Shown here one piece after another: positions 1-41,845 of a stretch of 41,845 nt of DNA. The position numbers and the translations under genes were made by a program. Position 1 is the stretch's first letter. Every line of letters starts with the position of its first letter. The DNA lies in contig JAISBF010000144.1 of NCBI GenBank assembly GCA_031266335.1, positions 1-41,845 on the forward strand, in the 5' to 3' direction. The notes under the pieces are model-generated. The model saw only the letters and a list, made by a program, of their open reading frames with translations, made no database searches and was not told where the DNA came from. This stretch comes from Verrucomicrobiales bacterium. Lineage in GTDB: Bacteria; Verrucomicrobiota; Verrucomicrobiia; Methylacidiphilales; JAAUTS01.

Positions 1-59
1 GCAGAGCCGCGGAGTTAATTTAATTAAAAAACTCTGCGGCTCCGCGTCTCTGCGCGAGA
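1..59. repeat. Imperfect inverted repeat (REP-like hairpin); left arm cut by the window edge
   Basis: GCAGAGCCGCGGAG (1-14) pairs with CTCTGCGGCTCCGC (32-45) around an AT-only loop. Similar CTCCGCG units recur at 32895-32923. Confidence 0.6.
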
Positions 60-114
60 TAGTTGCGTTCCCAGCCATCGGTGAAATATAATTACAATAA
101 TTAAGATTTATCCC

Positions 115-142
115 TTGACTGGTCATATGGGATATTTATATT
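115..142 (+). promoter_or_regulatory. Putative sigma70 promoter for the PEP-CTERM gene
   Basis: TTGACT (115-120), a 16-nt spacer and TATATT (137-142), preceded by an AT-rich tract at about 84-110. Confidence 0.4.
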
Positions 143-199
143 GGCGCTGATAATGAACGCAAAAATCAACGTCCCGATCATGCCTCGCTTTGCGCGCCA

Positions 200-324
200 G
201 CGTTCCGCGTTCCGCGTTCCGCGTTCCGCGTTCCGCGTTCCGCGTTCCGCGTTCCGCGTTCCGCGTTCCGCGTTCCGCGTTCCGCGTTCCGCGTTCCGCG
301 TTCCGCGTTCCGCGTTCCGCGTTC
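200..324. repeat. Perfect heptamer tandem repeat (GCGTTCC) x 17.9
   Basis: Read directly: 17 full units starting at 200, plus GCGTTC at 319-324. Confidence 0.97.
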
Positions 325-482
325 TATAAATTTGCCAGTTTTAGCGTAAGCGGAACTGCAAGCGCTTTTTTCCCTGTTTTTCATGCTGGTGTTGCCGGCG
401 GTTGCCGCCCGGCTGTGCCTGATCTTGCCGTCGTGCCCGGCGCTGACGGTCTGTCTGCGGTAACTCAATCGGAGGAAGTATT

Positions 483-3400
483 ATGAGCACAAATAAAACC
501 ATCAAAGGGCTGGCCGTGGCGTTGTCACTGTCAGCGGTCTGTCTGGCCGGCTCACCGTCAGCGTGGGCGGCGGTGACTTGGGACAATGTCACCAAATATG
601 GCGACTGGTCGCTGGGCGGCACGGTGTATGAACTTGGTTCCGGTGAGACACCGCTGCCGGGCAGCAACGGCATCGTCGATCGCTACACTTATCCCGGCAC
701 CGGCGCGTATTATGACTCCGGCACGATACCGCTGAATGACATATACAATCTTAATATTCTCTCCTTCTATGACCAGCGTCATAATGGCGGCACGCCGCCC
801 GCGAATTATGTGCTTACGTTCGCCGGCACGGGCGCGATGATTTTCGGCGGCGGTAACGAACCGCTTTGGTCAACCAGCGGCATTATTCTTGGCGCGAGCA
901 TGAGTTATCGCAATCTCACGTATCAATTCAACACGGACATCTACGTCGGCGGCAATTTCAACGCCGCGAATTACTCCACGGTTTTCTTTGTCAACAACAG
1001 CGCGCCGTCGCAGAACAACACCTTGGTATTCGGCACGACGGCCGACCGCAAAACCATCGCCGGTCTGCAAACCAACGTCAGCGGCACGGTCGGCCTGCAA
1101 TTGTACGGACCGAGCGGCGGCGTCATCAACGACCACCTCGCTGACGGTGTCGGGCAGGGCGACCCCGAGGCTCCTTTGACCGGCGCGACGACGCTGGCGC
1201 TGACGATGTTTTCCTCCGCCACCTGGACGCTCACCGGCAGCGCCAGTTACACCGGCGCGACCCAGGTCATGGGCGGCGGCCGGCTGGTGCTCGATAACAC
1301 TTCGCTGAACGCGGAAAAAATTTCCAACCAGCTGGTGCTCGGCGGCACGATGTGGACCGGTAACAACTGGATTCTGGGCGGCGGCGGCGCGTCGGTCGAA
1401 CTCATCGGCAGCGCCGCGGCGGCCAGCGCGGAGACGCTGGACACGCTGACGGTGCTCAACGGCGCGAATCAAGTCATCGTCACGCCCGGCGCGGGGCAAA
1501 CGGCGGTATTCAACACCGGCAGCGTCACGCGCGGCAGCGCCTCGACCGGCGGCGCGACGGTGGATTTTCTGGTCAACGGCAGCGGCGGCAGTTTTACCAC
1601 GACGAACGCTGACGGTGATCTCGGCGCGTGGGCGACGTTGAATGGCGACGACTACGCCAGCGCCAGCAGCGGCAGCCTCGTCGCGGCGACGTACACGGCG
1701 GCGTGGGGCGCGGGCAACAACGTCAGTGTCAGCACGGACAGCGTCGCTGACGGCGCGACGGCGAAGAATTTGAAAATCAGCGCGCCGGCGACGCTGACGC
1801 TGACCGACAACAACACGCTGAGCGAAGGCGGCATCCTGTTCGCGGCCAGCGCGGGCGCGGACGACGCCGTGATCACCGGCGGCACGCTGACGGCGGGCGG
1901 CGGCGAGTTCATTATCCAGCAGCACAACACGGCCGCCGCGCTGGACATCGAATCCGCGCTGTCAGCGGCGATGCTGACCAAGACCGGCGCGGGCGACCTC
2001 ATCGTCAGCGGCACCAGCAACGCGAGCATCGTGAACATCAACCAGGGCGTGTTGCAACTGGGCGCTGACAATGTGCTGCTCGCCACCGGCACGATCAATT
2101 TGACCACCGCCGGCGCGACGCTGGACTTGAACGGCCACGACCTCACGACCTGGAGCATCCAGTCGCTGAACATGTATTCCGGCAAGGTCGCGCTGGATTA
2201 CGGCATGACCGCCGTGGTCGGCAACTTCGCGGCGGGCACCGAGGCGACGCTGACCGTCAATCGCGCCAATGACTGGACGGTGCAAACGGACGCGTTTTAC
2301 GGCGACTTGCAGACCGGCGACGGCGCGATATTGAATATTGTCAAAACCGGCGCCGGCGTTGCCAGACTGGCTTTTGTCCAGAACGGCGAGAACAATCGCG
2401 GGCAATACATCACCGGCAACTCGGTGTCGCAAGTCTATAATATCATCGCGGGCAACGTGAGCGTGGAACAAGGCACGCTGACCATCGGGCGCGACTTGTA
2501 TGTGTACGGCGGCCTGGACCTGGCGGCCGGCGCCTTGCTGGCGAACTGCGGTGCCGGGCAAAACGCGAATACCCTGCAAGCGTTCACCGGCCTGACCGGC
2601 GCGGGCAATTTGCAAAGCTGGGCGCGCGCGGGTTATATTTTCAACCTGGACGGCTCGTCGGAGATGGAGGTCTGGACCGGGCAGATCACGGGCGGCTCGC
2701 CGGTTGTATTCAACGGGGCCGGCACGCAGTATGTCGGCTTGCAAACCAACGTCGGCAACAACGGCCTGCTCGCGGCCGGCAACGCCGTGGTGATTACGCC
2801 GGGCTTCACGGTATCCCTCGGCATGGCGAACGACAACATCTTCTTCTCGCCGCTGAACGTGGCGGGTCAGGGCGTGATTAAAGTGACCGGCACCAGCGGC
2901 GTGGTGGCCGGTGTCGCTGGCGTGAACGCCATAATCGGCCTCACGCTGGCGGGCGGTACGATTTGGATTGCGCCGGAAGGCAGCGGGGAGAACATCACCG
3001 TCAGCGGCATGACCACCACTGCCGCCAGCGCCATTTCCTACGGTCGCGCGGCGCTTTTGAACGCTGCCAACATTACCCAGCTTGGCGGCAACAGCACGCT
3101 GTTGCTGGATCGCGGCGCGAACAACAGCCTGGACTTCCAACTGGGCAACGCGGCCTCGACCAACGCCAAGTTCGTCCGCAACCAGAACGGCACGCTGGTG
3201 CTCACCGCCGCGCACGGGTTGGGCGAGTTTGGCGGCGCGGAAAAACTCACCGTCTTCGGCAGTGAGTCGGCGCTGCCGGTGCTGACCAACGACATCATGA
3301 ATACCTCCATCGTCACCGCTGACGGTGTGACCGGCGCCGGCTCGTTCCTCACCACCAGTACCGCGGGTGTCACGAGCGGCGTGGTGTTGAAAGAAGCGAT

Positions 3401-5171
3401 CTACACCACTGACCTTGCCGCCGCCACCGGAACCTCGGTGGTCAAACACAGCGGCGACATCGCGCTGGCCGACAACACCGCGGTTTACGCCTTGCGCAAC
3501 GACGGCTCCATCGCCAACGATTACACGCTAACCGTGGGCACTGGCGCCGCCGGTTCGCAGGCCGGCTTGATCATGAACAACGCCGCCATCACCGGCAGCG
3601 GTACCATCACTGTTGGCGAGAGCGAGCTGACCGTCTATGTCAGCGGCAGCAACCGGCTGGAAAACAAACTCAACTACGCCAACAACAACAATTTCGTGGG
3701 GTTGACATTGTTCGGCGACGGCCTGCTGCAAATCACCTCGCCGCAAACTTTATGGCAGATGGTGTATCTCAACAGCGGCGTGCTGGAACTGAACGGGGTG
3801 GCGCAGGCGAACTGGGAGAGTCACAGCAGTTTTTGGTTGAAGGGCGGCGTGTTGCAAGCCAGCGGCAACTTCACGCGCACTTTCTCCAGTGCCAACAACA
3901 ATTCGTTCATGTGGTATGACGGCGGGTTTGCCGCTGGCAGTGAGGCGGGGCTGACGGTGAACGTGGGTGGCGACGGACGGACGCTGACCTGGCAAATCAC
4001 CAGCGGCTTCCTGAGCGATTACAGCGTGATGAAACTCGGCTCCCAATACGCCAAGGGCATGGTGACGCTGGTCAACAACATTGACCTGGGCGCGTCCACG
4101 TCGGCGGCCTTCACTGGCGAAGCGCAATACACCGGTCGTCAGGACGGCAGCGGCGGCAATTTGTTCCGCCAAATCGAGGTGGTTGACAACCCCGATTCGG
4201 GCGCCGACTACGCCATGATCAGCGGGGTGATCAGCAGCCAGATGGATTACAAGGGCATCCAGAAGAGCGGCGACGGCTTGCTGTTGTTGACCGGGGAAAA
4301 TACTTACACCGGCCCGACTTCCATTGCGGAAGGCGTGTTAGGCATTGTCGCTGACAGTGGTTTGGGCGCGGCACCGTCAGCGGCGGCGCCGATCACCGGC
4401 CACGTGAACCAGGGCACGGTGTTGATTAACGGCGGCGCGACGTTGCTGGCTTTCGGTAGCGTGACTCTCAGCGCCAACCGCAACATCCTGCTGGCCTCCG
4501 GCAGCGACGGCTCGCGCGGGGCGCGTATTGCCACGGCAGAGAACGGGATACTGACCTTCGGCGGTCAGCTGGGGGATTCGGTCGGTGAACAAGGCTCGCT
4601 GCTGGTCAACGGCGCGCTGCGGCTGACCGGCAGCTCCACCATCAGCGGCTTCACCGAAGTGGAAGAAGGCACACTGCTGGTGGACGGCGGCCTGAGCACC
4701 GCGCATGTTGTCGTTGATACCGGCGCGAAACTCGGCGGTTCCGGTCTGTTGACCACCAGCACCGGCGGCATCAGCGTCAGCGGCATTCTCGATGCCACTG
4801 AGGCGCTGACACTGGACTTGGCAGCGGACCAGAAATTGGAATTTCTTTCCGGCGCGACTTTGTTGGTGGACGCTAACAGTGCATTGACCTTCGCCAGCGA
4901 AGGTGACTGGCTCACCGGCAGCGGCAACGCGACGCTGGAGTTAACCGGCAACTTTGATTACGCCACGCAATACACCGTTTTGACCAACATCACCACCGAG
5001 GACTTCAGCTTCGCCACCATCAGCGGCTACGACACCGCGAACTACGAGGCGCAATGGGGATTGTCGGGCAACAGCTACATCCTGACCTTCGACGTCATCC
5101 CCGAACCGAGCACCTGGGCGCTGATCGTGACCGGTGTCGCCTTGTTGACCATACTGCGCCATCGCCGCTGA
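483..5171 (+). CDS. PEP-CTERM surface protein with autotransporter-associated beta-strand repeats (1562 aa)
   Basis: RBS GGAGGA at 471-476 and a signal peptide ending SAWA. The body is Gly/Thr/Asn/Ala-rich with repeats such as KSGDGLLLLTGENTYTGPTSI and LTKTGAGDLIVSG. The C-terminus VIPEPSTWALIVTGVALLTILRHRR is a PEP motif, TM helix and basic tail. Confidence 0.93.
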   Translation: MSTNKTIKGLAVALSLSAVCLAGSPSAWAAVTWDNVTKYGDWSLGGTVYELGSGETPLPGSNGIVDRYTYPGTGAYYDSGTIPLNDIYNLNILSFYDQRHNGGTPPANYVLTFAGTGAMIFGGGNEPLWSTSGIILGASMSYRNLTYQFNTDIYVGGNFNAANYSTVFFVNNSAPSQNNTLVFGTTADRKTIAGLQTNVSGTVGLQLYGPSGGVINDHLADGVGQGDPEAPLTGATTLALTMFSSATWTLTGSASYTGATQVMGGGRLVLDNTSLNAEKISNQLVLGGTMWTGNNWILGGGGASVELIGSAAAASAETLDTLTVLNGANQVIVTPGAGQTAVFNTGSVTRGSASTGGATVDFLVNGSGGSFTTTNADGDLGAWATLNGDDYASASSGSLVAATYTAAWGAGNNVSVSTDSVADGATAKNLKISAPATLTLTDNNTLSEGGILFAASAGADDAVITGGTLTAGGGEFIIQQHNTAAALDIESALSAAMLTKTGAGDLIVSGTSNASIVNINQGVLQLGADNVLLATGTINLTTAGATLDLNGHDLTTWSIQSLNMYSGKVALDYGMTAVVGNFAAGTEATLTVNRANDWTVQTDAFYGDLQTGDGAILNIVKTGAGVARLAFVQNGENNRGQYITGNSVSQVYNIIAGNVSVEQGTLTIGRDLYVYGGLDLAAGALLANCGAGQNANTLQAFTGLTGAGNLQSWARAGYIFNLDGSSEMEVWTGQITGGSPVVFNGAGTQYVGLQTNVGNNGLLAAGNAVVITPGFTVSLGMANDNIFFSPLNVAGQGVIKVTGTSGVVAGVAGVNAIIGLTLAGGTIWIAPEGSGENITVSGMTTTAASAISYGRAALLNAANITQLGGNSTLLLDRGANNSLDFQLGNAASTNAKFVRNQNGTLVLTAAHGLGEFGGAEKLTVFGSESALPVLTNDIMNTSIVTADGVTGAGSFLTTSTAGVTSGVVLKEAIYTTDLAAATGTSVVKHSGDIALADNTAVYALRNDGSIANDYTLTVGTGAAGSQAGLIMNNAAITGSGTITVGESELTVYVSGSNRLENKLNYANNNNFVGLTLFGDGLLQITSPQTLWQMVYLNSGVLELNGVAQANWESHSSFWLKGGVLQASGNFTRTFSSANNNSFMWYDGGFAAGSEAGLTVNVGGDGRTLTWQITSGFLSDYSVMKLGSQYAKGMVTLVNNIDLGASTSAAFTGEAQYTGRQDGSGGNLFRQIEVVDNPDSGADYAMISGVISSQMDYKGIQKSGDGLLLLTGENTYTGPTSIAEGVLGIVADSGLGAAPSAAAPITGHVNQGTVLINGGATLLAFGSVTLSANRNILLASGSDGSRGARIATAENGILTFGGQLGDSVGEQGSLLVNGALRLTGSSTISGFTEVEEGTLLVDGGLSTAHVVVDTGAKLGGSGLLTTSTGGISVSGILDATEALTLDLAADQKLEFLSGATLLVDANSALTFASEGDWLTGSGNATLELTGNFDYATQYTVLTNITTEDFSFATISGYDTANYEAQWGLSGNSYILTFDVIPEPSTWALIVTGVALLTILRHRR

Positions 5172-5173
5172 CC

Positions 5174-5408
5174 CACTGGGAGCGCCGGCTTCCAGCCGGC
5201 AACGAAGCGGGCGAGACGCCCGCGCTCCATAAGCCGGCAAGATGCCGGCGCTCCCAGTCATGCCGTGGTGTGACGCACTGGGAGTGGCAACTGCCAACGG
5301 ACGGGGAATGTCGGCAGGCGCCTATGGAGCGCGGGCGTCCCGCCCGCTGACACTGGGAGCGCCGGCTTCCAGCCGGCAACCGAGCGGGCGAGACGCCCGC
5401 GCTCCATA
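5174..5408. repeat. Cluster of REP-like palindromes (BIME/REPIN-like)
   Basis: 58-bp direct repeat at 5174-5231 and 5351-5408 (2 mismatches). It is built from CTGGGAGCGCCGGCTTCCAGCCGGC and GCGGGCGAGACGCCCGCGCTCC, with inverted copies at about 5233-5257 and 5324-5346. Confidence 0.85.
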
Positions 5409-5416
5409 GGCCGGCA

Positions 5417-5814
5417 GACAACCGGCGGTTTATTAACGCAGTACTGTGGATCTTGCGCACCGGGGCGCCGTGGCGTGATTTGCCGCCGGATTACGGTGGC
5501 TGGAGCAACACCCACCGGCGCTTCATCCGGTGGCGGGACGCCGGGCGTTGGGAGCGTCTGCTGAATGCCTTGATCCAGGAGCCGGATTTCGAGTGGTTGA
5601 TGATTGACGCTTCGCACGTCAAGGTGCATCAGCATGGCACTGGGGCCAGGGGCGGCAATCAGGACATGGGCATGACCAAAGGGGGCGCAATTCCAAAATA
5701 CACCTGGCCGTGGATGCGCATGGTCTGCCGGTCCGAGTCCTTGTTACGGCAGGTCCCGTGGCAGATGGTACTAAAGCTGCGGACTTGACCGCAGGCTTTG
5801 CCGTCGAACATCTA
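5417..5814 (+). pseudogene. IS5-family (IS427-like) transposase remnant, truncated at both ends
   Basis: First frame reads DNRRFINAVLWILRTGAPWRDLP...WLMIDASHVKVHQHGTGARGG...TKGG. After a -1 shift at AAAGGGGG (5678-5685) it reads GRNSKIHLAVDAHGLPVRV...EHL. The expected LADKGYD motif and C-terminus are absent, and no terminal IRs are visible. Confidence 0.88.
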
Positions 5815-5869
5815 AGGCACGAAGTTGGGAGAACGGCGCTCCATGCCGGTGTCACGAGGTCAAGGTGAA

Positions 5870-6925
5870 TCAGATCACCGTATGGAATGTGGCATCGCTG
5901 CGCAGCCGGATGGTTTTGGCCTTGAGGTTATGCACCGCCTTGATGTAGCGGACGGTGCGGCTTTTGGCGCGCATCAGAATCGAGTGGGTGATGGCGGTCT
6001 CGCCGATGAGTTTCACGCCGGGCAGCATGGCGCTGTCGGTGATGCCGGTGGCGCAGAAAATCGCCCCGGCGCCCGGCACCAGGTCGCGGGCCAGGAAAAT
6101 ACGCCGCAGGTCGCGCGCCGCGACGGCCCCGGCGGTGGCGGCGCGCTGCCGCTCGTCCTTGAACCACATGCGCAGCTGGAGGTCGCCGCCCAGGCACTTC
6201 AACGCCGAGGCGGCCAGGATGCCTTCCGGCGCGCCGCCGATGCCGTGGAACAAGTCCACGCCGGAATCCGCCAGCGCCGGCGCCACCGCCGCGGTGACAT
6301 CGCCGTCGGCGATCATGCGCAGCGCCGCGCCCGCCCGGCGCACCGCGGCAATCAACGGCGCGGAGCGGGGGCGGTCGATGGTGGCCACCACCAGTTCGGG
6401 CACGCGCTTGCGCAGGGCGCGGGCGACGAAGTCCAGCAGCGGCCCGACCGGGGCGGCGAGGTGGACCGGGTGGGACGGGTGTTGGCGCATGGCGGCGACC
6501 ACTGGCGGGCCGTAGGCCAGTTTTTCCACGTAGAAGGCGGGGATGTTGATCATCGCCGGAACCTCCGGGTCATGGCGTTGTGAGGCGCTGATAACGGAAA
6601 TCGCGTTGGGCAGGCCCTTGCCGACGTTGGTGGTGCCGTCAATCGGGTCGAGCGCGATGTCGAAGCAGGGCGTGTCGGGCGCCCAGGTGCCGAGCTGTTC
6701 GCCGAGAAAGATGCCGGGGGCGTTGTCCTTGATGCCTTCGCCGATCATCACCGCGCCGCGCATGGGCACGGTGTCGAACACGCCGTAAATCGCGTCGCAG
6801 GCCGCCGCGTCGGCCAGTTCCTTTTCGCCGCGGCCGAGCCACTTGATCGTGTTGAGGGCGGCGTTCTCCGTGGCCCTGACAAATTCAAACTCGATGGTCC
6901 GCTCAAGATCCTGGCGCGTGGTCAT
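5870..6925 (-). CDS. glpX: Class II fructose-1,6-bisphosphatase
   Basis: Motifs VRATENAAL, IGEGIKDNAP, DIALDPIDGTT, DGDV, GIGGAPEG and FCATGITD. Confidence 0.95.
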   Translation of the reverse strand: MTTRQDLERTIEFEFVRATENAALNTIKWLGRGEKELADAAACDAIYGVFDTVPMRGAVMIGEGIKDNAPGIFLGEQLGTWAPDTPCFDIALDPIDGTTNVGKGLPNAISVISASQRHDPEVPAMINIPAFYVEKLAYGPPVVAAMRQHPSHPVHLAAPVGPLLDFVARALRKRVPELVVATIDRPRSAPLIAAVRRAGAALRMIADGDVTAAVAPALADSGVDLFHGIGGAPEGILAASALKCLGGDLQLRMWFKDERQRAATAGAVAARDLRRIFLARDLVPGAGAIFCATGITDSAMLPGVKLIGETAITHSILMRAKSRTVRYIKAVHNLKAKTIRLRSDATFHTVI

Positions 6926-6976
6926 GGATTAAATATGACCGCTGCCGGCGGGGTTGCAACGCCGGCGGTCGCACGG

Positions 6977-7576
6977 TCAGCGGCGGGTGGGCGGGCCGCC
7001 CGGCGTCGCGTCGTGCAGGTAAATCGGCTCCAGCGCCAGTCCCGGCTCGGCGGGGAAACGCAGGAACGCCCGGCCCAGGTCCGCCGCCGACGGTGCTTCC
7101 GCGCGCATGGCGAACGGCAGCGGGCCGACGCTGACGCTGAGGCGGTGACGGGCGGCGAGCCGCCGCAGCTCATCGTCAGCGACCAGCCGCGTCGGCGCGA
7201 CCAGCTCGCCGCCGGCGTAGGCGGTGTGAAAAAATTTGCCGCGGCGCGCATCGGCGAAGATGCCCAGGTCGGGTTCGGCGCGGTGCCGCCACGCCAGCGC
7301 GCGCGTGCTGCGCATGGGAATCACGCGGCTGCCGAGCGCGGCGGCGAGTCCCTGCGCCGTGGCGATGCCGACGCGGATGCCGCTGAACGAGCCGGGGCCG
7401 ACGCCGACGATGATGGCGGCCGCGTCGCGCAGCGCGCCGCTGACGGCGCGCAACCCCGGCGCGAGGCCGCCGGAGGCCCGCCCGCTGACGGTGGCGCCGG
7501 CGATCCGCTCGCCGTCGGCGAATAACGCCCAACTGGCCGGCTCGGCGGAGGTTTCGATGACGAGGAATTTGTTCAT
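6977..7576 (-). CDS. tsaB: tRNA threonylcarbamoyladenosine biosynthesis protein TsaB
   Basis: MNKFLVIETS, VGVGPGSFSGIRVG, DARRG and LEPIYL. The start at 7576 forms an ATGA overlap with the tsaE stop. Confidence 0.9.
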   Translation of the reverse strand: MNKFLVIETSAEPASWALFADGERIAGATVSGRASGGLAPGLRAVSGALRDAAAIIVGVGPGSFSGIRVGIATAQGLAAALGSRVIPMRSTRALAWRHRAEPDLGIFADARRGKFFHTAYAGGELVAPTRLVADDELRRLAARHRLSVSVGPLPFAMRAEAPSAADLGRAFLRFPAEPGLALEPIYLHDATPGGPPTRR

Positions 7577-8004
7577 GGCGCGGGCGCCTCGATGCGCCGC
7601 CGGGTGGCGCCGCTGACGGTGATGGTGATGTCGCGGCAGTTTTTTTCCGGCCACGGGCCGGGGTAACGGTCGGGCCATTCGATGACCGTCACGCCGCGGT
7701 CGCCGGGCAGCTGTTCCGGCAGGTCGAGCAGCGACCAGTCAGTGTCAGCGCCGAGCCGGTACAAATCCCAATGAAAGACCGGCAGCCGGCCGTCGCGATA
7801 TTCATGCAGCAGGGCGAAAGTCGGGCTGGTGACCCTGGCCGTGGCGCCGAGCGCGGCGACGAATCCTTGCAGCCAGGTGGTTTTGCCCGCGCCAAGGTCG
7901 CCGCGCAGCCGCAGCACCGCGCCGGCGCCGATCCCGGCGGCCAGCCGCGCCGCGTGGGCGCGGGTGTCGGCGGGGGAACGGGAAAGAAACACCGGGGATG
8001 ACAT
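7573..8004 (-). CDS. tsaE: tRNA threonylcarbamoyladenosine biosynthesis ATPase TsaE
   Basis: GDLGAGKTT, VTSPTF, HWDLYRL and IEWP. Confidence 0.95.
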   Translation of the reverse strand: MSSPVFLSRSPADTRAHAARLAAGIGAGAVLRLRGDLGAGKTTWLQGFVAALGATARVTSPTFALLHEYRDGRLPVFHWDLYRLGADTDWSLLDLPEQLPGDRGVTVIEWPDRYPGPWPEKNCRDITITVSGATRRRIEAPAP

Positions 8005-8023
8005 AAGCCGGCCCGCCGCGCGA

Positions 8024-8656
8024 TTATTTTTTCCCGCTGTCTGTTGGCAGGGCGCGCAGCAATTGACCGGCCTCGGCCTGGTAGCTGCTGCCGAGGTCGC
8101 GCGCGAGAAAGTCGGTCAGCGTCTGGCGCGCCGCGCTGACGTTGTGCTCGGCCAGATACCCGCGGGCCAGGGCGACCGCCGCGCCGCCCGCGTAGGGGTT
8201 GGCCGGCTTGGCGCTGACGATGGCCAGGTAGGCGGCCTGGGCCTCGCTCTGGCGGCCGGCGGCGGCGAGGCATTGCGCGCGGGCGAATTGCGCGGGGGCG
8301 GCCAGCGGACTGTTAGCACGCTGTTGCGCGTAGCGCGCGTACAGTTCGGCGGCGGCAAGATAATCCTGCTGTTCCTGTTGGCCGGCGGCGGTGAACAGCA
8401 GCGCGGCGGCGCCGGCGGCGGTGGCGGGGTATTGGTCGGCGACCTGCTGGAATTGTTCCGCGCCGACGGCCTTGGCCAGCGCGGCGGCGGCGGTTTCCTC
8501 GGCGTGTTGCCGCTGGTGCCGATACCACAGCACGGCGGCCACGACGCTGACGATGACGAGCAGGCCGATGAGAATGCCCCGCACGGTCCGGCCCAAACTC
8601 TGGTCCTCGACCAGCACGGGCTGATCATTGAAAATGTTATTGCTAGGTTCTGCCAT
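8024..8656 (-). CDS. Single-TM tetratricopeptide-repeat protein (YfgM-like)
   Basis: N-terminal TM helix (GILIGLLVIVSVVAAVLWY) followed by TPR-like helices (FQQVADQYPATAAGAAALL; AQFARAQCL). Start is uncertain (8656, 8671 or 8701). Confidence 0.7.
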   Translation of the reverse strand: MAEPSNNIFNDQPVLVEDQSLGRTVRGILIGLLVIVSVVAAVLWYRHQRQHAEETAAAALAKAVGAEQFQQVADQYPATAAGAAALLFTAAGQQEQQDYLAAAELYARYAQQRANSPLAAPAQFARAQCLAAAGRQSEAQAAYLAIVSAKPANPYAGGAAVALARGYLAEHNVSAARQTLTDFLARDLGSSYQAEAGQLLRALPTDSGKK

Positions 8657-8911
8657 AAAACCATTGAGCATGGGAACAGTTTGTCCTTTAGACAAGCGCA
8701 AAGTTGCGCCGGCGGAGTTGGTCGATTCGCCACCAGCCCGGGCGGAGTCGAGGCAGCGGACGGCCCGGCGTCACGCTGACGATGAATCGGTTGTTATGAA
8801 ATTGCGGGCTTGACGCCGCTGACCGGCCGCCGCTGACACTGGCGAGGGTAAAATACTTTAACGGGATGAAATTTACGTAATCTGTTTATTTACAAAAAGT
8901 TTCGATAAAAA

Positions 8912-8956
8912 TTGACCTTGGTGGGAGATTATGGTTTAAAAGGGGACATTATGGCG
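8912..8956 (+). promoter_or_regulatory. dcw promoter with candidate MraZ-binding repeats
   Basis: TTGACC (8912-8917), 17 nt, then TTTAAA (8935-8940). Four boxes at exact 10-bp spacing: GTGGGA (8921), ATGGTT (8931), AGGGGA (8941), ATGGCG (8951). Confidence 0.6.
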
Positions 8957-8988
8957 GAAAAAACCGCGATAGGCAGGGAATTGTGACG

Positions 8989-9435
8989 ATGAGTGACGCG
9001 TTAAAATTGGTTTATACCGATACGTTTGAGCACGCCTTTGACGAAAAGGGACGCCTCACTGTGCCCAGGGAATGGCGGGGCGACGGGTTTGAAACCCGCC
9101 TGTACGTCATGCCGCCGGAACCCGGCTGCCTGAAAGTTTACCCTGGCAGTTGGCTGGGGGAAAAAATGCGGGCGCTGGCGGGGGCGGCCATTGATGATCC
9201 GCGGCGCAAGAGCTTTGAGCGCCTGGCCGCGCAGATTCAGGGCGTGGAGCTTGACCGGCAGCACCGCATTACCGTGCGCGAGCGCCTGCGCGCCGCCGCG
9301 CAACTGGGCCGCAACGCGGTACTGACCGGGCGGTTCGATCATTTTGAAATTTGGAGCCGGGAGAAATGGCGCGGCGACGCCGGCCAACTTGGCGCTTTGA
9401 CGGTTGATAGTGTATTGCGGGAGGCCGGCTTATGA
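8989..9435 (+). CDS. mraZ: Division/cell wall cluster transcriptional repressor MraZ
   Basis: Two DxxxR motifs (DEKGRL, DRQHRI) and DHFEIWS. First gene of the dcw operon. Alternative GTG start at 8983. Confidence 0.93.
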   Translation: MSDALKLVYTDTFEHAFDEKGRLTVPREWRGDGFETRLYVMPPEPGCLKVYPGSWLGEKMRALAGAAIDDPRRKSFERLAAQIQGVELDRQHRITVRERLRAAAQLGRNAVLTGRFDHFEIWSREKWRGDAGQLGALTVDSVLREAGL

Positions 9436-9589
9436 GCCGGTCGGCGCGGGAGCGGGCAGACCGGCGGCGGGCAAGGATCAGCCGTTGCCGGGATTGGCGG
9501 CGAAGAAAAACGGCGAGAGAACCAGGGCCGGACGAGCCGCCGGCTACCCGGTTGAGTTGAATTGCCGGACGGGATGAACATTCAAGCGC

Positions 9590-10504
9590 ATGGCAGACGG
9601 GCACACACCGGTGTTGTTGGGGGAAGTCATGGAAGTATTGCAACCAGGCGAAGGCAGGCGAATGCTCGACGCGACTTTTGGGCGCGGCGGGCACAGCCGC
9701 GCCATGCTGGCGACCGGCGCGTCCGTGGTGGCGCTGGACCGGGACGCTGACGCCGAGGTCGCGGCCCAGTCGCTGACAGTGGAGTTTCCCGGCGCGTTCC
9801 GGTTCCGCCGCGCAAATTTTTCCGCACTGTCAGCGGTCGCGGAGGAATTGGGGCCGTTCGACGGCATTTTGCTCGACCTGGGCGTGTCATCGCCGCAACT
9901 GGACACGGCGGCGCGCGGCTTCAGTTTCCAGCAGGACGGGCCGCTGGACATGCGAATGGACCAGGCCGCCACGGTCAGCGCCGCCGAGTTGGTGAACCGC
10001 GCCGCTGAGCCGGAGCTGGCGGAGTTGATCTTTAAATTCGGCGACGAGCCGCGCGCGCGCCGCATCGCCCGCGCCATGGTCAGCGCCCGCGCGCGGGAAA
10101 AAATCACCCGCACCGCGCAACTGGCGGCGGTGGTCGAGGCCGCGGTCGGTGGCCGGCGCGGGGCGAAAATCCATCCCGCCACCAAGACCTTCCAGGCGCT
10201 GCGCATCGCGGTCAACGACGAGCTGGGCGCGTTGCGCGCGGCGCTGACGGCCGCGCCGGCGGCGCTGACAATGGGCGGGCGGCTGGGCGTCATCAGTTTT
10301 CACTCGCTGGAGGACCGCCTGGTGAAGCAGTTCATCGCCACCCGCAGCGAACCGGAATTGCGCGGCGAGGGCCAGGCCTTCGGTTGGCCGAATCCCGATT
10401 ATTGTTTCAGGAAAATCGGCCGCTGGCTGCCCGCTGACACTGAGGTGGCCGCCAATCCGCGCGCCCGCAGCGCCCGCTTGCGCGGCGCGGAAAGGATCGC
10501 ATGA
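9590..10504 (+). CDS. rsmH: 16S rRNA m4C1402 methyltransferase
   Basis: HTPVLL, DATFGRGGHS, DLGVSSPQLD, FQALRIAVNDEL, SFHSLEDR and NPRARSARLR. Confidence 0.97.
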   Translation: MADGHTPVLLGEVMEVLQPGEGRRMLDATFGRGGHSRAMLATGASVVALDRDADAEVAAQSLTVEFPGAFRFRRANFSALSAVAEELGPFDGILLDLGVSSPQLDTAARGFSFQQDGPLDMRMDQAATVSAAELVNRAAEPELAELIFKFGDEPRARRIARAMVSARAREKITRTAQLAAVVEAAVGGRRGAKIHPATKTFQALRIAVNDELGALRAALTAAPAALTMGGRLGVISFHSLEDRLVKQFIATRSEPELRGEGQAFGWPNPDYCFRKIGRWLPADTEVAANPRARSARLRGAERIA

Positions 10505-10872
10505 GCCGCAACCGCATCAAATCCGCCAACAGTTTGCGGCCTCGCTGGCTGGGATGGGTGATTGTCGTCACGATAGTGGCGGCCGGTCTCGGCGGTCTGT
10601 ACGTGTATTGGCAAAACAAAATCGATGTCCTCGCCAAGGATAACAAAAAACTGGAAGCGGAGCTGGCTGATTGGCAAAAGAAGAACGGCCGGTTGGCCCT
10701 GCAACGCCAGAGCTTGACCACGCCGAATTCGCTGGTCCGGCGGCTGGACTATTTTCATATCGAGATGGTGGCGTTGAACAAATTACCGGTGCTGGACGCG
10801 CAAAGTTTCCGCGCGACCGAACCCTCCATGCTGGCGCGCGGCCCCAGGCCGGGCGGGGAGAGTTATCCGTGA
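10501..10872 (+). CDS. ftsL: Putative cell division protein FtsL
   Basis: Short basic N-terminus, one TM helix and a coiled coil. Lies between rsmH and ftsI with 4-bp overlaps at both ends. Confidence 0.7.
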   Translation: MSRNRIKSANSLRPRWLGWVIVVTIVAAGLGGLYVYWQNKIDVLAKDNKKLEAELADWQKKNGRLALQRQSLTTPNSLVRRLDYFHIEMVALNKLPVLDAQSFRATEPSMLARGPRPGGESYP

Positions 10873-12641
10873 ACCACGCGTTGCAACTCCGGGCGGTGTG
10901 GGTGCTGCTGTTGTTCGCGGTCGGGTTCACCGTCGTGTCGGCGCGCCTGATTCAGTTGCAGATATTGCGCCATGCCAAATACCAGGAGGAGGCCATGCGC
11001 GCGCAATGCCGCGTGATTCCGGTGCCGGCGCTGCGCGGCCGCATCCTGGACTGTCAGCGGCGGATTTTCGCCCAGAGCGTGCCGGTGGTGGATTTGTACA
11101 TCGACGGCAAGCTGGCGACGGAAGATCCGGGCAGGCTGGACCAGGTGGCCCGGTTGCTCGGCCTGCCACCCGCAGAGTTGCGCGCCAGGCTGTCCCCGGT
11201 CAGGCGGAACGAATTGCTCCAGCCGGAACTGGATCCCGCGGTGGCCGACCAGTTGCGCGCCCTGACCCCGAAATACCGGCCGCTGATTTTCACCGACCGG
11301 ATCAAGCGGGTTTACCCGAACGGCTGGGAAGGCAGCCATGTCATCGGTTTCACCAACCAGGTGCCGCTGCAAATGGACGACTGGGAAAAAGCAATCAATA
11401 CCGAGCAGGGGATGCTAGGCATCGAGCAGGCGCTGGATTATTACCTGGCGGGCCGCGCCGGGGAACGCCGGGTGGTGCTGGACAAGACCGGCCGGGAAAT
11501 CCCGGCCTACCGGATGTCCGACCATCAGCCGCAGAACGGCTGCGACATCGTGCTGACCATCGACCAGGTGATCCAGCACGCGATTGAGGAGGAGGCGGAC
11601 CAATTGATGCGGCAATACACGCCGGCCACGGTGAGCATTCTGGTGCTGCGGCCCGCCACCGGGGAGGTGCTCGGCCTGACCAATCGCCCGACCTTCGACC
11701 CGGGCAACCGGCGGACGATGAGCGACCTCGCCAGTCTGCGCAATTGCACCCTGACGGATATTTATGAGCCAGGTTCGACCTTCAAGATTGTCACCGCCGC
11801 GGCGGTGTTGAGCGAGGGCGTCGCGACGCTGGAGACGCCGATTTATTGCGAGAACGGCGCCTTTTATTACGCCGGGACGACCTTGCGCGACACGCACGAG
11901 AACGGCACGCTGACCGTGCGCCGGGCGCTGGAAGTTTCCAGCAACATCGCGTTCGCCAAGCTGGGGCTGGCGCTGGGGCCGGACAAGTTGTACCGGCAAA
12001 TCCGGCTGATGGGCTTCGGCGAGCGCGCGCAGGAGACGAAATACGCGCTGCCCGGCGAGCAGAAGGGATTGCTGCGCCCGACCGACAAGTGGAGCAAAAT
12101 TTCGCTGACCCGGGTGCCGATTGGCTATGAAATCGGCGTGACGAATTTGCAGATGACCATGGCCATGGCCAGCGTCGCCAACGGCGGCCAACTGGTGCGG
12201 CCGCTGTTTATCAAGGCGATTGTTGATCCCAACGGCCGGGTGGTGCGGGAGTTTGCGCCGCAGGTGGTGCGGCGGGTGATTCCGGCCGACGTGGCGGCGC
12301 AACTTCGCCAGACGCTGGCCGGGGTGGTGTCCGACGAAGGCACCGCGCAGGGGGCGCAGGTCGAGGGCTGGACCGTGGCGGGCAAGACCGGCACCGCCAG
12401 GAAATTCATCAACGGTCATTACGAACACGGCGCCTACTACAGCTCGTTCATCGGTTTTGTGCCCGCCGACCAGCCGCAGTTCCTGATTTCCATCATGGTC
12501 AACCAGCCGCGCGGGCAGGTGTACGGCGGCAAAGTGGCGGGGCCGGCGTTCAGCAGCATCGCCACCAAGGTCGCGCAACAACTGAACATGATCGCCGGCG
12601 GGCCGCCGCGCGAGCTGGCGAAAGGAGCGGTCAGCCGATGA
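10869..12641 (+). CDS. ftsI: Class B penicillin-binding protein (FtsI/PBP3)
   Basis: RGRILD, RVYP, EPGSTFK (SxxK), SSN (SxN) and KTGT. The GTG start at 10869 overlaps the ftsL stop. Confidence 0.93.
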   Translation: MNHALQLRAVWVLLLFAVGFTVVSARLIQLQILRHAKYQEEAMRAQCRVIPVPALRGRILDCQRRIFAQSVPVVDLYIDGKLATEDPGRLDQVARLLGLPPAELRARLSPVRRNELLQPELDPAVADQLRALTPKYRPLIFTDRIKRVYPNGWEGSHVIGFTNQVPLQMDDWEKAINTEQGMLGIEQALDYYLAGRAGERRVVLDKTGREIPAYRMSDHQPQNGCDIVLTIDQVIQHAIEEEADQLMRQYTPATVSILVLRPATGEVLGLTNRPTFDPGNRRTMSDLASLRNCTLTDIYEPGSTFKIVTAAAVLSEGVATLETPIYCENGAFYYAGTTLRDTHENGTLTVRRALEVSSNIAFAKLGLALGPDKLYRQIRLMGFGERAQETKYALPGEQKGLLRPTDKWSKISLTRVPIGYEIGVTNLQMTMAMASVANGGQLVRPLFIKAIVDPNGRVVREFAPQVVRRVIPADVAAQLRQTLAGVVSDEGTAQGAQVEGWTVAGKTGTARKFINGHYEHGAYYSSFIGFVPADQPQFLISIMVNQPRGQVYGGKVAGPAFSSIATKVAQQLNMIAGGPPRELAKGAVSR

Positions 12642-14110
12642 AACTCGCCGACTTGACGCAAGGGGTGACGATCAGCGGGCGTTACGACGCCGCTGACGGT
12701 GACGTGGAAATTTCGTCGCTGGCGTATGACGCGCGGCAAGTGACGCCGGGGGCGCTGTTCTGCACGTGGCGCGGGTTCAAATCGGACGGGCACCGTTTTG
12801 TCGCCGACGCCGTGCGGCGCGGCGCGGCGGCGCTGCTGGTGGAAAAATTGCCGGAACCGCTGCCGCGCATTCCGACGCTGTTGGTGGCGTCGGGGCGGCG
12901 GGCGCTGGCGCTGCTGGCGGCGAACTTTTACGGCCATCCGGCGCAAGCGCTGGATTTGACGGGCATCACGGGCACCAACGGCAAATCGTCCACCGGCTTT
13001 TTGCTGCATTATCTCAAGGAACAAGCGGGCCGCAAATGCGGGCTGCTCGGCACGGTCGAGTATCGCGCGGGGGACGAGAAAATCGCCGCGGCGCGCACCA
13101 CGCCGGAAAGTTCGGACTTGCAGGCGCTGCTGGCGCAAATCCGCGCCGCCGGCTGCCGGTCGGCGGTGCTGGAGGTGTCCTCGCACGCGCTGGAACTCGA
13201 CCGCGTGTACGGCGTGCCGTTCCGCGCCGCGGTGTTCACCAACCTGACGCGCGACCACCTGGACTTCCACGGCACCATGCAGGACTATGGCCAGGCCAAG
13301 CGCAAATTGTTCGCCACGCTGCCGGCGGGCAGCCTGGCGGTGATGAATCTCGACGACCGCTACAGCGCGCGCCTACTGGACGCGGTGCCGCTGACCGCGC
13401 GGACCGTGACCTACGGATTCGCGCCGCCGGCGAGCTATCGGGCGGAAAACATCCAATTGAGCGCCAACGGCAGCGTCTTCGACCTGGTCACGCCGAACGG
13501 CACGCTGCTGGCGCGCTCGCCGTGGTTGGGCCGCTACAACGTCGCCAACACGCTCGCGGCGCTGACGGTGATGGCCGCCGGCGGCGAGGCTTCGCTGGAG
13601 GAACTGGCCGACTGGCTGCCGGCCGCGCCGTATGTGCCGGGCCGGTTGCAAAAAGTGCCGCACGGCGGCGGGTTCACCGTGCTGGTGGATTACGCCCACT
13701 CGGACGACGCGGTGCGCAACGTGCTGCAAAGCCTGCGCCCGCTGTGCCGGGGCAAATTGAAAATCTTGCTCGGCTGCGGCGGCGACCGCGACTGCACCAA
13801 GCGCCCGCTGATGGCGCTGGCGGCCTGCGAGCTGGCGGACGAGGCGGTGTTCACCGCTGACAATCCGCGCAACGAGGACCCCGCGCTGATTTTGCGCGAC
13901 ATGCAGGTGGGCGTGGCGAATTTCAGCAATTACCGGGTGATTCCCGACCGGGCGCAGGCGATTGCCGCCATTCTCCGGCACGCCGCTGACGCTGACCTCA
14001 TCGTGCTGGCGGGCAAGGGGCACGAGACCACGCAGGAAATCAACGACGCGCGGCACCCGTTTGCCGACGCCGAGGTGGCTGCGCAAATCCTGAACGGAGG
14101 CGCCGCATGA
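12638..14110 (+). CDS. murE: UDP-MurNAc-L-Ala-D-Glu:meso-DAP ligase
   Basis: GITGTNGKSS, EVSSHAL, TNLTRDHLDFH and DYAH. The DNPR motif indicates meso-DAP specificity. Confidence 0.96.
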   Translation: MKLADLTQGVTISGRYDAADGDVEISSLAYDARQVTPGALFCTWRGFKSDGHRFVADAVRRGAAALLVEKLPEPLPRIPTLLVASGRRALALLAANFYGHPAQALDLTGITGTNGKSSTGFLLHYLKEQAGRKCGLLGTVEYRAGDEKIAAARTTPESSDLQALLAQIRAAGCRSAVLEVSSHALELDRVYGVPFRAAVFTNLTRDHLDFHGTMQDYGQAKRKLFATLPAGSLAVMNLDDRYSARLLDAVPLTARTVTYGFAPPASYRAENIQLSANGSVFDLVTPNGTLLARSPWLGRYNVANTLAALTVMAAGGEASLEELADWLPAAPYVPGRLQKVPHGGGFTVLVDYAHSDDAVRNVLQSLRPLCRGKLKILLGCGGDRDCTKRPLMALAACELADEAVFTADNPRNEDPALILRDMQVGVANFSNYRVIPDRAQAIAAILRHAADADLIVLAGKGHETTQEINDARHPFADAEVAAQILNGGAA

Positions 14111-15522
14111 GGGCCATGCCGTTGGGAGCCGTGGCGGAACTGGCCGACGGCCGGCTGGCGAGCGGGCCGGCGGCGCGTCACGCGCTGCGCGTGACCACGG
14201 ACACGCGCGCGCTGCGGCCGGGGGATTTGTTCGTGGCCTTGCGCGGCGACCATTTTGACGGCCATGATTTTGTCGCGCAAGCGGCGCAACAAGGCGCGGT
14301 CGGCGTATTGGTGAGCCGGCCGGACTCAGCGTCAGCGGTGCCGGCCGGTTGCGCGGTCATTCGGGTCGAGGACACCCTGGCCGGGTTGCAGCGGCTGGCG
14401 AAAAATTACCGGCGGACGCTGACCGTGAAAATCGTCGCGGTCACCGGCAGCAACGGCAAGACCAGCACGAAGGAATTTGTCGCGGCGGTGCTGGGCGCGC
14501 GCTTCAAGGTGCATAAAACGGCGGGCAATTTGAACAACCACATCGGCGTGCCGCTGACGGTGCTCGGCATTGACGACACGCACGCCTACGCCGTGGTGGA
14601 GCTGGGCATGAATCATCCGGGCGAACTCGCGCCGCTGGTGGAGATTGCCAGGCCGGACCTCGGCATCATCACCAACATCGGCTGGGCGCACGTCGAGGCG
14701 TTCGGTGGGCGGGATGAAATCGCGCTGGAAAAGGCGCGGGTGTTCGCGGCGCTGCCCGCCGACGGTCTCGCCGTGGTGAACGGCGACGACGAGCTGTCGC
14801 TGACCGTGGCGCGGCCGCTGACGGTGGCGCGGGCCGTGACCGTTGGCACCGGCGCTGACGGTGATTACCAAATCGTGTTGAAAAACAGCTCGCCGGCGGC
14901 CACGGAATTTTGGTTCGGCCGTACCAGCGCCGGCGCTGGCGGGGTCGTGGTCGCCCTGCCGCTGGCCGGCTGGCACCTGGCGCGCAATGCGGCACTGGCA
15001 GCGGCGCTGGGCGCGGAACTGGGCGTGGCGTGGCCGTGCATCGCCGCGGCACTGGCCGCGGTGAAATTGCCGGGTAATCGTTTGTCGGTGAGAAAATTCC
15101 GCCGCGGCTGGCTGCTGGACGACACGTACAACGCCAGCCCCGATTCGATGCTGGCGGCGTTCGCGACGCTGCAAAACCTGCCCGGCGCGGGATTCCGGGT
15201 CGCGCTGCTCGGCTCGATGGGCGAACTCGGCGCTGACAGTGAGCGGTTGCACCGCGAGATTGGCGCGGCGGCGGCGCGGGCGGGATTCGAGATTTTGCTG
15301 GCGCTCGGCGACCACGCGCGGGATTTGGTCGCGGGCGCTGACGCCGAGAGCGGCGGCAAGGTCTGGGCGAAGCATTTCGCCGACCATCAGGCACTGTCAG
15401 CGGCGTACGCGCGGGTCGCGCGGGCGGACGACAAGATTTTGGTGAAAGGCTCGCGCAGTCAGCGGATGGAACTGGCGGTGCGGGAACTGGAACGATTGGA
15501 GCGGTCATGTTGTATTTCCTGA
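14107..15522 (+). CDS. murF: UDP-MurNAc-tripeptide:D-Ala-D-Ala ligase
   Basis: TGSNGKTSTKE, NLNNHIGVPLT, ELGMNHPGE, DDTYNASP and KGSR. Confidence 0.96.
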   Translation: MRAMPLGAVAELADGRLASGPAARHALRVTTDTRALRPGDLFVALRGDHFDGHDFVAQAAQQGAVGVLVSRPDSASAVPAGCAVIRVEDTLAGLQRLAKNYRRTLTVKIVAVTGSNGKTSTKEFVAAVLGARFKVHKTAGNLNNHIGVPLTVLGIDDTHAYAVVELGMNHPGELAPLVEIARPDLGIITNIGWAHVEAFGGRDEIALEKARVFAALPADGLAVVNGDDELSLTVARPLTVARAVTVGTGADGDYQIVLKNSSPAATEFWFGRTSAGAGGVVVALPLAGWHLARNAALAAALGAELGVAWPCIAAALAAVKLPGNRLSVRKFRRGWLLDDTYNASPDSMLAAFATLQNLPGAGFRVALLGSMGELGADSERLHREIGAAAARAGFEILLALGDHARDLVAGADAESGGKVWAKHFADHQALSAAYARVARADDKILVKGSRSQRMELAVRELERLERSCCIS

Positions 15523-16604
15523 GTTATTGGCAAGATGAGTTCGGCCCGCTGCGGATGTTCGAATACGTGACCTTCCGCGCCGTGATGGCCGCGTTGTGCA
15601 CCTTTGTGTTCACGCTGTGGGTGGGGCCGGCGGTGATCCGGGCGCTGACGCGCCTGAAGCTCGGCCAGCCGATTCGCGGCCGGGAGGAGGTGCGCGAACT
15701 GGCGGATTTGCACGGCGGCAAAAAAGGCACGCCGACCATGGGCGGGCTGCTGATATTGTGTTCGCTGACGATGGGGGCGCTGTGCTGGTGCCGCACTGAC
15801 AATCATTTCCTGTGGATGGTGTTGATACCTACATTATTGTTAGGTGTCCTGGGCTTCGTGGACGATTACCAGAAAATCCGCCAGAAGAAATCCGCCGGCA
15901 TCAGCAGCCGGCAGAAATTCCTGTGGCAAAGCGTCATCGCGCTCGCGGCGGGCGCGGCGCTGCTGTTGCATCCGGCGACCGCCGACGGCGCGCGGCTGTT
16001 GCAGGTGCCGTTTGTGAAACTGCCGGTGATTGACATGGGCTGGCTGGCGCTGGGGTTGTTCGCGCTGGTCATTGTCAGCGCGTCGAACGCGGTGAACCTG
16101 ACCGACGGGCTGGACGGGCTGGCGGCGGGCTGCACGCTGCCGGTGACGGTGTTTTACGGCGCGCTGGCGTATCTGGTCAGCCACAAGATTTCGGCGGATT
16201 ACCTGCTGCTGCCGCGCGTGCCGCAGGCCGAGGAACTGACGGTGTACGCGGCGGCGCTGGCGGGGTCCTGCCTGGGTTTTTTATGGTTCAACTGCCATCC
16301 GGCGAAAGTGTTCATGGGCGACACGGGGTCGCTGGCCATCGGCGGTTCCATCGCGCTGCTGGCGATTTGCGTGGGGCAGGAACTGCTGCTGGTGGTGGTG
16401 GGCGGCGTGTTAGTGATGGAAGCGGGGTCGGTGATTTTGCAGGTGGCGTCGTTCAAGCTGACCGGCCGGCGGATTTTCGCCATGTCGCCGATTCATCATC
16501 ATTTTGAACTGAAGGGATGGAGCGAAACCGCGGTGGTGGTGAGGTTCTGGATTTTGTGTCTGGTCTTCGCCGTCATCGGCCTGGCGACGTTGAAAATACG
16601 ATGA
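15507..16604 (+). CDS. mraY: Phospho-MurNAc-pentapeptide transferase
   Basis: KKGTPTMGG, NAVNLTDGLDGLA, FMGDTGS and PIHHHFE. Confidence 0.97.
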   Translation: MLYFLSYWQDEFGPLRMFEYVTFRAVMAALCTFVFTLWVGPAVIRALTRLKLGQPIRGREEVRELADLHGGKKGTPTMGGLLILCSLTMGALCWCRTDNHFLWMVLIPTLLLGVLGFVDDYQKIRQKKSAGISSRQKFLWQSVIALAAGAALLLHPATADGARLLQVPFVKLPVIDMGWLALGLFALVIVSASNAVNLTDGLDGLAAGCTLPVTVFYGALAYLVSHKISADYLLLPRVPQAEELTVYAAALAGSCLGFLWFNCHPAKVFMGDTGSLAIGGSIALLAICVGQELLLVVVGGVLVMEAGSVILQVASFKLTGRRIFAMSPIHHHFELKGWSETAVVVRFWILCLVFAVIGLATLKIR

Positions 16605-17926
16605 AGGAAAATTTTGTCAGCGGCCGGCGGGTGGTCGTCATGGGACTGGGGGAAAGCGGCCGGGCCGCCGCCGAACTCTTGATACAGAAAGGAGCCAGCG
16701 TGATTATACGGGACAGTTATTTGAATGAGCGCATCGACCAGATGGCGCGGCAGTTGCAACTGCGCGGCGCGCGCGTGGAAACCCAGCCGGCGGGCTTCAC
16801 GCCCTGCCGCTTCGACCTGGGCGTGCTGTCGCCCGGCATTGATCCACAGGTGCCGCTGGTGCGGCAACTGCGGCGCGCGCGCGTGCCCGTGGTCGGCGAG
16901 GTCGAGCTGGCCGCCCGTTTCTGCGACACGCCGGTCGTGGCGGTCACCGGCACCAACGGCAAAAGCACCACCACCGAACTGGTGGCGGCGGCGCTGACCG
17001 CGGGCGGCCTGCGCACCACGGCCTGCGGCAACCTCGGCGTGCCGTTCAGCGACGTGGTGCGCGGCGGGGATTTTTACAATGTCATCACGCTGGAGGTGAG
17101 TTCGTTCCAACTGGAAACCATCGAGCACTTCCGCCCGCGGGTGGCGGTGTATTTGAATTTCACGCCCGACCATCTGGACCGTTACCCGACACTGGCAGCG
17201 TATCGCCAGGCGAAAATCCGCATTTTCATGAATCAGACGGCGGCGGATTTTGCGGTGGTGAATCCCGCTTGCGAGTTGCCGGCGCTGGCGGCGAAGAAAA
17301 TCACCATCAGCGCTGATCATGATGACGCGGATTACACTTTTCGTGACGGCGCGCTGTACGCGGGCGGGCAAAAAATCCTCATGCAGGAAGCCACCAACCT
17401 CCGTGGCCCGCACAACGCGGAGAACCAACTGGCGGCGCTGGCGGTGGCGGATCTTTACGGCGTGGCGCGGCCGGACGCGATCGCCGCGCTGCGCGCCTAC
17501 CGCGCGCTGCCGCACCGTTGTGAACTGGTGCGCGAACTGGACGGGGTGACTTACATCAACGACTCCAAGGCCACCAATATTGACGCGCTGGAGAAGGCGC
17601 TGGCCGGGCAGACGCGGCCGGTGGTGCTGATTGCGGGCGGCAAGGACAAAGGCTTTGATTTCGCGCCGCTCAAGGCGCTGATGGTGAAAAAAGCCAGGGC
17701 GGTGGTCGCCATCGGCGAGGTGCAAAACCAACTGGTGCGGGCGTGGGGCCAGCATGTGCCTTGCCATCGCGCGGCGGATCTTGCCGAGGCGGTCAGCCTG
17801 GGTCGCCGCCTGGCGAAGCCGGGGGACACGGTGCTGCTGTCGCCGGGCTGCTCCAGCTACGACATGTTCAAGAATTTTGCGGACCGGGGACAGCAATTCA
17901 AGGAACTGGTCGCCAAATTGTCCTGA
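16601..17926 (+). CDS. murD: UDP-MurNAc-L-Ala:D-Glu ligase
   Basis: GLGESG, TGTNGKSTTT, EVSSFQLE, NDSKATN and LLSPGCSSYD. The ATG at 16601 overlaps the mraY stop. Confidence 0.96.
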   Translation: MKENFVSGRRVVVMGLGESGRAAAELLIQKGASVIIRDSYLNERIDQMARQLQLRGARVETQPAGFTPCRFDLGVLSPGIDPQVPLVRQLRRARVPVVGEVELAARFCDTPVVAVTGTNGKSTTTELVAAALTAGGLRTTACGNLGVPFSDVVRGGDFYNVITLEVSSFQLETIEHFRPRVAVYLNFTPDHLDRYPTLAAYRQAKIRIFMNQTAADFAVVNPACELPALAAKKITISADHDDADYTFRDGALYAGGQKILMQEATNLRGPHNAENQLAALAVADLYGVARPDAIAALRAYRALPHRCELVRELDGVTYINDSKATNIDALEKALAGQTRPVVLIAGGKDKGFDFAPLKALMVKKARAVVAIGEVQNQLVRAWGQHVPCHRAADLAEAVSLGRRLAKPGDTVLLSPGCSSYDMFKNFADRGQQFKELVAKLS

Positions 17927-17958
17927 AAACAACATCAAACCGATAAGGAGAACATACC

Positions 17959-18834
17959 ATGAATGAGGAAATGAATGAGCAAAACGCAAAGACCCTGGCC
18001 AGCCCGAAGTTGTCCAGGATGGCATTAATCGTGGTGCTGGGAGTGCATGTGCTGGCGATTACCGGCTTCATCGTTTATAGCCTGTTGAAGGGGAATGTCA
18101 GCGGCAAGGACCATGCCGAGATGATCGCCGGCCCGGAGGATAGCGGCGAGACTGCGACCGTTGCCGCCGGCGGCAGCCAGCCGACCATTGAAACCAATGC
18201 CGGTGAAGCCAATGTCAGCGCCCCGATGGCGGCGGACATGACCGTGTCCGCGACCGCGGCGCCGGTGGCGCCGCTGCCCGGCCCGCAGGAGCCGATTTGG
18301 CATCCGACCACCGGCAGCCCGTCGGTCCCCGCGCCCGCGCCGGCTCCGGTGACGGCAAACGCCGGCGTTGTCTATACGGTGCAAAAGGGGGATTCGTTAT
18401 ATAAAATCGCCCGCCAGAGCGGGATCACCGTGGCGGAACTGAAGCAGGCCAACGGGCTGGTCTCCGACGCGCTGCAACCCGGCCAGACGCTGAATCTGCC
18501 GGCCGCGCTGACGGTGCCCGCCGGCGGTCAAGTCGCGTCAGCGTCAGCGCCCGCGCAGTCCGCGGCGCGCGCCGTCGCGACCGGCAGCGCCGCGGCGTCG
18601 TTCCAGAGCTACAAGGTGGCGCCGGGTGACACGTTGTGGAAAATCGCCCGTCAGTTCAACACCAAGCCCGACGTGATTGCCAGGGCCAACAACATCAGCG
18701 ACCCGTCGAAATTGAAAGTCGGCATGGAAATCAAGGTGCCGGTGCCGGCCCGCGAGACCGCGCAACCGGCGGCGCAACCGCAGGCGGCGGTGCCCAACGT
18801 GGACGTGGCGGCGCTGCCGCAGATCCGGAGTTAA
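17959..18834 (+). CDS. Membrane-anchored double-LysM protein
   Basis: N-terminal TM helix, a Pro/Ala-rich linker and two LysM domains (YTVQKGDSLYKIA; YKVAPGDTLWKIA). RBS AGGAG upstream. Confidence 0.9.
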   Translation: MNEEMNEQNAKTLASPKLSRMALIVVLGVHVLAITGFIVYSLLKGNVSGKDHAEMIAGPEDSGETATVAAGGSQPTIETNAGEANVSAPMAADMTVSATAAPVAPLPGPQEPIWHPTTGSPSVPAPAPAPVTANAGVVYTVQKGDSLYKIARQSGITVAELKQANGLVSDALQPGQTLNLPAALTVPAGGQVASASAPAQSAARAVATGSAAASFQSYKVAPGDTLWKIARQFNTKPDVIARANNISDPSKLKVGMEIKVPVPARETAQPAAQPQAAVPNVDVAALPQIRS

Positions 18835-18839
18835 ACCGC

Positions 18840-19982
18840 ATGGGCAAATTCAGCGCCATTATTCTGCTGGGAGCGGTGTCGGCCCTCGTCGCCATCGGCT
18901 TCGTGATTCTGACCAGTGTCAGCGCCTTCGCTTCCGCGAACAATGGTAACGCCTATTACTTTGTTATCCGCCAGGCGATTTTCCTGGGCGCGGGCGCGGG
19001 CGTTTGCTGGCTGGCCGCCAAGTGGGATTATCATCAGTGGAGCCGGTTTTCCCCGGCGCTGCTGGTGCTCGGGCTGGCGCTGATGGCGGCGTGTTTTTTG
19101 CCGCATTTCGGCGTGCGCGTCAATGGCGCCAACCGCTGGATTAACCTGGGCTTCATCCGGGCGCAACCGGTGGAGCTGGCCAAGTTCGGGTTGATGGCCA
19201 GCCTGGCCTGGTGGCTGGGGACGCGCGCCGGCCAGTTGAAAAATTTCCGGGTCGGCGTGCTGGCGCCGCTGGGCATGTTGGTGGCGCTGGCGGTGCTGTG
19301 CCAGTGGCAGGATGACATCGGCAGCGCGGCGCTGATGCTGATAGTGGCGCTGGGGCTGATGTTTGTCGCCGGCACCAGGCAACGCTACCTGGTCGTGATC
19401 CTGGCGCTGGGAGTTGGCGCCATTGGCTTGATGGCGTATGTCAAGCCGCAGAAATGGGCGCGGCTGACCGCGTTTACCAACGTCGAGCAGCTGACCGACG
19501 GCATCAACCTGCAACCGCACAACGCGCTGATCGCCTTCGGCTCCGGCGGCATCAGCGGGCGCGGCCTCGGCCAGGGGGTGCAAAAAATGAAGTATCTGCC
19601 CGAGGCGCACACGGATTTTATTTTTCCGAACATCGGTGAGGAACTGGGAGTGATTGCCACGCTGCTGGTGGTGCTGGCCTTTTTGCTGCTGGTGCTGGCG
19701 GGCTGGGAAATCGCCTGCCACGCGCCGGACCAGACCGGTTTGCTGCTGGGACTCGGCGCCACCTCGCTGATCGGCTTGCAGGGGCTGATGAACATGGCGG
19801 TGGTGACGGCGCTGATGCCGACCAAGGGCATCGGCCTGCCGTTCATCAGCTATGGAGGCTCCAATCTATTGTTATGCTTCCTGCTGGTCGGGATTTTGCT
19901 GAACATTCATTTTCAGGCGATTTACGAACCGCGCAAACGCCGGCCGGCCAGTCTGCCGGCGGCCATGACGGCGCGGATGTAG
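18840..19982 (+). CDS. ftsW: SEDS peptidoglycan glycosyltransferase FtsW
   Basis: NGANRWI, QPVELAK, YLPEAHTDFIF and GLPFISYGGS. Start taken at ATG 18840. Confidence 0.94.
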   Translation: MGKFSAIILLGAVSALVAIGFVILTSVSAFASANNGNAYYFVIRQAIFLGAGAGVCWLAAKWDYHQWSRFSPALLVLGLALMAACFLPHFGVRVNGANRWINLGFIRAQPVELAKFGLMASLAWWLGTRAGQLKNFRVGVLAPLGMLVALAVLCQWQDDIGSAALMLIVALGLMFVAGTRQRYLVVILALGVGAIGLMAYVKPQKWARLTAFTNVEQLTDGINLQPHNALIAFGSGGISGRGLGQGVQKMKYLPEAHTDFIFPNIGEELGVIATLLVVLAFLLLVLAGWEIACHAPDQTGLLLGLGATSLIGLQGLMNMAVVTALMPTKGIGLPFISYGGSNLLLCFLLVGILLNIHFQAIYEPRKRRPASLPAAMTARM

Positions 19983-19991
19983 GGACTGGTT

Positions 19992-21101
19992 ATGGCGAAA
20001 ATCGGCATAGCATGTGGGGGCACCGGGGGACATCTTTATCCCGGGCTGGCGGTGGCGGAGGCGCTGACGGCGCTGGGCCATGCCGTCCGGTTGTATGTTT
20101 CCGCCAAGGACCTCGACCGCGCGGTGCTGGCCGATTACCCGGCCTTCGACAGCGTGCCGCTGCCGGTCACCGGCTGGCCGGGTTACGGCCCGCGGCTGCC
20201 GAAATTTTTCCTGAACTTCTGGGCGGCCTGCCGCCTGGCCGGGCGCGAGACGCGCCAGCAGCGGCTCGACGCGGTGCTGGGCATGGGCGGGTTCACCTCC
20301 GCGCCGCTCATCATCAGCGCCGCGCGGCGGGGGGTGCCGACGCTGCTGCACGAGTCCAACGCCATCCCCGGCAAGGTGACCCGGCTGCTGGCCAGGCGGG
20401 TTGACGCGGTGCTGGTCGGGTTCAACGAATGCGCCCGGCACCTGCCGGGCATCAATGCCAGGCACACGGGCACGCCGATACGCCGCACGCTGCGCAAGCT
20501 GGCGCGGGAACAGGCGGCGAAGTTTTGGGGCCTGGCGGCGGCGCCGTTCACCGTGGCGGTCATCGGCGGCAGCCAGGGGGCGCGGGGGCTGAACCGGCTG
20601 GTGATTCAGGCGATGGCGGACTGGCCGCCGCTGCAACGTGACTTGCAATTCATCCACCTGGCCGGGCCGCAGGAAAGCGATTTATTAGTAGCCAATTATC
20701 AGCGCAACGGCTTGCGCGCCGCGGTGCGGCCGTATTGCCGCGCGATGGAAAATTTGTACAGCCTGGCCGATTTGGTGATCGCCCGCGCGGGGGCGGCGTC
20801 GCTGACCGAGCTCAGCTATTTCGGCCTGCCGTCGATTTTGGTGCCATATCCCGCCGCCGCCGAGGATCACCAGACCCGCAACGCGCGGATTTTTGTCAAG
20901 GCCGGCGCGGCGCTGATGGTGCCGGAAGGCAAGCGCGCCGCGCCGCAACTGGCGCTGATGGTGCCGGATTTGCTGGCCGATCGCGACCGGCTGGCGCGCA
21001 TGTCCGCCGCGGCGGCGGCGCTGAGCGTGCGCGACGCGGCGCGGCGCGTGGCCGAGGAAGTGCAACGGGCGCTGCCAGCGAATGACGGAGGGGGCGCGTG
21101 A
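19992..21101 (+). CDS. murG: Lipid II GlcNAc transferase
   Basis: GGTGGHLYP, HESNAIPG, GGSQGA, RAGAAS and HQTRNA. Confidence 0.97.
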   Translation: MAKIGIACGGTGGHLYPGLAVAEALTALGHAVRLYVSAKDLDRAVLADYPAFDSVPLPVTGWPGYGPRLPKFFLNFWAACRLAGRETRQQRLDAVLGMGGFTSAPLIISAARRGVPTLLHESNAIPGKVTRLLARRVDAVLVGFNECARHLPGINARHTGTPIRRTLRKLAREQAAKFWGLAAAPFTVAVIGGSQGARGLNRLVIQAMADWPPLQRDLQFIHLAGPQESDLLVANYQRNGLRAAVRPYCRAMENLYSLADLVIARAGAASLTELSYFGLPSILVPYPAAAEDHQTRNARIFVKAGAALMVPEGKRAAPQLALMVPDLLADRDRLARMSAAAAALSVRDAARRVAEEVQRALPANDGGGA

Positions 21102-23473
21102 ACACCGACCGGTCAATCGCCGCGGCCGCGGAGTTGTTGCGTCAGCCCGGCGCGCGGGTCCACCTCGTCGCGGTCAGCGGCAGCGGCATGATCGGCCTGG
21201 CCAAACTGCTGCTCGACGCCGGCGTCACCGTCAGCGGCTCGGACTTGCAGCGCGGGAAACAAATCGCCGCGTTGGAACAACTGGGCTTGAAATTTTACCA
21301 GGGCCACGCCGCGCGGCAGGTTGACGGCGCGACATTGCTGGGGTATTCGTCGGCGATTGGCGCTGACAATGTCGAGCGCCGGGCCGCCGCTGACGGTGGC
21401 ATCCCGCAATTCCGGCGCGCGGAAATTCTCGCGGCGCTGGCGCGGCGCAAGCGGCTGCTGACCGTCAGCGGCACGCACGGCAAGACGACGACGACGCTGA
21501 TGCTCACGCGCATTTTCCAGGCGGCGGGGCGCGACCCCGGTTTTTACATCGGCGCGGACGTGCCGGATTTCGAGTTCAGCGCGGGACTGGGCGCCGCGGA
21601 CGGCGACCTGATTATCGAGGCCGACGAGAGCGACGGGACGCTGGCCTGTTACGCGCCCGCCGCCGTGCTGGTGCTGAATATCGAGCCGGACCACCTCGAC
21701 CACTACGCCGATCTTGGGCACATCAAGGCGGCGTTCCTCGCGCTGGCGCGGAAATCCGGGACGCCGCCGGTGCTGTGCGCTGACGATGAGCGCTGCCGCG
21801 AGTTGGCGCAACAACTGCCGCTGGCGGTGACTTACGCGCTGGGGCACGACGCGGAATTTCGCGCGGAACAGCTCACCGTCAGCGCCGGCGTCTCGACGTT
21901 CGAGGTGACGCGGCGCGGGGAACAACTGGGCGCGCTGACCGTGACGCTGCCGGGCCGGCACAACGTCAGCAACGCGCTCGGCGCGGTGGCGGCGGCACTG
22001 TCAGCGGGCGTCAGCTTCGCGGACTGTCAGCGGGCGCTGGCGGCGATGCGCGGCGCGGCGCGGCGGTTTGAAATTTTGCATCGTGACGCGGATTATCTCG
22101 TGGTGGACGATTACGCCCATCACCCGTCGGAAATCCGCGCGACCCTGGCGGCGGCGAAAAATTGCGGCGCCCGGCGCGTGCTGGCGGCGTTCCAGCCGCA
22201 CCGATACTCGCGCTCGTTGCATTTGCAACACGAGTTCGCGGGCGCGTTCGCCGGCGCTGACCGTGTGTTCATCACCGACATTTACAGCGCGGGCGAGCCG
22301 CCGATTGACGGCGTGACGGGAGCGACATTCGCGGCGGCGGTTGGTGGGAAAGTGACTTACGCGCCGACGCTGGACGATTTGCGGACGGCGCTGACGCTGG
22401 CGTTGCAGCCGGGCGATTGCGTGCTGACGATGGGCGCGGGCGATATTTGCAAGGTCAGTGTCAGCGTGGCGCGCGACTTGCGGATGTTTCGCCGGCTCCA
22501 GCAATTACTGGTCGTGTCGCCCCGTCATCCTGAGCGGAGCAATGAAGTGGCGCAGTCGATGGATCGTGTTGACCAATCGCTCGCTGACGGTGAGCCGAAA
22601 GCGCCTGGCGGGTCGGTGGTGAAATTGTACGAGCCGCTGAGCAAACACACCACGCTGCGGGTGGGCGGGCCGGCGCAGTTCTGGGTTGAACCCGCTGACG
22701 ATGAGGCGTTGCGGCGCGTGGCGGATTTTTGTCGCGCGCAAAACCTGCCGCTGACAGTCATCGGGCGCGGCTCGAATTTGCTGGTGCGCGACCGCGGCAT
22801 TCGCGGCGTGTGCGTCCACCTCGGCGCGCCGGCGTTTGGCGCAATCACCGTCAGCGGCACTGACATCAAGGCCGGGGCCGGCGCGCGGTTGCGCGACCTC
22901 GTCCACGCGGCGAAGCGCGCGGGGCTGGGCGGGCTGGAATTTCTGGAAGGCATTCCGGGCAATCTCGGCGGGGCGCTGCGGATGAACGCCGGCGCGTTCG
23001 GCGGCGCGCTCGGCGAGGTCATCGTCAGCGCGCGCGCGCTGGCGCCCGACGGCAAAATCCTGGAACTTCCGCGCGCGGCGCTGCCGATGAACTACCGCGA
23101 CACGCCGTTGTTCGCCGACCATATCGCGCTCGGCGCGACCTTGCGCGGCGCTGCCGGTGACATCGCCGCCATCGGCGCGAAGCTTGACGACTATCGCGAA
23201 AAACGCCACGCCGCGCAGCCGAAGCAGCCGAGCGCGGGCAGCACGTTCAAAAACCCGCCGGCACTGTCAGCGGGGCGGTTGCTGGAGGAACTCGGCTTGA
23301 AGGGAAAAAAAATCGGCGGCGCGCGATTTTCGACTGTACATGCTAATTTTATTATCAATGATGGGAGCGCGACGGCCACGGACGCGCTGGCGTTGATTGA
23401 ACTGGCGCGCCGCGCGGCGCGGGAACAGCGCGGCGTGGAGCTGGCGCTGGAGGTGAAGGTGCTGGGTGATTGA
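21098..23473 (+). CDS. murC: Bifunctional MurC (N-terminal) - MurB (C-terminal) fusion
   Basis: MurC motifs: SGTHGKTTTT, EADESDG, DDYAHHPSEI, FQPHRYSR, MGAGDI. MurB motifs: HTTLRVGGPA, GRGSNLL, GIPGNLGGALRMNAGA, PSAGSTFKNP, HANFIIN. One continuous frame. Confidence 0.95.
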   Translation: MNTDRSIAAAAELLRQPGARVHLVAVSGSGMIGLAKLLLDAGVTVSGSDLQRGKQIAALEQLGLKFYQGHAARQVDGATLLGYSSAIGADNVERRAAADGGIPQFRRAEILAALARRKRLLTVSGTHGKTTTTLMLTRIFQAAGRDPGFYIGADVPDFEFSAGLGAADGDLIIEADESDGTLACYAPAAVLVLNIEPDHLDHYADLGHIKAAFLALARKSGTPPVLCADDERCRELAQQLPLAVTYALGHDAEFRAEQLTVSAGVSTFEVTRRGEQLGALTVTLPGRHNVSNALGAVAAALSAGVSFADCQRALAAMRGAARRFEILHRDADYLVVDDYAHHPSEIRATLAAAKNCGARRVLAAFQPHRYSRSLHLQHEFAGAFAGADRVFITDIYSAGEPPIDGVTGATFAAAVGGKVTYAPTLDDLRTALTLALQPGDCVLTMGAGDICKVSVSVARDLRMFRRLQQLLVVSPRHPERSNEVAQSMDRVDQSLADGEPKAPGGSVVKLYEPLSKHTTLRVGGPAQFWVEPADDEALRRVADFCRAQNLPLTVIGRGSNLLVRDRGIRGVCVHLGAPAFGAITVSGTDIKAGAGARLRDLVHAAKRAGLGGLEFLEGIPGNLGGALRMNAGAFGGALGEVIVSARALAPDGKILELPRAALPMNYRDTPLFADHIALGATLRGAAGDIAAIGAKLDDYREKRHAAQPKQPSAGSTFKNPPALSAGRLLEELGLKGKKIGGARFSTVHANFIINDGSATATDALALIELARRAAREQRGVELALEVKVLGD

Positions 23474-24368
23474 CATGGATTTACGTGCTAAACATACGCT
23501 GGTGCTGAAAGGCGGCGTGTCCGCCGAGCGGGCGGTGTCGTTGCGCAGCGGCGCGGCCATCGCGGCGGCGTTGCGGTCGCGTGGGTTCACGGTCAGCGAA
23601 CTGGATGTCACGACGCGGGATTTTCAATTGCCCGCTGACACTGACCTGGTGTTCATCGGCCTGCACGGCGTGTTCGGCGAGGACGGCGAGTTGCAGGAGC
23701 GGCTGGAGCGCGAAAAAATTCCCTTCACCGGCAGCGGGTCGGCGGCCAGCCGCAACGCTTTCGACAAATTACGCGCCAAAAGTTTGTTGCTGAAAAACGG
23801 CGTGAAGGTCGCGGCCGGCGAGTTGTGGAAGCCGGCGCTGCCGCTGACCGTGCCCTGCGTGCTGAAGCCGGTGGCCGAGGGGTCGAGCGTGGGCTTGTCA
23901 ATCGTGCGCGCCGCCGCCGATGTGCCGCGCGCGGTCGCGGCGTCGCTGGCGGTGAGCAAACCGATGTTAGTGGAGGAATTCATCGCCGGGCGCGAGGTGA
24001 CGGTCGGCATTCTGGGTGACGCGCCGCTGCCGGTGATCGAGGTGGAGCCAAAGGGCGGCGATTTTGATTACGCGCACAAATACACGGCGGGGCTGGCGGT
24101 GCACACCTGCCCGGCGAAGTTTGCCGCGGCGCTGACGGCGCGGATTCAACACGTCGCGCTGGCCGCGCACCGCGCGCTGGGTTGCGCGGTGTATTCGCGG
24201 GTGGATTTGATCGTGCCCGCTGACGGCGACCCCGTGGTGCTGGAGGTGAACACGCTGCCGGGGATGACCGAATTGAGTTTCATTCCCGAGGCGGCGCGCG
24301 CGGCGGGCCTTGAGTTCGCGGCGCTGTGCGAGAAAATTTTAACCTGGTCCGTGGAGGCGGCGCGCTGA
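23466..24368 (+). CDS. ddl: D-alanine--D-alanine ligase
   Basis: GGVSAERAVSLRSG, LHGVFGEDG, EGSSVG, DYAHKY and EVNTLPGMT. Confidence 0.96.
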   Translation: MIDMDLRAKHTLVLKGGVSAERAVSLRSGAAIAAALRSRGFTVSELDVTTRDFQLPADTDLVFIGLHGVFGEDGELQERLEREKIPFTGSGSAASRNAFDKLRAKSLLLKNGVKVAAGELWKPALPLTVPCVLKPVAEGSSVGLSIVRAAADVPRAVAASLAVSKPMLVEEFIAGREVTVGILGDAPLPVIEVEPKGGDFDYAHKYTAGLAVHTCPAKFAAALTARIQHVALAAHRALGCAVYSRVDLIVPADGDPVVLEVNTLPGMTELSFIPEAARAAGLEFAALCEKILTWSVEAAR

Positions 24369-25231
24369 TGGCGAGATCCTGGCATACGGTTGGCGGCCGG
24401 CGGCGGAATGTGCTGCACGTCGAGGTGCAGAAACGCAGCCGGTCGAAAAAGGCGCGGTTGCTCGCGCTGAAATGGTGCGGCGTGCTGGCGCTGTCGGCGG
24501 CCTTTATCGCGGCGCTGTGGTTCGGCCTGTTGGCGGTGCTGGAACACGCGCTGTACCGCAACCCGGATTTTGCGTTGCGCGAGGTGGAGGTGCAGGTGCA
24601 GGGCGCGGTGTCGCGCGCGGAAGTGTTGCGGACGGCCGGGTTGCGGACGGGGCAGAACATCATGGCGCTGGACCTTGGGAGAATCCGCCAGAGTTTGCGG
24701 CAGATTTCCTATGTGGACACAGTGCGGGTGGAGCGGGCGCTGCCGTCGAGATTGAAAATCGTCATCGAGGAACGGCAGCCGGTGGCGCGCATTGATCCAC
24801 GGTCAGCGGACGGCAACGAGCTGGCGCAGGCGACTTATTACATCGACGCCGAGGGTTACATGATGCGGCCGAAGCCGGGCGAGGAGTTGAAACTCCTGCC
24901 GGTCATCAAGGGCGTGCCCGCCGACCAGGTGCAGGACGGTCAGCGGACCGACCGGCCGGAAATTCTCAGCGCGCTGAACCTGCTGCGGCTGGCCGATTAC
25001 GCGGCCTTGAAGGGCGATTTGGATTTGACCCAGATCGGCGTGGACAGCAAGGGCTATCTGGTGTTGAACACGCGCGACCAGGGGCGGATTCATTTTCGCA
25101 CGGATTTTCTGGCGGAGCAGGTGCGCCGCTTGAAAACCATCCTGGAATACGCGCATGAGCGCGGCCTGGTCATTCGGACGGTGGATTTGACGCCGGAACG
25201 GAACGTGCCGGTGGTGTTTGCCAATTTATAA
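24368..25231 (+). CDS. ftsQ: Cell division protein FtsQ/DivIB
   Basis: TM helix plus a POTRA-like domain (VRVERALPSRLKIVIEERQPVA). Lies between ddl and ftsA with a TGATG overlap. Confidence 0.88.
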   Translation: MARSWHTVGGRRRNVLHVEVQKRSRSKKARLLALKWCGVLALSAAFIAALWFGLLAVLEHALYRNPDFALREVEVQVQGAVSRAEVLRTAGLRTGQNIMALDLGRIRQSLRQISYVDTVRVERALPSRLKIVIEERQPVARIDPRSADGNELAQATYYIDAEGYMMRPKPGEELKLLPVIKGVPADQVQDGQRTDRPEILSALNLLRLADYAALKGDLDLTQIGVDSKGYLVLNTRDQGRIHFRTDFLAEQVRRLKTILEYAHERGLVIRTVDLTPERNVPVVFANL

Positions 25232-25242
25232 ACGGAGGCTGT

Positions 25243-26478
25243 ATGTTTTGGAAAAAGAAAGAAAGTTGCGCGATTACGGCGGTGGACGTGGGCACCAGCA
25301 AGATTGCGGTGGCGGTCGGCGAGCTGCGCCCGGACGGCTCGCTGGTGCTGCTGGGGGTCGGCGAGTCACCGTCAGCGGGCATTCGCAAGGGCGAAATCGT
25401 GGATTTTCAACTGGCGCAACAGGCGATTGAGCAGGCCCTGGCGGACGCGGAGGCCAAGACCGAATGCCTGATTGAGTATGTGTATCTCAGCCTGACCGGG
25501 ATGCATCTGGAGCCGAAAACCATCCGCCTGAAAACGCCGATTGACTCGGAAGACCATCGCATCACCGCGGCGCACGTTGAGCGCCTGGGCGAGCAAATGG
25601 AAAATTACGCCATCCCGGCGGAGCATGAAATCATCCACAGCGCGGTGCAGCATTACTATATCGACCGCAACGCGCCGACCGCCGACCCGATCGGGTTGAA
25701 CTCGCAGACCCTGGAGGCCAGTTATCATATCGTGCACGGCCTGCGCACGCGGCTGGAGACCCTGTTCCGTTGCGTGATGGAACTGGATATCAAGGTGGTG
25801 CATTACGCCCTGTCGTCGTACGCCAGTTCGCAGGCGATTCTGACCCGGCAACAAAAGGCGCTGGGCGCGGTGGTCATCGACATGGGGGCGGGAGTGACCG
25901 ATTACCTGGTGTACGCTGACGGTGCGGTGGCGCATACCGGCGTGCTGGCGGTGGGCGGCGACCATGTGACCCAGGATCTGGCCCTCGGCTTGAAACTGCC
26001 GTTCTCCAAGGCGGAGCAGTTGAAAATCAAGCACGGCAATTTATCCACCGGCGCGGAACGGCCCAACGCCCGGCTGACCATCGAAAAGGACATGAATTCC
26101 GACGAGCGCAGCGTGTACGTGGAGTCGCTCGGCAAAATCATGGATTTGCGCATCCGGGAAACCCTGGAACTGATTCGCGACGAAATTGACAGCAAGGGAT
26201 TGTGGGCGCGGGTGTCCGGCAACGTGTATCTCACCGGCGGCGCCTCGCAAGTGCCCGGCCTGCAACGGCTGGCCGGCGAAGTGTTTCCCGCGCCGGCGCG
26301 GCTGGCGCATGAGTTTTTGCTGGAGGGCGACCAGACCTATAACAAGCGCCCGGATTTGTCCACGGTGCTGGGGCTGTTGCGGTATGCGCAGCATTATGAC
26401 TTGCAGCACGAGCGCCTGACCGGCTGGGCGCGGTGGCGGCGGCGGGTGCAGGATTGGGTGCCGCTGCGGATTTTTTAA
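25243..26478 (+). CDS. ftsA: Cell division protein FtsA
   Basis: DVGTSKI, GIRKGEIVD, IDMGAGVTD, GGDHVTQDLA, LTGGAS and a C-terminal amphipathic helix. Confidence 0.95.
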   Translation: MFWKKKESCAITAVDVGTSKIAVAVGELRPDGSLVLLGVGESPSAGIRKGEIVDFQLAQQAIEQALADAEAKTECLIEYVYLSLTGMHLEPKTIRLKTPIDSEDHRITAAHVERLGEQMENYAIPAEHEIIHSAVQHYYIDRNAPTADPIGLNSQTLEASYHIVHGLRTRLETLFRCVMELDIKVVHYALSSYASSQAILTRQQKALGAVVIDMGAGVTDYLVYADGAVAHTGVLAVGGDHVTQDLALGLKLPFSKAEQLKIKHGNLSTGAERPNARLTIEKDMNSDERSVYVESLGKIMDLRIRETLELIRDEIDSKGLWARVSGNVYLTGGASQVPGLQRLAGEVFPAPARLAHEFLLEGDQTYNKRPDLSTVLGLLRYAQHYDLQHERLTGWARWRRRVQDWVPLRIF

Positions 26479-26490
26479 CACGGAGACAAT

Positions 26491-27828
26491 ATGATTGATT
26501 TCAAAAACGACGGGGAATTTCAGGCGCCGACCGCGGCCAGCCTGGCCGGTCACGTCATCATCGGCCTGGGTTCCGCCGGGGTGAACATCGCGGATCAACT
26601 GGTGCTGGACCACCGCGAGCACGGCGCGGTGTTCGGCTTTGACACGGACGAGCAGGTCATTCGCGGCGCGGTCATGCCCGACAAGCTGCTGCTGGGCTGG
26701 CGGCGGATTCACGGGCTGGGCGCCGGCGGCGACCCGGCGCTGGCGGCGGAGATTGCGCGCGAGGAGCGCCGGGAAATCAGCGACCAGTTGCAGGGCACGC
26801 GCAGCGCGGTGCTGGTCACCGGCTTGGGCGGCGGCACCGGCAGCGGCATGGCGCCGGAGTTCTGCCGACTGCTGAAACAGCTCGACGCCACGGTGGTGGT
26901 GCTGGCGGTGACGCCGTTCGCGTTTGAGGGCCGGCGCCGGTTGCAGCAGGCGGCGGAGGCGCTGGCGAGTCTCCGGCGAGAAGCCGACGCGGTGCTGTGC
27001 CTGTCGAACAGCCGGTTGTTGGGATGTTTCGGCCCGGAACTGGACTTGCGCCAGGGATTTGCCGCGATGAACGGCCTGGTGGGGCGGGCCAGTGTGAATT
27101 TGCGCGCGGTGCTGCATCAGACCGGGCCGATGCAAATCCATCTGGCCGACTTGCGGAATGTGCTGGCGGAACATGCCGACGACGCGGCGACCCTGGAAAA
27201 CTGCTGGGCCGGGTGCGGCCTTGGCGCCGGCGCTGACCGTGCCCGCGCGGCGGTGGACGAGGTGCTGGGCGGCCCGTTGTTCGCGGATGGCTGCGCCTGG
27301 TCGAGCGGCACGGCGGTGATTGCCTGCCTCAGCGGCGGCGGGAACCTGTCCATCGGCGAGTTTCAGACGACCATCGAATATTTGCGACAGGAAATCCCGG
27401 TGGAGCTGCCGATTTTGGCAGGCATGGCGCTGGAACCCGGCGAAACCGATATGTTAGGGCTGACGCTGCTGGTGGTCGGCCAGACGGTTGCGGAGGGAGT
27501 GACAACCGAGTCGAAGGCGCGGGAAGAGTTGGCGCTTGAGCCGGCGCCGGCACACGCACCGTCAGCGGCGGCAAGCCCCCGCCGGCCGGTGGAAACGCCG
27601 CCGGTCGCCGGCCGGCCGGTCAGCGCCGGGGTGGAGGAGTTGCCCGCGCTTGCCGATGAACCCGGCAACCAGGGCACGGAGCAAAAATATTTCGTGCAGC
27701 AGGAGGAATTGCCGCTGGACCAGAAAATTTACCGGGGCCGGTTCGAGAAATCGGCGGCCACCATTTGCCACGGCGAGGATTTGGATCAGCCGACATTCAT
27801 GCGGCGCAATGTCAAAATCCGCTTATAA
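26491..27828 (+). CDS. ftsZ: Cell division protein FtsZ (divergent)
   Basis: GLGAGGDP, the GGGTGSG signature, PFAFEG and a C-terminal core peptide DLDQPTFMRR. Follows ftsA. Confidence 0.9.
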   Translation: MIDFKNDGEFQAPTAASLAGHVIIGLGSAGVNIADQLVLDHREHGAVFGFDTDEQVIRGAVMPDKLLLGWRRIHGLGAGGDPALAAEIAREERREISDQLQGTRSAVLVTGLGGGTGSGMAPEFCRLLKQLDATVVVLAVTPFAFEGRRRLQQAAEALASLRREADAVLCLSNSRLLGCFGPELDLRQGFAAMNGLVGRASVNLRAVLHQTGPMQIHLADLRNVLAEHADDAATLENCWAGCGLGAGADRARAAVDEVLGGPLFADGCAWSSGTAVIACLSGGGNLSIGEFQTTIEYLRQEIPVELPILAGMALEPGETDMLGLTLLVVGQTVAEGVTTESKAREELALEPAPAHAPSAAASPRRPVETPPVAGRPVSAGVEELPALADEPGNQGTEQKYFVQQEELPLDQKIYRGRFEKSAATICHGEDLDQPTFMRRNVKIRL

Positions 27829-29069
27829 TGCATCTCATGAAAAAACTGCTGGCCGGTCTCTGCCTGTGCGGCCTGCTGGGCGGGTGGTGCGCCGGCGCTC
27901 AGGCCAGGGTGCTGGTCGGCATTGACACCTTGCGGGCGCTGAACTTCCCCGGTTTGGCGGGCAAGCGGGTCGGGTTGGTGACCAATCCGGCCGGCGTGGA
28001 CGCTGACGGTGTGCCCACCTGGCAGATTTTGCGGGCCGCCAAGCAAGTGCGGCTGGTGGCCTTGTTCGGGCCTGAGCACGGCGTGTACGGCACCGTCAAG
28101 GCCGGCGCCAAGGTGGCCGACCAGCTTGACGCCAACACGGGGCTGCCGGTGTATTCGCTGCACGGCGTGACGCGGAAGCCGACGCCGGACATGCTGCGCG
28201 GCATCGACGTGCTGATTTACGACGTGCAGGACATCGGCGCGCGCAGTTACACCTACATCAGCACGCTGGGGCTGGTCATGCAGGCGGCGGCGGAGCTGGG
28301 GATTGAGGTGTACGTGCTGGACCGGCCCGATCCGCTGGGCGGGCTGCGGGTGGAAGGCGGCGGGGTCAGCCCGGATTACCGTTCCTTCGTCGGGCAATAC
28401 GACATCCCGTATGTGTACGGCCTGACGCCGGGCGAGCTGGCGTTGTGGATCAACGACCGCTGGCTGACGACGCCCTGCAAGTTGAAGGTCTTTAAGATGA
28501 ACGGCTGGACGCGGCGCATGACCTGGCGGGATACCGGGTTGCGCTGGGTGCCGACCTCGCCCAACATCCCCACCCCGCAGGCGGCGGTCGGTTACGCGGC
28601 GACGGGGTTGCTGGGCGACATCGGCGTGACCAACGGCGCCAATGTGACCGCTTACCCGTTCCAGGTCATCGCGGCGGAAAACCTGGACGCCGGCGGCATG
28701 ACCCGGCGGTTCAACGCCATCGGCCTGTCCGGCGTGACGGCGGATCCGTTCTCATTTTACCCCGCCGGGGGCAAATACGCCGGGGTGAGATACAGCGGCA
28801 TCCGGCTGGATTTGGATCCGCACGCCCGCGCCAACCTGCTGGCCATCAATTTCCGGGTGCTGGATGTGTTGCGGGTGATGACGCCGCAGAAGAATTACTT
28901 CAAGCGCGCCAGCGCCGACGGCATTAAAATGTTCGACAAAATCAACGGCGGCCCCGCCAACCGGACGGCCTGGCTGGCGGGCCGGAGCGGCGACCTGATT
29001 GCCCGCTCGTGGCAGGCCAGGGAAGCCAGTTGGCTGGCGGAGCGCAAGCCCTACTTGCTCTATCAGTGA
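27828..29069 (+). CDS. DUF1343 / NamZ-like exo-beta-N-acetylmuramidase, secreted
   Basis: Signal peptide, then GLVTNPAG, LFGPEHG, DVQDIGARSYTY, LDRPDPLGG and WVPTSPNIP. Alternative start at 27837. Confidence 0.88.
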   Translation: MHLMKKLLAGLCLCGLLGGWCAGAQARVLVGIDTLRALNFPGLAGKRVGLVTNPAGVDADGVPTWQILRAAKQVRLVALFGPEHGVYGTVKAGAKVADQLDANTGLPVYSLHGVTRKPTPDMLRGIDVLIYDVQDIGARSYTYISTLGLVMQAAAELGIEVYVLDRPDPLGGLRVEGGGVSPDYRSFVGQYDIPYVYGLTPGELALWINDRWLTTPCKLKVFKMNGWTRRMTWRDTGLRWVPTSPNIPTPQAAVGYAATGLLGDIGVTNGANVTAYPFQVIAAENLDAGGMTRRFNAIGLSGVTADPFSFYPAGGKYAGVRYSGIRLDLDPHARANLLAINFRVLDVLRVMTPQKNYFKRASADGIKMFDKINGGPANRTAWLAGRSGDLIARSWQAREASWLAERKPYLLYQ

Positions 29070-29079
29070 GCGCGGGGGA

Positions 29080-29114
29080 ATTGATTATTGATTATTGAAA
29101 ATTGATTATTTGGT
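29080..29114. repeat. Degenerate heptamer tandem (ATTGATT) x 5 at a convergent gene junction
   Basis: ATTGATT ATTGATT ATTGAAA ATTGATT ATTTGGT. Contains the ybeY stop codon. Confidence 0.7.
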
Positions 29115-29592
29115 AACGGGCCGGCCGCGGGCGCAACACTTGGTTGCGGAGGCGGGTCTGCCGGCGGCGCAGGCGTTGGAAATCCCGCTCGGTGTGATCG
29201 TCGTAACCGCACAGGTGCAGGCAGCCGTGGATGATGTAGGTGAGCACTTCCGCTGCCAGTGACAGTTTTTCCAGGTGGCGCTGACGCTCGGCCACGGCGG
29301 GGCAGACGATGAGTTCGCCGTGGTCGAAGGTGATGACATCGGTGGCGGCGGGGTCGGCCAGAAACTCCCGGTGAACGCGGGCGCTTTCACGGGCGCTGAC
29401 CATGACCACGACCAATTCCCGCACGCGGCCCGGCCAGGCGCGGCCCAGCGCGGCGACGGCCAGTTCAGTTTGCCGGCGCAGCAGGCGCAGCGGCAGCCGG
29501 TGCCGCTTTTGCCGGTTGAGGATTCTTATCCTTGGCCCGGGCGGCGGGGTCCTGGTCTTTTTTGGGTTTGGCGGGGTATTCGGGGCGCGCAT
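29092..29592 (-). CDS. ybeY: rRNA maturation endoribonuclease YbeY
   Basis: TDVITF and the metal-binding IHGCLHLCGYDDH. phoH-HD-ybeY gene order. Start uncertain because of the overlap with the HD gene. Confidence 0.88.
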   Translation of the reverse strand: MRAPNTPPNPKKTRTPPPGPRIRILNRQKRHRLPLRLLRRQTELAVAALGRAWPGRVRELVVVMVSARESARVHREFLADPAATDVITFDHGELIVCPAVAERQRHLEKLSLAAEVLTYIIHGCLHLCGYDDHTERDFQRLRRRQTRLRNQVLRPRPARYQIINFQ

Positions 29593-31102
29593 GGAGCATG
29601 TTTTTCAGGGTGAAGATGAGCCGCTTGGTGATCAGGGAGATTTCGTTGAAGCTGAGTTGGGACTCGTCGAGCTGGCCTTCCTGCACCCGGCTCTTGATGA
29701 CTTCGCGCACCAGGTTCTCCACCCGCTGGGCGGTGGGGTTTTTCAGCGAGCGCGAGGCGCTTTCCACCGCGTCGGCCAGGGAGACGATGGCCGATTCCTT
29801 GGTTTGCGGGATGGGGCCGGGGTAGCTGAACGAGCGCGGGTCAACCTCAGGGATATCCTCCTCGCGCAGCCGCAGAATCTTGCCCCCCTCGCGGGCGTCC
29901 TGCTGCTGTTGCAGGGCGCGCTTGTAAAAATAATACACCAGCGAGGTGCCGTGATGCTCCTTGATGACGTCGATGATAGGCTGGCGCAGGCCGTGCTTGA
30001 GCGCGAGGTCGATGCCGTCCTTGACGTGGCTGATGATAACCAGCGCGCTCATCGAGGGGGTGAGCTGCGCGTGCGGGTCCTGGCCGGGGATGACGTTCTC
30101 GGTGAAATACTGCGGCTTGTCGAGCTTGCCGATGTCGTGGAAGTAGGCGCAGACGCGGCACTGGGTGGGATTGGCGCCGATGGCCTCGGCGGCGGACTCG
30201 GCGAGGTTGGCGACGTTCAGGCTGTGATGATACGTGCCGGGCGCCTCCTCGGCGAGTTGCTTGAGCAGCGGATGCTTCAAGTCGGCCAGCTCGACCCAGG
30301 AAATATCCGTGATGCGGTCAAACAGCCACTCGAACACCGGCAGCACCGCGGCGACGATGAACGAGGTGAGCACTCCCAGGACAATCGCCAGCACCCCCTG
30401 GGAGACCAGAAACAGCGTCTTGTTGGGAATACTGTTCGCGTTGCCCAAATCCAGCACCCCGCCCAGCAACAACGCGCAGGCCAGGCCGACCAAGCTGATC
30501 TTCACCCCGGCCATCAAGATGTCGGCACGGCGGCGGATGTGTTGGCTGAGTTGCGCGGCGGTCAGTCCGGTAATCAAACTGCTCAGGAACACCCCAGGGT
30601 CAGCGCCGATGAACAACATGCCGGACACCGACAGGATAAAAGCCGTGATGAACCCCGCCGCCGGCGAAATCAAAATAGTCAGCAACATCGGCGCCAACGC
30701 CGAGGGCAGCAGCAGCATCGGGATCTGCTCCCCGGTGATTTTCGTGACGTTGGTGTACAGGAAAATGTACTTGTTGACCGCCAGATTAATCACCAGGCAG
30801 AGCATCGTCAGCAGCAGCAACTGATTGCTCTTCCAGACCTCCTTCGACGACAGCGGCAGCAGGAACAGAAACAGCGTGAGAATCAGCACCGTCAGCACGA
30901 AAATCTCATACGCCGGCGCCTCGCTGGCCCACAACCCGATGCGCATCAGCACCGCGAAGAACGCCCCCAGCATCAGCCAGCGCGCCGCCGCGCTCTGCTC
31001 GAACCAGTCGCGCCAGTCCGTGTCCTTGTCCTGGCGGCGCGTCTTGCCGCAGGACAAGCCCTTGCGCTCGAGCGACTTTTTCTTGAGCCATTGTAAAATC
31101 AT
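29465..31102 (-). CDS. Multi-TM HDIG phosphohydrolase (7TM-HD, PgpH/YqfF-like)
   Basis: Several TM helices, then APGTYHHSL, YFHDIGK, YFTEN, HHGT, YPGPIPQTKE and LADAVESASRSL. Start at ATG 31102. Confidence 0.9.
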   Translation of the reverse strand: MILQWLKKKSLERKGLSCGKTRRQDKDTDWRDWFEQSAAARWLMLGAFFAVLMRIGLWASEAPAYEIFVLTVLILTLFLFLLPLSSKEVWKSNQLLLLTMLCLVINLAVNKYIFLYTNVTKITGEQIPMLLLPSALAPMLLTILISPAAGFITAFILSVSGMLFIGADPGVFLSSLITGLTAAQLSQHIRRRADILMAGVKISLVGLACALLLGGVLDLGNANSIPNKTLFLVSQGVLAIVLGVLTSFIVAAVLPVFEWLFDRITDISWVELADLKHPLLKQLAEEAPGTYHHSLNVANLAESAAEAIGANPTQCRVCAYFHDIGKLDKPQYFTENVIPGQDPHAQLTPSMSALVIISHVKDGIDLALKHGLRQPIIDVIKEHHGTSLVYYFYKRALQQQQDAREGGKILRLREEDIPEVDPRSFSYPGPIPQTKESAIVSLADAVESASRSLKNPTAQRVENLVREVIKSRVQEGQLDESQLSFNEISLITKRLIFTLKNMLHARPEYPAKPKKDQDPAARAKDKNPQPAKAAPAAAAPAAPAN

Positions 31103-31109
31103 ACCGGTA

Positions 31110-32078
31110 TCACGCCTGCTCCCGCGTCCCGCGGTGTTGTTGGTACGCGGCGACAATCCTGCCGACCAGCGGGTGCCGGATCACATCCTGCTCCTGGAAA
31201 CGGTAAAAAGCAATCCCCGCCACCCGCTCCAGCGCCTGCGCCGCCTCCAGCAAGCCCGACTGCCGGTGCCGCGGCAAGTCCACCTGCGTCGGGTCGCCCG
31301 TCACCACGCAACGCGAATCCGGCCCGAGCCGGGTCAGGAACATGAACAGCTGCTCCGCCGTGGTGTTTTGCGCCTCATCGAGAATCACAAACGAATTGGC
31401 CAACGTCCGCCCGCGCATGTACGCCAGCGGCGCGATTTCAATGACCCCCTGTTCCAGGTGCCGCGCCACCTCCTCCGCGCCGAGCAATTCCTGCAACGCG
31501 TCATACAACGGCCGCAGATACGGAAAAATCTTCTCCTTTAAATCACCGGGCAAGAACCCCAGCGCCTCCCCCGCCTCCACCGCCGGCCGCGTCAGGATAA
31601 TACGGTGTACCGCCTCGCGCCGCAACGCCGCCACCGCCATCGCCACCGCGAGAAACGTCTTGCCCGTGCCCGCCGGCCCGAGGCCGAAACACAAATCATG
31701 GGCGCGGATCGCGTCGAGATAAGCCTTTTGCGCGAACGTCCGGGGCGTCAGCGCCGCCTGGCGCCCCGGCAGACTGATGCGAGACCGCCACAACTCCTCC
31801 AGCGCCGCCCCGCGCCCGTCCGCCACCGCGTTCAACGTGAACAGAAACTCATGCGCGCGAATCTTCACCCCGTGCCTGACCGCGTCCTGCAACCGGGCGA
31901 ACAACTCGGCGGTTTGCTCAAGCCCCTGGGGCGCCCCCGCCACCTTCAGCCACCCGTCGCGCGTCGTCACCTTGACCGCGCACCGTTGCTCCAACGCCTC
32001 CAGCAACCCGGCCTCACCGGCATACAACCCGGAGAGCACCCGCGCGTTTTCAAAGTTCAACACCTTGGCATGAGACAT
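31110..32078 (-). CDS. phoH: PhoH-family ATPase
   Basis: GPAGTGKTFLA, TRPAVEAGE, LGFLPGD, PLAYMRGRTL, DEAQN and GDPTQVDLP. Start at ATG 32078. Confidence 0.95.
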   Translation of the reverse strand: MSHAKVLNFENARVLSGLYAGEAGLLEALEQRCAVKVTTRDGWLKVAGAPQGLEQTAELFARLQDAVRHGVKIRAHEFLFTLNAVADGRGAALEELWRSRISLPGRQAALTPRTFAQKAYLDAIRAHDLCFGLGPAGTGKTFLAVAMAVAALRREAVHRIILTRPAVEAGEALGFLPGDLKEKIFPYLRPLYDALQELLGAEEVARHLEQGVIEIAPLAYMRGRTLANSFVILDEAQNTTAEQLFMFLTRLGPDSRCVVTGDPTQVDLPRHRQSGLLEAAQALERVAGIAFYRFQEQDVIRHPLVGRIVAAYQQHRGTREQA

Positions 32079-32139
32079 CCAGAAGAAACTATCTTTTAAA
32101 CCATCCCTGTCAACAGGCCAGACCGTAAGGAGTACGAGG

Positions 32140-32218
32140 TTTAACCACGGATGGACACCGATGCACACGGATAAAACCAAAAAACATCCGTGTTCATCCG
32201 TGTCCATCCGTGGTTAAA
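32140..32218. repeat. Palindromic element, family CACGGATG (copy 1)
   Basis: TTTAACCACGGATGGACACCGATGCACACGGAT ... ATCCGTGTTCATCCGTGTCCATCCGTGGTTAAA. Each arm is three 10-bp units. Confidence 0.9.
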
Positions 32219-32230
32219 GAAACGGAAGAG

Positions 32231-32737
32231 GCGGCGCGGTCGCCAAGCGCGGTGGCGCGGTCGCTGAGGGAGGTGGGCGCGGTCGCCAAGCGCGGCGGCG
32301 CGGTCGCTGAAGGAAGTGGGCGCGGTCGCCAAGCGCGGTGGCGCGGTCGCTGAAGGAAGTGGGCGCGGTCGCCAAGCGCAGCGGCGCGGTCGCTGAGGGA
32401 GGTGGGCGTAATCGCCAAGCGCGGCGGCGTGGTCGCTGAAGGAGGTGGGCGTGGTCGCCAAGCGCGGCGGCGTGGTCGCTGAAGGAGGTGGGCGTGGTCG
32501 TCAAGCGCGGCGGCGTGGTCGCTGAGGGAGGTGGGCGTAGTCGTCAAGCGCGGCGGCGCGGTCGCTGAGGGAGGTGGGCGTGGTCGTCAAACGCAGCGGC
32601 GCGGTCGCTGAGGAAGGTGGGCGTAGTCGCCAAGCGCGGCGGCGTGGTCGCCAAACGCGGCGGTGTTAATCGTCAAGCGCAGCGGTGTAGTCGCCAAACG
32701 CAGCGGTGTAATCGTCAAGCGCGGCGGTGTAATCGTC
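32231..32737. repeat. Minisatellite: about 9.5 copies of a 43-bp unit, decaying into about 5 copies of a 21-bp unit
   Basis: The CGYCAA core recurs at 32241, 32284, 32327, 32370, 32413, 32456, 32499, 32542, 32585 and 32628 (period 43). It then recurs at 32649, 32671, 32692 and 32713, with a degenerate copy at 32734 (period about 21). Confidence 0.93.
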
Positions 32738-32924
32738 GAGAAAAGCGCCTCTCCCGCTGAAAGATACGTCTCTCACGACAGAAGAAACTCCACTTTCAGC
32801 GCCCACCCCGTCATCCACAACCCCAACCCCCAACCCATCAACCAAGCGCCCCGGCCTACCCCCCGCGACACCTTCCTCCCCAACCAACCCAACCCTCCGC
32901 GCCTCCGCGTCTCCGCGGTTAAAT

Positions 32925-34187
32925 CTAACAACCCCCCGCCGCCGCCGCCGGCACAATGATCGCGTCACTCATGCCGTGGATGATTTTCTTGTCCGCCGGC
33001 GTAATCGTCACCAACACCCCCTTCAGCGCCGCCTGGCCGTCCTCGACGAAATAGTACGGGCACAGCCGCGCCCGCCCCGGCAGCACCGTCAGCGCCCGCG
33101 CCGCCTCGTCCCAGTACGGATGCTCGACCATGCGGCCCTTCACAAAACGCTGCATGATGCGCGGCGACTCCGCAAACTCCGCCAGCGCCCGCGTCACCGC
33201 CGCGCGCCACTCCTCCCCGCTCACGTCGAACCCCATCGTCACGCCGCGCGAACCCCACGCCAGCGGCGAAAACCCGGACACCTTCAACACCAGCGCGCGC
33301 TCCTTCTGCGAGAACGCCGCCACCTCGCGCCAGCTCTGCACCTCCAGGCCGGGCAGCACCGCCGACGGCGGCAACTCGGTCGGCTCCACCACCCAACTGG
33401 GCGGAATAATCGCCTGCAAATCGCGCCAATAACGGTCACCCAACTCCTGCCGCCAGAACTCGCGCAGCGGCCGCAGCCAAAACAGCGCGAGCCACAACTT
33501 TTCCTCCAGAAACGGCTTCAGCGGCGGGTCCATTCGCACCGTCGGCGAATAACTCGCTGACAGCGACGGCAAATTCCCCCAGTCGAAACACTCGAAGAAC
33601 CGGTACACCGGCTCCCCGCTGAACGTGTACCGTTCCGCCGCGCGCACCCGCCGCGCGCCGTAAAGCCACTCCATCTCCGGGCGATAATCGGCGGCCTCCG
33701 CGCTGATGACGACACTGCCGGCGGGAAAATGCCGGCGCGCCGCTGCCGTCATCCCCGTCGCGCCGCCGACGACCGGCTCGCCGAGCGCGGCGTAAGTCTC
33801 GTTCAACCACGCCGTCAGCCCCACCCCGCCGGGCACGGAATCAATCTCCGACAACGCGAACCCGCCGTCAGCGAGAATCAAATCGGGGCGGATAATCGTC
33901 GGCAAATCGTTCTTGACCGCCGCTGACCGTGCCAGCTCCACCAACTCGCGCGGCTTGCCGAGATCGAGCCATTCCGCGATCCACGCCGGCGCCCGGCCCT
34001 GCCAGCTCTTGCGGTACAACAGATTCGCCGCCTGCAGGAACTTGTGCAACCGCGGCCCGAGCCGGGCCAGAAACTCCACCGTCGCCGCGTCCAGCGGAAA
34101 CGCTGACGGCGCCACCCGCCAAGTCTTGCCCGCGAACAGGCCGCTCGCCGGCATGGCGCGCTTGATGTGTGCGATTCTCTCAATCAT
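32925..34187 (-). CDS. Hypothetical protein, probable ATP-grasp ligase (glutathionylspermidine-synthase / circularly permuted type)
   Basis: IIRPDLIL...ALSEIDSVPGG (RxD...ExD), VLKVSGFSPLAWGSRGV and RIMQRF. Start at ATG 34187, because the upstream extension lies within a repeat. Confidence 0.6.
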   Translation of the reverse strand: MIERIAHIKRAMPASGLFAGKTWRVAPSAFPLDAATVEFLARLGPRLHKFLQAANLLYRKSWQGRAPAWIAEWLDLGKPRELVELARSAAVKNDLPTIIRPDLILADGGFALSEIDSVPGGVGLTAWLNETYAALGEPVVGGATGMTAAARRHFPAGSVVISAEAADYRPEMEWLYGARRVRAAERYTFSGEPVYRFFECFDWGNLPSLSASYSPTVRMDPPLKPFLEEKLWLALFWLRPLREFWRQELGDRYWRDLQAIIPPSWVVEPTELPPSAVLPGLEVQSWREVAAFSQKERALVLKVSGFSPLAWGSRGVTMGFDVSGEEWRAAVTRALAEFAESPRIMQRFVKGRMVEHPYWDEAARALTVLPGRARLCPYYFVEDGQAALKGVLVTITPADKKIIHGMSDAIIVPAAAAGGC

Positions 34188-34200
34188 GGTCGGGTTTCGG

Positions 34201-34356
34201 TTAACCACGGATGGACACGGATGCACACGGATTTCTTTACCAGGAGGACATGGAGGAATTGGAGGGGGCCTTTGGTTGCCGCCAACCTTCCTCCAAGAAC
34301 TCCATGTTCTCTTTGTAAAAAAAATCCGTGTCCATCCGTGTCCATCCGTGGTTGAA
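34201..34356. repeat. Palindromic element, family CACGGATG (copy 2), with a second hairpin nested in its loop
   Basis: Outer arms TTAACCACGGATGGACACGGATGCACACGGATTT and AAATCCGTGTCCATCCGTGTCCATCCGTGGTTGAA. Inner arms TTTACCAGGAGGACATGGAG..TTGGAGG and CCTCCAAGAACTCCATGTTCTCTTTGTAAA. Confidence 0.88.
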
Positions 34357-34357
34357 A

Positions 34358-35236
34358 TTATTTCGTCAACAACCTCGCCGTCAACGTCAGCGCCGCCAGC
34401 AAACTGTCCGCCGAGGCCAGGTTTTTGCCAGCCAGCTCCGCCGCGGTCCCGTGGTCGGGTGAGGCGCGCCAGAACGGCAAGCCCAAAGTCAGATTAACAC
34501 CTTCCGCGAACGCCAGCAACTTGAACGGAATCAGCCCCTGGTCGTGATACAGGCACAGCACGGCGTCGAATTGGCCCGCGACAGCGGCGTTGAACACCGT
34601 GTCCGCCGGCCACGGGCCGCTGACGGTGGCGCCGCGCTTCTTGCGCAGGTGCCGGACCGCGGGCAGCACGATTTTTTGTTCCTCGTCGCCGAACATGCCG
34701 CCCTCGCCCGCGTGCGGGTTTAGGCCGCACACCGCCAGCCGCGGCCGCGCGACGCCGATTTTTCGCAACAGCGTCAGCGTCCGCTCCGCGTGCGTGATGA
34801 TCAGTTCCGGCGTCAGCAATTTAATCGCCGCTGACAATGAGCAATGCGTCGAGACCAGCGCCACGCGCAATTTTGGCGACTGCATGGTCATCGTCACCGC
34901 ATCGTCAGCGAGGCCGCCGGCGCGGGCGTAAAACTCCGTCTGGCCGGGACAATTGAAACCGACGCGCGCGAGGTTTTCCTTGCACACCGGCGCGTTGACG
35001 ACCGCCTGGATTTCGCCGTTGTGCAACAACCGCGCGGATTCGTGCAACGCCGCCAGCGCCGCTGCCGCTGACCGTTGGGAAAGTTTGCCCGGCGTGAACC
35101 CGGCGGCGCTGCCGATGACGCGGACGCTGACGCGGTGTCGCGACGGCCGGAACACCGTCAGCGCCTTGGCAATAATCTCCGGCCCGATGCCGCACGGGTC
35201 GCCGACAGTGAGACCGATGACGGGGAGTGGTTGCAT
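34358..35236 (-). CDS. pdxA: 4-hydroxythreonine-4-phosphate dehydrogenase
   Basis: GDPCGIGPEI, GLNPHAGEGG, GPWPADTVF, YHDQGLIPFK and SPDHGTA. Confidence 0.96.
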   Translation of the reverse strand: MQPLPVIGLTVGDPCGIGPEIIAKALTVFRPSRHRVSVRVIGSAAGFTPGKLSQRSAAAALAALHESARLLHNGEIQAVVNAPVCKENLARVGFNCPGQTEFYARAGGLADDAVTMTMQSPKLRVALVSTHCSLSAAIKLLTPELIITHAERTLTLLRKIGVARPRLAVCGLNPHAGEGGMFGDEEQKIVLPAVRHLRKKRGATVSGPWPADTVFNAAVAGQFDAVLCLYHDQGLIPFKLLAFAEGVNLTLGLPFWRASPDHGTAAELAGKNLASADSLLAALTLTARLLTK

Positions 35237-35264
35237 AGTGCCAAGTTACGCGGCGGGGGAGGGT

Positions 35265-35445
35265 TTGAGAACTCAAAACTCAAAACTCAAAGCTCAAAAC
35301 TCATAGCTCAAAACTCAAAACGCAAAACTCAAAACCACAAGGCAAAGCGCAAAACTACGCCTGAGGCGCCGGACATCGACATCAACTGGTTTTAAATTAA
35401 TCAGTTGTGGTTTTGCGTTTTGAGATTTGCGTTTTGCGTTCTCAA
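35265..35445. repeat. Inverted-repeat element built from heptamers (AAAACTC)n ... (GTTTTGC)n
   Basis: Left arm TTGAGAACTCAAAACTCAAAACTC...AAAACCACAA, about 10 units. Right arm TTGTGGTTTTGCGTTTTGAGATTTGCGTTTTGCGTTCTCAA. Includes the surA-like stop codon. Confidence 0.85.
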
Positions 35446-36452
35446 AAGAACATCTTGATGAACGCCTTGGCGCGCAGGCTGTCGATCCATTCCTGTTGCA
35501 GGCGCTCGCGCTCCTGTTGCAACAGCAGGTTCTCGATATTGTCGCGCACCTGGGAGAGGGCGATGACCGAGGATTTCTTCACCTCGTCCACCATCAGGAT
35601 GTGATAGCCGTCGTCGGTCGTGATAATCGGGCTGTTCTGGCCGGGGCGCAGCTTGAAGGCCGCGTCGGCCAGCTCCTTGCGCAGCGACGCGGCGGTCACC
35701 CACCCCAGGTCGCCGCCGTTGGCGGCTTGCGCGCCCTGCGAGTAGGACTTGGCCAGGTTGGCGAAGTCCGAGCCGGTGGCCACTTTGTTGAGGATTTCCT
35801 GCATTTGCAGATACTGCGGGTCCACCTCGATTTCCTTGCCGTCGGCGTCCTGGCGCTTCTCCTGGTACAATGCCTTGCGCATGAAGATGTCGCGCAACTT
35901 GACCTGCTCCGGCTGGACGAACTGCTTGATGTTGTCCTGGTAGTACTGCTCGATGTGGTAGGGCGAGACAATCACCGCCGAGTGTACGTGGAGATTGCGC
36001 ATGGATTGCGCGATGAGGCGGTTTTTGGTGAGTTCCTTGAAACTGTCCATGGAGATGCCGCGCGCTTGCAGGGTCTTGACGAACGCGGCGCGGTCCCCGC
36101 CGTAGCGCTCCTTGATGTCATTGGCAATCTGCGCGTCCACCACGTTGGGCGGCATGAAATAGTGGTTGGACTCGAAATCCTGGATAATCAACTGCTGCTC
36201 GATCAACGCCTTCAGCGCCCCGAGCCGCGCCTCCTGGATTTTTTCGTACAGCTCCAGTCCGTTATACAATTGCGCATACTGCTGTTCCTGCGGTTCGACT
36301 TCCTTGCGGATCTCGGAGAGGGTGATGACTTTGTCGTTGACCACGGCGGCCACGCCGTCAGTGACCGGCTGGGCGGCCCGGCACGGCGCCCAGGTCAGCA
36401 GGACGGATGCCAGCGCGGCGCCGGCCGTTAATTTTTTAGCGCGGTAATCCAT
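35442..36452 (-). CDS. surA: SurA-like parvulin peptidyl-prolyl isomerase / chaperone
   Basis: Signal peptide, DGVAAVVNDKVITLSE, FANLAKSYSQG, GGDLGWV and GYHILMV. Lies between mfd and pdxA. Confidence 0.8.
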   Translation of the reverse strand: MDYRAKKLTAGAALASVLLTWAPCRAAQPVTDGVAAVVNDKVITLSEIRKEVEPQEQQYAQLYNGLELYEKIQEARLGALKALIEQQLIIQDFESNHYFMPPNVVDAQIANDIKERYGGDRAAFVKTLQARGISMDSFKELTKNRLIAQSMRNLHVHSAVIVSPYHIEQYYQDNIKQFVQPEQVKLRDIFMRKALYQEKRQDADGKEIEVDPQYLQMQEILNKVATGSDFANLAKSYSQGAQAANGGDLGWVTAASLRKELADAAFKLRPGQNSPIITTDDGYHILMVDEVKKSSVIALSQVRDNIENLLLQQERERLQQEWIDSLRAKAFIKMFF

Positions 36453-39400
36453 TGTTCGATTTCCTGAAGTTTCGCTTTTATTTGGGTTTTGGCAAGCCGC
36501 GGAAATTTGCCGCTTACCATGATGTAATCATTGTTCCTGAACAGCATCAATTTGTTCTCTTTCACTTCCACTCCCGTTATGCCCGCCAGGGCGGCCTGCA
36601 CCCTGACCCGGTGGAACCACAAGAGCGCCTCCACCGCCGCCGGCCAGCGCCCGTAACGGTCCTTCCAGCCGGCCCGCAGGGCGGTCCATTGCGCCAGGCT
36701 TTGCAGTTCCGCCAGCTCGCGGTACGCGGCGATGCGCCAGCGCGCCTCCGTCATGTAAGCGGCCGGCACCTGCGCGCCGTCATCGTCAGTGCCGCCGCCC
36801 ACCGCCAGGAAGTCCAGCCGCAGCCTGACCTCTGGCAACTCATTATGTCGCTCGCCCCGGCAAGAGGCAATCGCTTTTTTTAGCAGGCGGCAATACAAGT
36901 CGAAGCCGACCGCCACGATGTGCCCGCTCTGCGCCGTGCCGAGCAGGTTGCCGGCGCCGCGGATTTCCAGGTCGCGCATGGCGATTTTGAACCCCGCGCC
37001 CAGCTCGGAGTACTGTTGGATGGCCTGCACCCGCTGATTCGCGTCGCCGCTGATCAGGTCGCGCGGCAGCAACAGCAGCGCGTAGGCCCGCGCCTGGCCG
37101 CGGCCGACCCGGCCCCGCAACTGGTACAAGTCCGCCAGCCCGAAGCGGTCGGCGCGGTCGATGATGATGGTGTTGGCGTTGGGAATATCAATGCCGCTCT
37201 CGATGATGGTGGTGGACACCAGCACGTCGGTCTGGCCGCTGACGAACCGGTGCATCACGTCCTCCAGCTGCTCGTCCGCCATCTGCCCGTGGCCGATGTC
37301 AATGCGGGCTTCCGGCGCCAGGCAGCCGATTCTTCTCGCGATGCTGTCAATGCTGGCCACGCGGTTGTGCAGGTAATACACCTGCCCGCCGCGCTGGAGT
37401 TCGCGCCGGATGGCGCTGACGATGAGCCGCTCGTCGTAGGCGCAAACGGTGGTGTCCACCGGCAGCCGGTTCGGCGGCGCGGTCTCGATGCCGCTCATGT
37501 CGCGCGCGCCCATCAGCGAGAAGTACAGGGTGCGCGGAATCGGCGTGGCGGACAACGTCAGCACGTCGATCAGCCGGAAATTCCGCTTGAACGCCTCCTT
37601 CTGCCGCACGCCGAAGCGCTGCTCCTCGTCAATGATCACCAGGCCGAGGTTCTTGAATTTGACATCCTTGGAAATCAGCCGGTGCGTGCCGACCACGATG
37701 TCCAGCTCACCGTCAGCGAGTCGCTGGATGACCTGCCGCTGCCGGCGCGCGGTCTGGAAACGGCTCAACAGGCCGATGTTGACGGGATAATCCGCCATGC
37801 GCTCGCGCAGCGTCTCGTAATGTTGCTGCGCCAGCACGGTGGTCGGCGCCAGGAAGCCGACCTGCTTGCCCGTCGTGGCCGCCTTGAACGCCGCGCGAAT
37901 CGCCACCTCGGTCTTGCCGAAGCCGACGTCGCCGCAAATCAGCCGGTCCATCGGCCGCGGACTCTCCATGTCGCGCTTGGTGTCCTCAATGGCCTGCAAC
38001 TGGTCGGCGGTCGGCCGGTATAGGAACGCCTCCTCGAACTCCCGCTGCCACTCACCGTCAGCGGGGAACGCCGTGCCGGGCAGGCTCTCGCGCTCGGCCT
38101 GGATTTTCAGCAATTCCGTGGCGTAATCCAGCACCGCCTGTTCCGCCTGGCGCTTGGCCCGTTCCCAGCGGTGGCCGCCCAGCGTGTCCAGCGCGGGATG
38201 CCGTTTGCCGACCCCGACGTAGCGCGACACCAGGTAAGCCTGCGCCAGCGGCACATACAGCTTGGCGTCACCGGCGAATTGCAGCGTCAGCATCGACTGC
38301 CGCCGGCCGCGCCGGTCACCGTCAGCGGGCAGCTCGCTCATGCCGCAATACAGCGCGATGCCGTGGTCGGCGTGCACGACGTAATCGCCGTCCCGGATGT
38401 CGGCGAAATCCAGCGGCGCGCGCCCCACCGGCCGCGGCCGGGGCCGCGCCGCGCGGCGCAAGGCGCGCAACGACTGGTAGCGCCCGAAAATCTCCGCGTC
38501 CGTCAGCACCGCGAGCCGTTGCGCCGTCCAGCCGAAGCCGCGCAGCAGCGGGCTTTGGCAAAACTTCACCGGCAGCGCGCCGTCCGCGGCCGCCAGCGCC
38601 AGCCGGCGTTCGCGGCACCATTCCTTGAGCCGCTGCTCCTCGCCCGCGTTGTTGCTGCTGATCCACACCTGCCAGCCGTGGTCAAACCAGTCGCGCAACT
38701 GCTGGGCCAGCAACTGATTCCGGGTTTCCAGCAACACGGGATCCGTCGTGGGCTGGTGCAGGAAATCGTGCTCGAAAAACTCCGCCACCGGCAGCGACTG
38801 CCCGGCGGCGGCGTTCGCGGCCAGGCTCACCGTCAGCGGCGGCGTCGCAAAATACGCCGCCAGCGGCGCCGTCTCCTCCTCCGGCCAGGGCCGGGCGCCC
38901 AGCGCGAGGTGCGCCGCCTCCAGCCGGGCCACCGAGCGTTGCTCCGCCAGCGCGAACTCGCGGATGGAGTCCACCGCGTCGCCGCTCCATTCCATGCGCA
39001 GCGGCGCCATGCCGCTCCACGAGAACACATCGACAATGCCGCCGCGCACCGCGTATTGCCCGCGCTGGCTCACCAGCCCCTCGCGCTGATAGCCGGCGCT
39101 GACGAGGCGCGCCAGGAACTCGGCCCGCGGCAGCGGCTGGCCGCGCCGGATTTCGTAACCTTGTTGCCGCAACGCCGCCGGCGCCGGCCAGCGGCGCTCC
39201 CAGCCCGCCTGGGTGACCAGCAGCAACTGGTTGGCGTTCACCAGCAGCGTCCCCAGCGTGTCCAGCATCTCCGCCTGCGTCTCGGGATCGGCACCGGTGC
39301 CCGCGCCCGCCGCGTCATCCGGCTCGGGCAGCGTCAGCGCGTCGCAACGCCAGGCCGCCAAATCGTTCGCCACCGCCTCCCGCGTCCGCGCGTCCGGCGT

Positions 39401-39556
39401 CAGCGCCACCAGCGGCTCCCCCGCCCGCCGCAGCCGCCAGGCCGCCAGCAACCAGGCTTGCGCGCTCACCGGCAGGCCGCCCAGTGACAGGTTGGCCTCG
39501 TCCTGGAGGAGTGCCGGCAGGGCCGGGTGGTGGAGCAGTTGCGGTAAATTGATCAT
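36428..39556 (-). CDS. mfd: Transcription-repair coupling factor
   Basis: AVRGGIVDVF, GDYVVHADHGI, CGDVGFGKTEVA, IIDEEQRFG, SATPIPRTL, QLRGRVGR and RDLEIRGAGNLLG. Start at ATG 39556. Confidence 0.96.
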   Translation of the reverse strand: MINLPQLLHHPALPALLQDEANLSLGGLPVSAQAWLLAAWRLRRAGEPLVALTPDARTREAVANDLAAWRCDALTLPEPDDAAGAGTGADPETQAEMLDTLGTLLVNANQLLLVTQAGWERRWPAPAALRQQGYEIRRGQPLPRAEFLARLVSAGYQREGLVSQRGQYAVRGGIVDVFSWSGMAPLRMEWSGDAVDSIREFALAEQRSVARLEAAHLALGARPWPEEETAPLAAYFATPPLTVSLAANAAAGQSLPVAEFFEHDFLHQPTTDPVLLETRNQLLAQQLRDWFDHGWQVWISSNNAGEEQRLKEWCRERRLALAAADGALPVKFCQSPLLRGFGWTAQRLAVLTDAEIFGRYQSLRALRRAARPRPRPVGRAPLDFADIRDGDYVVHADHGIALYCGMSELPADGDRRGRRQSMLTLQFAGDAKLYVPLAQAYLVSRYVGVGKRHPALDTLGGHRWERAKRQAEQAVLDYATELLKIQAERESLPGTAFPADGEWQREFEEAFLYRPTADQLQAIEDTKRDMESPRPMDRLICGDVGFGKTEVAIRAAFKAATTGKQVGFLAPTTVLAQQHYETLRERMADYPVNIGLLSRFQTARRQRQVIQRLADGELDIVVGTHRLISKDVKFKNLGLVIIDEEQRFGVRQKEAFKRNFRLIDVLTLSATPIPRTLYFSLMGARDMSGIETAPPNRLPVDTTVCAYDERLIVSAIRRELQRGGQVYYLHNRVASIDSIARRIGCLAPEARIDIGHGQMADEQLEDVMHRFVSGQTDVLVSTTIIESGIDIPNANTIIIDRADRFGLADLYQLRGRVGRGQARAYALLLLPRDLISGDANQRVQAIQQYSELGAGFKIAMRDLEIRGAGNLLGTAQSGHIVAVGFDLYCRLLKKAIASCRGERHNELPEVRLRLDFLAVGGGTDDDGAQVPAAYMTEARWRIAAYRELAELQSLAQWTALRAGWKDRYGRWPAAVEALLWFHRVRVQAALAGITGVEVKENKLMLFRNNDYIMVSGKFPRLAKTQIKAKLQEIEQWITALKN

Positions 39557-39578
39557 GGGTGGTTGATTATTGGGTTGT

Positions 39579-39713
39579 AAATTCAAAATTAAAAATGAAA
39601 AGTGCAAAATTGCAGTTAAAAATTCAAAATTGGATGCAGGATTCCCTGCCGGAGTCGATAGCTGCATTTTGAATTTTGCATGGCAACTTTGCATTTTGCT
39701 TTTTGCGCTTTGA
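39579..39713. repeat. AT-rich palindromic element, family AAAATTC/GCAAAA (copy 1)
   Basis: AAAGTGCAAAATTGCAG..AAAATTCAAAATTGGATGCAG...CGGAGTCGATAGCTGCATTTTGAATTTTG..CTTTGCATTTTGCTTTTTG. Confidence 0.85.
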
Positions 39714-39734
39714 GTTCCTCGGCTAACATCTCCC

Positions 39735-41246
39735 ATGCCCCGAACCCCCCTCTTCCTGGCCGCCATCGCGGCAGTAACAACCTCCCTATTCCTGACCGTC
39801 CCCCAGTTGCAGTTCCGCTGGGACTACCACAACGACGAGCCGACCAAGGTGAACCAAATCCGCGACCGGGCCTGGAACCTGCGCCACCCGCCGCTGATGC
39901 TGGAGCTGGCCGCCGGACTGAGCCGGCTCACCGGGCGCGCCGACCCCCAACAACTCGCCGCCTGCGGGCGGTTGCTGTCGGCGCTGGCCGTCAGCCTGAC
40001 CATCGCCGCCGCCATGTGGCTGGCCGCCTGGCGCGCCGGCACCGCGGCCGGGCTGGGCGCGGGCGCGCTGCTGCTGGCGCAACCGCAATTGTTCGAGGCC
40101 GCCCACTACTTCAAGGAAGACGCGCTGTTCCTGGCCGGCATCATGGCCGTGCTGCTCGCCCTGGCCGGCCGCGAGCGCCAGAAAATATTCAATCTGCAAT
40201 ATAAAATATTCAATTTATTCCTGGCCGTCGCCCTGGCGCTGACCGTTAGCATTAAGTATATCGGTTGGCTCATGCTGCCGCTGGTCGTCTTATGCTGGTG
40301 GCTGGAACGGGGGCCAGCCGGTGACCGGCGGCGGGCTGGTGACCGGCGGCGAGATTGGGTTTGGCCGCTGACCGTGTTCCTGGCGCTGACGCTGGCCGTC
40401 AACGCCCCGTTGCTGGCCGACTGGCACGGCTTTCGCGCGGCGCTGGGCGACGAGTGGTACCGGCTGGGGGCGGGCGACTACGGCCTGGCCGCGGCGCGTC
40501 CGCTGGCGCGCGATTACCTGCTCCTGCTGCTCTGGCGCCTGCCCCCGGCGCTGCTGGTCGGCTGGTTGTGCTACCTGGGGTGTCGGTTGGCGCGTTATCG
40601 CTCGACCGGCGCGGCGGAGTGGGCGTTCCTGGGGACGCCGGTGCTGGCCATGCTGCTGCTGGCGCTGACGGCGAAGTTCTCGGAGCGTTACCTCCTGCCG
40701 GTGGTGGTGTTGATCAGCGTGGCCGGCTGGTACGGGCCGCTGCTGCTGATTGGCGAGTGGGCCGGGGCGCGGCGGCGGCTGGCCGCCGCCGCGCTGCTGG
40801 CGTTCAGCGCGGGCGTAACGTGGGCGGGCCAGTGGCGCGGGATTCACCGGGGCTTCCAACACGACAGCCGGGCCGAGCTGACGGCGTGGATTTGCGCCCG
40901 CCTGCCCGCCGACGCGGTCATCGCCGCGGACACCTACGCCAAGCTCAACCCCTTCGCGCTGCGGGAGCGGGTGTTGTTGGACAATTTCTTCGTGGCGGAC
41001 ATCGGCACGCTAGAGGAACTGCGGCAACTGGGCGTGACGCACCTGGTCATCTCCTACGACGTGTATCACCGCTTCATCGACGGCAGCGTCGCGCCGGCGC
41101 CGAACCAGGCGGAGGACTTTCAACGCCGCCGGCAGTTCTACACCGCCGCCCGCGACCACTTGCGCGTCCTCTGGCAAGACGACAATGCGGACCCCAAGGC
41201 GTTGCATCCGGGGTTGCTGTTGCTGGAGGTGGCTTTGGAAAATTAA
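39735..41246 (+). CDS. Polytopic GT-C (PMT/ArnT-like, lipid-carrier-dependent) glycosyltransferase
   Basis: HNDEP acidic pair after the first TM, then HPPL, AHYFKED, SIKY and ERYLLP. Many TM helices. Confidence 0.7.
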   Translation: MPRTPLFLAAIAAVTTSLFLTVPQLQFRWDYHNDEPTKVNQIRDRAWNLRHPPLMLELAAGLSRLTGRADPQQLAACGRLLSALAVSLTIAAAMWLAAWRAGTAAGLGAGALLLAQPQLFEAAHYFKEDALFLAGIMAVLLALAGRERQKIFNLQYKIFNLFLAVALALTVSIKYIGWLMLPLVVLCWWLERGPAGDRRRAGDRRRDWVWPLTVFLALTLAVNAPLLADWHGFRAALGDEWYRLGAGDYGLAAARPLARDYLLLLLWRLPPALLVGWLCYLGCRLARYRSTGAAEWAFLGTPVLAMLLLALTAKFSERYLLPVVVLISVAGWYGPLLLIGEWAGARRRLAAAALLAFSAGVTWAGQWRGIHRGFQHDSRAELTAWICARLPADAVIAADTYAKLNPFALRERVLLDNFFVADIGTLEELRQLGVTHLVISYDVYHRFIDGSVAPAPNQAEDFQRRRQFYTAARDHLRVLWQDDNADPKALHPGLLLLEVALEN

Positions 41247-41378
41247 AAAAGCAAAAAGCAAAGTGCAAAATTGCAATTCAAAATTCAAAATTGAATGCGG
41301 ACCCCGTCGGAGTCGGTAGCTGCATTTTGAATTTTGAATTGCAATTTTGCACTTTGCTTTTTGCACTTTTAATTTTCC
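41237..41378. repeat. AT-rich palindromic element, family AAAATTC/GCAAAA (copy 2); probable bidirectional terminator
   Basis: Near-perfect arms GGAAAATTAAAA..GCAAAAAGCAAAGTGCAAAATTGCAATTCAAAATTCAAAAT and ATTTTGAATTTTGAATTGCAATTTTGCACTTTGCTTTTTGC..TTTTAATTTTCC. Lies between convergent genes. Confidence 0.9.
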
Positions 41379-41845
41379 CCGTCAACAAACTCACGGTCAG
41401 CGCCGAGCGAGATTTTCGCACCGGCGCGGATGTATAACGGGATGCGGTCCAGCGGGCAGGCCACGTCCAGCCAGCGGCTGCCGCTGACGGTCTCGCCCGT
41501 CCACCAGTCCGTCCAGCCGCCCGGCGGCAGATACACGCGGCGGCGGTCGGCGGCGCTGAAGATGGGCGCGACGAGCAAATCCCGGCCGAATAAAAATTCG
41601 TCCTGGATGTTCCAGGTCGTCGGGTCGTCCTGGAAGTCCAGCACCAGCGGGCGCGCCAGCGGTTGACCACGGTCAGCGGCGTGTTTCGCCTCGGCCAAAA
41701 TGTAGGGCAGCAGCCGGTAGCGCAGTCGCAGAAACTCGCGGCAGATGCGCAGCGTTTCCGGGGCGAATTTGTACAGCTCGCGGTCGCCGACGCCGTGGAT
41801 GCGCGCGTGCGAGAGGAACACGCCGAGTTGCAGCCAGCGGATGAG
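41369..41845 (-). CDS. Glycoside hydrolase family 31 (alpha-xylosidase/glucosidase-like), 3' part only
   Basis: IRWLQLGVFLSHARIHG, LRYRLLPY, PLARPLVLDF, EFLFGRDLLVAP, VYLPPGGWTDWW and IPLYIRAG. The frame is open at the window end. Confidence 0.9.
   Translation of the reverse strand, partial: LIRWLQLGVFLSHARIHGVGDRELYKFAPETLRICREFLRLRYRLLPYILAEAKHAADRGQPLARPLVLDFQDDPTTWNIQDEFLFGRDLLVAPIFSAADRRRVYLPPGGWTDWWTGETVSGSRWLDVACPLDRIPLYIRAGAKISLGADREFVDGEN

Follow-up and report, generated by a model that had tools for sequence, protein, structure and literature searches.

What fills a stretch of bacterial DNA with copies of one short, asymmetric word? The question is raised by the 41,845 nt analysed here (the window), in which an earlier note had described CGCTGACRNTG as a highly iterated motif. 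Its counts and coordinates were correct: the motif has 78 exact matches, 43 on the + strand and 35 on the − strand (1 per 536 bp), whereas 100 dinucleotide-preserving shuffles of the window averaged 0.42 and never exceeded 2. The fixed flanks and variable inner pair of that consensus stood, but the restriction to R at the first inner position did not, because C often occupies it (genome-wide, CGCTGACCGTG occurs 725 times). The improved consensus, CGCTGAC-N-N-T-G followed by a less strongly conserved A at position 12, is written CGCTGACNNTG(A), and its logo is that of an asymmetric, non-palindromic word of about 12 bp with a 7+2(+1) architecture. The commonest variant is CGCTGACGGTG, as previously named. 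Copies touch essentially all genes of the window, whose identities were assigned by Pfam.

526–41678, both strands: 96 copies of CGCTGACNNTG, compared with 0.62 in shuffles; word-bearing genes (Pfam) are those for the PATR giant protein, glpX, tsaB/E, rsmH, ftsI, murE, murF, mraY, murD, ftsW, murG, murC-murB, ddl, ftsQ, ftsA, ftsZ, namZ, pdxA, surA-like, mfd and others
1139–1149, + strand: the commonest exact form, CGCTGACGGTG, within the gene for the PATR-repeat giant protein
4349–4382, both strands: a close inverted pair, with a + copy at 4349 and a − copy at 4372
13984–13994, + strand: a site that reads CGCTAAC... at the orthologous position of the congener G001, an example of in-place dialect conversion
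14798–14863, + strand: three direct copies inside 66 bp of murF, an example of over-dispersed (clustered) spacing
25367–25377, − strand: an exact form within ftsA, a housekeeping gene without repeat protein
28012–33083, no strand assigned: a relatively word-poor stretch with 2 copies in 5 kb, comprising the namZ 3' end, ybeY, a 7TM-HD protein gene, phoH and an intergenic gap

The word is not restricted to the window. Across the source assembly, G000 (2.77 Mb in 222 contigs of at most 82 kb), CGCTGACNNTG occurs 5129 times, about two per kb, and the R-restricted form 4046 times, with copies on every larger contig. The exact 11-mer has 1770 copies compared with 23.6 expected under an order-3 Markov model, a 75-fold excess. 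Enrichment also persisted under codon-shuffled controls: the 3613 copies in G000 coding sequence fell to 350 after protein-preserving synonymous-codon shuffling (20 shuffles) and to 47 when codon order was shuffled, and in the window genes 6.5 of 75 copies were left (200 shuffles, maximum 12). Our gene calls are crude (2059 genes, 82% of bases), so that frame and coding figures are approximate; by these calls about 88% of copies lie inside genes, and the 1770 exact copies read as LTV (427), ADG (451), TVS (596), PSA (104) or HRQ (16), with 176 in non-coding DNA or at a gene edge. Non-coding DNA of G000 held 518 copies compared with 10 expected. Its spread has altered the proteome, in which TVS, VSG and LTV lead all tripeptides in over-representation, and observed-to-expected ratios reach 7.5 for TVS, 4.2 for LTV and 2.6 for ADG. 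Information falls to background outside positions −3 to +10, where only codon periodicity is left. Single-mismatch variants show graded enrichment, spacing between copies is clustered (CV 1.35) and inverted pairs are few, with 113 of 1248 +/− neighbour pairs lying within 40 bp.

Comparison of 31 genomes, five from the word-bearing genus and 26 from other relatives, placed sharp limits on this distribution. The 11-mer counts of four congeners are 1770, 1384, 2054 and 1081; the fifth has 33, and none of the 26 other relatives exceeds 27. Among these genomes the word is confined to one uncultured Verrucomicrobiales genus, namely four species and one dialect species. No hyper-abundant word was found in the sister-genus genomes G005–G008. 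The fifth congener, G001, carries a dialect that differs by one letter, CGCTAAY-N-R-Y-G-A, at comparable density, and CGCTAAYGRCGA has 710 copies there but no more than 6 in each of the 30 other genomes. The two dialect forms can be contrasted as CGCTGACGGTGA and CGCTAAYGRCGA. In 19.4 kb of aligned sequence, 10 of the 27 cores of G001 coincide exactly in position with a core of G000; G001 has switched to the CGCTAAY dialect partly through in-place conversion of the same sites. A 20-kb island in G001 is written in the other dialect (47 CGCTGAC versus 5 CGCTAAY).

Between G000 and the 95.6%-identical G003, the specified positions of 215 sites carry 30 differences compared with 86.7 expected (about 0.35x), whereas the inner NN of the same sites carries 18 compared with 17.2, that is, evolves freely. 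The specified bases are thus kept from changing at present, and the word is actively maintained. In G002 (77% identity), 12 of 45 sites were kept and 33 were not (baseline 15%, P = 0.03), a turnover between species that implies continuing drive. Divergence within 300 bp on either side of the sites, again between G000 and G003, showed no tract-like signal, only a 1.3x rise in the 20 nt 3' of the word. Word-free regions include low-GC islands with a C5 methyltransferase and Vsr, a CRISPR array, and the ribosomal-protein/secY operon. The word is thus a real, genus-specific signature at the DNA level, present at about 2 per kb, in both orientations, in every reading frame that permits it and between genes. 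The central proposal of the earlier note, that a sequence-specific process acts on DNA and not on proteins, is borne out by the use of five frames, the intergenic copies and survival of codon shuffling, and further by lineage specificity with a sister dialect and by the constrained specified bases.

We favour reading the word as a self-DNA tag akin to the DUS of Neisseriaceae and the USS of Pasteurellaceae, and put the probability of this mechanism at roughly 0.4. A sequence-specific DNA-recognising protein, its specificity co-evolving with the word, probably exists, and DNA that carries the word would be passed on more successfully through being recognised. In a type IV-filament/ComEC/DprA uptake pathway, a receptor at the cell surface or in the periplasm would favour such DNA, word-bearing conspecific fragments would be imported and recombined more often, and the word would rise to a balance of mutation, drive and selection in every tolerant codon context; foreign islands would stay word-free. 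DUS and USS share many properties with the word: they are short and asymmetric (about 10–12 bp), number thousands of copies on the order of 1 per kb, a density of the same order as here, use the strands equally and several frames, visibly distort tripeptide usage, form species- or genus-level dialects one base apart, and leave foreign islands wordless or in another dialect. The word here differs in belonging to Verrucomicrobiota, in having an unrelated sequence, in coming from uncultured organisms represented by MAGs, and in being mostly intragenic and clustered instead of concentrated in terminators and inverted pairs.

The search for competence genes that the earlier note had proposed for uptake-biased transformation gave a divided answer. 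ComEC and PilB/PilT-class (T2SSE-class) ATPases were found in 5/5 genus genomes, as were secretins, and DprA in 4/5; in G000 a PilC-like gene adjoins two PilB-like genes, and GFTLIE-type prepilins are present. Such genes also accompany DUS and USS. By contrast, ComEA was detected in 0/5 genus genomes with the HHH_3 and TIGR00426 profiles, whose only matches, scoring under the TIGR cut-off, were to Tex-like ORFs about 800 aa long, and no ComP_DUS match exceeded the cut-off (0/5), only sub-threshold N-terminal pilin matches being seen; the five MAGs are 77–92% complete, and absence from them does not prove absence of a gene. The best secretin looks GspD-like, which counts against uptake. ComEC is present in 9/9 genomes of the family, including sister genera without any such word, and the competence machinery is therefore permissive and not diagnostic.

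Placement of the word also departs from that of known tags. Intergenic density is 1.33 per kb in 3'/3' gaps, 1.12 in divergent gaps and 1.49 in tandem gaps, so that in G000, with our own gene calls, convergent gaps show no excess indicative of terminator association. A 2025 comparative preprint reports about half of DUS/USS copies and most inverted pairs in transcription terminators (bioRxiv 2025.10.24.684340). Mostly coding placement, few inverted pairs and clustered spacing likewise point against uptake. ComEA and terminator placement are both missing for the uptake tag. The fuller scenario, in which the word marks a third independently evolved uptake or self-recognition system, the first outside Proteobacteria, with a recent CGCTGAC-to-CGCTAAY switch and a new type of word-reading protein in place of ComEA or a ComP-type receptor, is possible but doubtful. 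The open-access literature that we searched does not document natural transformation for Verrucomicrobiota, and the abstract of the same preprint covers uptake sequences in just two proteobacterial families.

A role like that of HIP1 (GCGATCGC) is almost as likely as the uptake tag, tentative though it is. The word would then be bound by an abundant, lineage-specific protein with a nucleoid, architectural or maintenance role, and selection within the cell, independent of uptake, would keep the density of copies and not their exact positions. The 75-fold over-representation falls within the 15–300x given for HIP1 in PMC5861425, which also describes HIP1 dialects (lineage variants), conservation between genomes and paucity in highly transcribed regions, the last recalling the word-free ribosomal-protein/secY operon. 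Dialects, conservation and such paucity are consequently not specific to uptake. As with HIP1, the word is hyper-abundant in coding and non-coding DNA alike and has no apparent link to gene regulation. Constraint on its specified bases (0.35x in G003), site conservation above the matched baseline (12/45 versus 15% in G002), the lack of terminator association and the failure to find ComEA in the five genus genomes would all fit. Nevertheless, the HIP-type words named in PMC5861425 are all palindromic cyanobacterial octamers, unlike the asymmetric 12-bp span seen here in another phylum; no candidate binding protein was identified; and the loss of 33/45 sites at 77% identity fits drive better than a position-specific function. 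The function of HIP1 in cyanobacteria is itself described there as still unknown (PMC5861425).

The word could instead have no function of its own and arise where biased repair or gene conversion of a sequence-specific kind turns near-matches into it, perhaps in connection with an asymmetric methyltransferase or a nicking enzyme; we regard this as improbable. Sites turn over and density is nonetheless high in every lineage, variants one letter off show a graded excess, and the core GCTGAC/GCTAAY appears broadly similar to the sites of asymmetric adenine methylases. G000 encodes an N6 methyltransferase of the gamma class, 915 aa long, whose specificity domain is of TaqI_C type. However, methylation-linked repair, which the earlier note had entertained, was not supported by the search for a cognate enzyme. 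No methyltransferase family is common to the five genomes (MAGs 77–92% complete): N6_Mtase is absent from G004, N6_N4 from G001 and C5 from G003. Vsr is found in only 3/5, and a conserved methyltransferase/Vsr pair was accordingly discarded as a candidate. The G000 N6_N4 enzyme is paired with an EcoO109I-type endonuclease in an ordinary type II system, and PglZ was detected in 0/5 genus genomes, which also eliminated a BREX recognition site. Known VSP-type effects are only few-fold, not 75-fold.

We consider it very unlikely that the word acts like Chi or KOPS, with an AddAB-type helicase-nuclease or FtsK as its reader. Known signals of this kind, Chi and the FtsK KOPS/SRS, are also over-represented asymmetric oligomers read by DNA-processing motors, but they are strongly co-oriented with replication and far sparser than the word, with Chi/KOPS density some 5–10 times lower. 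The four CGCTGAC genomes each have two ORFs with PDDEXK_1 that form an AddAB-like pair (964 and 1021 aa in G000); G001, however, has a dense dialect and 0 AddAB-type candidates, and RecC was found in 0/5 genus genomes. The 11-mer lies 888 times forward and 882 times reverse in G000, with slight co-orientation relative to GC skew (475:432) and genes (352:439), so the earlier description of little strand bias holds, the bias being weak. Long, strongly skewed G001 contigs gave 186:195 and 161:139, with no replichore polarity. These polarity tests largely refute a Chi/KOPS role, in agreement with the initial judgement.

The remaining explanation, an artefact of codon usage and PATR/beta-helix giant-protein peptides or a small mobile repeat, has a negligible probability: LTV, TVS and LTL do resemble PATR-repeat strands and the PATR protein at the window start holds 16 of the 78 CGCTGACRNTG copies, but the word is 6–9x over synonymous shuffle in each gene-length class, including genes <300 aa, and is absent from sister genera, and these codon shuffles and length classes, with the five frames and non-coding excess, rule out a protein-repeat or codon-usage origin. 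Density is even over gene-size classes (1.8–2.8 per kb) and the word is therefore not a PATR-repeat artefact; REP/MITE elements were rejected, as flanks are unconserved past about 13 bp and no element longer than the core was seen.

Genome-wide signature words kept by a sequence-specific process are rare, and this is a clean new case in a different phylum, in which two dialects within one genus form an internal natural experiment and present-day constraint can be measured alongside a strong imprint on protein sequence. Our search of the open-access literature, which covered the word itself, uptake sequences or natural competence in Verrucomicrobia and non-palindromic highly iterated motifs, retrieved no description of the word. 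If the uptake tag is correct, gut or environmental Verrucomicrobia would carry out self-preferring natural transformation via a new receptor; if not, the word would be an asymmetric counterpart of HIP1, with a reader protein that might be traced by dialect-correlated substitutions. A sampling scan of 22 order-level relatives yielded k-mer candidates in G023, G012 and G021 that were dismissed on inspection: in G023 a single gene for a repetitive protein, in G012 a word with a weak excess of 3.6x, and in G021 hairpins of REP type. Among IMG/VR viral contigs, at least 118 stretches matched the 14-mer GCCGCTGACGGTGA; 80 loci among those listed held 109 copies in 681 kb, equal to background, and none was word-dense, a result of little weight for phages of this genus. 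A type I-C-like CRISPR array with at least 46 spacers lies on contig C81 of G000. As a sharp taxonomic and horizontal-transfer marker, the word can help to bin these MAGs and to spot foreign islands in them.

The earlier note had counted by hand about 43 forward and 35 reverse copies of CGCTGACRNTG in the window; the exact count was 78 (43 forward, 35 reverse), with every coordinate it gave found in the sequence; 100 dinucleotide-preserving shuffles averaged 0.42 copies and never exceeded 2. Conditioning on GCTGAC refined the consensus, with C at position −1 in 81% of occurrences, T and G after the inner positions in 71–72% and A after the TG in 44%. Both inner positions were loose, as previously proposed, but the first was often C, so the restriction to R does not hold. 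In a one-mismatch spectrum of the 12-mer, positions 1–5 (CGCTG) were strictest and positions 8–9 nearly free. CGCTGACNNTG occurred 96 times in the window (0.62 expected). Beyond about 13 bp the flanks carried no information apart from 3-base periodicity, ruling out a longer repeat element.

The enrichment extends well past the window, which is contig C61 of its assembly (G000; 2.77 Mb, 222 contigs, 61% GC): the whole assembly contains 4046 R-restricted copies, and CGCTGACNNTG occurs 5129 times, one per 540 bp. Relative to order-3 Markov expectations, G000 has 1770 exact copies of CGCTGACGGTG (23.6 expected), 725 of CGCTGACCGTG (11.2) and 939 of CGCTGACGGTGA (5.6). Enrichment also persisted under codon controls, so neither of the two outcomes that would have counted against the earlier note, confinement to the window or loss on codon shuffling, was seen. 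With rough, home-made gene calls (self-trained codon model, 2059 genes, 82% of bases), coding sequence held 3613 copies versus 350 after synonymous shuffling within each gene, which left all proteins unchanged, and 47 after codon-order shuffling; genes of the window alone held 75 versus 6.5 (synonymous shuffle, n = 200, maximum 12). On the same calls, the 1770 exact copies were spread over five codon contexts.

Codon contexts of the exact word in G000
Sense L-T-V, 427 exact copies
Sense A-D-G, 451 exact copies
Antisense T-V-S, 596 exact copies
Antisense P-S-A, 104 exact copies
Antisense H-R-Q, 16 exact copies
Non-coding or gene edge, 176 exact copies

The sixth frame of the exact word has TGA. 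Non-coding DNA contained 518 copies versus 10 expected from an order-3 model of that DNA itself. Word density was 1.76–2.76 per kb, 6–9x over shuffle and alike across gene sizes, ruling out PATR-type giant proteins as its source. The proteome is visibly bent by the word: among the 7987 tripeptides of G000, TVS (O/E 7.5), VSG and LTV are the most over-represented and ADG is seventh, the main encoder of each being the word's own 9-mer. These facts require the sequence-specific process that the earlier note had inferred, as a process acting on DNA.

Among 31 genomes (G000 and 30 relatives), hyper-abundance of the exact 11-mer was limited to the window's genus, where four of the five species had 1770, 1384, 2054 and 1081 copies and the fifth, G001, had 33; none of 26 genomes from other genera exceeded 27. 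K-mers counted over 400 kb of G001 (54.6% GC) revealed a sister word, CGCTAAY-N-R-Y-G-A, with 681 CGCTAAY cores and top 12-mers 250–480x over expectation; CGCTAAYGRCGA was found 710 times in G001 and no more than 6 times in any other of the 31 genomes. In a 19.4-kb G000–G001 alignment (74% identity), 10 of 27 G001 cores matched the register and strand of a G000 CGCTGAC core, and such cores fill only 65 of 19,391 registers; thus, inherited sites switched dialect without moving. For two of the three main frames, changing G to A leaves the amino acid unaltered (CTG to CTA, GTC to GTT). These facts also require that, along a single branch of the genus, the specificity of the process changed at one or two bases. 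A sampling scan that detected its positive controls (60 kb of G001, 56 kb of the congener G003) showed no comparably dispersed hyper-abundant word in sister genera (49–100 kb, four genomes) or order-level relatives (22–72 kb, 22 further genomes). Two stretches of G001 depart from its dialect.

G001:C2:1-20000, 20-kb island, 58–66% GC in a 54.6% GC genome, 47 CGCTGAC versus 5 CGCTAAY
G001:C11:1-24000, almost no copies of either dialect

The C2 island has homology (66–77% identity) with segments of G000 contigs C92 and C166, among them the C166 giant-protein gene, and looks derived from the other dialect group, probably by inter-lineage transfer.

The word is constrained at present. G003 and G000 were compared over 114.5 kb (95.6% identity, 215 aligned sites): given codon position, 86.7 differences were expected at the nine specified positions and 30 were seen. 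Observed versus expected figures were 18 versus 17.2 at the two inner positions and 81 versus 54.8 at the six flanking ones. Individual sites are nonetheless not old: only 12 of 45 window sites were also the word in congener G002 (77% identity) versus a matched baseline of 15%, with 5 of 21 in congener G004 versus 13% and 1 of 42 in G001 versus 10%. Sites that turn over within each lineage while density stays high point to ongoing drive or selection on density rather than conserved position-specific elements.

In form, of known systems the word is closest to the uptake sequences of Neisseriaceae and Pasteurellaceae (DUS/USS): it is asymmetric, about 12 bp long, equal on both strands and divided into dialects, with a proteome imprint and absence from foreign islands. 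We rank a DUS/USS-like self-DNA tag first, tentatively, at a probability of roughly 0.4. The uptake sequences covered in the abstract of a 2025 comparative study are those of Neisseriaceae and Pasteurellaceae alone (bioRxiv 2025.10.24.684340), and searches of the main text of a set of open-access papers turned up no account of this word, or of any comparable motif, in Verrucomicrobiota. In placement, the word is closer to the cyanobacterial HIP1, lying mostly inside genes, unlinked to terminators and missing over highly expressed genes; a putative HIP1-like intracellular binding word is a possible, somewhat less probable, reading. Convergent short intergenic gaps of G000 were not enriched (1.33 per kb versus 1.12 divergent and 1.49 tandem), spacing was over-dispersed (CV 1.35), close inverted pairs were few and density rose with local GC. 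The longest stretches of G000 free of the 7-mer core include the ribosomal-protein/rpoA/secY operon, a CRISPR array and two low-GC islands of 4–5 kb each, the latter probably recently acquired.

G000:C96:8726-14109, GC 0.42, no 7-mer core, with a C5 DNA methyltransferase and Vsr endonuclease
G000:C43:8604-12830, GC 0.40, no 7-mer core
G000:C81:16-3300, CRISPR array without the word, 46 or more 32-nt repeats, type I-C look, spacers of about 34 nt usable for finding phages of the genus

Candidate machinery for a self-DNA tag was sought in the five genus genomes, all MAGs (77–92% complete), making gene absences provisional. ComEC was present in all five and, across the family, in nine of nine genomes, with or without a word; DprA was present in four, and PilB/PilT-class ATPases and secretins in five. 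In G000, a PilC-like gene adjoins two PilB-like genes, several GFTLIE-type prepilins occur, and the best secretin has three Secretin_N domains and a GspD-like look. ComEA was not found in these MAGs with the HHH_3 and TIGR00426 profiles, whose matches in all five were limited to Tex-like ORFs of roughly 800 aa that scored under the TIGR cut-off; ComP_DUS gave only sub-threshold matches to the pilin N-terminus. G000 also carries two homologous, non-identical topA-dprA loci (G000:C78:450-4098 and G000:C94:2073-5698), both on contigs with the word; estimated contamination is 0.2%, and the loci represent either duplication or co-binned strains.

Biased repair or conversion that leaves a word without function is unlikely. 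Methyltransferases were patchy across these incomplete MAGs (N6_Mtase absent from G004, N6_N4 from G001, C5 from G003), Vsr occurred in three of five and PglZ in none of the five. In G000, the N6_N4 enzyme has an EcoO109I-type endonuclease as its partner, and a 915-aa gamma-class methyltransferase is not shared, even with G003. Chi/KOPS and artefacts, taken together, are improbable. In G000, 10-kb windows held 475 forward and 432 reverse copies at positive GC skew and 352 and 439 at negative skew, orientation correlated with gene orientation as strongly as with skew, and long G001 contigs with steady skew (0.07–0.17) showed no polarity of its dialect (186:195 and 161:139). RecC was found in none of the five MAGs; an AddAB-like pair, large ORFs with PDDEXK_1 nuclease domains, lies at G000:C90:6895-10675 with counterparts in G002, G003 and G004, and G001 yielded neither a match nor a first-look candidate.

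A separate repeat, the octamer GAGCGCGT, forms 75 tandem arrays of 3–14 copies with conserved flanks on G000 contigs, none in the window and many at contig ends (for example C20:3-114, C41:5-116, C56:23153-23232 and C25:8561-8648). The arrays are intergenic, about 200–400 bp upstream of genes and consistently oriented toward them; the downstream genes encode two secreted/surface protein families (N-termini like MNPKLTLLILS..ALNVFA and ..SVKKYIHKTWDG), and the arrays look like phase-variable contingency loci. Three further features lie in the window.

17959-18834 (+), LysM-domain protein within the dcw cluster, between murD and ftsW
21098-23473 (+), murC-murB as a single 791-aa ORF
22520-22566, repeat of roughly 47 bp in the linker that joins the MurC and MurB halves

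The fused ORF has Mur ligase domains at residues 21–448 and FAD_binding_4 plus MurB_C at 527–788. The linker repeat, matched at dozens of places in G002 and at several in G003 (80–90% identity), looks like a small dispersed element that has inserted in frame.

Follow-up and report, generated by a model that had tools for sequence, protein, structure and literature searches.

A short DNA word in the cell-division and cell-wall genes of a Verrucomicrobiales bacterium and its imprint on codons and proteins

In a contig of an uncultured Verrucomicrobiales bacterium, one short DNA string recurs in genes as different as rsmH, murF, ftsA and ftsZ, and it is read in several frames. This raises the question of whether the constraint that maintains the string acts on the proteins or on the DNA, and of what kind of process could read it.

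The word in the dcw cluster and across the genome

The window is the whole stretch of DNA that was analysed, 41,845 nucleotides in length. It contains a dcw cluster with the gene order mraZ, rsmH, ftsI, murE, murF, mraY, murD, a LysM gene, ftsW, murG, murC-murB, ddl, ftsQ, ftsA and ftsZ. Pfam identifies rsmH, murF, the fused MurC-MurB, ftsA and ftsZ. CNGTCAGCG is matched 85 times in the window against 2.88 expected matches; the largest count in a shuffled sequence was 9, and 0 of 100 shuffles reached 85. The string GCACTGTCAGCG occurs at 9824, 15391, 21995 and 23261 and nowhere else in the window, and [TG]CACCGTCAGCG occurs at 25366, at 27556 and at 11 further places. The preliminary description had cited six copies, one each in rsmH, murF, the MurC and MurB parts, ftsA and ftsZ, and all six were recovered at their positions. 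The features are as follows.

1..41845, no strand assigned: whole window, containing over both strands 146 core 7-mers and 96 degenerate 11-mers
8983..27828, forward strand: dcw cluster in the gene order given above, with 71 cores in five frames
9824..9835, forward strand: GCA CTG TCA GCG (A-L-S-A) in rsmH, in the TCA GCG frame
13560..13570, reverse strand: CTG ACG GTG (L-T-V) in murE, an opposite-strand copy
15391..15402, forward strand: GCA CTG TCA GCG in murF
21225..21236, forward strand: ACC GTC AGC (T-V-S) in murC-murB, which illustrates the sense frame used most often
21995..22006, forward strand: GCA CTG TCA GCG in the MurC part of the fused murC-murB
23261..23272, forward strand: GCA CTG TCA GCG in the MurB part of murC-murB
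24218..24228, reverse strand: GCT GAC GGC (A-D-G) in ddl, an opposite-strand copy
25366..25377, forward strand: TCA CCG TCA GCG (S-P-S-A) in ftsA
27556..27567, forward strand: GCA CCG TCA GCG (A-P-S-A) in ftsZ

The word in this genome is (T)CA-NN-GTCAGCG, and its logo reads t-C-A-n-n-G-T-C-A-G-C-G. It is bipartite and non-palindromic, with nine informative positions in the logo, and its flanks carry no information past ~14 bases. The 2.77 Mb genome contains 1770 exact 11-mers, 5129 degenerate copies (CA..GTCAGCG) and 8235 7-base cores. Under an order-3 Markov model 23.6 exact copies are expected, a value that is itself inflated by the word. The cores have a density of one per 330 bases and are mostly inside genes, as are ~90% of the exact copies. 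Outside called genes lie 793 of the 8235 cores, and such non-coding counts are upper bounds, since the genome-wide gene models come from a crude caller that misses short and overlapping genes. Where the word is missing over the longest stretches, the DNA consists of highly conserved genes or of foreign-looking islands with low GC.

The exact copies are divided almost equally between the contig strands (882 forward, 888 reverse), and each of 166 10-kb bins holds at least five. Relative to GC skew, which indicates the direction of replication only roughly when contigs are short, the copies split 46:54 and lack replication polarity; the strand counts stand at 432:475 where the skew of a bin is positive and at 439:352 where it is negative. 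Chi and KOPS or architecture-imparting sequences are over-represented oligomers of 5-8 bases that are read by DNA-processing machines and are strongly skewed to one replication strand. The word is several times denser, and a polar signal of the Chi/KOPS type was rejected because this strong strand skew is absent. HIP1 of the cyanobacteria is a highly iterated palindrome that occurs about once per kilobase in genes and spacers, and its reader is unknown. Like HIP1, the word is short and runs through genes and spacers, but it is bipartite and differs from its own reverse complement, which sets it apart from an iterated palindrome. Nor does it resemble a dispersed repeat of the REP/MITE type, an intergenic unit that is longer than the word and has a structure of its own, given the small number of cores outside called genes and the uninformative flanks.

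Some copies form inverted pairs. Outside called genes there are 26 such pairs with gaps of 3-30 bases and folding energies of -10.9 to -31.9 kcal/mol, and 7 of the 26 have T or A runs like those of intrinsic terminators. The terminator-like pairs involve a few dozen copies, a very small share of the total.

Imprint on codons and proteins

The preliminary description held that the word imprints itself on core proteins in several frames through rare codons. The spread over frames is evident: all five stop-free frames are used genome-wide and in both coding orientations, and no copies use the TGA frame. In the 16 dcw genes, the 71 cores are distributed as 22 in CTG ACx, 19 in GCT GAC, 16 in GTC AGC, 10 in TCA GCG and 4 in CAG CG. 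The rare-codon part of the claim stands for TCA and GCT. Genome-wide, 22.6% of TCA codons and 33.9% of GCT codons lie inside the 7-base core, compared with 1.6% of all codons. In the dcw genes, the word contains 12 of 18 TCA and 19 of 38 GCT codons, but only 5 of 30 GCA codons, a weak effect, compared with 2.9% of all codons. Codons ending in A or T make up 30.8% of dcw codons inside the word and 18.0% outside. The proposed comparison of TCA and GCT use inside and outside the word thus gave a sharp difference at both scales. The claim needs one qualification, as rare codons occur in two of the five frames only, GCT GAC and TCA GCG, which account for 1894 and 599 of the 7377 genic copies. The two commonest frames, GTC AGC and CTG ACG, use preferred codons. 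GCT makes up 4.2% of alanine codons outside the word, and its frame is nevertheless heavily used.

Genes contain 1590 exact copies, compared with 161 after a synonymous permutation that preserves every protein and 12 after codon permutation. The imprint of the word extends to the peptides. The ratios of forward to reversed tripeptides are 4.9 for TVS, 3.0 for LTV, 3.4 for ADG and 3.5 for VSG. Alignment with relatives that lack the word, a check also suggested at the outset, placed the word codons at more variable columns. At these columns the identity between two genomes that lack this word is 45.0%, compared with 55.5% elsewhere (p 0.008). Where these two genomes agree, this genome has changed more often at word columns (17 of 77) than at other columns (304 of 2478; p 0.02). 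The alignment result was replicated in 17 other gene pairs. Word copies favour more variable residues, and some of them stand in place of residues that the relatives conserve. At the A-L-S-A copy in rsmH (9824..9835), the aligned relatives read SLAS and DLAA.

Because the word holds a large share of the TCA and GCT codons, is used in five frames and has its codons at variable columns, the constraint maintaining it acts on the DNA rather than on the protein. Codon use, frames and alignment all bear out this claim of the preliminary description. A DNA-level constraint of this kind is reported for uptake sequences by Findlay and Redfield 2009 (PMC2817400).

Lineage distribution and a sister dialect

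Within the order, the word is abundant in one genus; the genomes are metagenome-assembled and come from uncultured organisms. Four of the five species in this genus carry 1081-2054 exact copies and the fifth carries 33. No other genus of the family exceeds 4 copies, and the remainder of the order does not exceed 27. The fifth species (G001) was abandoned as a motif-free congener, as it carries its own dialect, TCG-NN-RTTAGCG, in which two letters are changed. Both changes are transitions. The dialect word TCGNNRTTAGCG is present in 1215 copies in the fifth species, and none of 20 other genomes has more than 13. An earlier candidate for this species, TCAGCGGCAC, had been guessed from a 212-kb sample and has only 63 copies genome-wide; words of this type were traced to two repeat-rich pieces (L012 and L013). 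The true dialect was found through words spread over all pieces and through the dcw alignment. Clusters of this genome's own word in the fifth species were considered as transferred islands and proved to be the same repeat-rich genes, and no transfer is claimed.

The two dialects often meet at the same gene positions. In the dcw genes, their cores coincide in alignment position and strand at 11 of 71 sites, and in the 17 other gene pairs they do so at 10 of 76, against a null with a mean of 0.13 and a maximum of 2; such sharing is compatible with inheritance and with independent gain at the same tolerant peptide, between which it cannot discriminate. At shared positions the dialects exchange GTC for GTT, CTG for CTA and Asp for Asn. 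The ddl A-D-G copy (24218..24228) reads GCT AAT GGC (A-N-G) in the dialect species, and at the murE L-T-V copy (13560..13570) the residues T-V are matched by A-A in the dialect species as well as in the outgroup. CTA is a rare codon in the dialect species, and 231 of its 600 occurrences fall inside the dialect core. The ratios of the tripeptides follow the dialect: ANG/GNA is 4.5 and ADG/GDA 1.7 in the dialect species, compared with 1.2 and 3.4 in this genome. The codon and protein imprint and these dialect-dependent residue swaps are the new contribution of the present analysis.

Candidate readers of the word

What kind of process reads the word? In the explanation that we favour, a process that reads DNA rather than protein maintains and multiplies the word, most likely as a DNA uptake sequence, to which we give an even chance. 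Under this explanation, a surface DNA receptor of the competence or type IV pilus machinery would prefer word-bearing fragments. These fragments would recombine into the chromosome more often, and the word would accumulate by molecular drive where the encoded protein tolerates it. Codon choice would give way first (GTC AGC and CTG ACG, as well as GCT and TCA, which are rare), followed by tolerant residues (T-V-S, L-T-V, A-D-G and x-S-A). A change of receptor specificity in the sister species would have retuned the word by two letters, along with the codons or residues at the same positions. The analysis demonstrates the DNA-level constraint, the imprint on codons and peptides, the dialect and the strand symmetry; that the word is read during uptake, by such a receptor, is inferred.

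The case for an uptake sequence is one of resemblance, as the word shares published properties of both USS and DUS (PMC2817400; bioRxiv 10.1101/2025.10.24.684340). The DUS of the Neisseriaceae are likewise non-palindromic words of 10-12 bases that number in the thousands and occupy both strands; their variants are specific to lineages and depart from one another by one or two letters, and inverted pairs serve as terminator stems (Frye et al. 2013, PMC3630211). The word differs from DUS in belonging to another phylum, in its unrelated sequence and in having few copies in terminators, and uptake and a ComP-like receptor are only putative here. The DUS type has a specific DNA receptor, which in Neisseria is a ComP-type minor pilin. 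About half of all DUES are reported in terminator-like pairs (bioRxiv 10.1101/2025.10.24.684340, accessible portion), compared with a few dozen copies here. The genic share of ~90% also compares with 34.5% in N. meningitidis and with a range of 34.5-65% among the known uptake sequences covered by the available text of PMC2817400. According to the same text, the USS of the Pasteurellaceae resemble the word in a bias among reading frames that is partly in line with preferred codons, in enriched tripeptides, in poorly conserved residues and in scarcity in foreign-looking DNA (PMC2817400). The imprint described here is stronger, 3-5 fold over reversed tripeptides compared with about two-fold for USS (PMC2817400, same portion). 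Set beside USS, the residues at word codons are less conserved than others against relatives that lack this word, and one heavily used frame relies on the rare codon GCT.

The competence genes do not single out the word-bearing species, because they are equally present in word-free genera. The competence machinery that goes with uptake sequences comprises a type IV pilus with its retraction ATPase, a secretin, ComEC, DprA and ComEA. In the genus, comEC was found in 5/5 species, dprA in 4/5, the secretin in 5/5 and pilT in 5/5, and in the word-free genera of the order pilT was found in 21/21 and comEC in 19/21. Competence genes were rejected as a discriminator for this reason. No stand-alone ComEA-like gene was seen, and the HHH_3 matches occurred only in frames of about 800 aa.

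The word could instead be a self-DNA tag for another, intracellular reader, kept by selection or biased repair rather than by uptake, a possibility to which we lend roughly one part in three of our belief. Such a reader could be a cofactor of recombination or repair, a protein that organises the nucleoid or the chromosome, or a defence system to which the tag marks DNA as exempt. All the evidence for a DNA-level reader fits this explanation equally well, as do the failure of competence genes to track the word and the very high, mostly genic density of the cores. It is weakened by the lack of polarity, as Chi and KOPS, the known intracellular signals of such abundance, are polar, and no candidate reader was found. 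Moreover, two-letter dialects in sister species combined with inverted-pair terminators have so far been a signature of uptake sequences (PMC3630211, as far as its available sections extend).

A context-specific bias of mutation or mismatch repair that steadily turns near-matches into matches, such as very-short-patch repair coupled to a cytosine methylase, is improbable. Both dialect differences are transitions, and this genome has a C-5 methylase and a Vsr-like gene. These two genes, however, lie inside a low-GC, word-free island, and Vsr matches occur in only 3/5 genomes; none was found in the word-rich G002 (77% complete) or G003 (92% complete, 2054 copies). On these grounds Vsr and the methylase were rejected as the driver. 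A one-base bias cannot yield a bipartite word with nine informative positions, and the excess of the word is ~130-fold over codon permutation. Repair biases alter the count of a word by considerably less than two-fold. A pattern due to selection on proteins or translation, through favoured peptides or codon pairs rather than DNA, is scarcely credible. The two commonest frames do use preferred codons, but one DNA string is written in five frames and in both coding orientations, and 793 of 8235 cores lie where no gene is called. The string also brings rare codons with it, ~90% of the exact copies disappear when synonymous codons are permuted with each protein left intact, and the sister species retains the same residues while switching codons to spell its own dialect.

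Literature searches on uptake sequences in Verrucomicrobia and on this particular word retrieved no paper that describes it. More tentatively, and on balance doubtfully, the word could be, instead of an uptake signal, the mark of an undescribed system that reads the cell's own chromosome every ~330 bases, can shift its specificity by two letters between sister species and rewrites residues, such as Asp to Asn. If so, its pull would rewrite residues in essential division and cell-wall enzymes and across the proteome. Uptake sequences are described in two proteobacterial families only, those of Neisseria and of Haemophilus, according to the accessible part of a preprint (bioRxiv 10.1101/2025.10.24.684340). 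If the word is an uptake sequence, it would be a third independent case, in a distant phylum, and the recognition of self-DNA by short words would be a recurrent solution. The dialect pair inside one genus would offer a natural experiment on the extent to which DNA-level drive can override codon preference and protein conservation. For practical use, the word is a sharp marker with which to bin sequences, recognise foreign DNA in these genomes and search for a putative receptor.

Form and distribution of the word

The word (T)CA-NN-GTCAGCG is found throughout this genome (G000), a 2.77-Mb assembly of 222 contigs with 61% G+C and 78% completeness, in which the window is contig C61. The commonest 11-mer genome-wide is CACCGTCAGCG, with 1770 exact copies divided 882 and 888 between the contig strands, versus 1 and 1 for the reversed control word. 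CA..GTCAGCG occurs 5129 times, TCA..GTCAGCG 2610 times and the core GTCAGCG 8235 times, or about once per 330 bases. All 166 of 166 10-kb bins hold at least five copies, and 793 cores lie outside called genes. The logo built from 8223 cores reads t-C-A-n-n-G-T-C-A-G-C-G-g-c, where the first C and A each reach 77% and both spacer positions are tolerant. Single-letter variants agree with this logo: little variation is tolerated in the CA and CAGCG letters, and more in the spacer and in the G-T preceding CAGCG. Relative to the G-rich strand, the degenerate word divides 46:54 over the 10-kb bins with distinct GC skew (432:475 and 439:352), unlike Chi or KOPS.

Self-overlap is frequent genome-wide, as in GTCAGCGTCAGCG (186 copies) and the palindromic CGCTGAC-N-GTCAGCG (43 copies), fitting a word composed of two TCA-SC-G half-units. 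Outside called genes, 26 inverted pairs (CGCTGAC, 3-30 bases, GTCAGCG) fold at -10.9 to -31.9 kcal/mol, and 7 of the 26 resemble intrinsic terminators in having runs of T or A. Such pairs are a very small share of all word copies. The longest word-free stretches are of two kinds: highly conserved genes (the rpoA-rpsD-map-secY cluster, glycogen phosphorylase, RNase E/G) and low-GC islands.

Word-free low-GC stretches in G000
C96:8726-14109, 5.4 kb, 42% G+C, zero core copies; encodes a C-5 cytosine methylase, a receiver-domain protein, a Vsr-like endonuclease and a protein with two HATPase_c-type ATPase domains
C43:8604-12830, 4.2 kb, 40% G+C; two long frames, neither matching a Pfam family

The stretch on C96 probably represents a restriction or defence island of foreign origin. 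The octamer GCGCGTGA forms tandem arrays of 4-14 units at 57 places on 53 contigs (for example C20:1-112, C41:3-114 and C161:10695-10806), none of them in the window. Many of these arrays coincide with assembly breaks at the ends of contigs.

In the window, CNGTCAGCG has 85 copies versus 2.9 expected, and none of 100 shuffles exceeds 9. Of the 146 core 7-mers, 68 fall within 9824..27567, the range in which the preliminary description had the word imprinting core proteins in several frames through rare codons. The six copies that it placed there are at exactly those coordinates.

Features of the window
483-5171, 1562-aa frame with many word copies; sole Pfam match, PATR autotransporter repeat
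8983-29069, complete dcw cluster (Pfam): mraZ, rsmH, ftsI, murE, murF, mraY, murD, LysM gene, ftsW, murG, fused murC-murB, ddl, ftsQ, ftsA, ftsZ, namZ
9824, 15391, 21995 and 23261, GCACTGTCAGCG
17959-18834, LysM-domain gene between murD and ftsW
21098-23473, MurC and MurB as one fused 791-aa protein, likewise in the relatives' frames
25366 and 27556, (T/G)CACCGTCAGCG, two of its 13 places in the window

Codon and protein imprint

Genome-wide gene models come from a crude in-house caller (1993 genes, 84% coding). The core is read in five frames, most often as GTC AGC (2333), CTG AC (2281-2291) and GCT GAC (1886-1894), and more rarely as TCA GCG (597-599) and CAG CG (244). The opposite-strand frame reading TGA has zero copies in the 1993 models. 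TCA and GCT codons are used unequally inside and outside the word: the core holds 599 of 2649 TCA (22.6%) and 1894 of 5582 GCT (33.9%) versus 1.6% of all codons. In the dcw genes, the word holds 12 of 18 TCA, 19 of 38 GCT and 5 of 30 GCA codons versus 2.9% of all codons. Because TCA and GCT are concentrated in the core and copies are spread over five frames rather than almost entirely one, the proposed imprint stands. Its passage through rare codons applies to two of the five frames and about one third of copies; in the two most-used frames the codons are preferred ones. According to Findlay and Redfield (2009; PMC2817400), the known uptake sequences USS and DUS show a frame bias that follows preferred codons, which occupy the commonest frames as they do for this word.

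Exact copies in genes fall from 1590 to 161 after within-gene synonymous permutation, which alters neither the protein nor the codon counts of any gene, and to 12 after whole-codon permutation (ten runs each). Cores in genes fall from 7377 to 1756 and 698, respectively. The word has shaped both codon choice and residue order. Tripeptides that it encodes outnumber their reversed forms, with ADT barely enriched (279 vs 253).

Tripeptide counts in G000 versus the reversed form
TVS 1333, SVT 272
LTV 1496, VTL 502
ADG 1160, GDA 337
VSG 1258, GSV 360

This proteome imprint is of the same kind as that of USS and DUS, whose encoded tripeptides are about doubled and which are located at poorly conserved residues, according to the same study (PMC2817400).

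Conservation and dialect in the genus

Exact copies number 1081-2054 in four of the five species of the genus and 33 in the fifth, G001. The family's other genera (four genomes) have at most 4, and other families of the order (32 genomes) at most 27. The dcw cluster was compared with the syntenic clusters of G002 and G003 (word-rich congeners), G001 and G005 (a word-free genus). Eleven dcw proteins common to the five genomes (5104 columns) give the tree (G005,(G001,(G002,(G000,G003)))) with support of 100/99, for which the program flags uneven composition. Across 16 genes, the G000 core is also present at the aligned place in G003 (66/72), G002 (25/72), G001 (3/72) and G005 (1/64).

Amino-acid identity of G000 to relatives
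G003, word codons 97.7%, elsewhere 96.6%
G002, word codons 73.4%, elsewhere 71.9%
G001, word codons 57.1%, elsewhere 73.4%
G005, word codons 40.4%, elsewhere 54.5%

G001 and G005, neither of which has this word form, are 45.0% identical to each other at word columns versus 55.5% elsewhere (p 0.008), so word copies fall at intrinsically variable positions. Where these two agree, G000 deviates in 17 of 77 word columns versus 304 of 2478 others (p 0.02); the word has therefore also displaced conserved residues. Seventeen further orthologue pairs with G001 give the same result (47.0%, n=215, vs 64.8%, n=6545; p 1.5e-7).

The G003 and G000 dcw clusters have ~98% DNA identity overall. Over the 4.5 kb at window 20000-24500 (murG, murC-murB, ddl), identity falls to ~87-96% per 300 bases. 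The block may have come in by recombination, or it may reflect a mosaic of strains in the metagenome bin.

G001 is no word-free species but has its own dialect, with GTT AGC and CTA ACG opposite GTC AGC and CTG ACG of G000 in the dcw alignment. Its logo is T-C-G-(C/T)-(C/G)-(G/A)-T-T-A-G-C-G-n-C. TCGNNRTTAGCG has 609 + 606 copies in G001 versus 13 for the reversed control; each of 20 other genomes searched has at most 13, and G000 has 7. Dialect cores (32) share aligned place and strand with the G000 core at 11 of 71 dcw sites; 2000 circular shifts average 0.13 such sites and never exceed 2. In 17 other gene pairs they do so at 10 of 76 (44 dialect cores; control maximum 2 in 500). Either inheritance of the sites or their separate gain where the same peptide tolerates the word would account for these coincidences.

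In a 572-kb sample of G001, its core holds 231 of 600 rare CTA codons versus 0.8% of all codons, and TAG and TAA shut two of its frames. ANG:GNA is 170:38 and ADG:GDA 88:51 in this sample, versus 295:249 and 1160:337 in G000. From these codon and tripeptide contrasts, Asp/Asn, GTC/GTT and CTG/CTA swap according to the species' word at shared positions, which is the clearest evidence of a DNA-level constraint. Dialects of uptake sequences were reportedly dealt with by Frye et al. in 2013. Two G001 regions of higher G+C, C2:1-20000 (L012, 62%) and C11:14000-33999 (L013, 58%), are packed with CAGCGGCAC-type words and hold most of the G000-type cores seen in G001. They look like very repetitive genes.

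The drive on the word and its candidate readers

The earlier proposal that the constraint acts on the DNA rather than the protein is supported by the five frames, the rare-codon concentration, the permutations and the dialect swaps. A DNA-level drive acts on the word. By analogy with known uptake sequences, biased DNA uptake is the known mechanism that fits best, and it is about as likely as not to be the cause of this drive; the main rival is an intracellular reader of the word. The genus encodes comEC (5/5), dprA (4/5), a secretin (5/5) and tandem pilT genes (5/5). Across the order, word-free genera included, 21 of 21 genomes have pilT and 19 of 21 have comEC; these genes allow uptake without being an argument for it. 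HHH_3 matches are confined to frames of ~800 aa or more, so a stand-alone ComEA did not turn up. G000 has two full DprA matches (C78:3262-3882, C94:4862-5476) versus one in relatives; either the gene is duplicated or the bin contains two strains. Creation of the word by a methylase and repair bias is spoken against by the Vsr-type gene, which is present in three of the five genus genomes but was not found in word-rich G003 and in G000 sits in a word-free low-GC island.

A literature search on uptake sequences in Verrucomicrobia returned nothing on this word, with most subscription-journal papers outside its coverage, and a search on its letters returned only primers among the matches listed. 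A 2025 preprint (10.1101/2025.10.24.684340) assigns uptake-type sequences to two families. The new results are the measured imprint of the word on codons and proteome in essential genes, its tendency both to favour variable sites and to displace conserved residues, and the codon and Asp/Asn swaps by dialect at shared positions.
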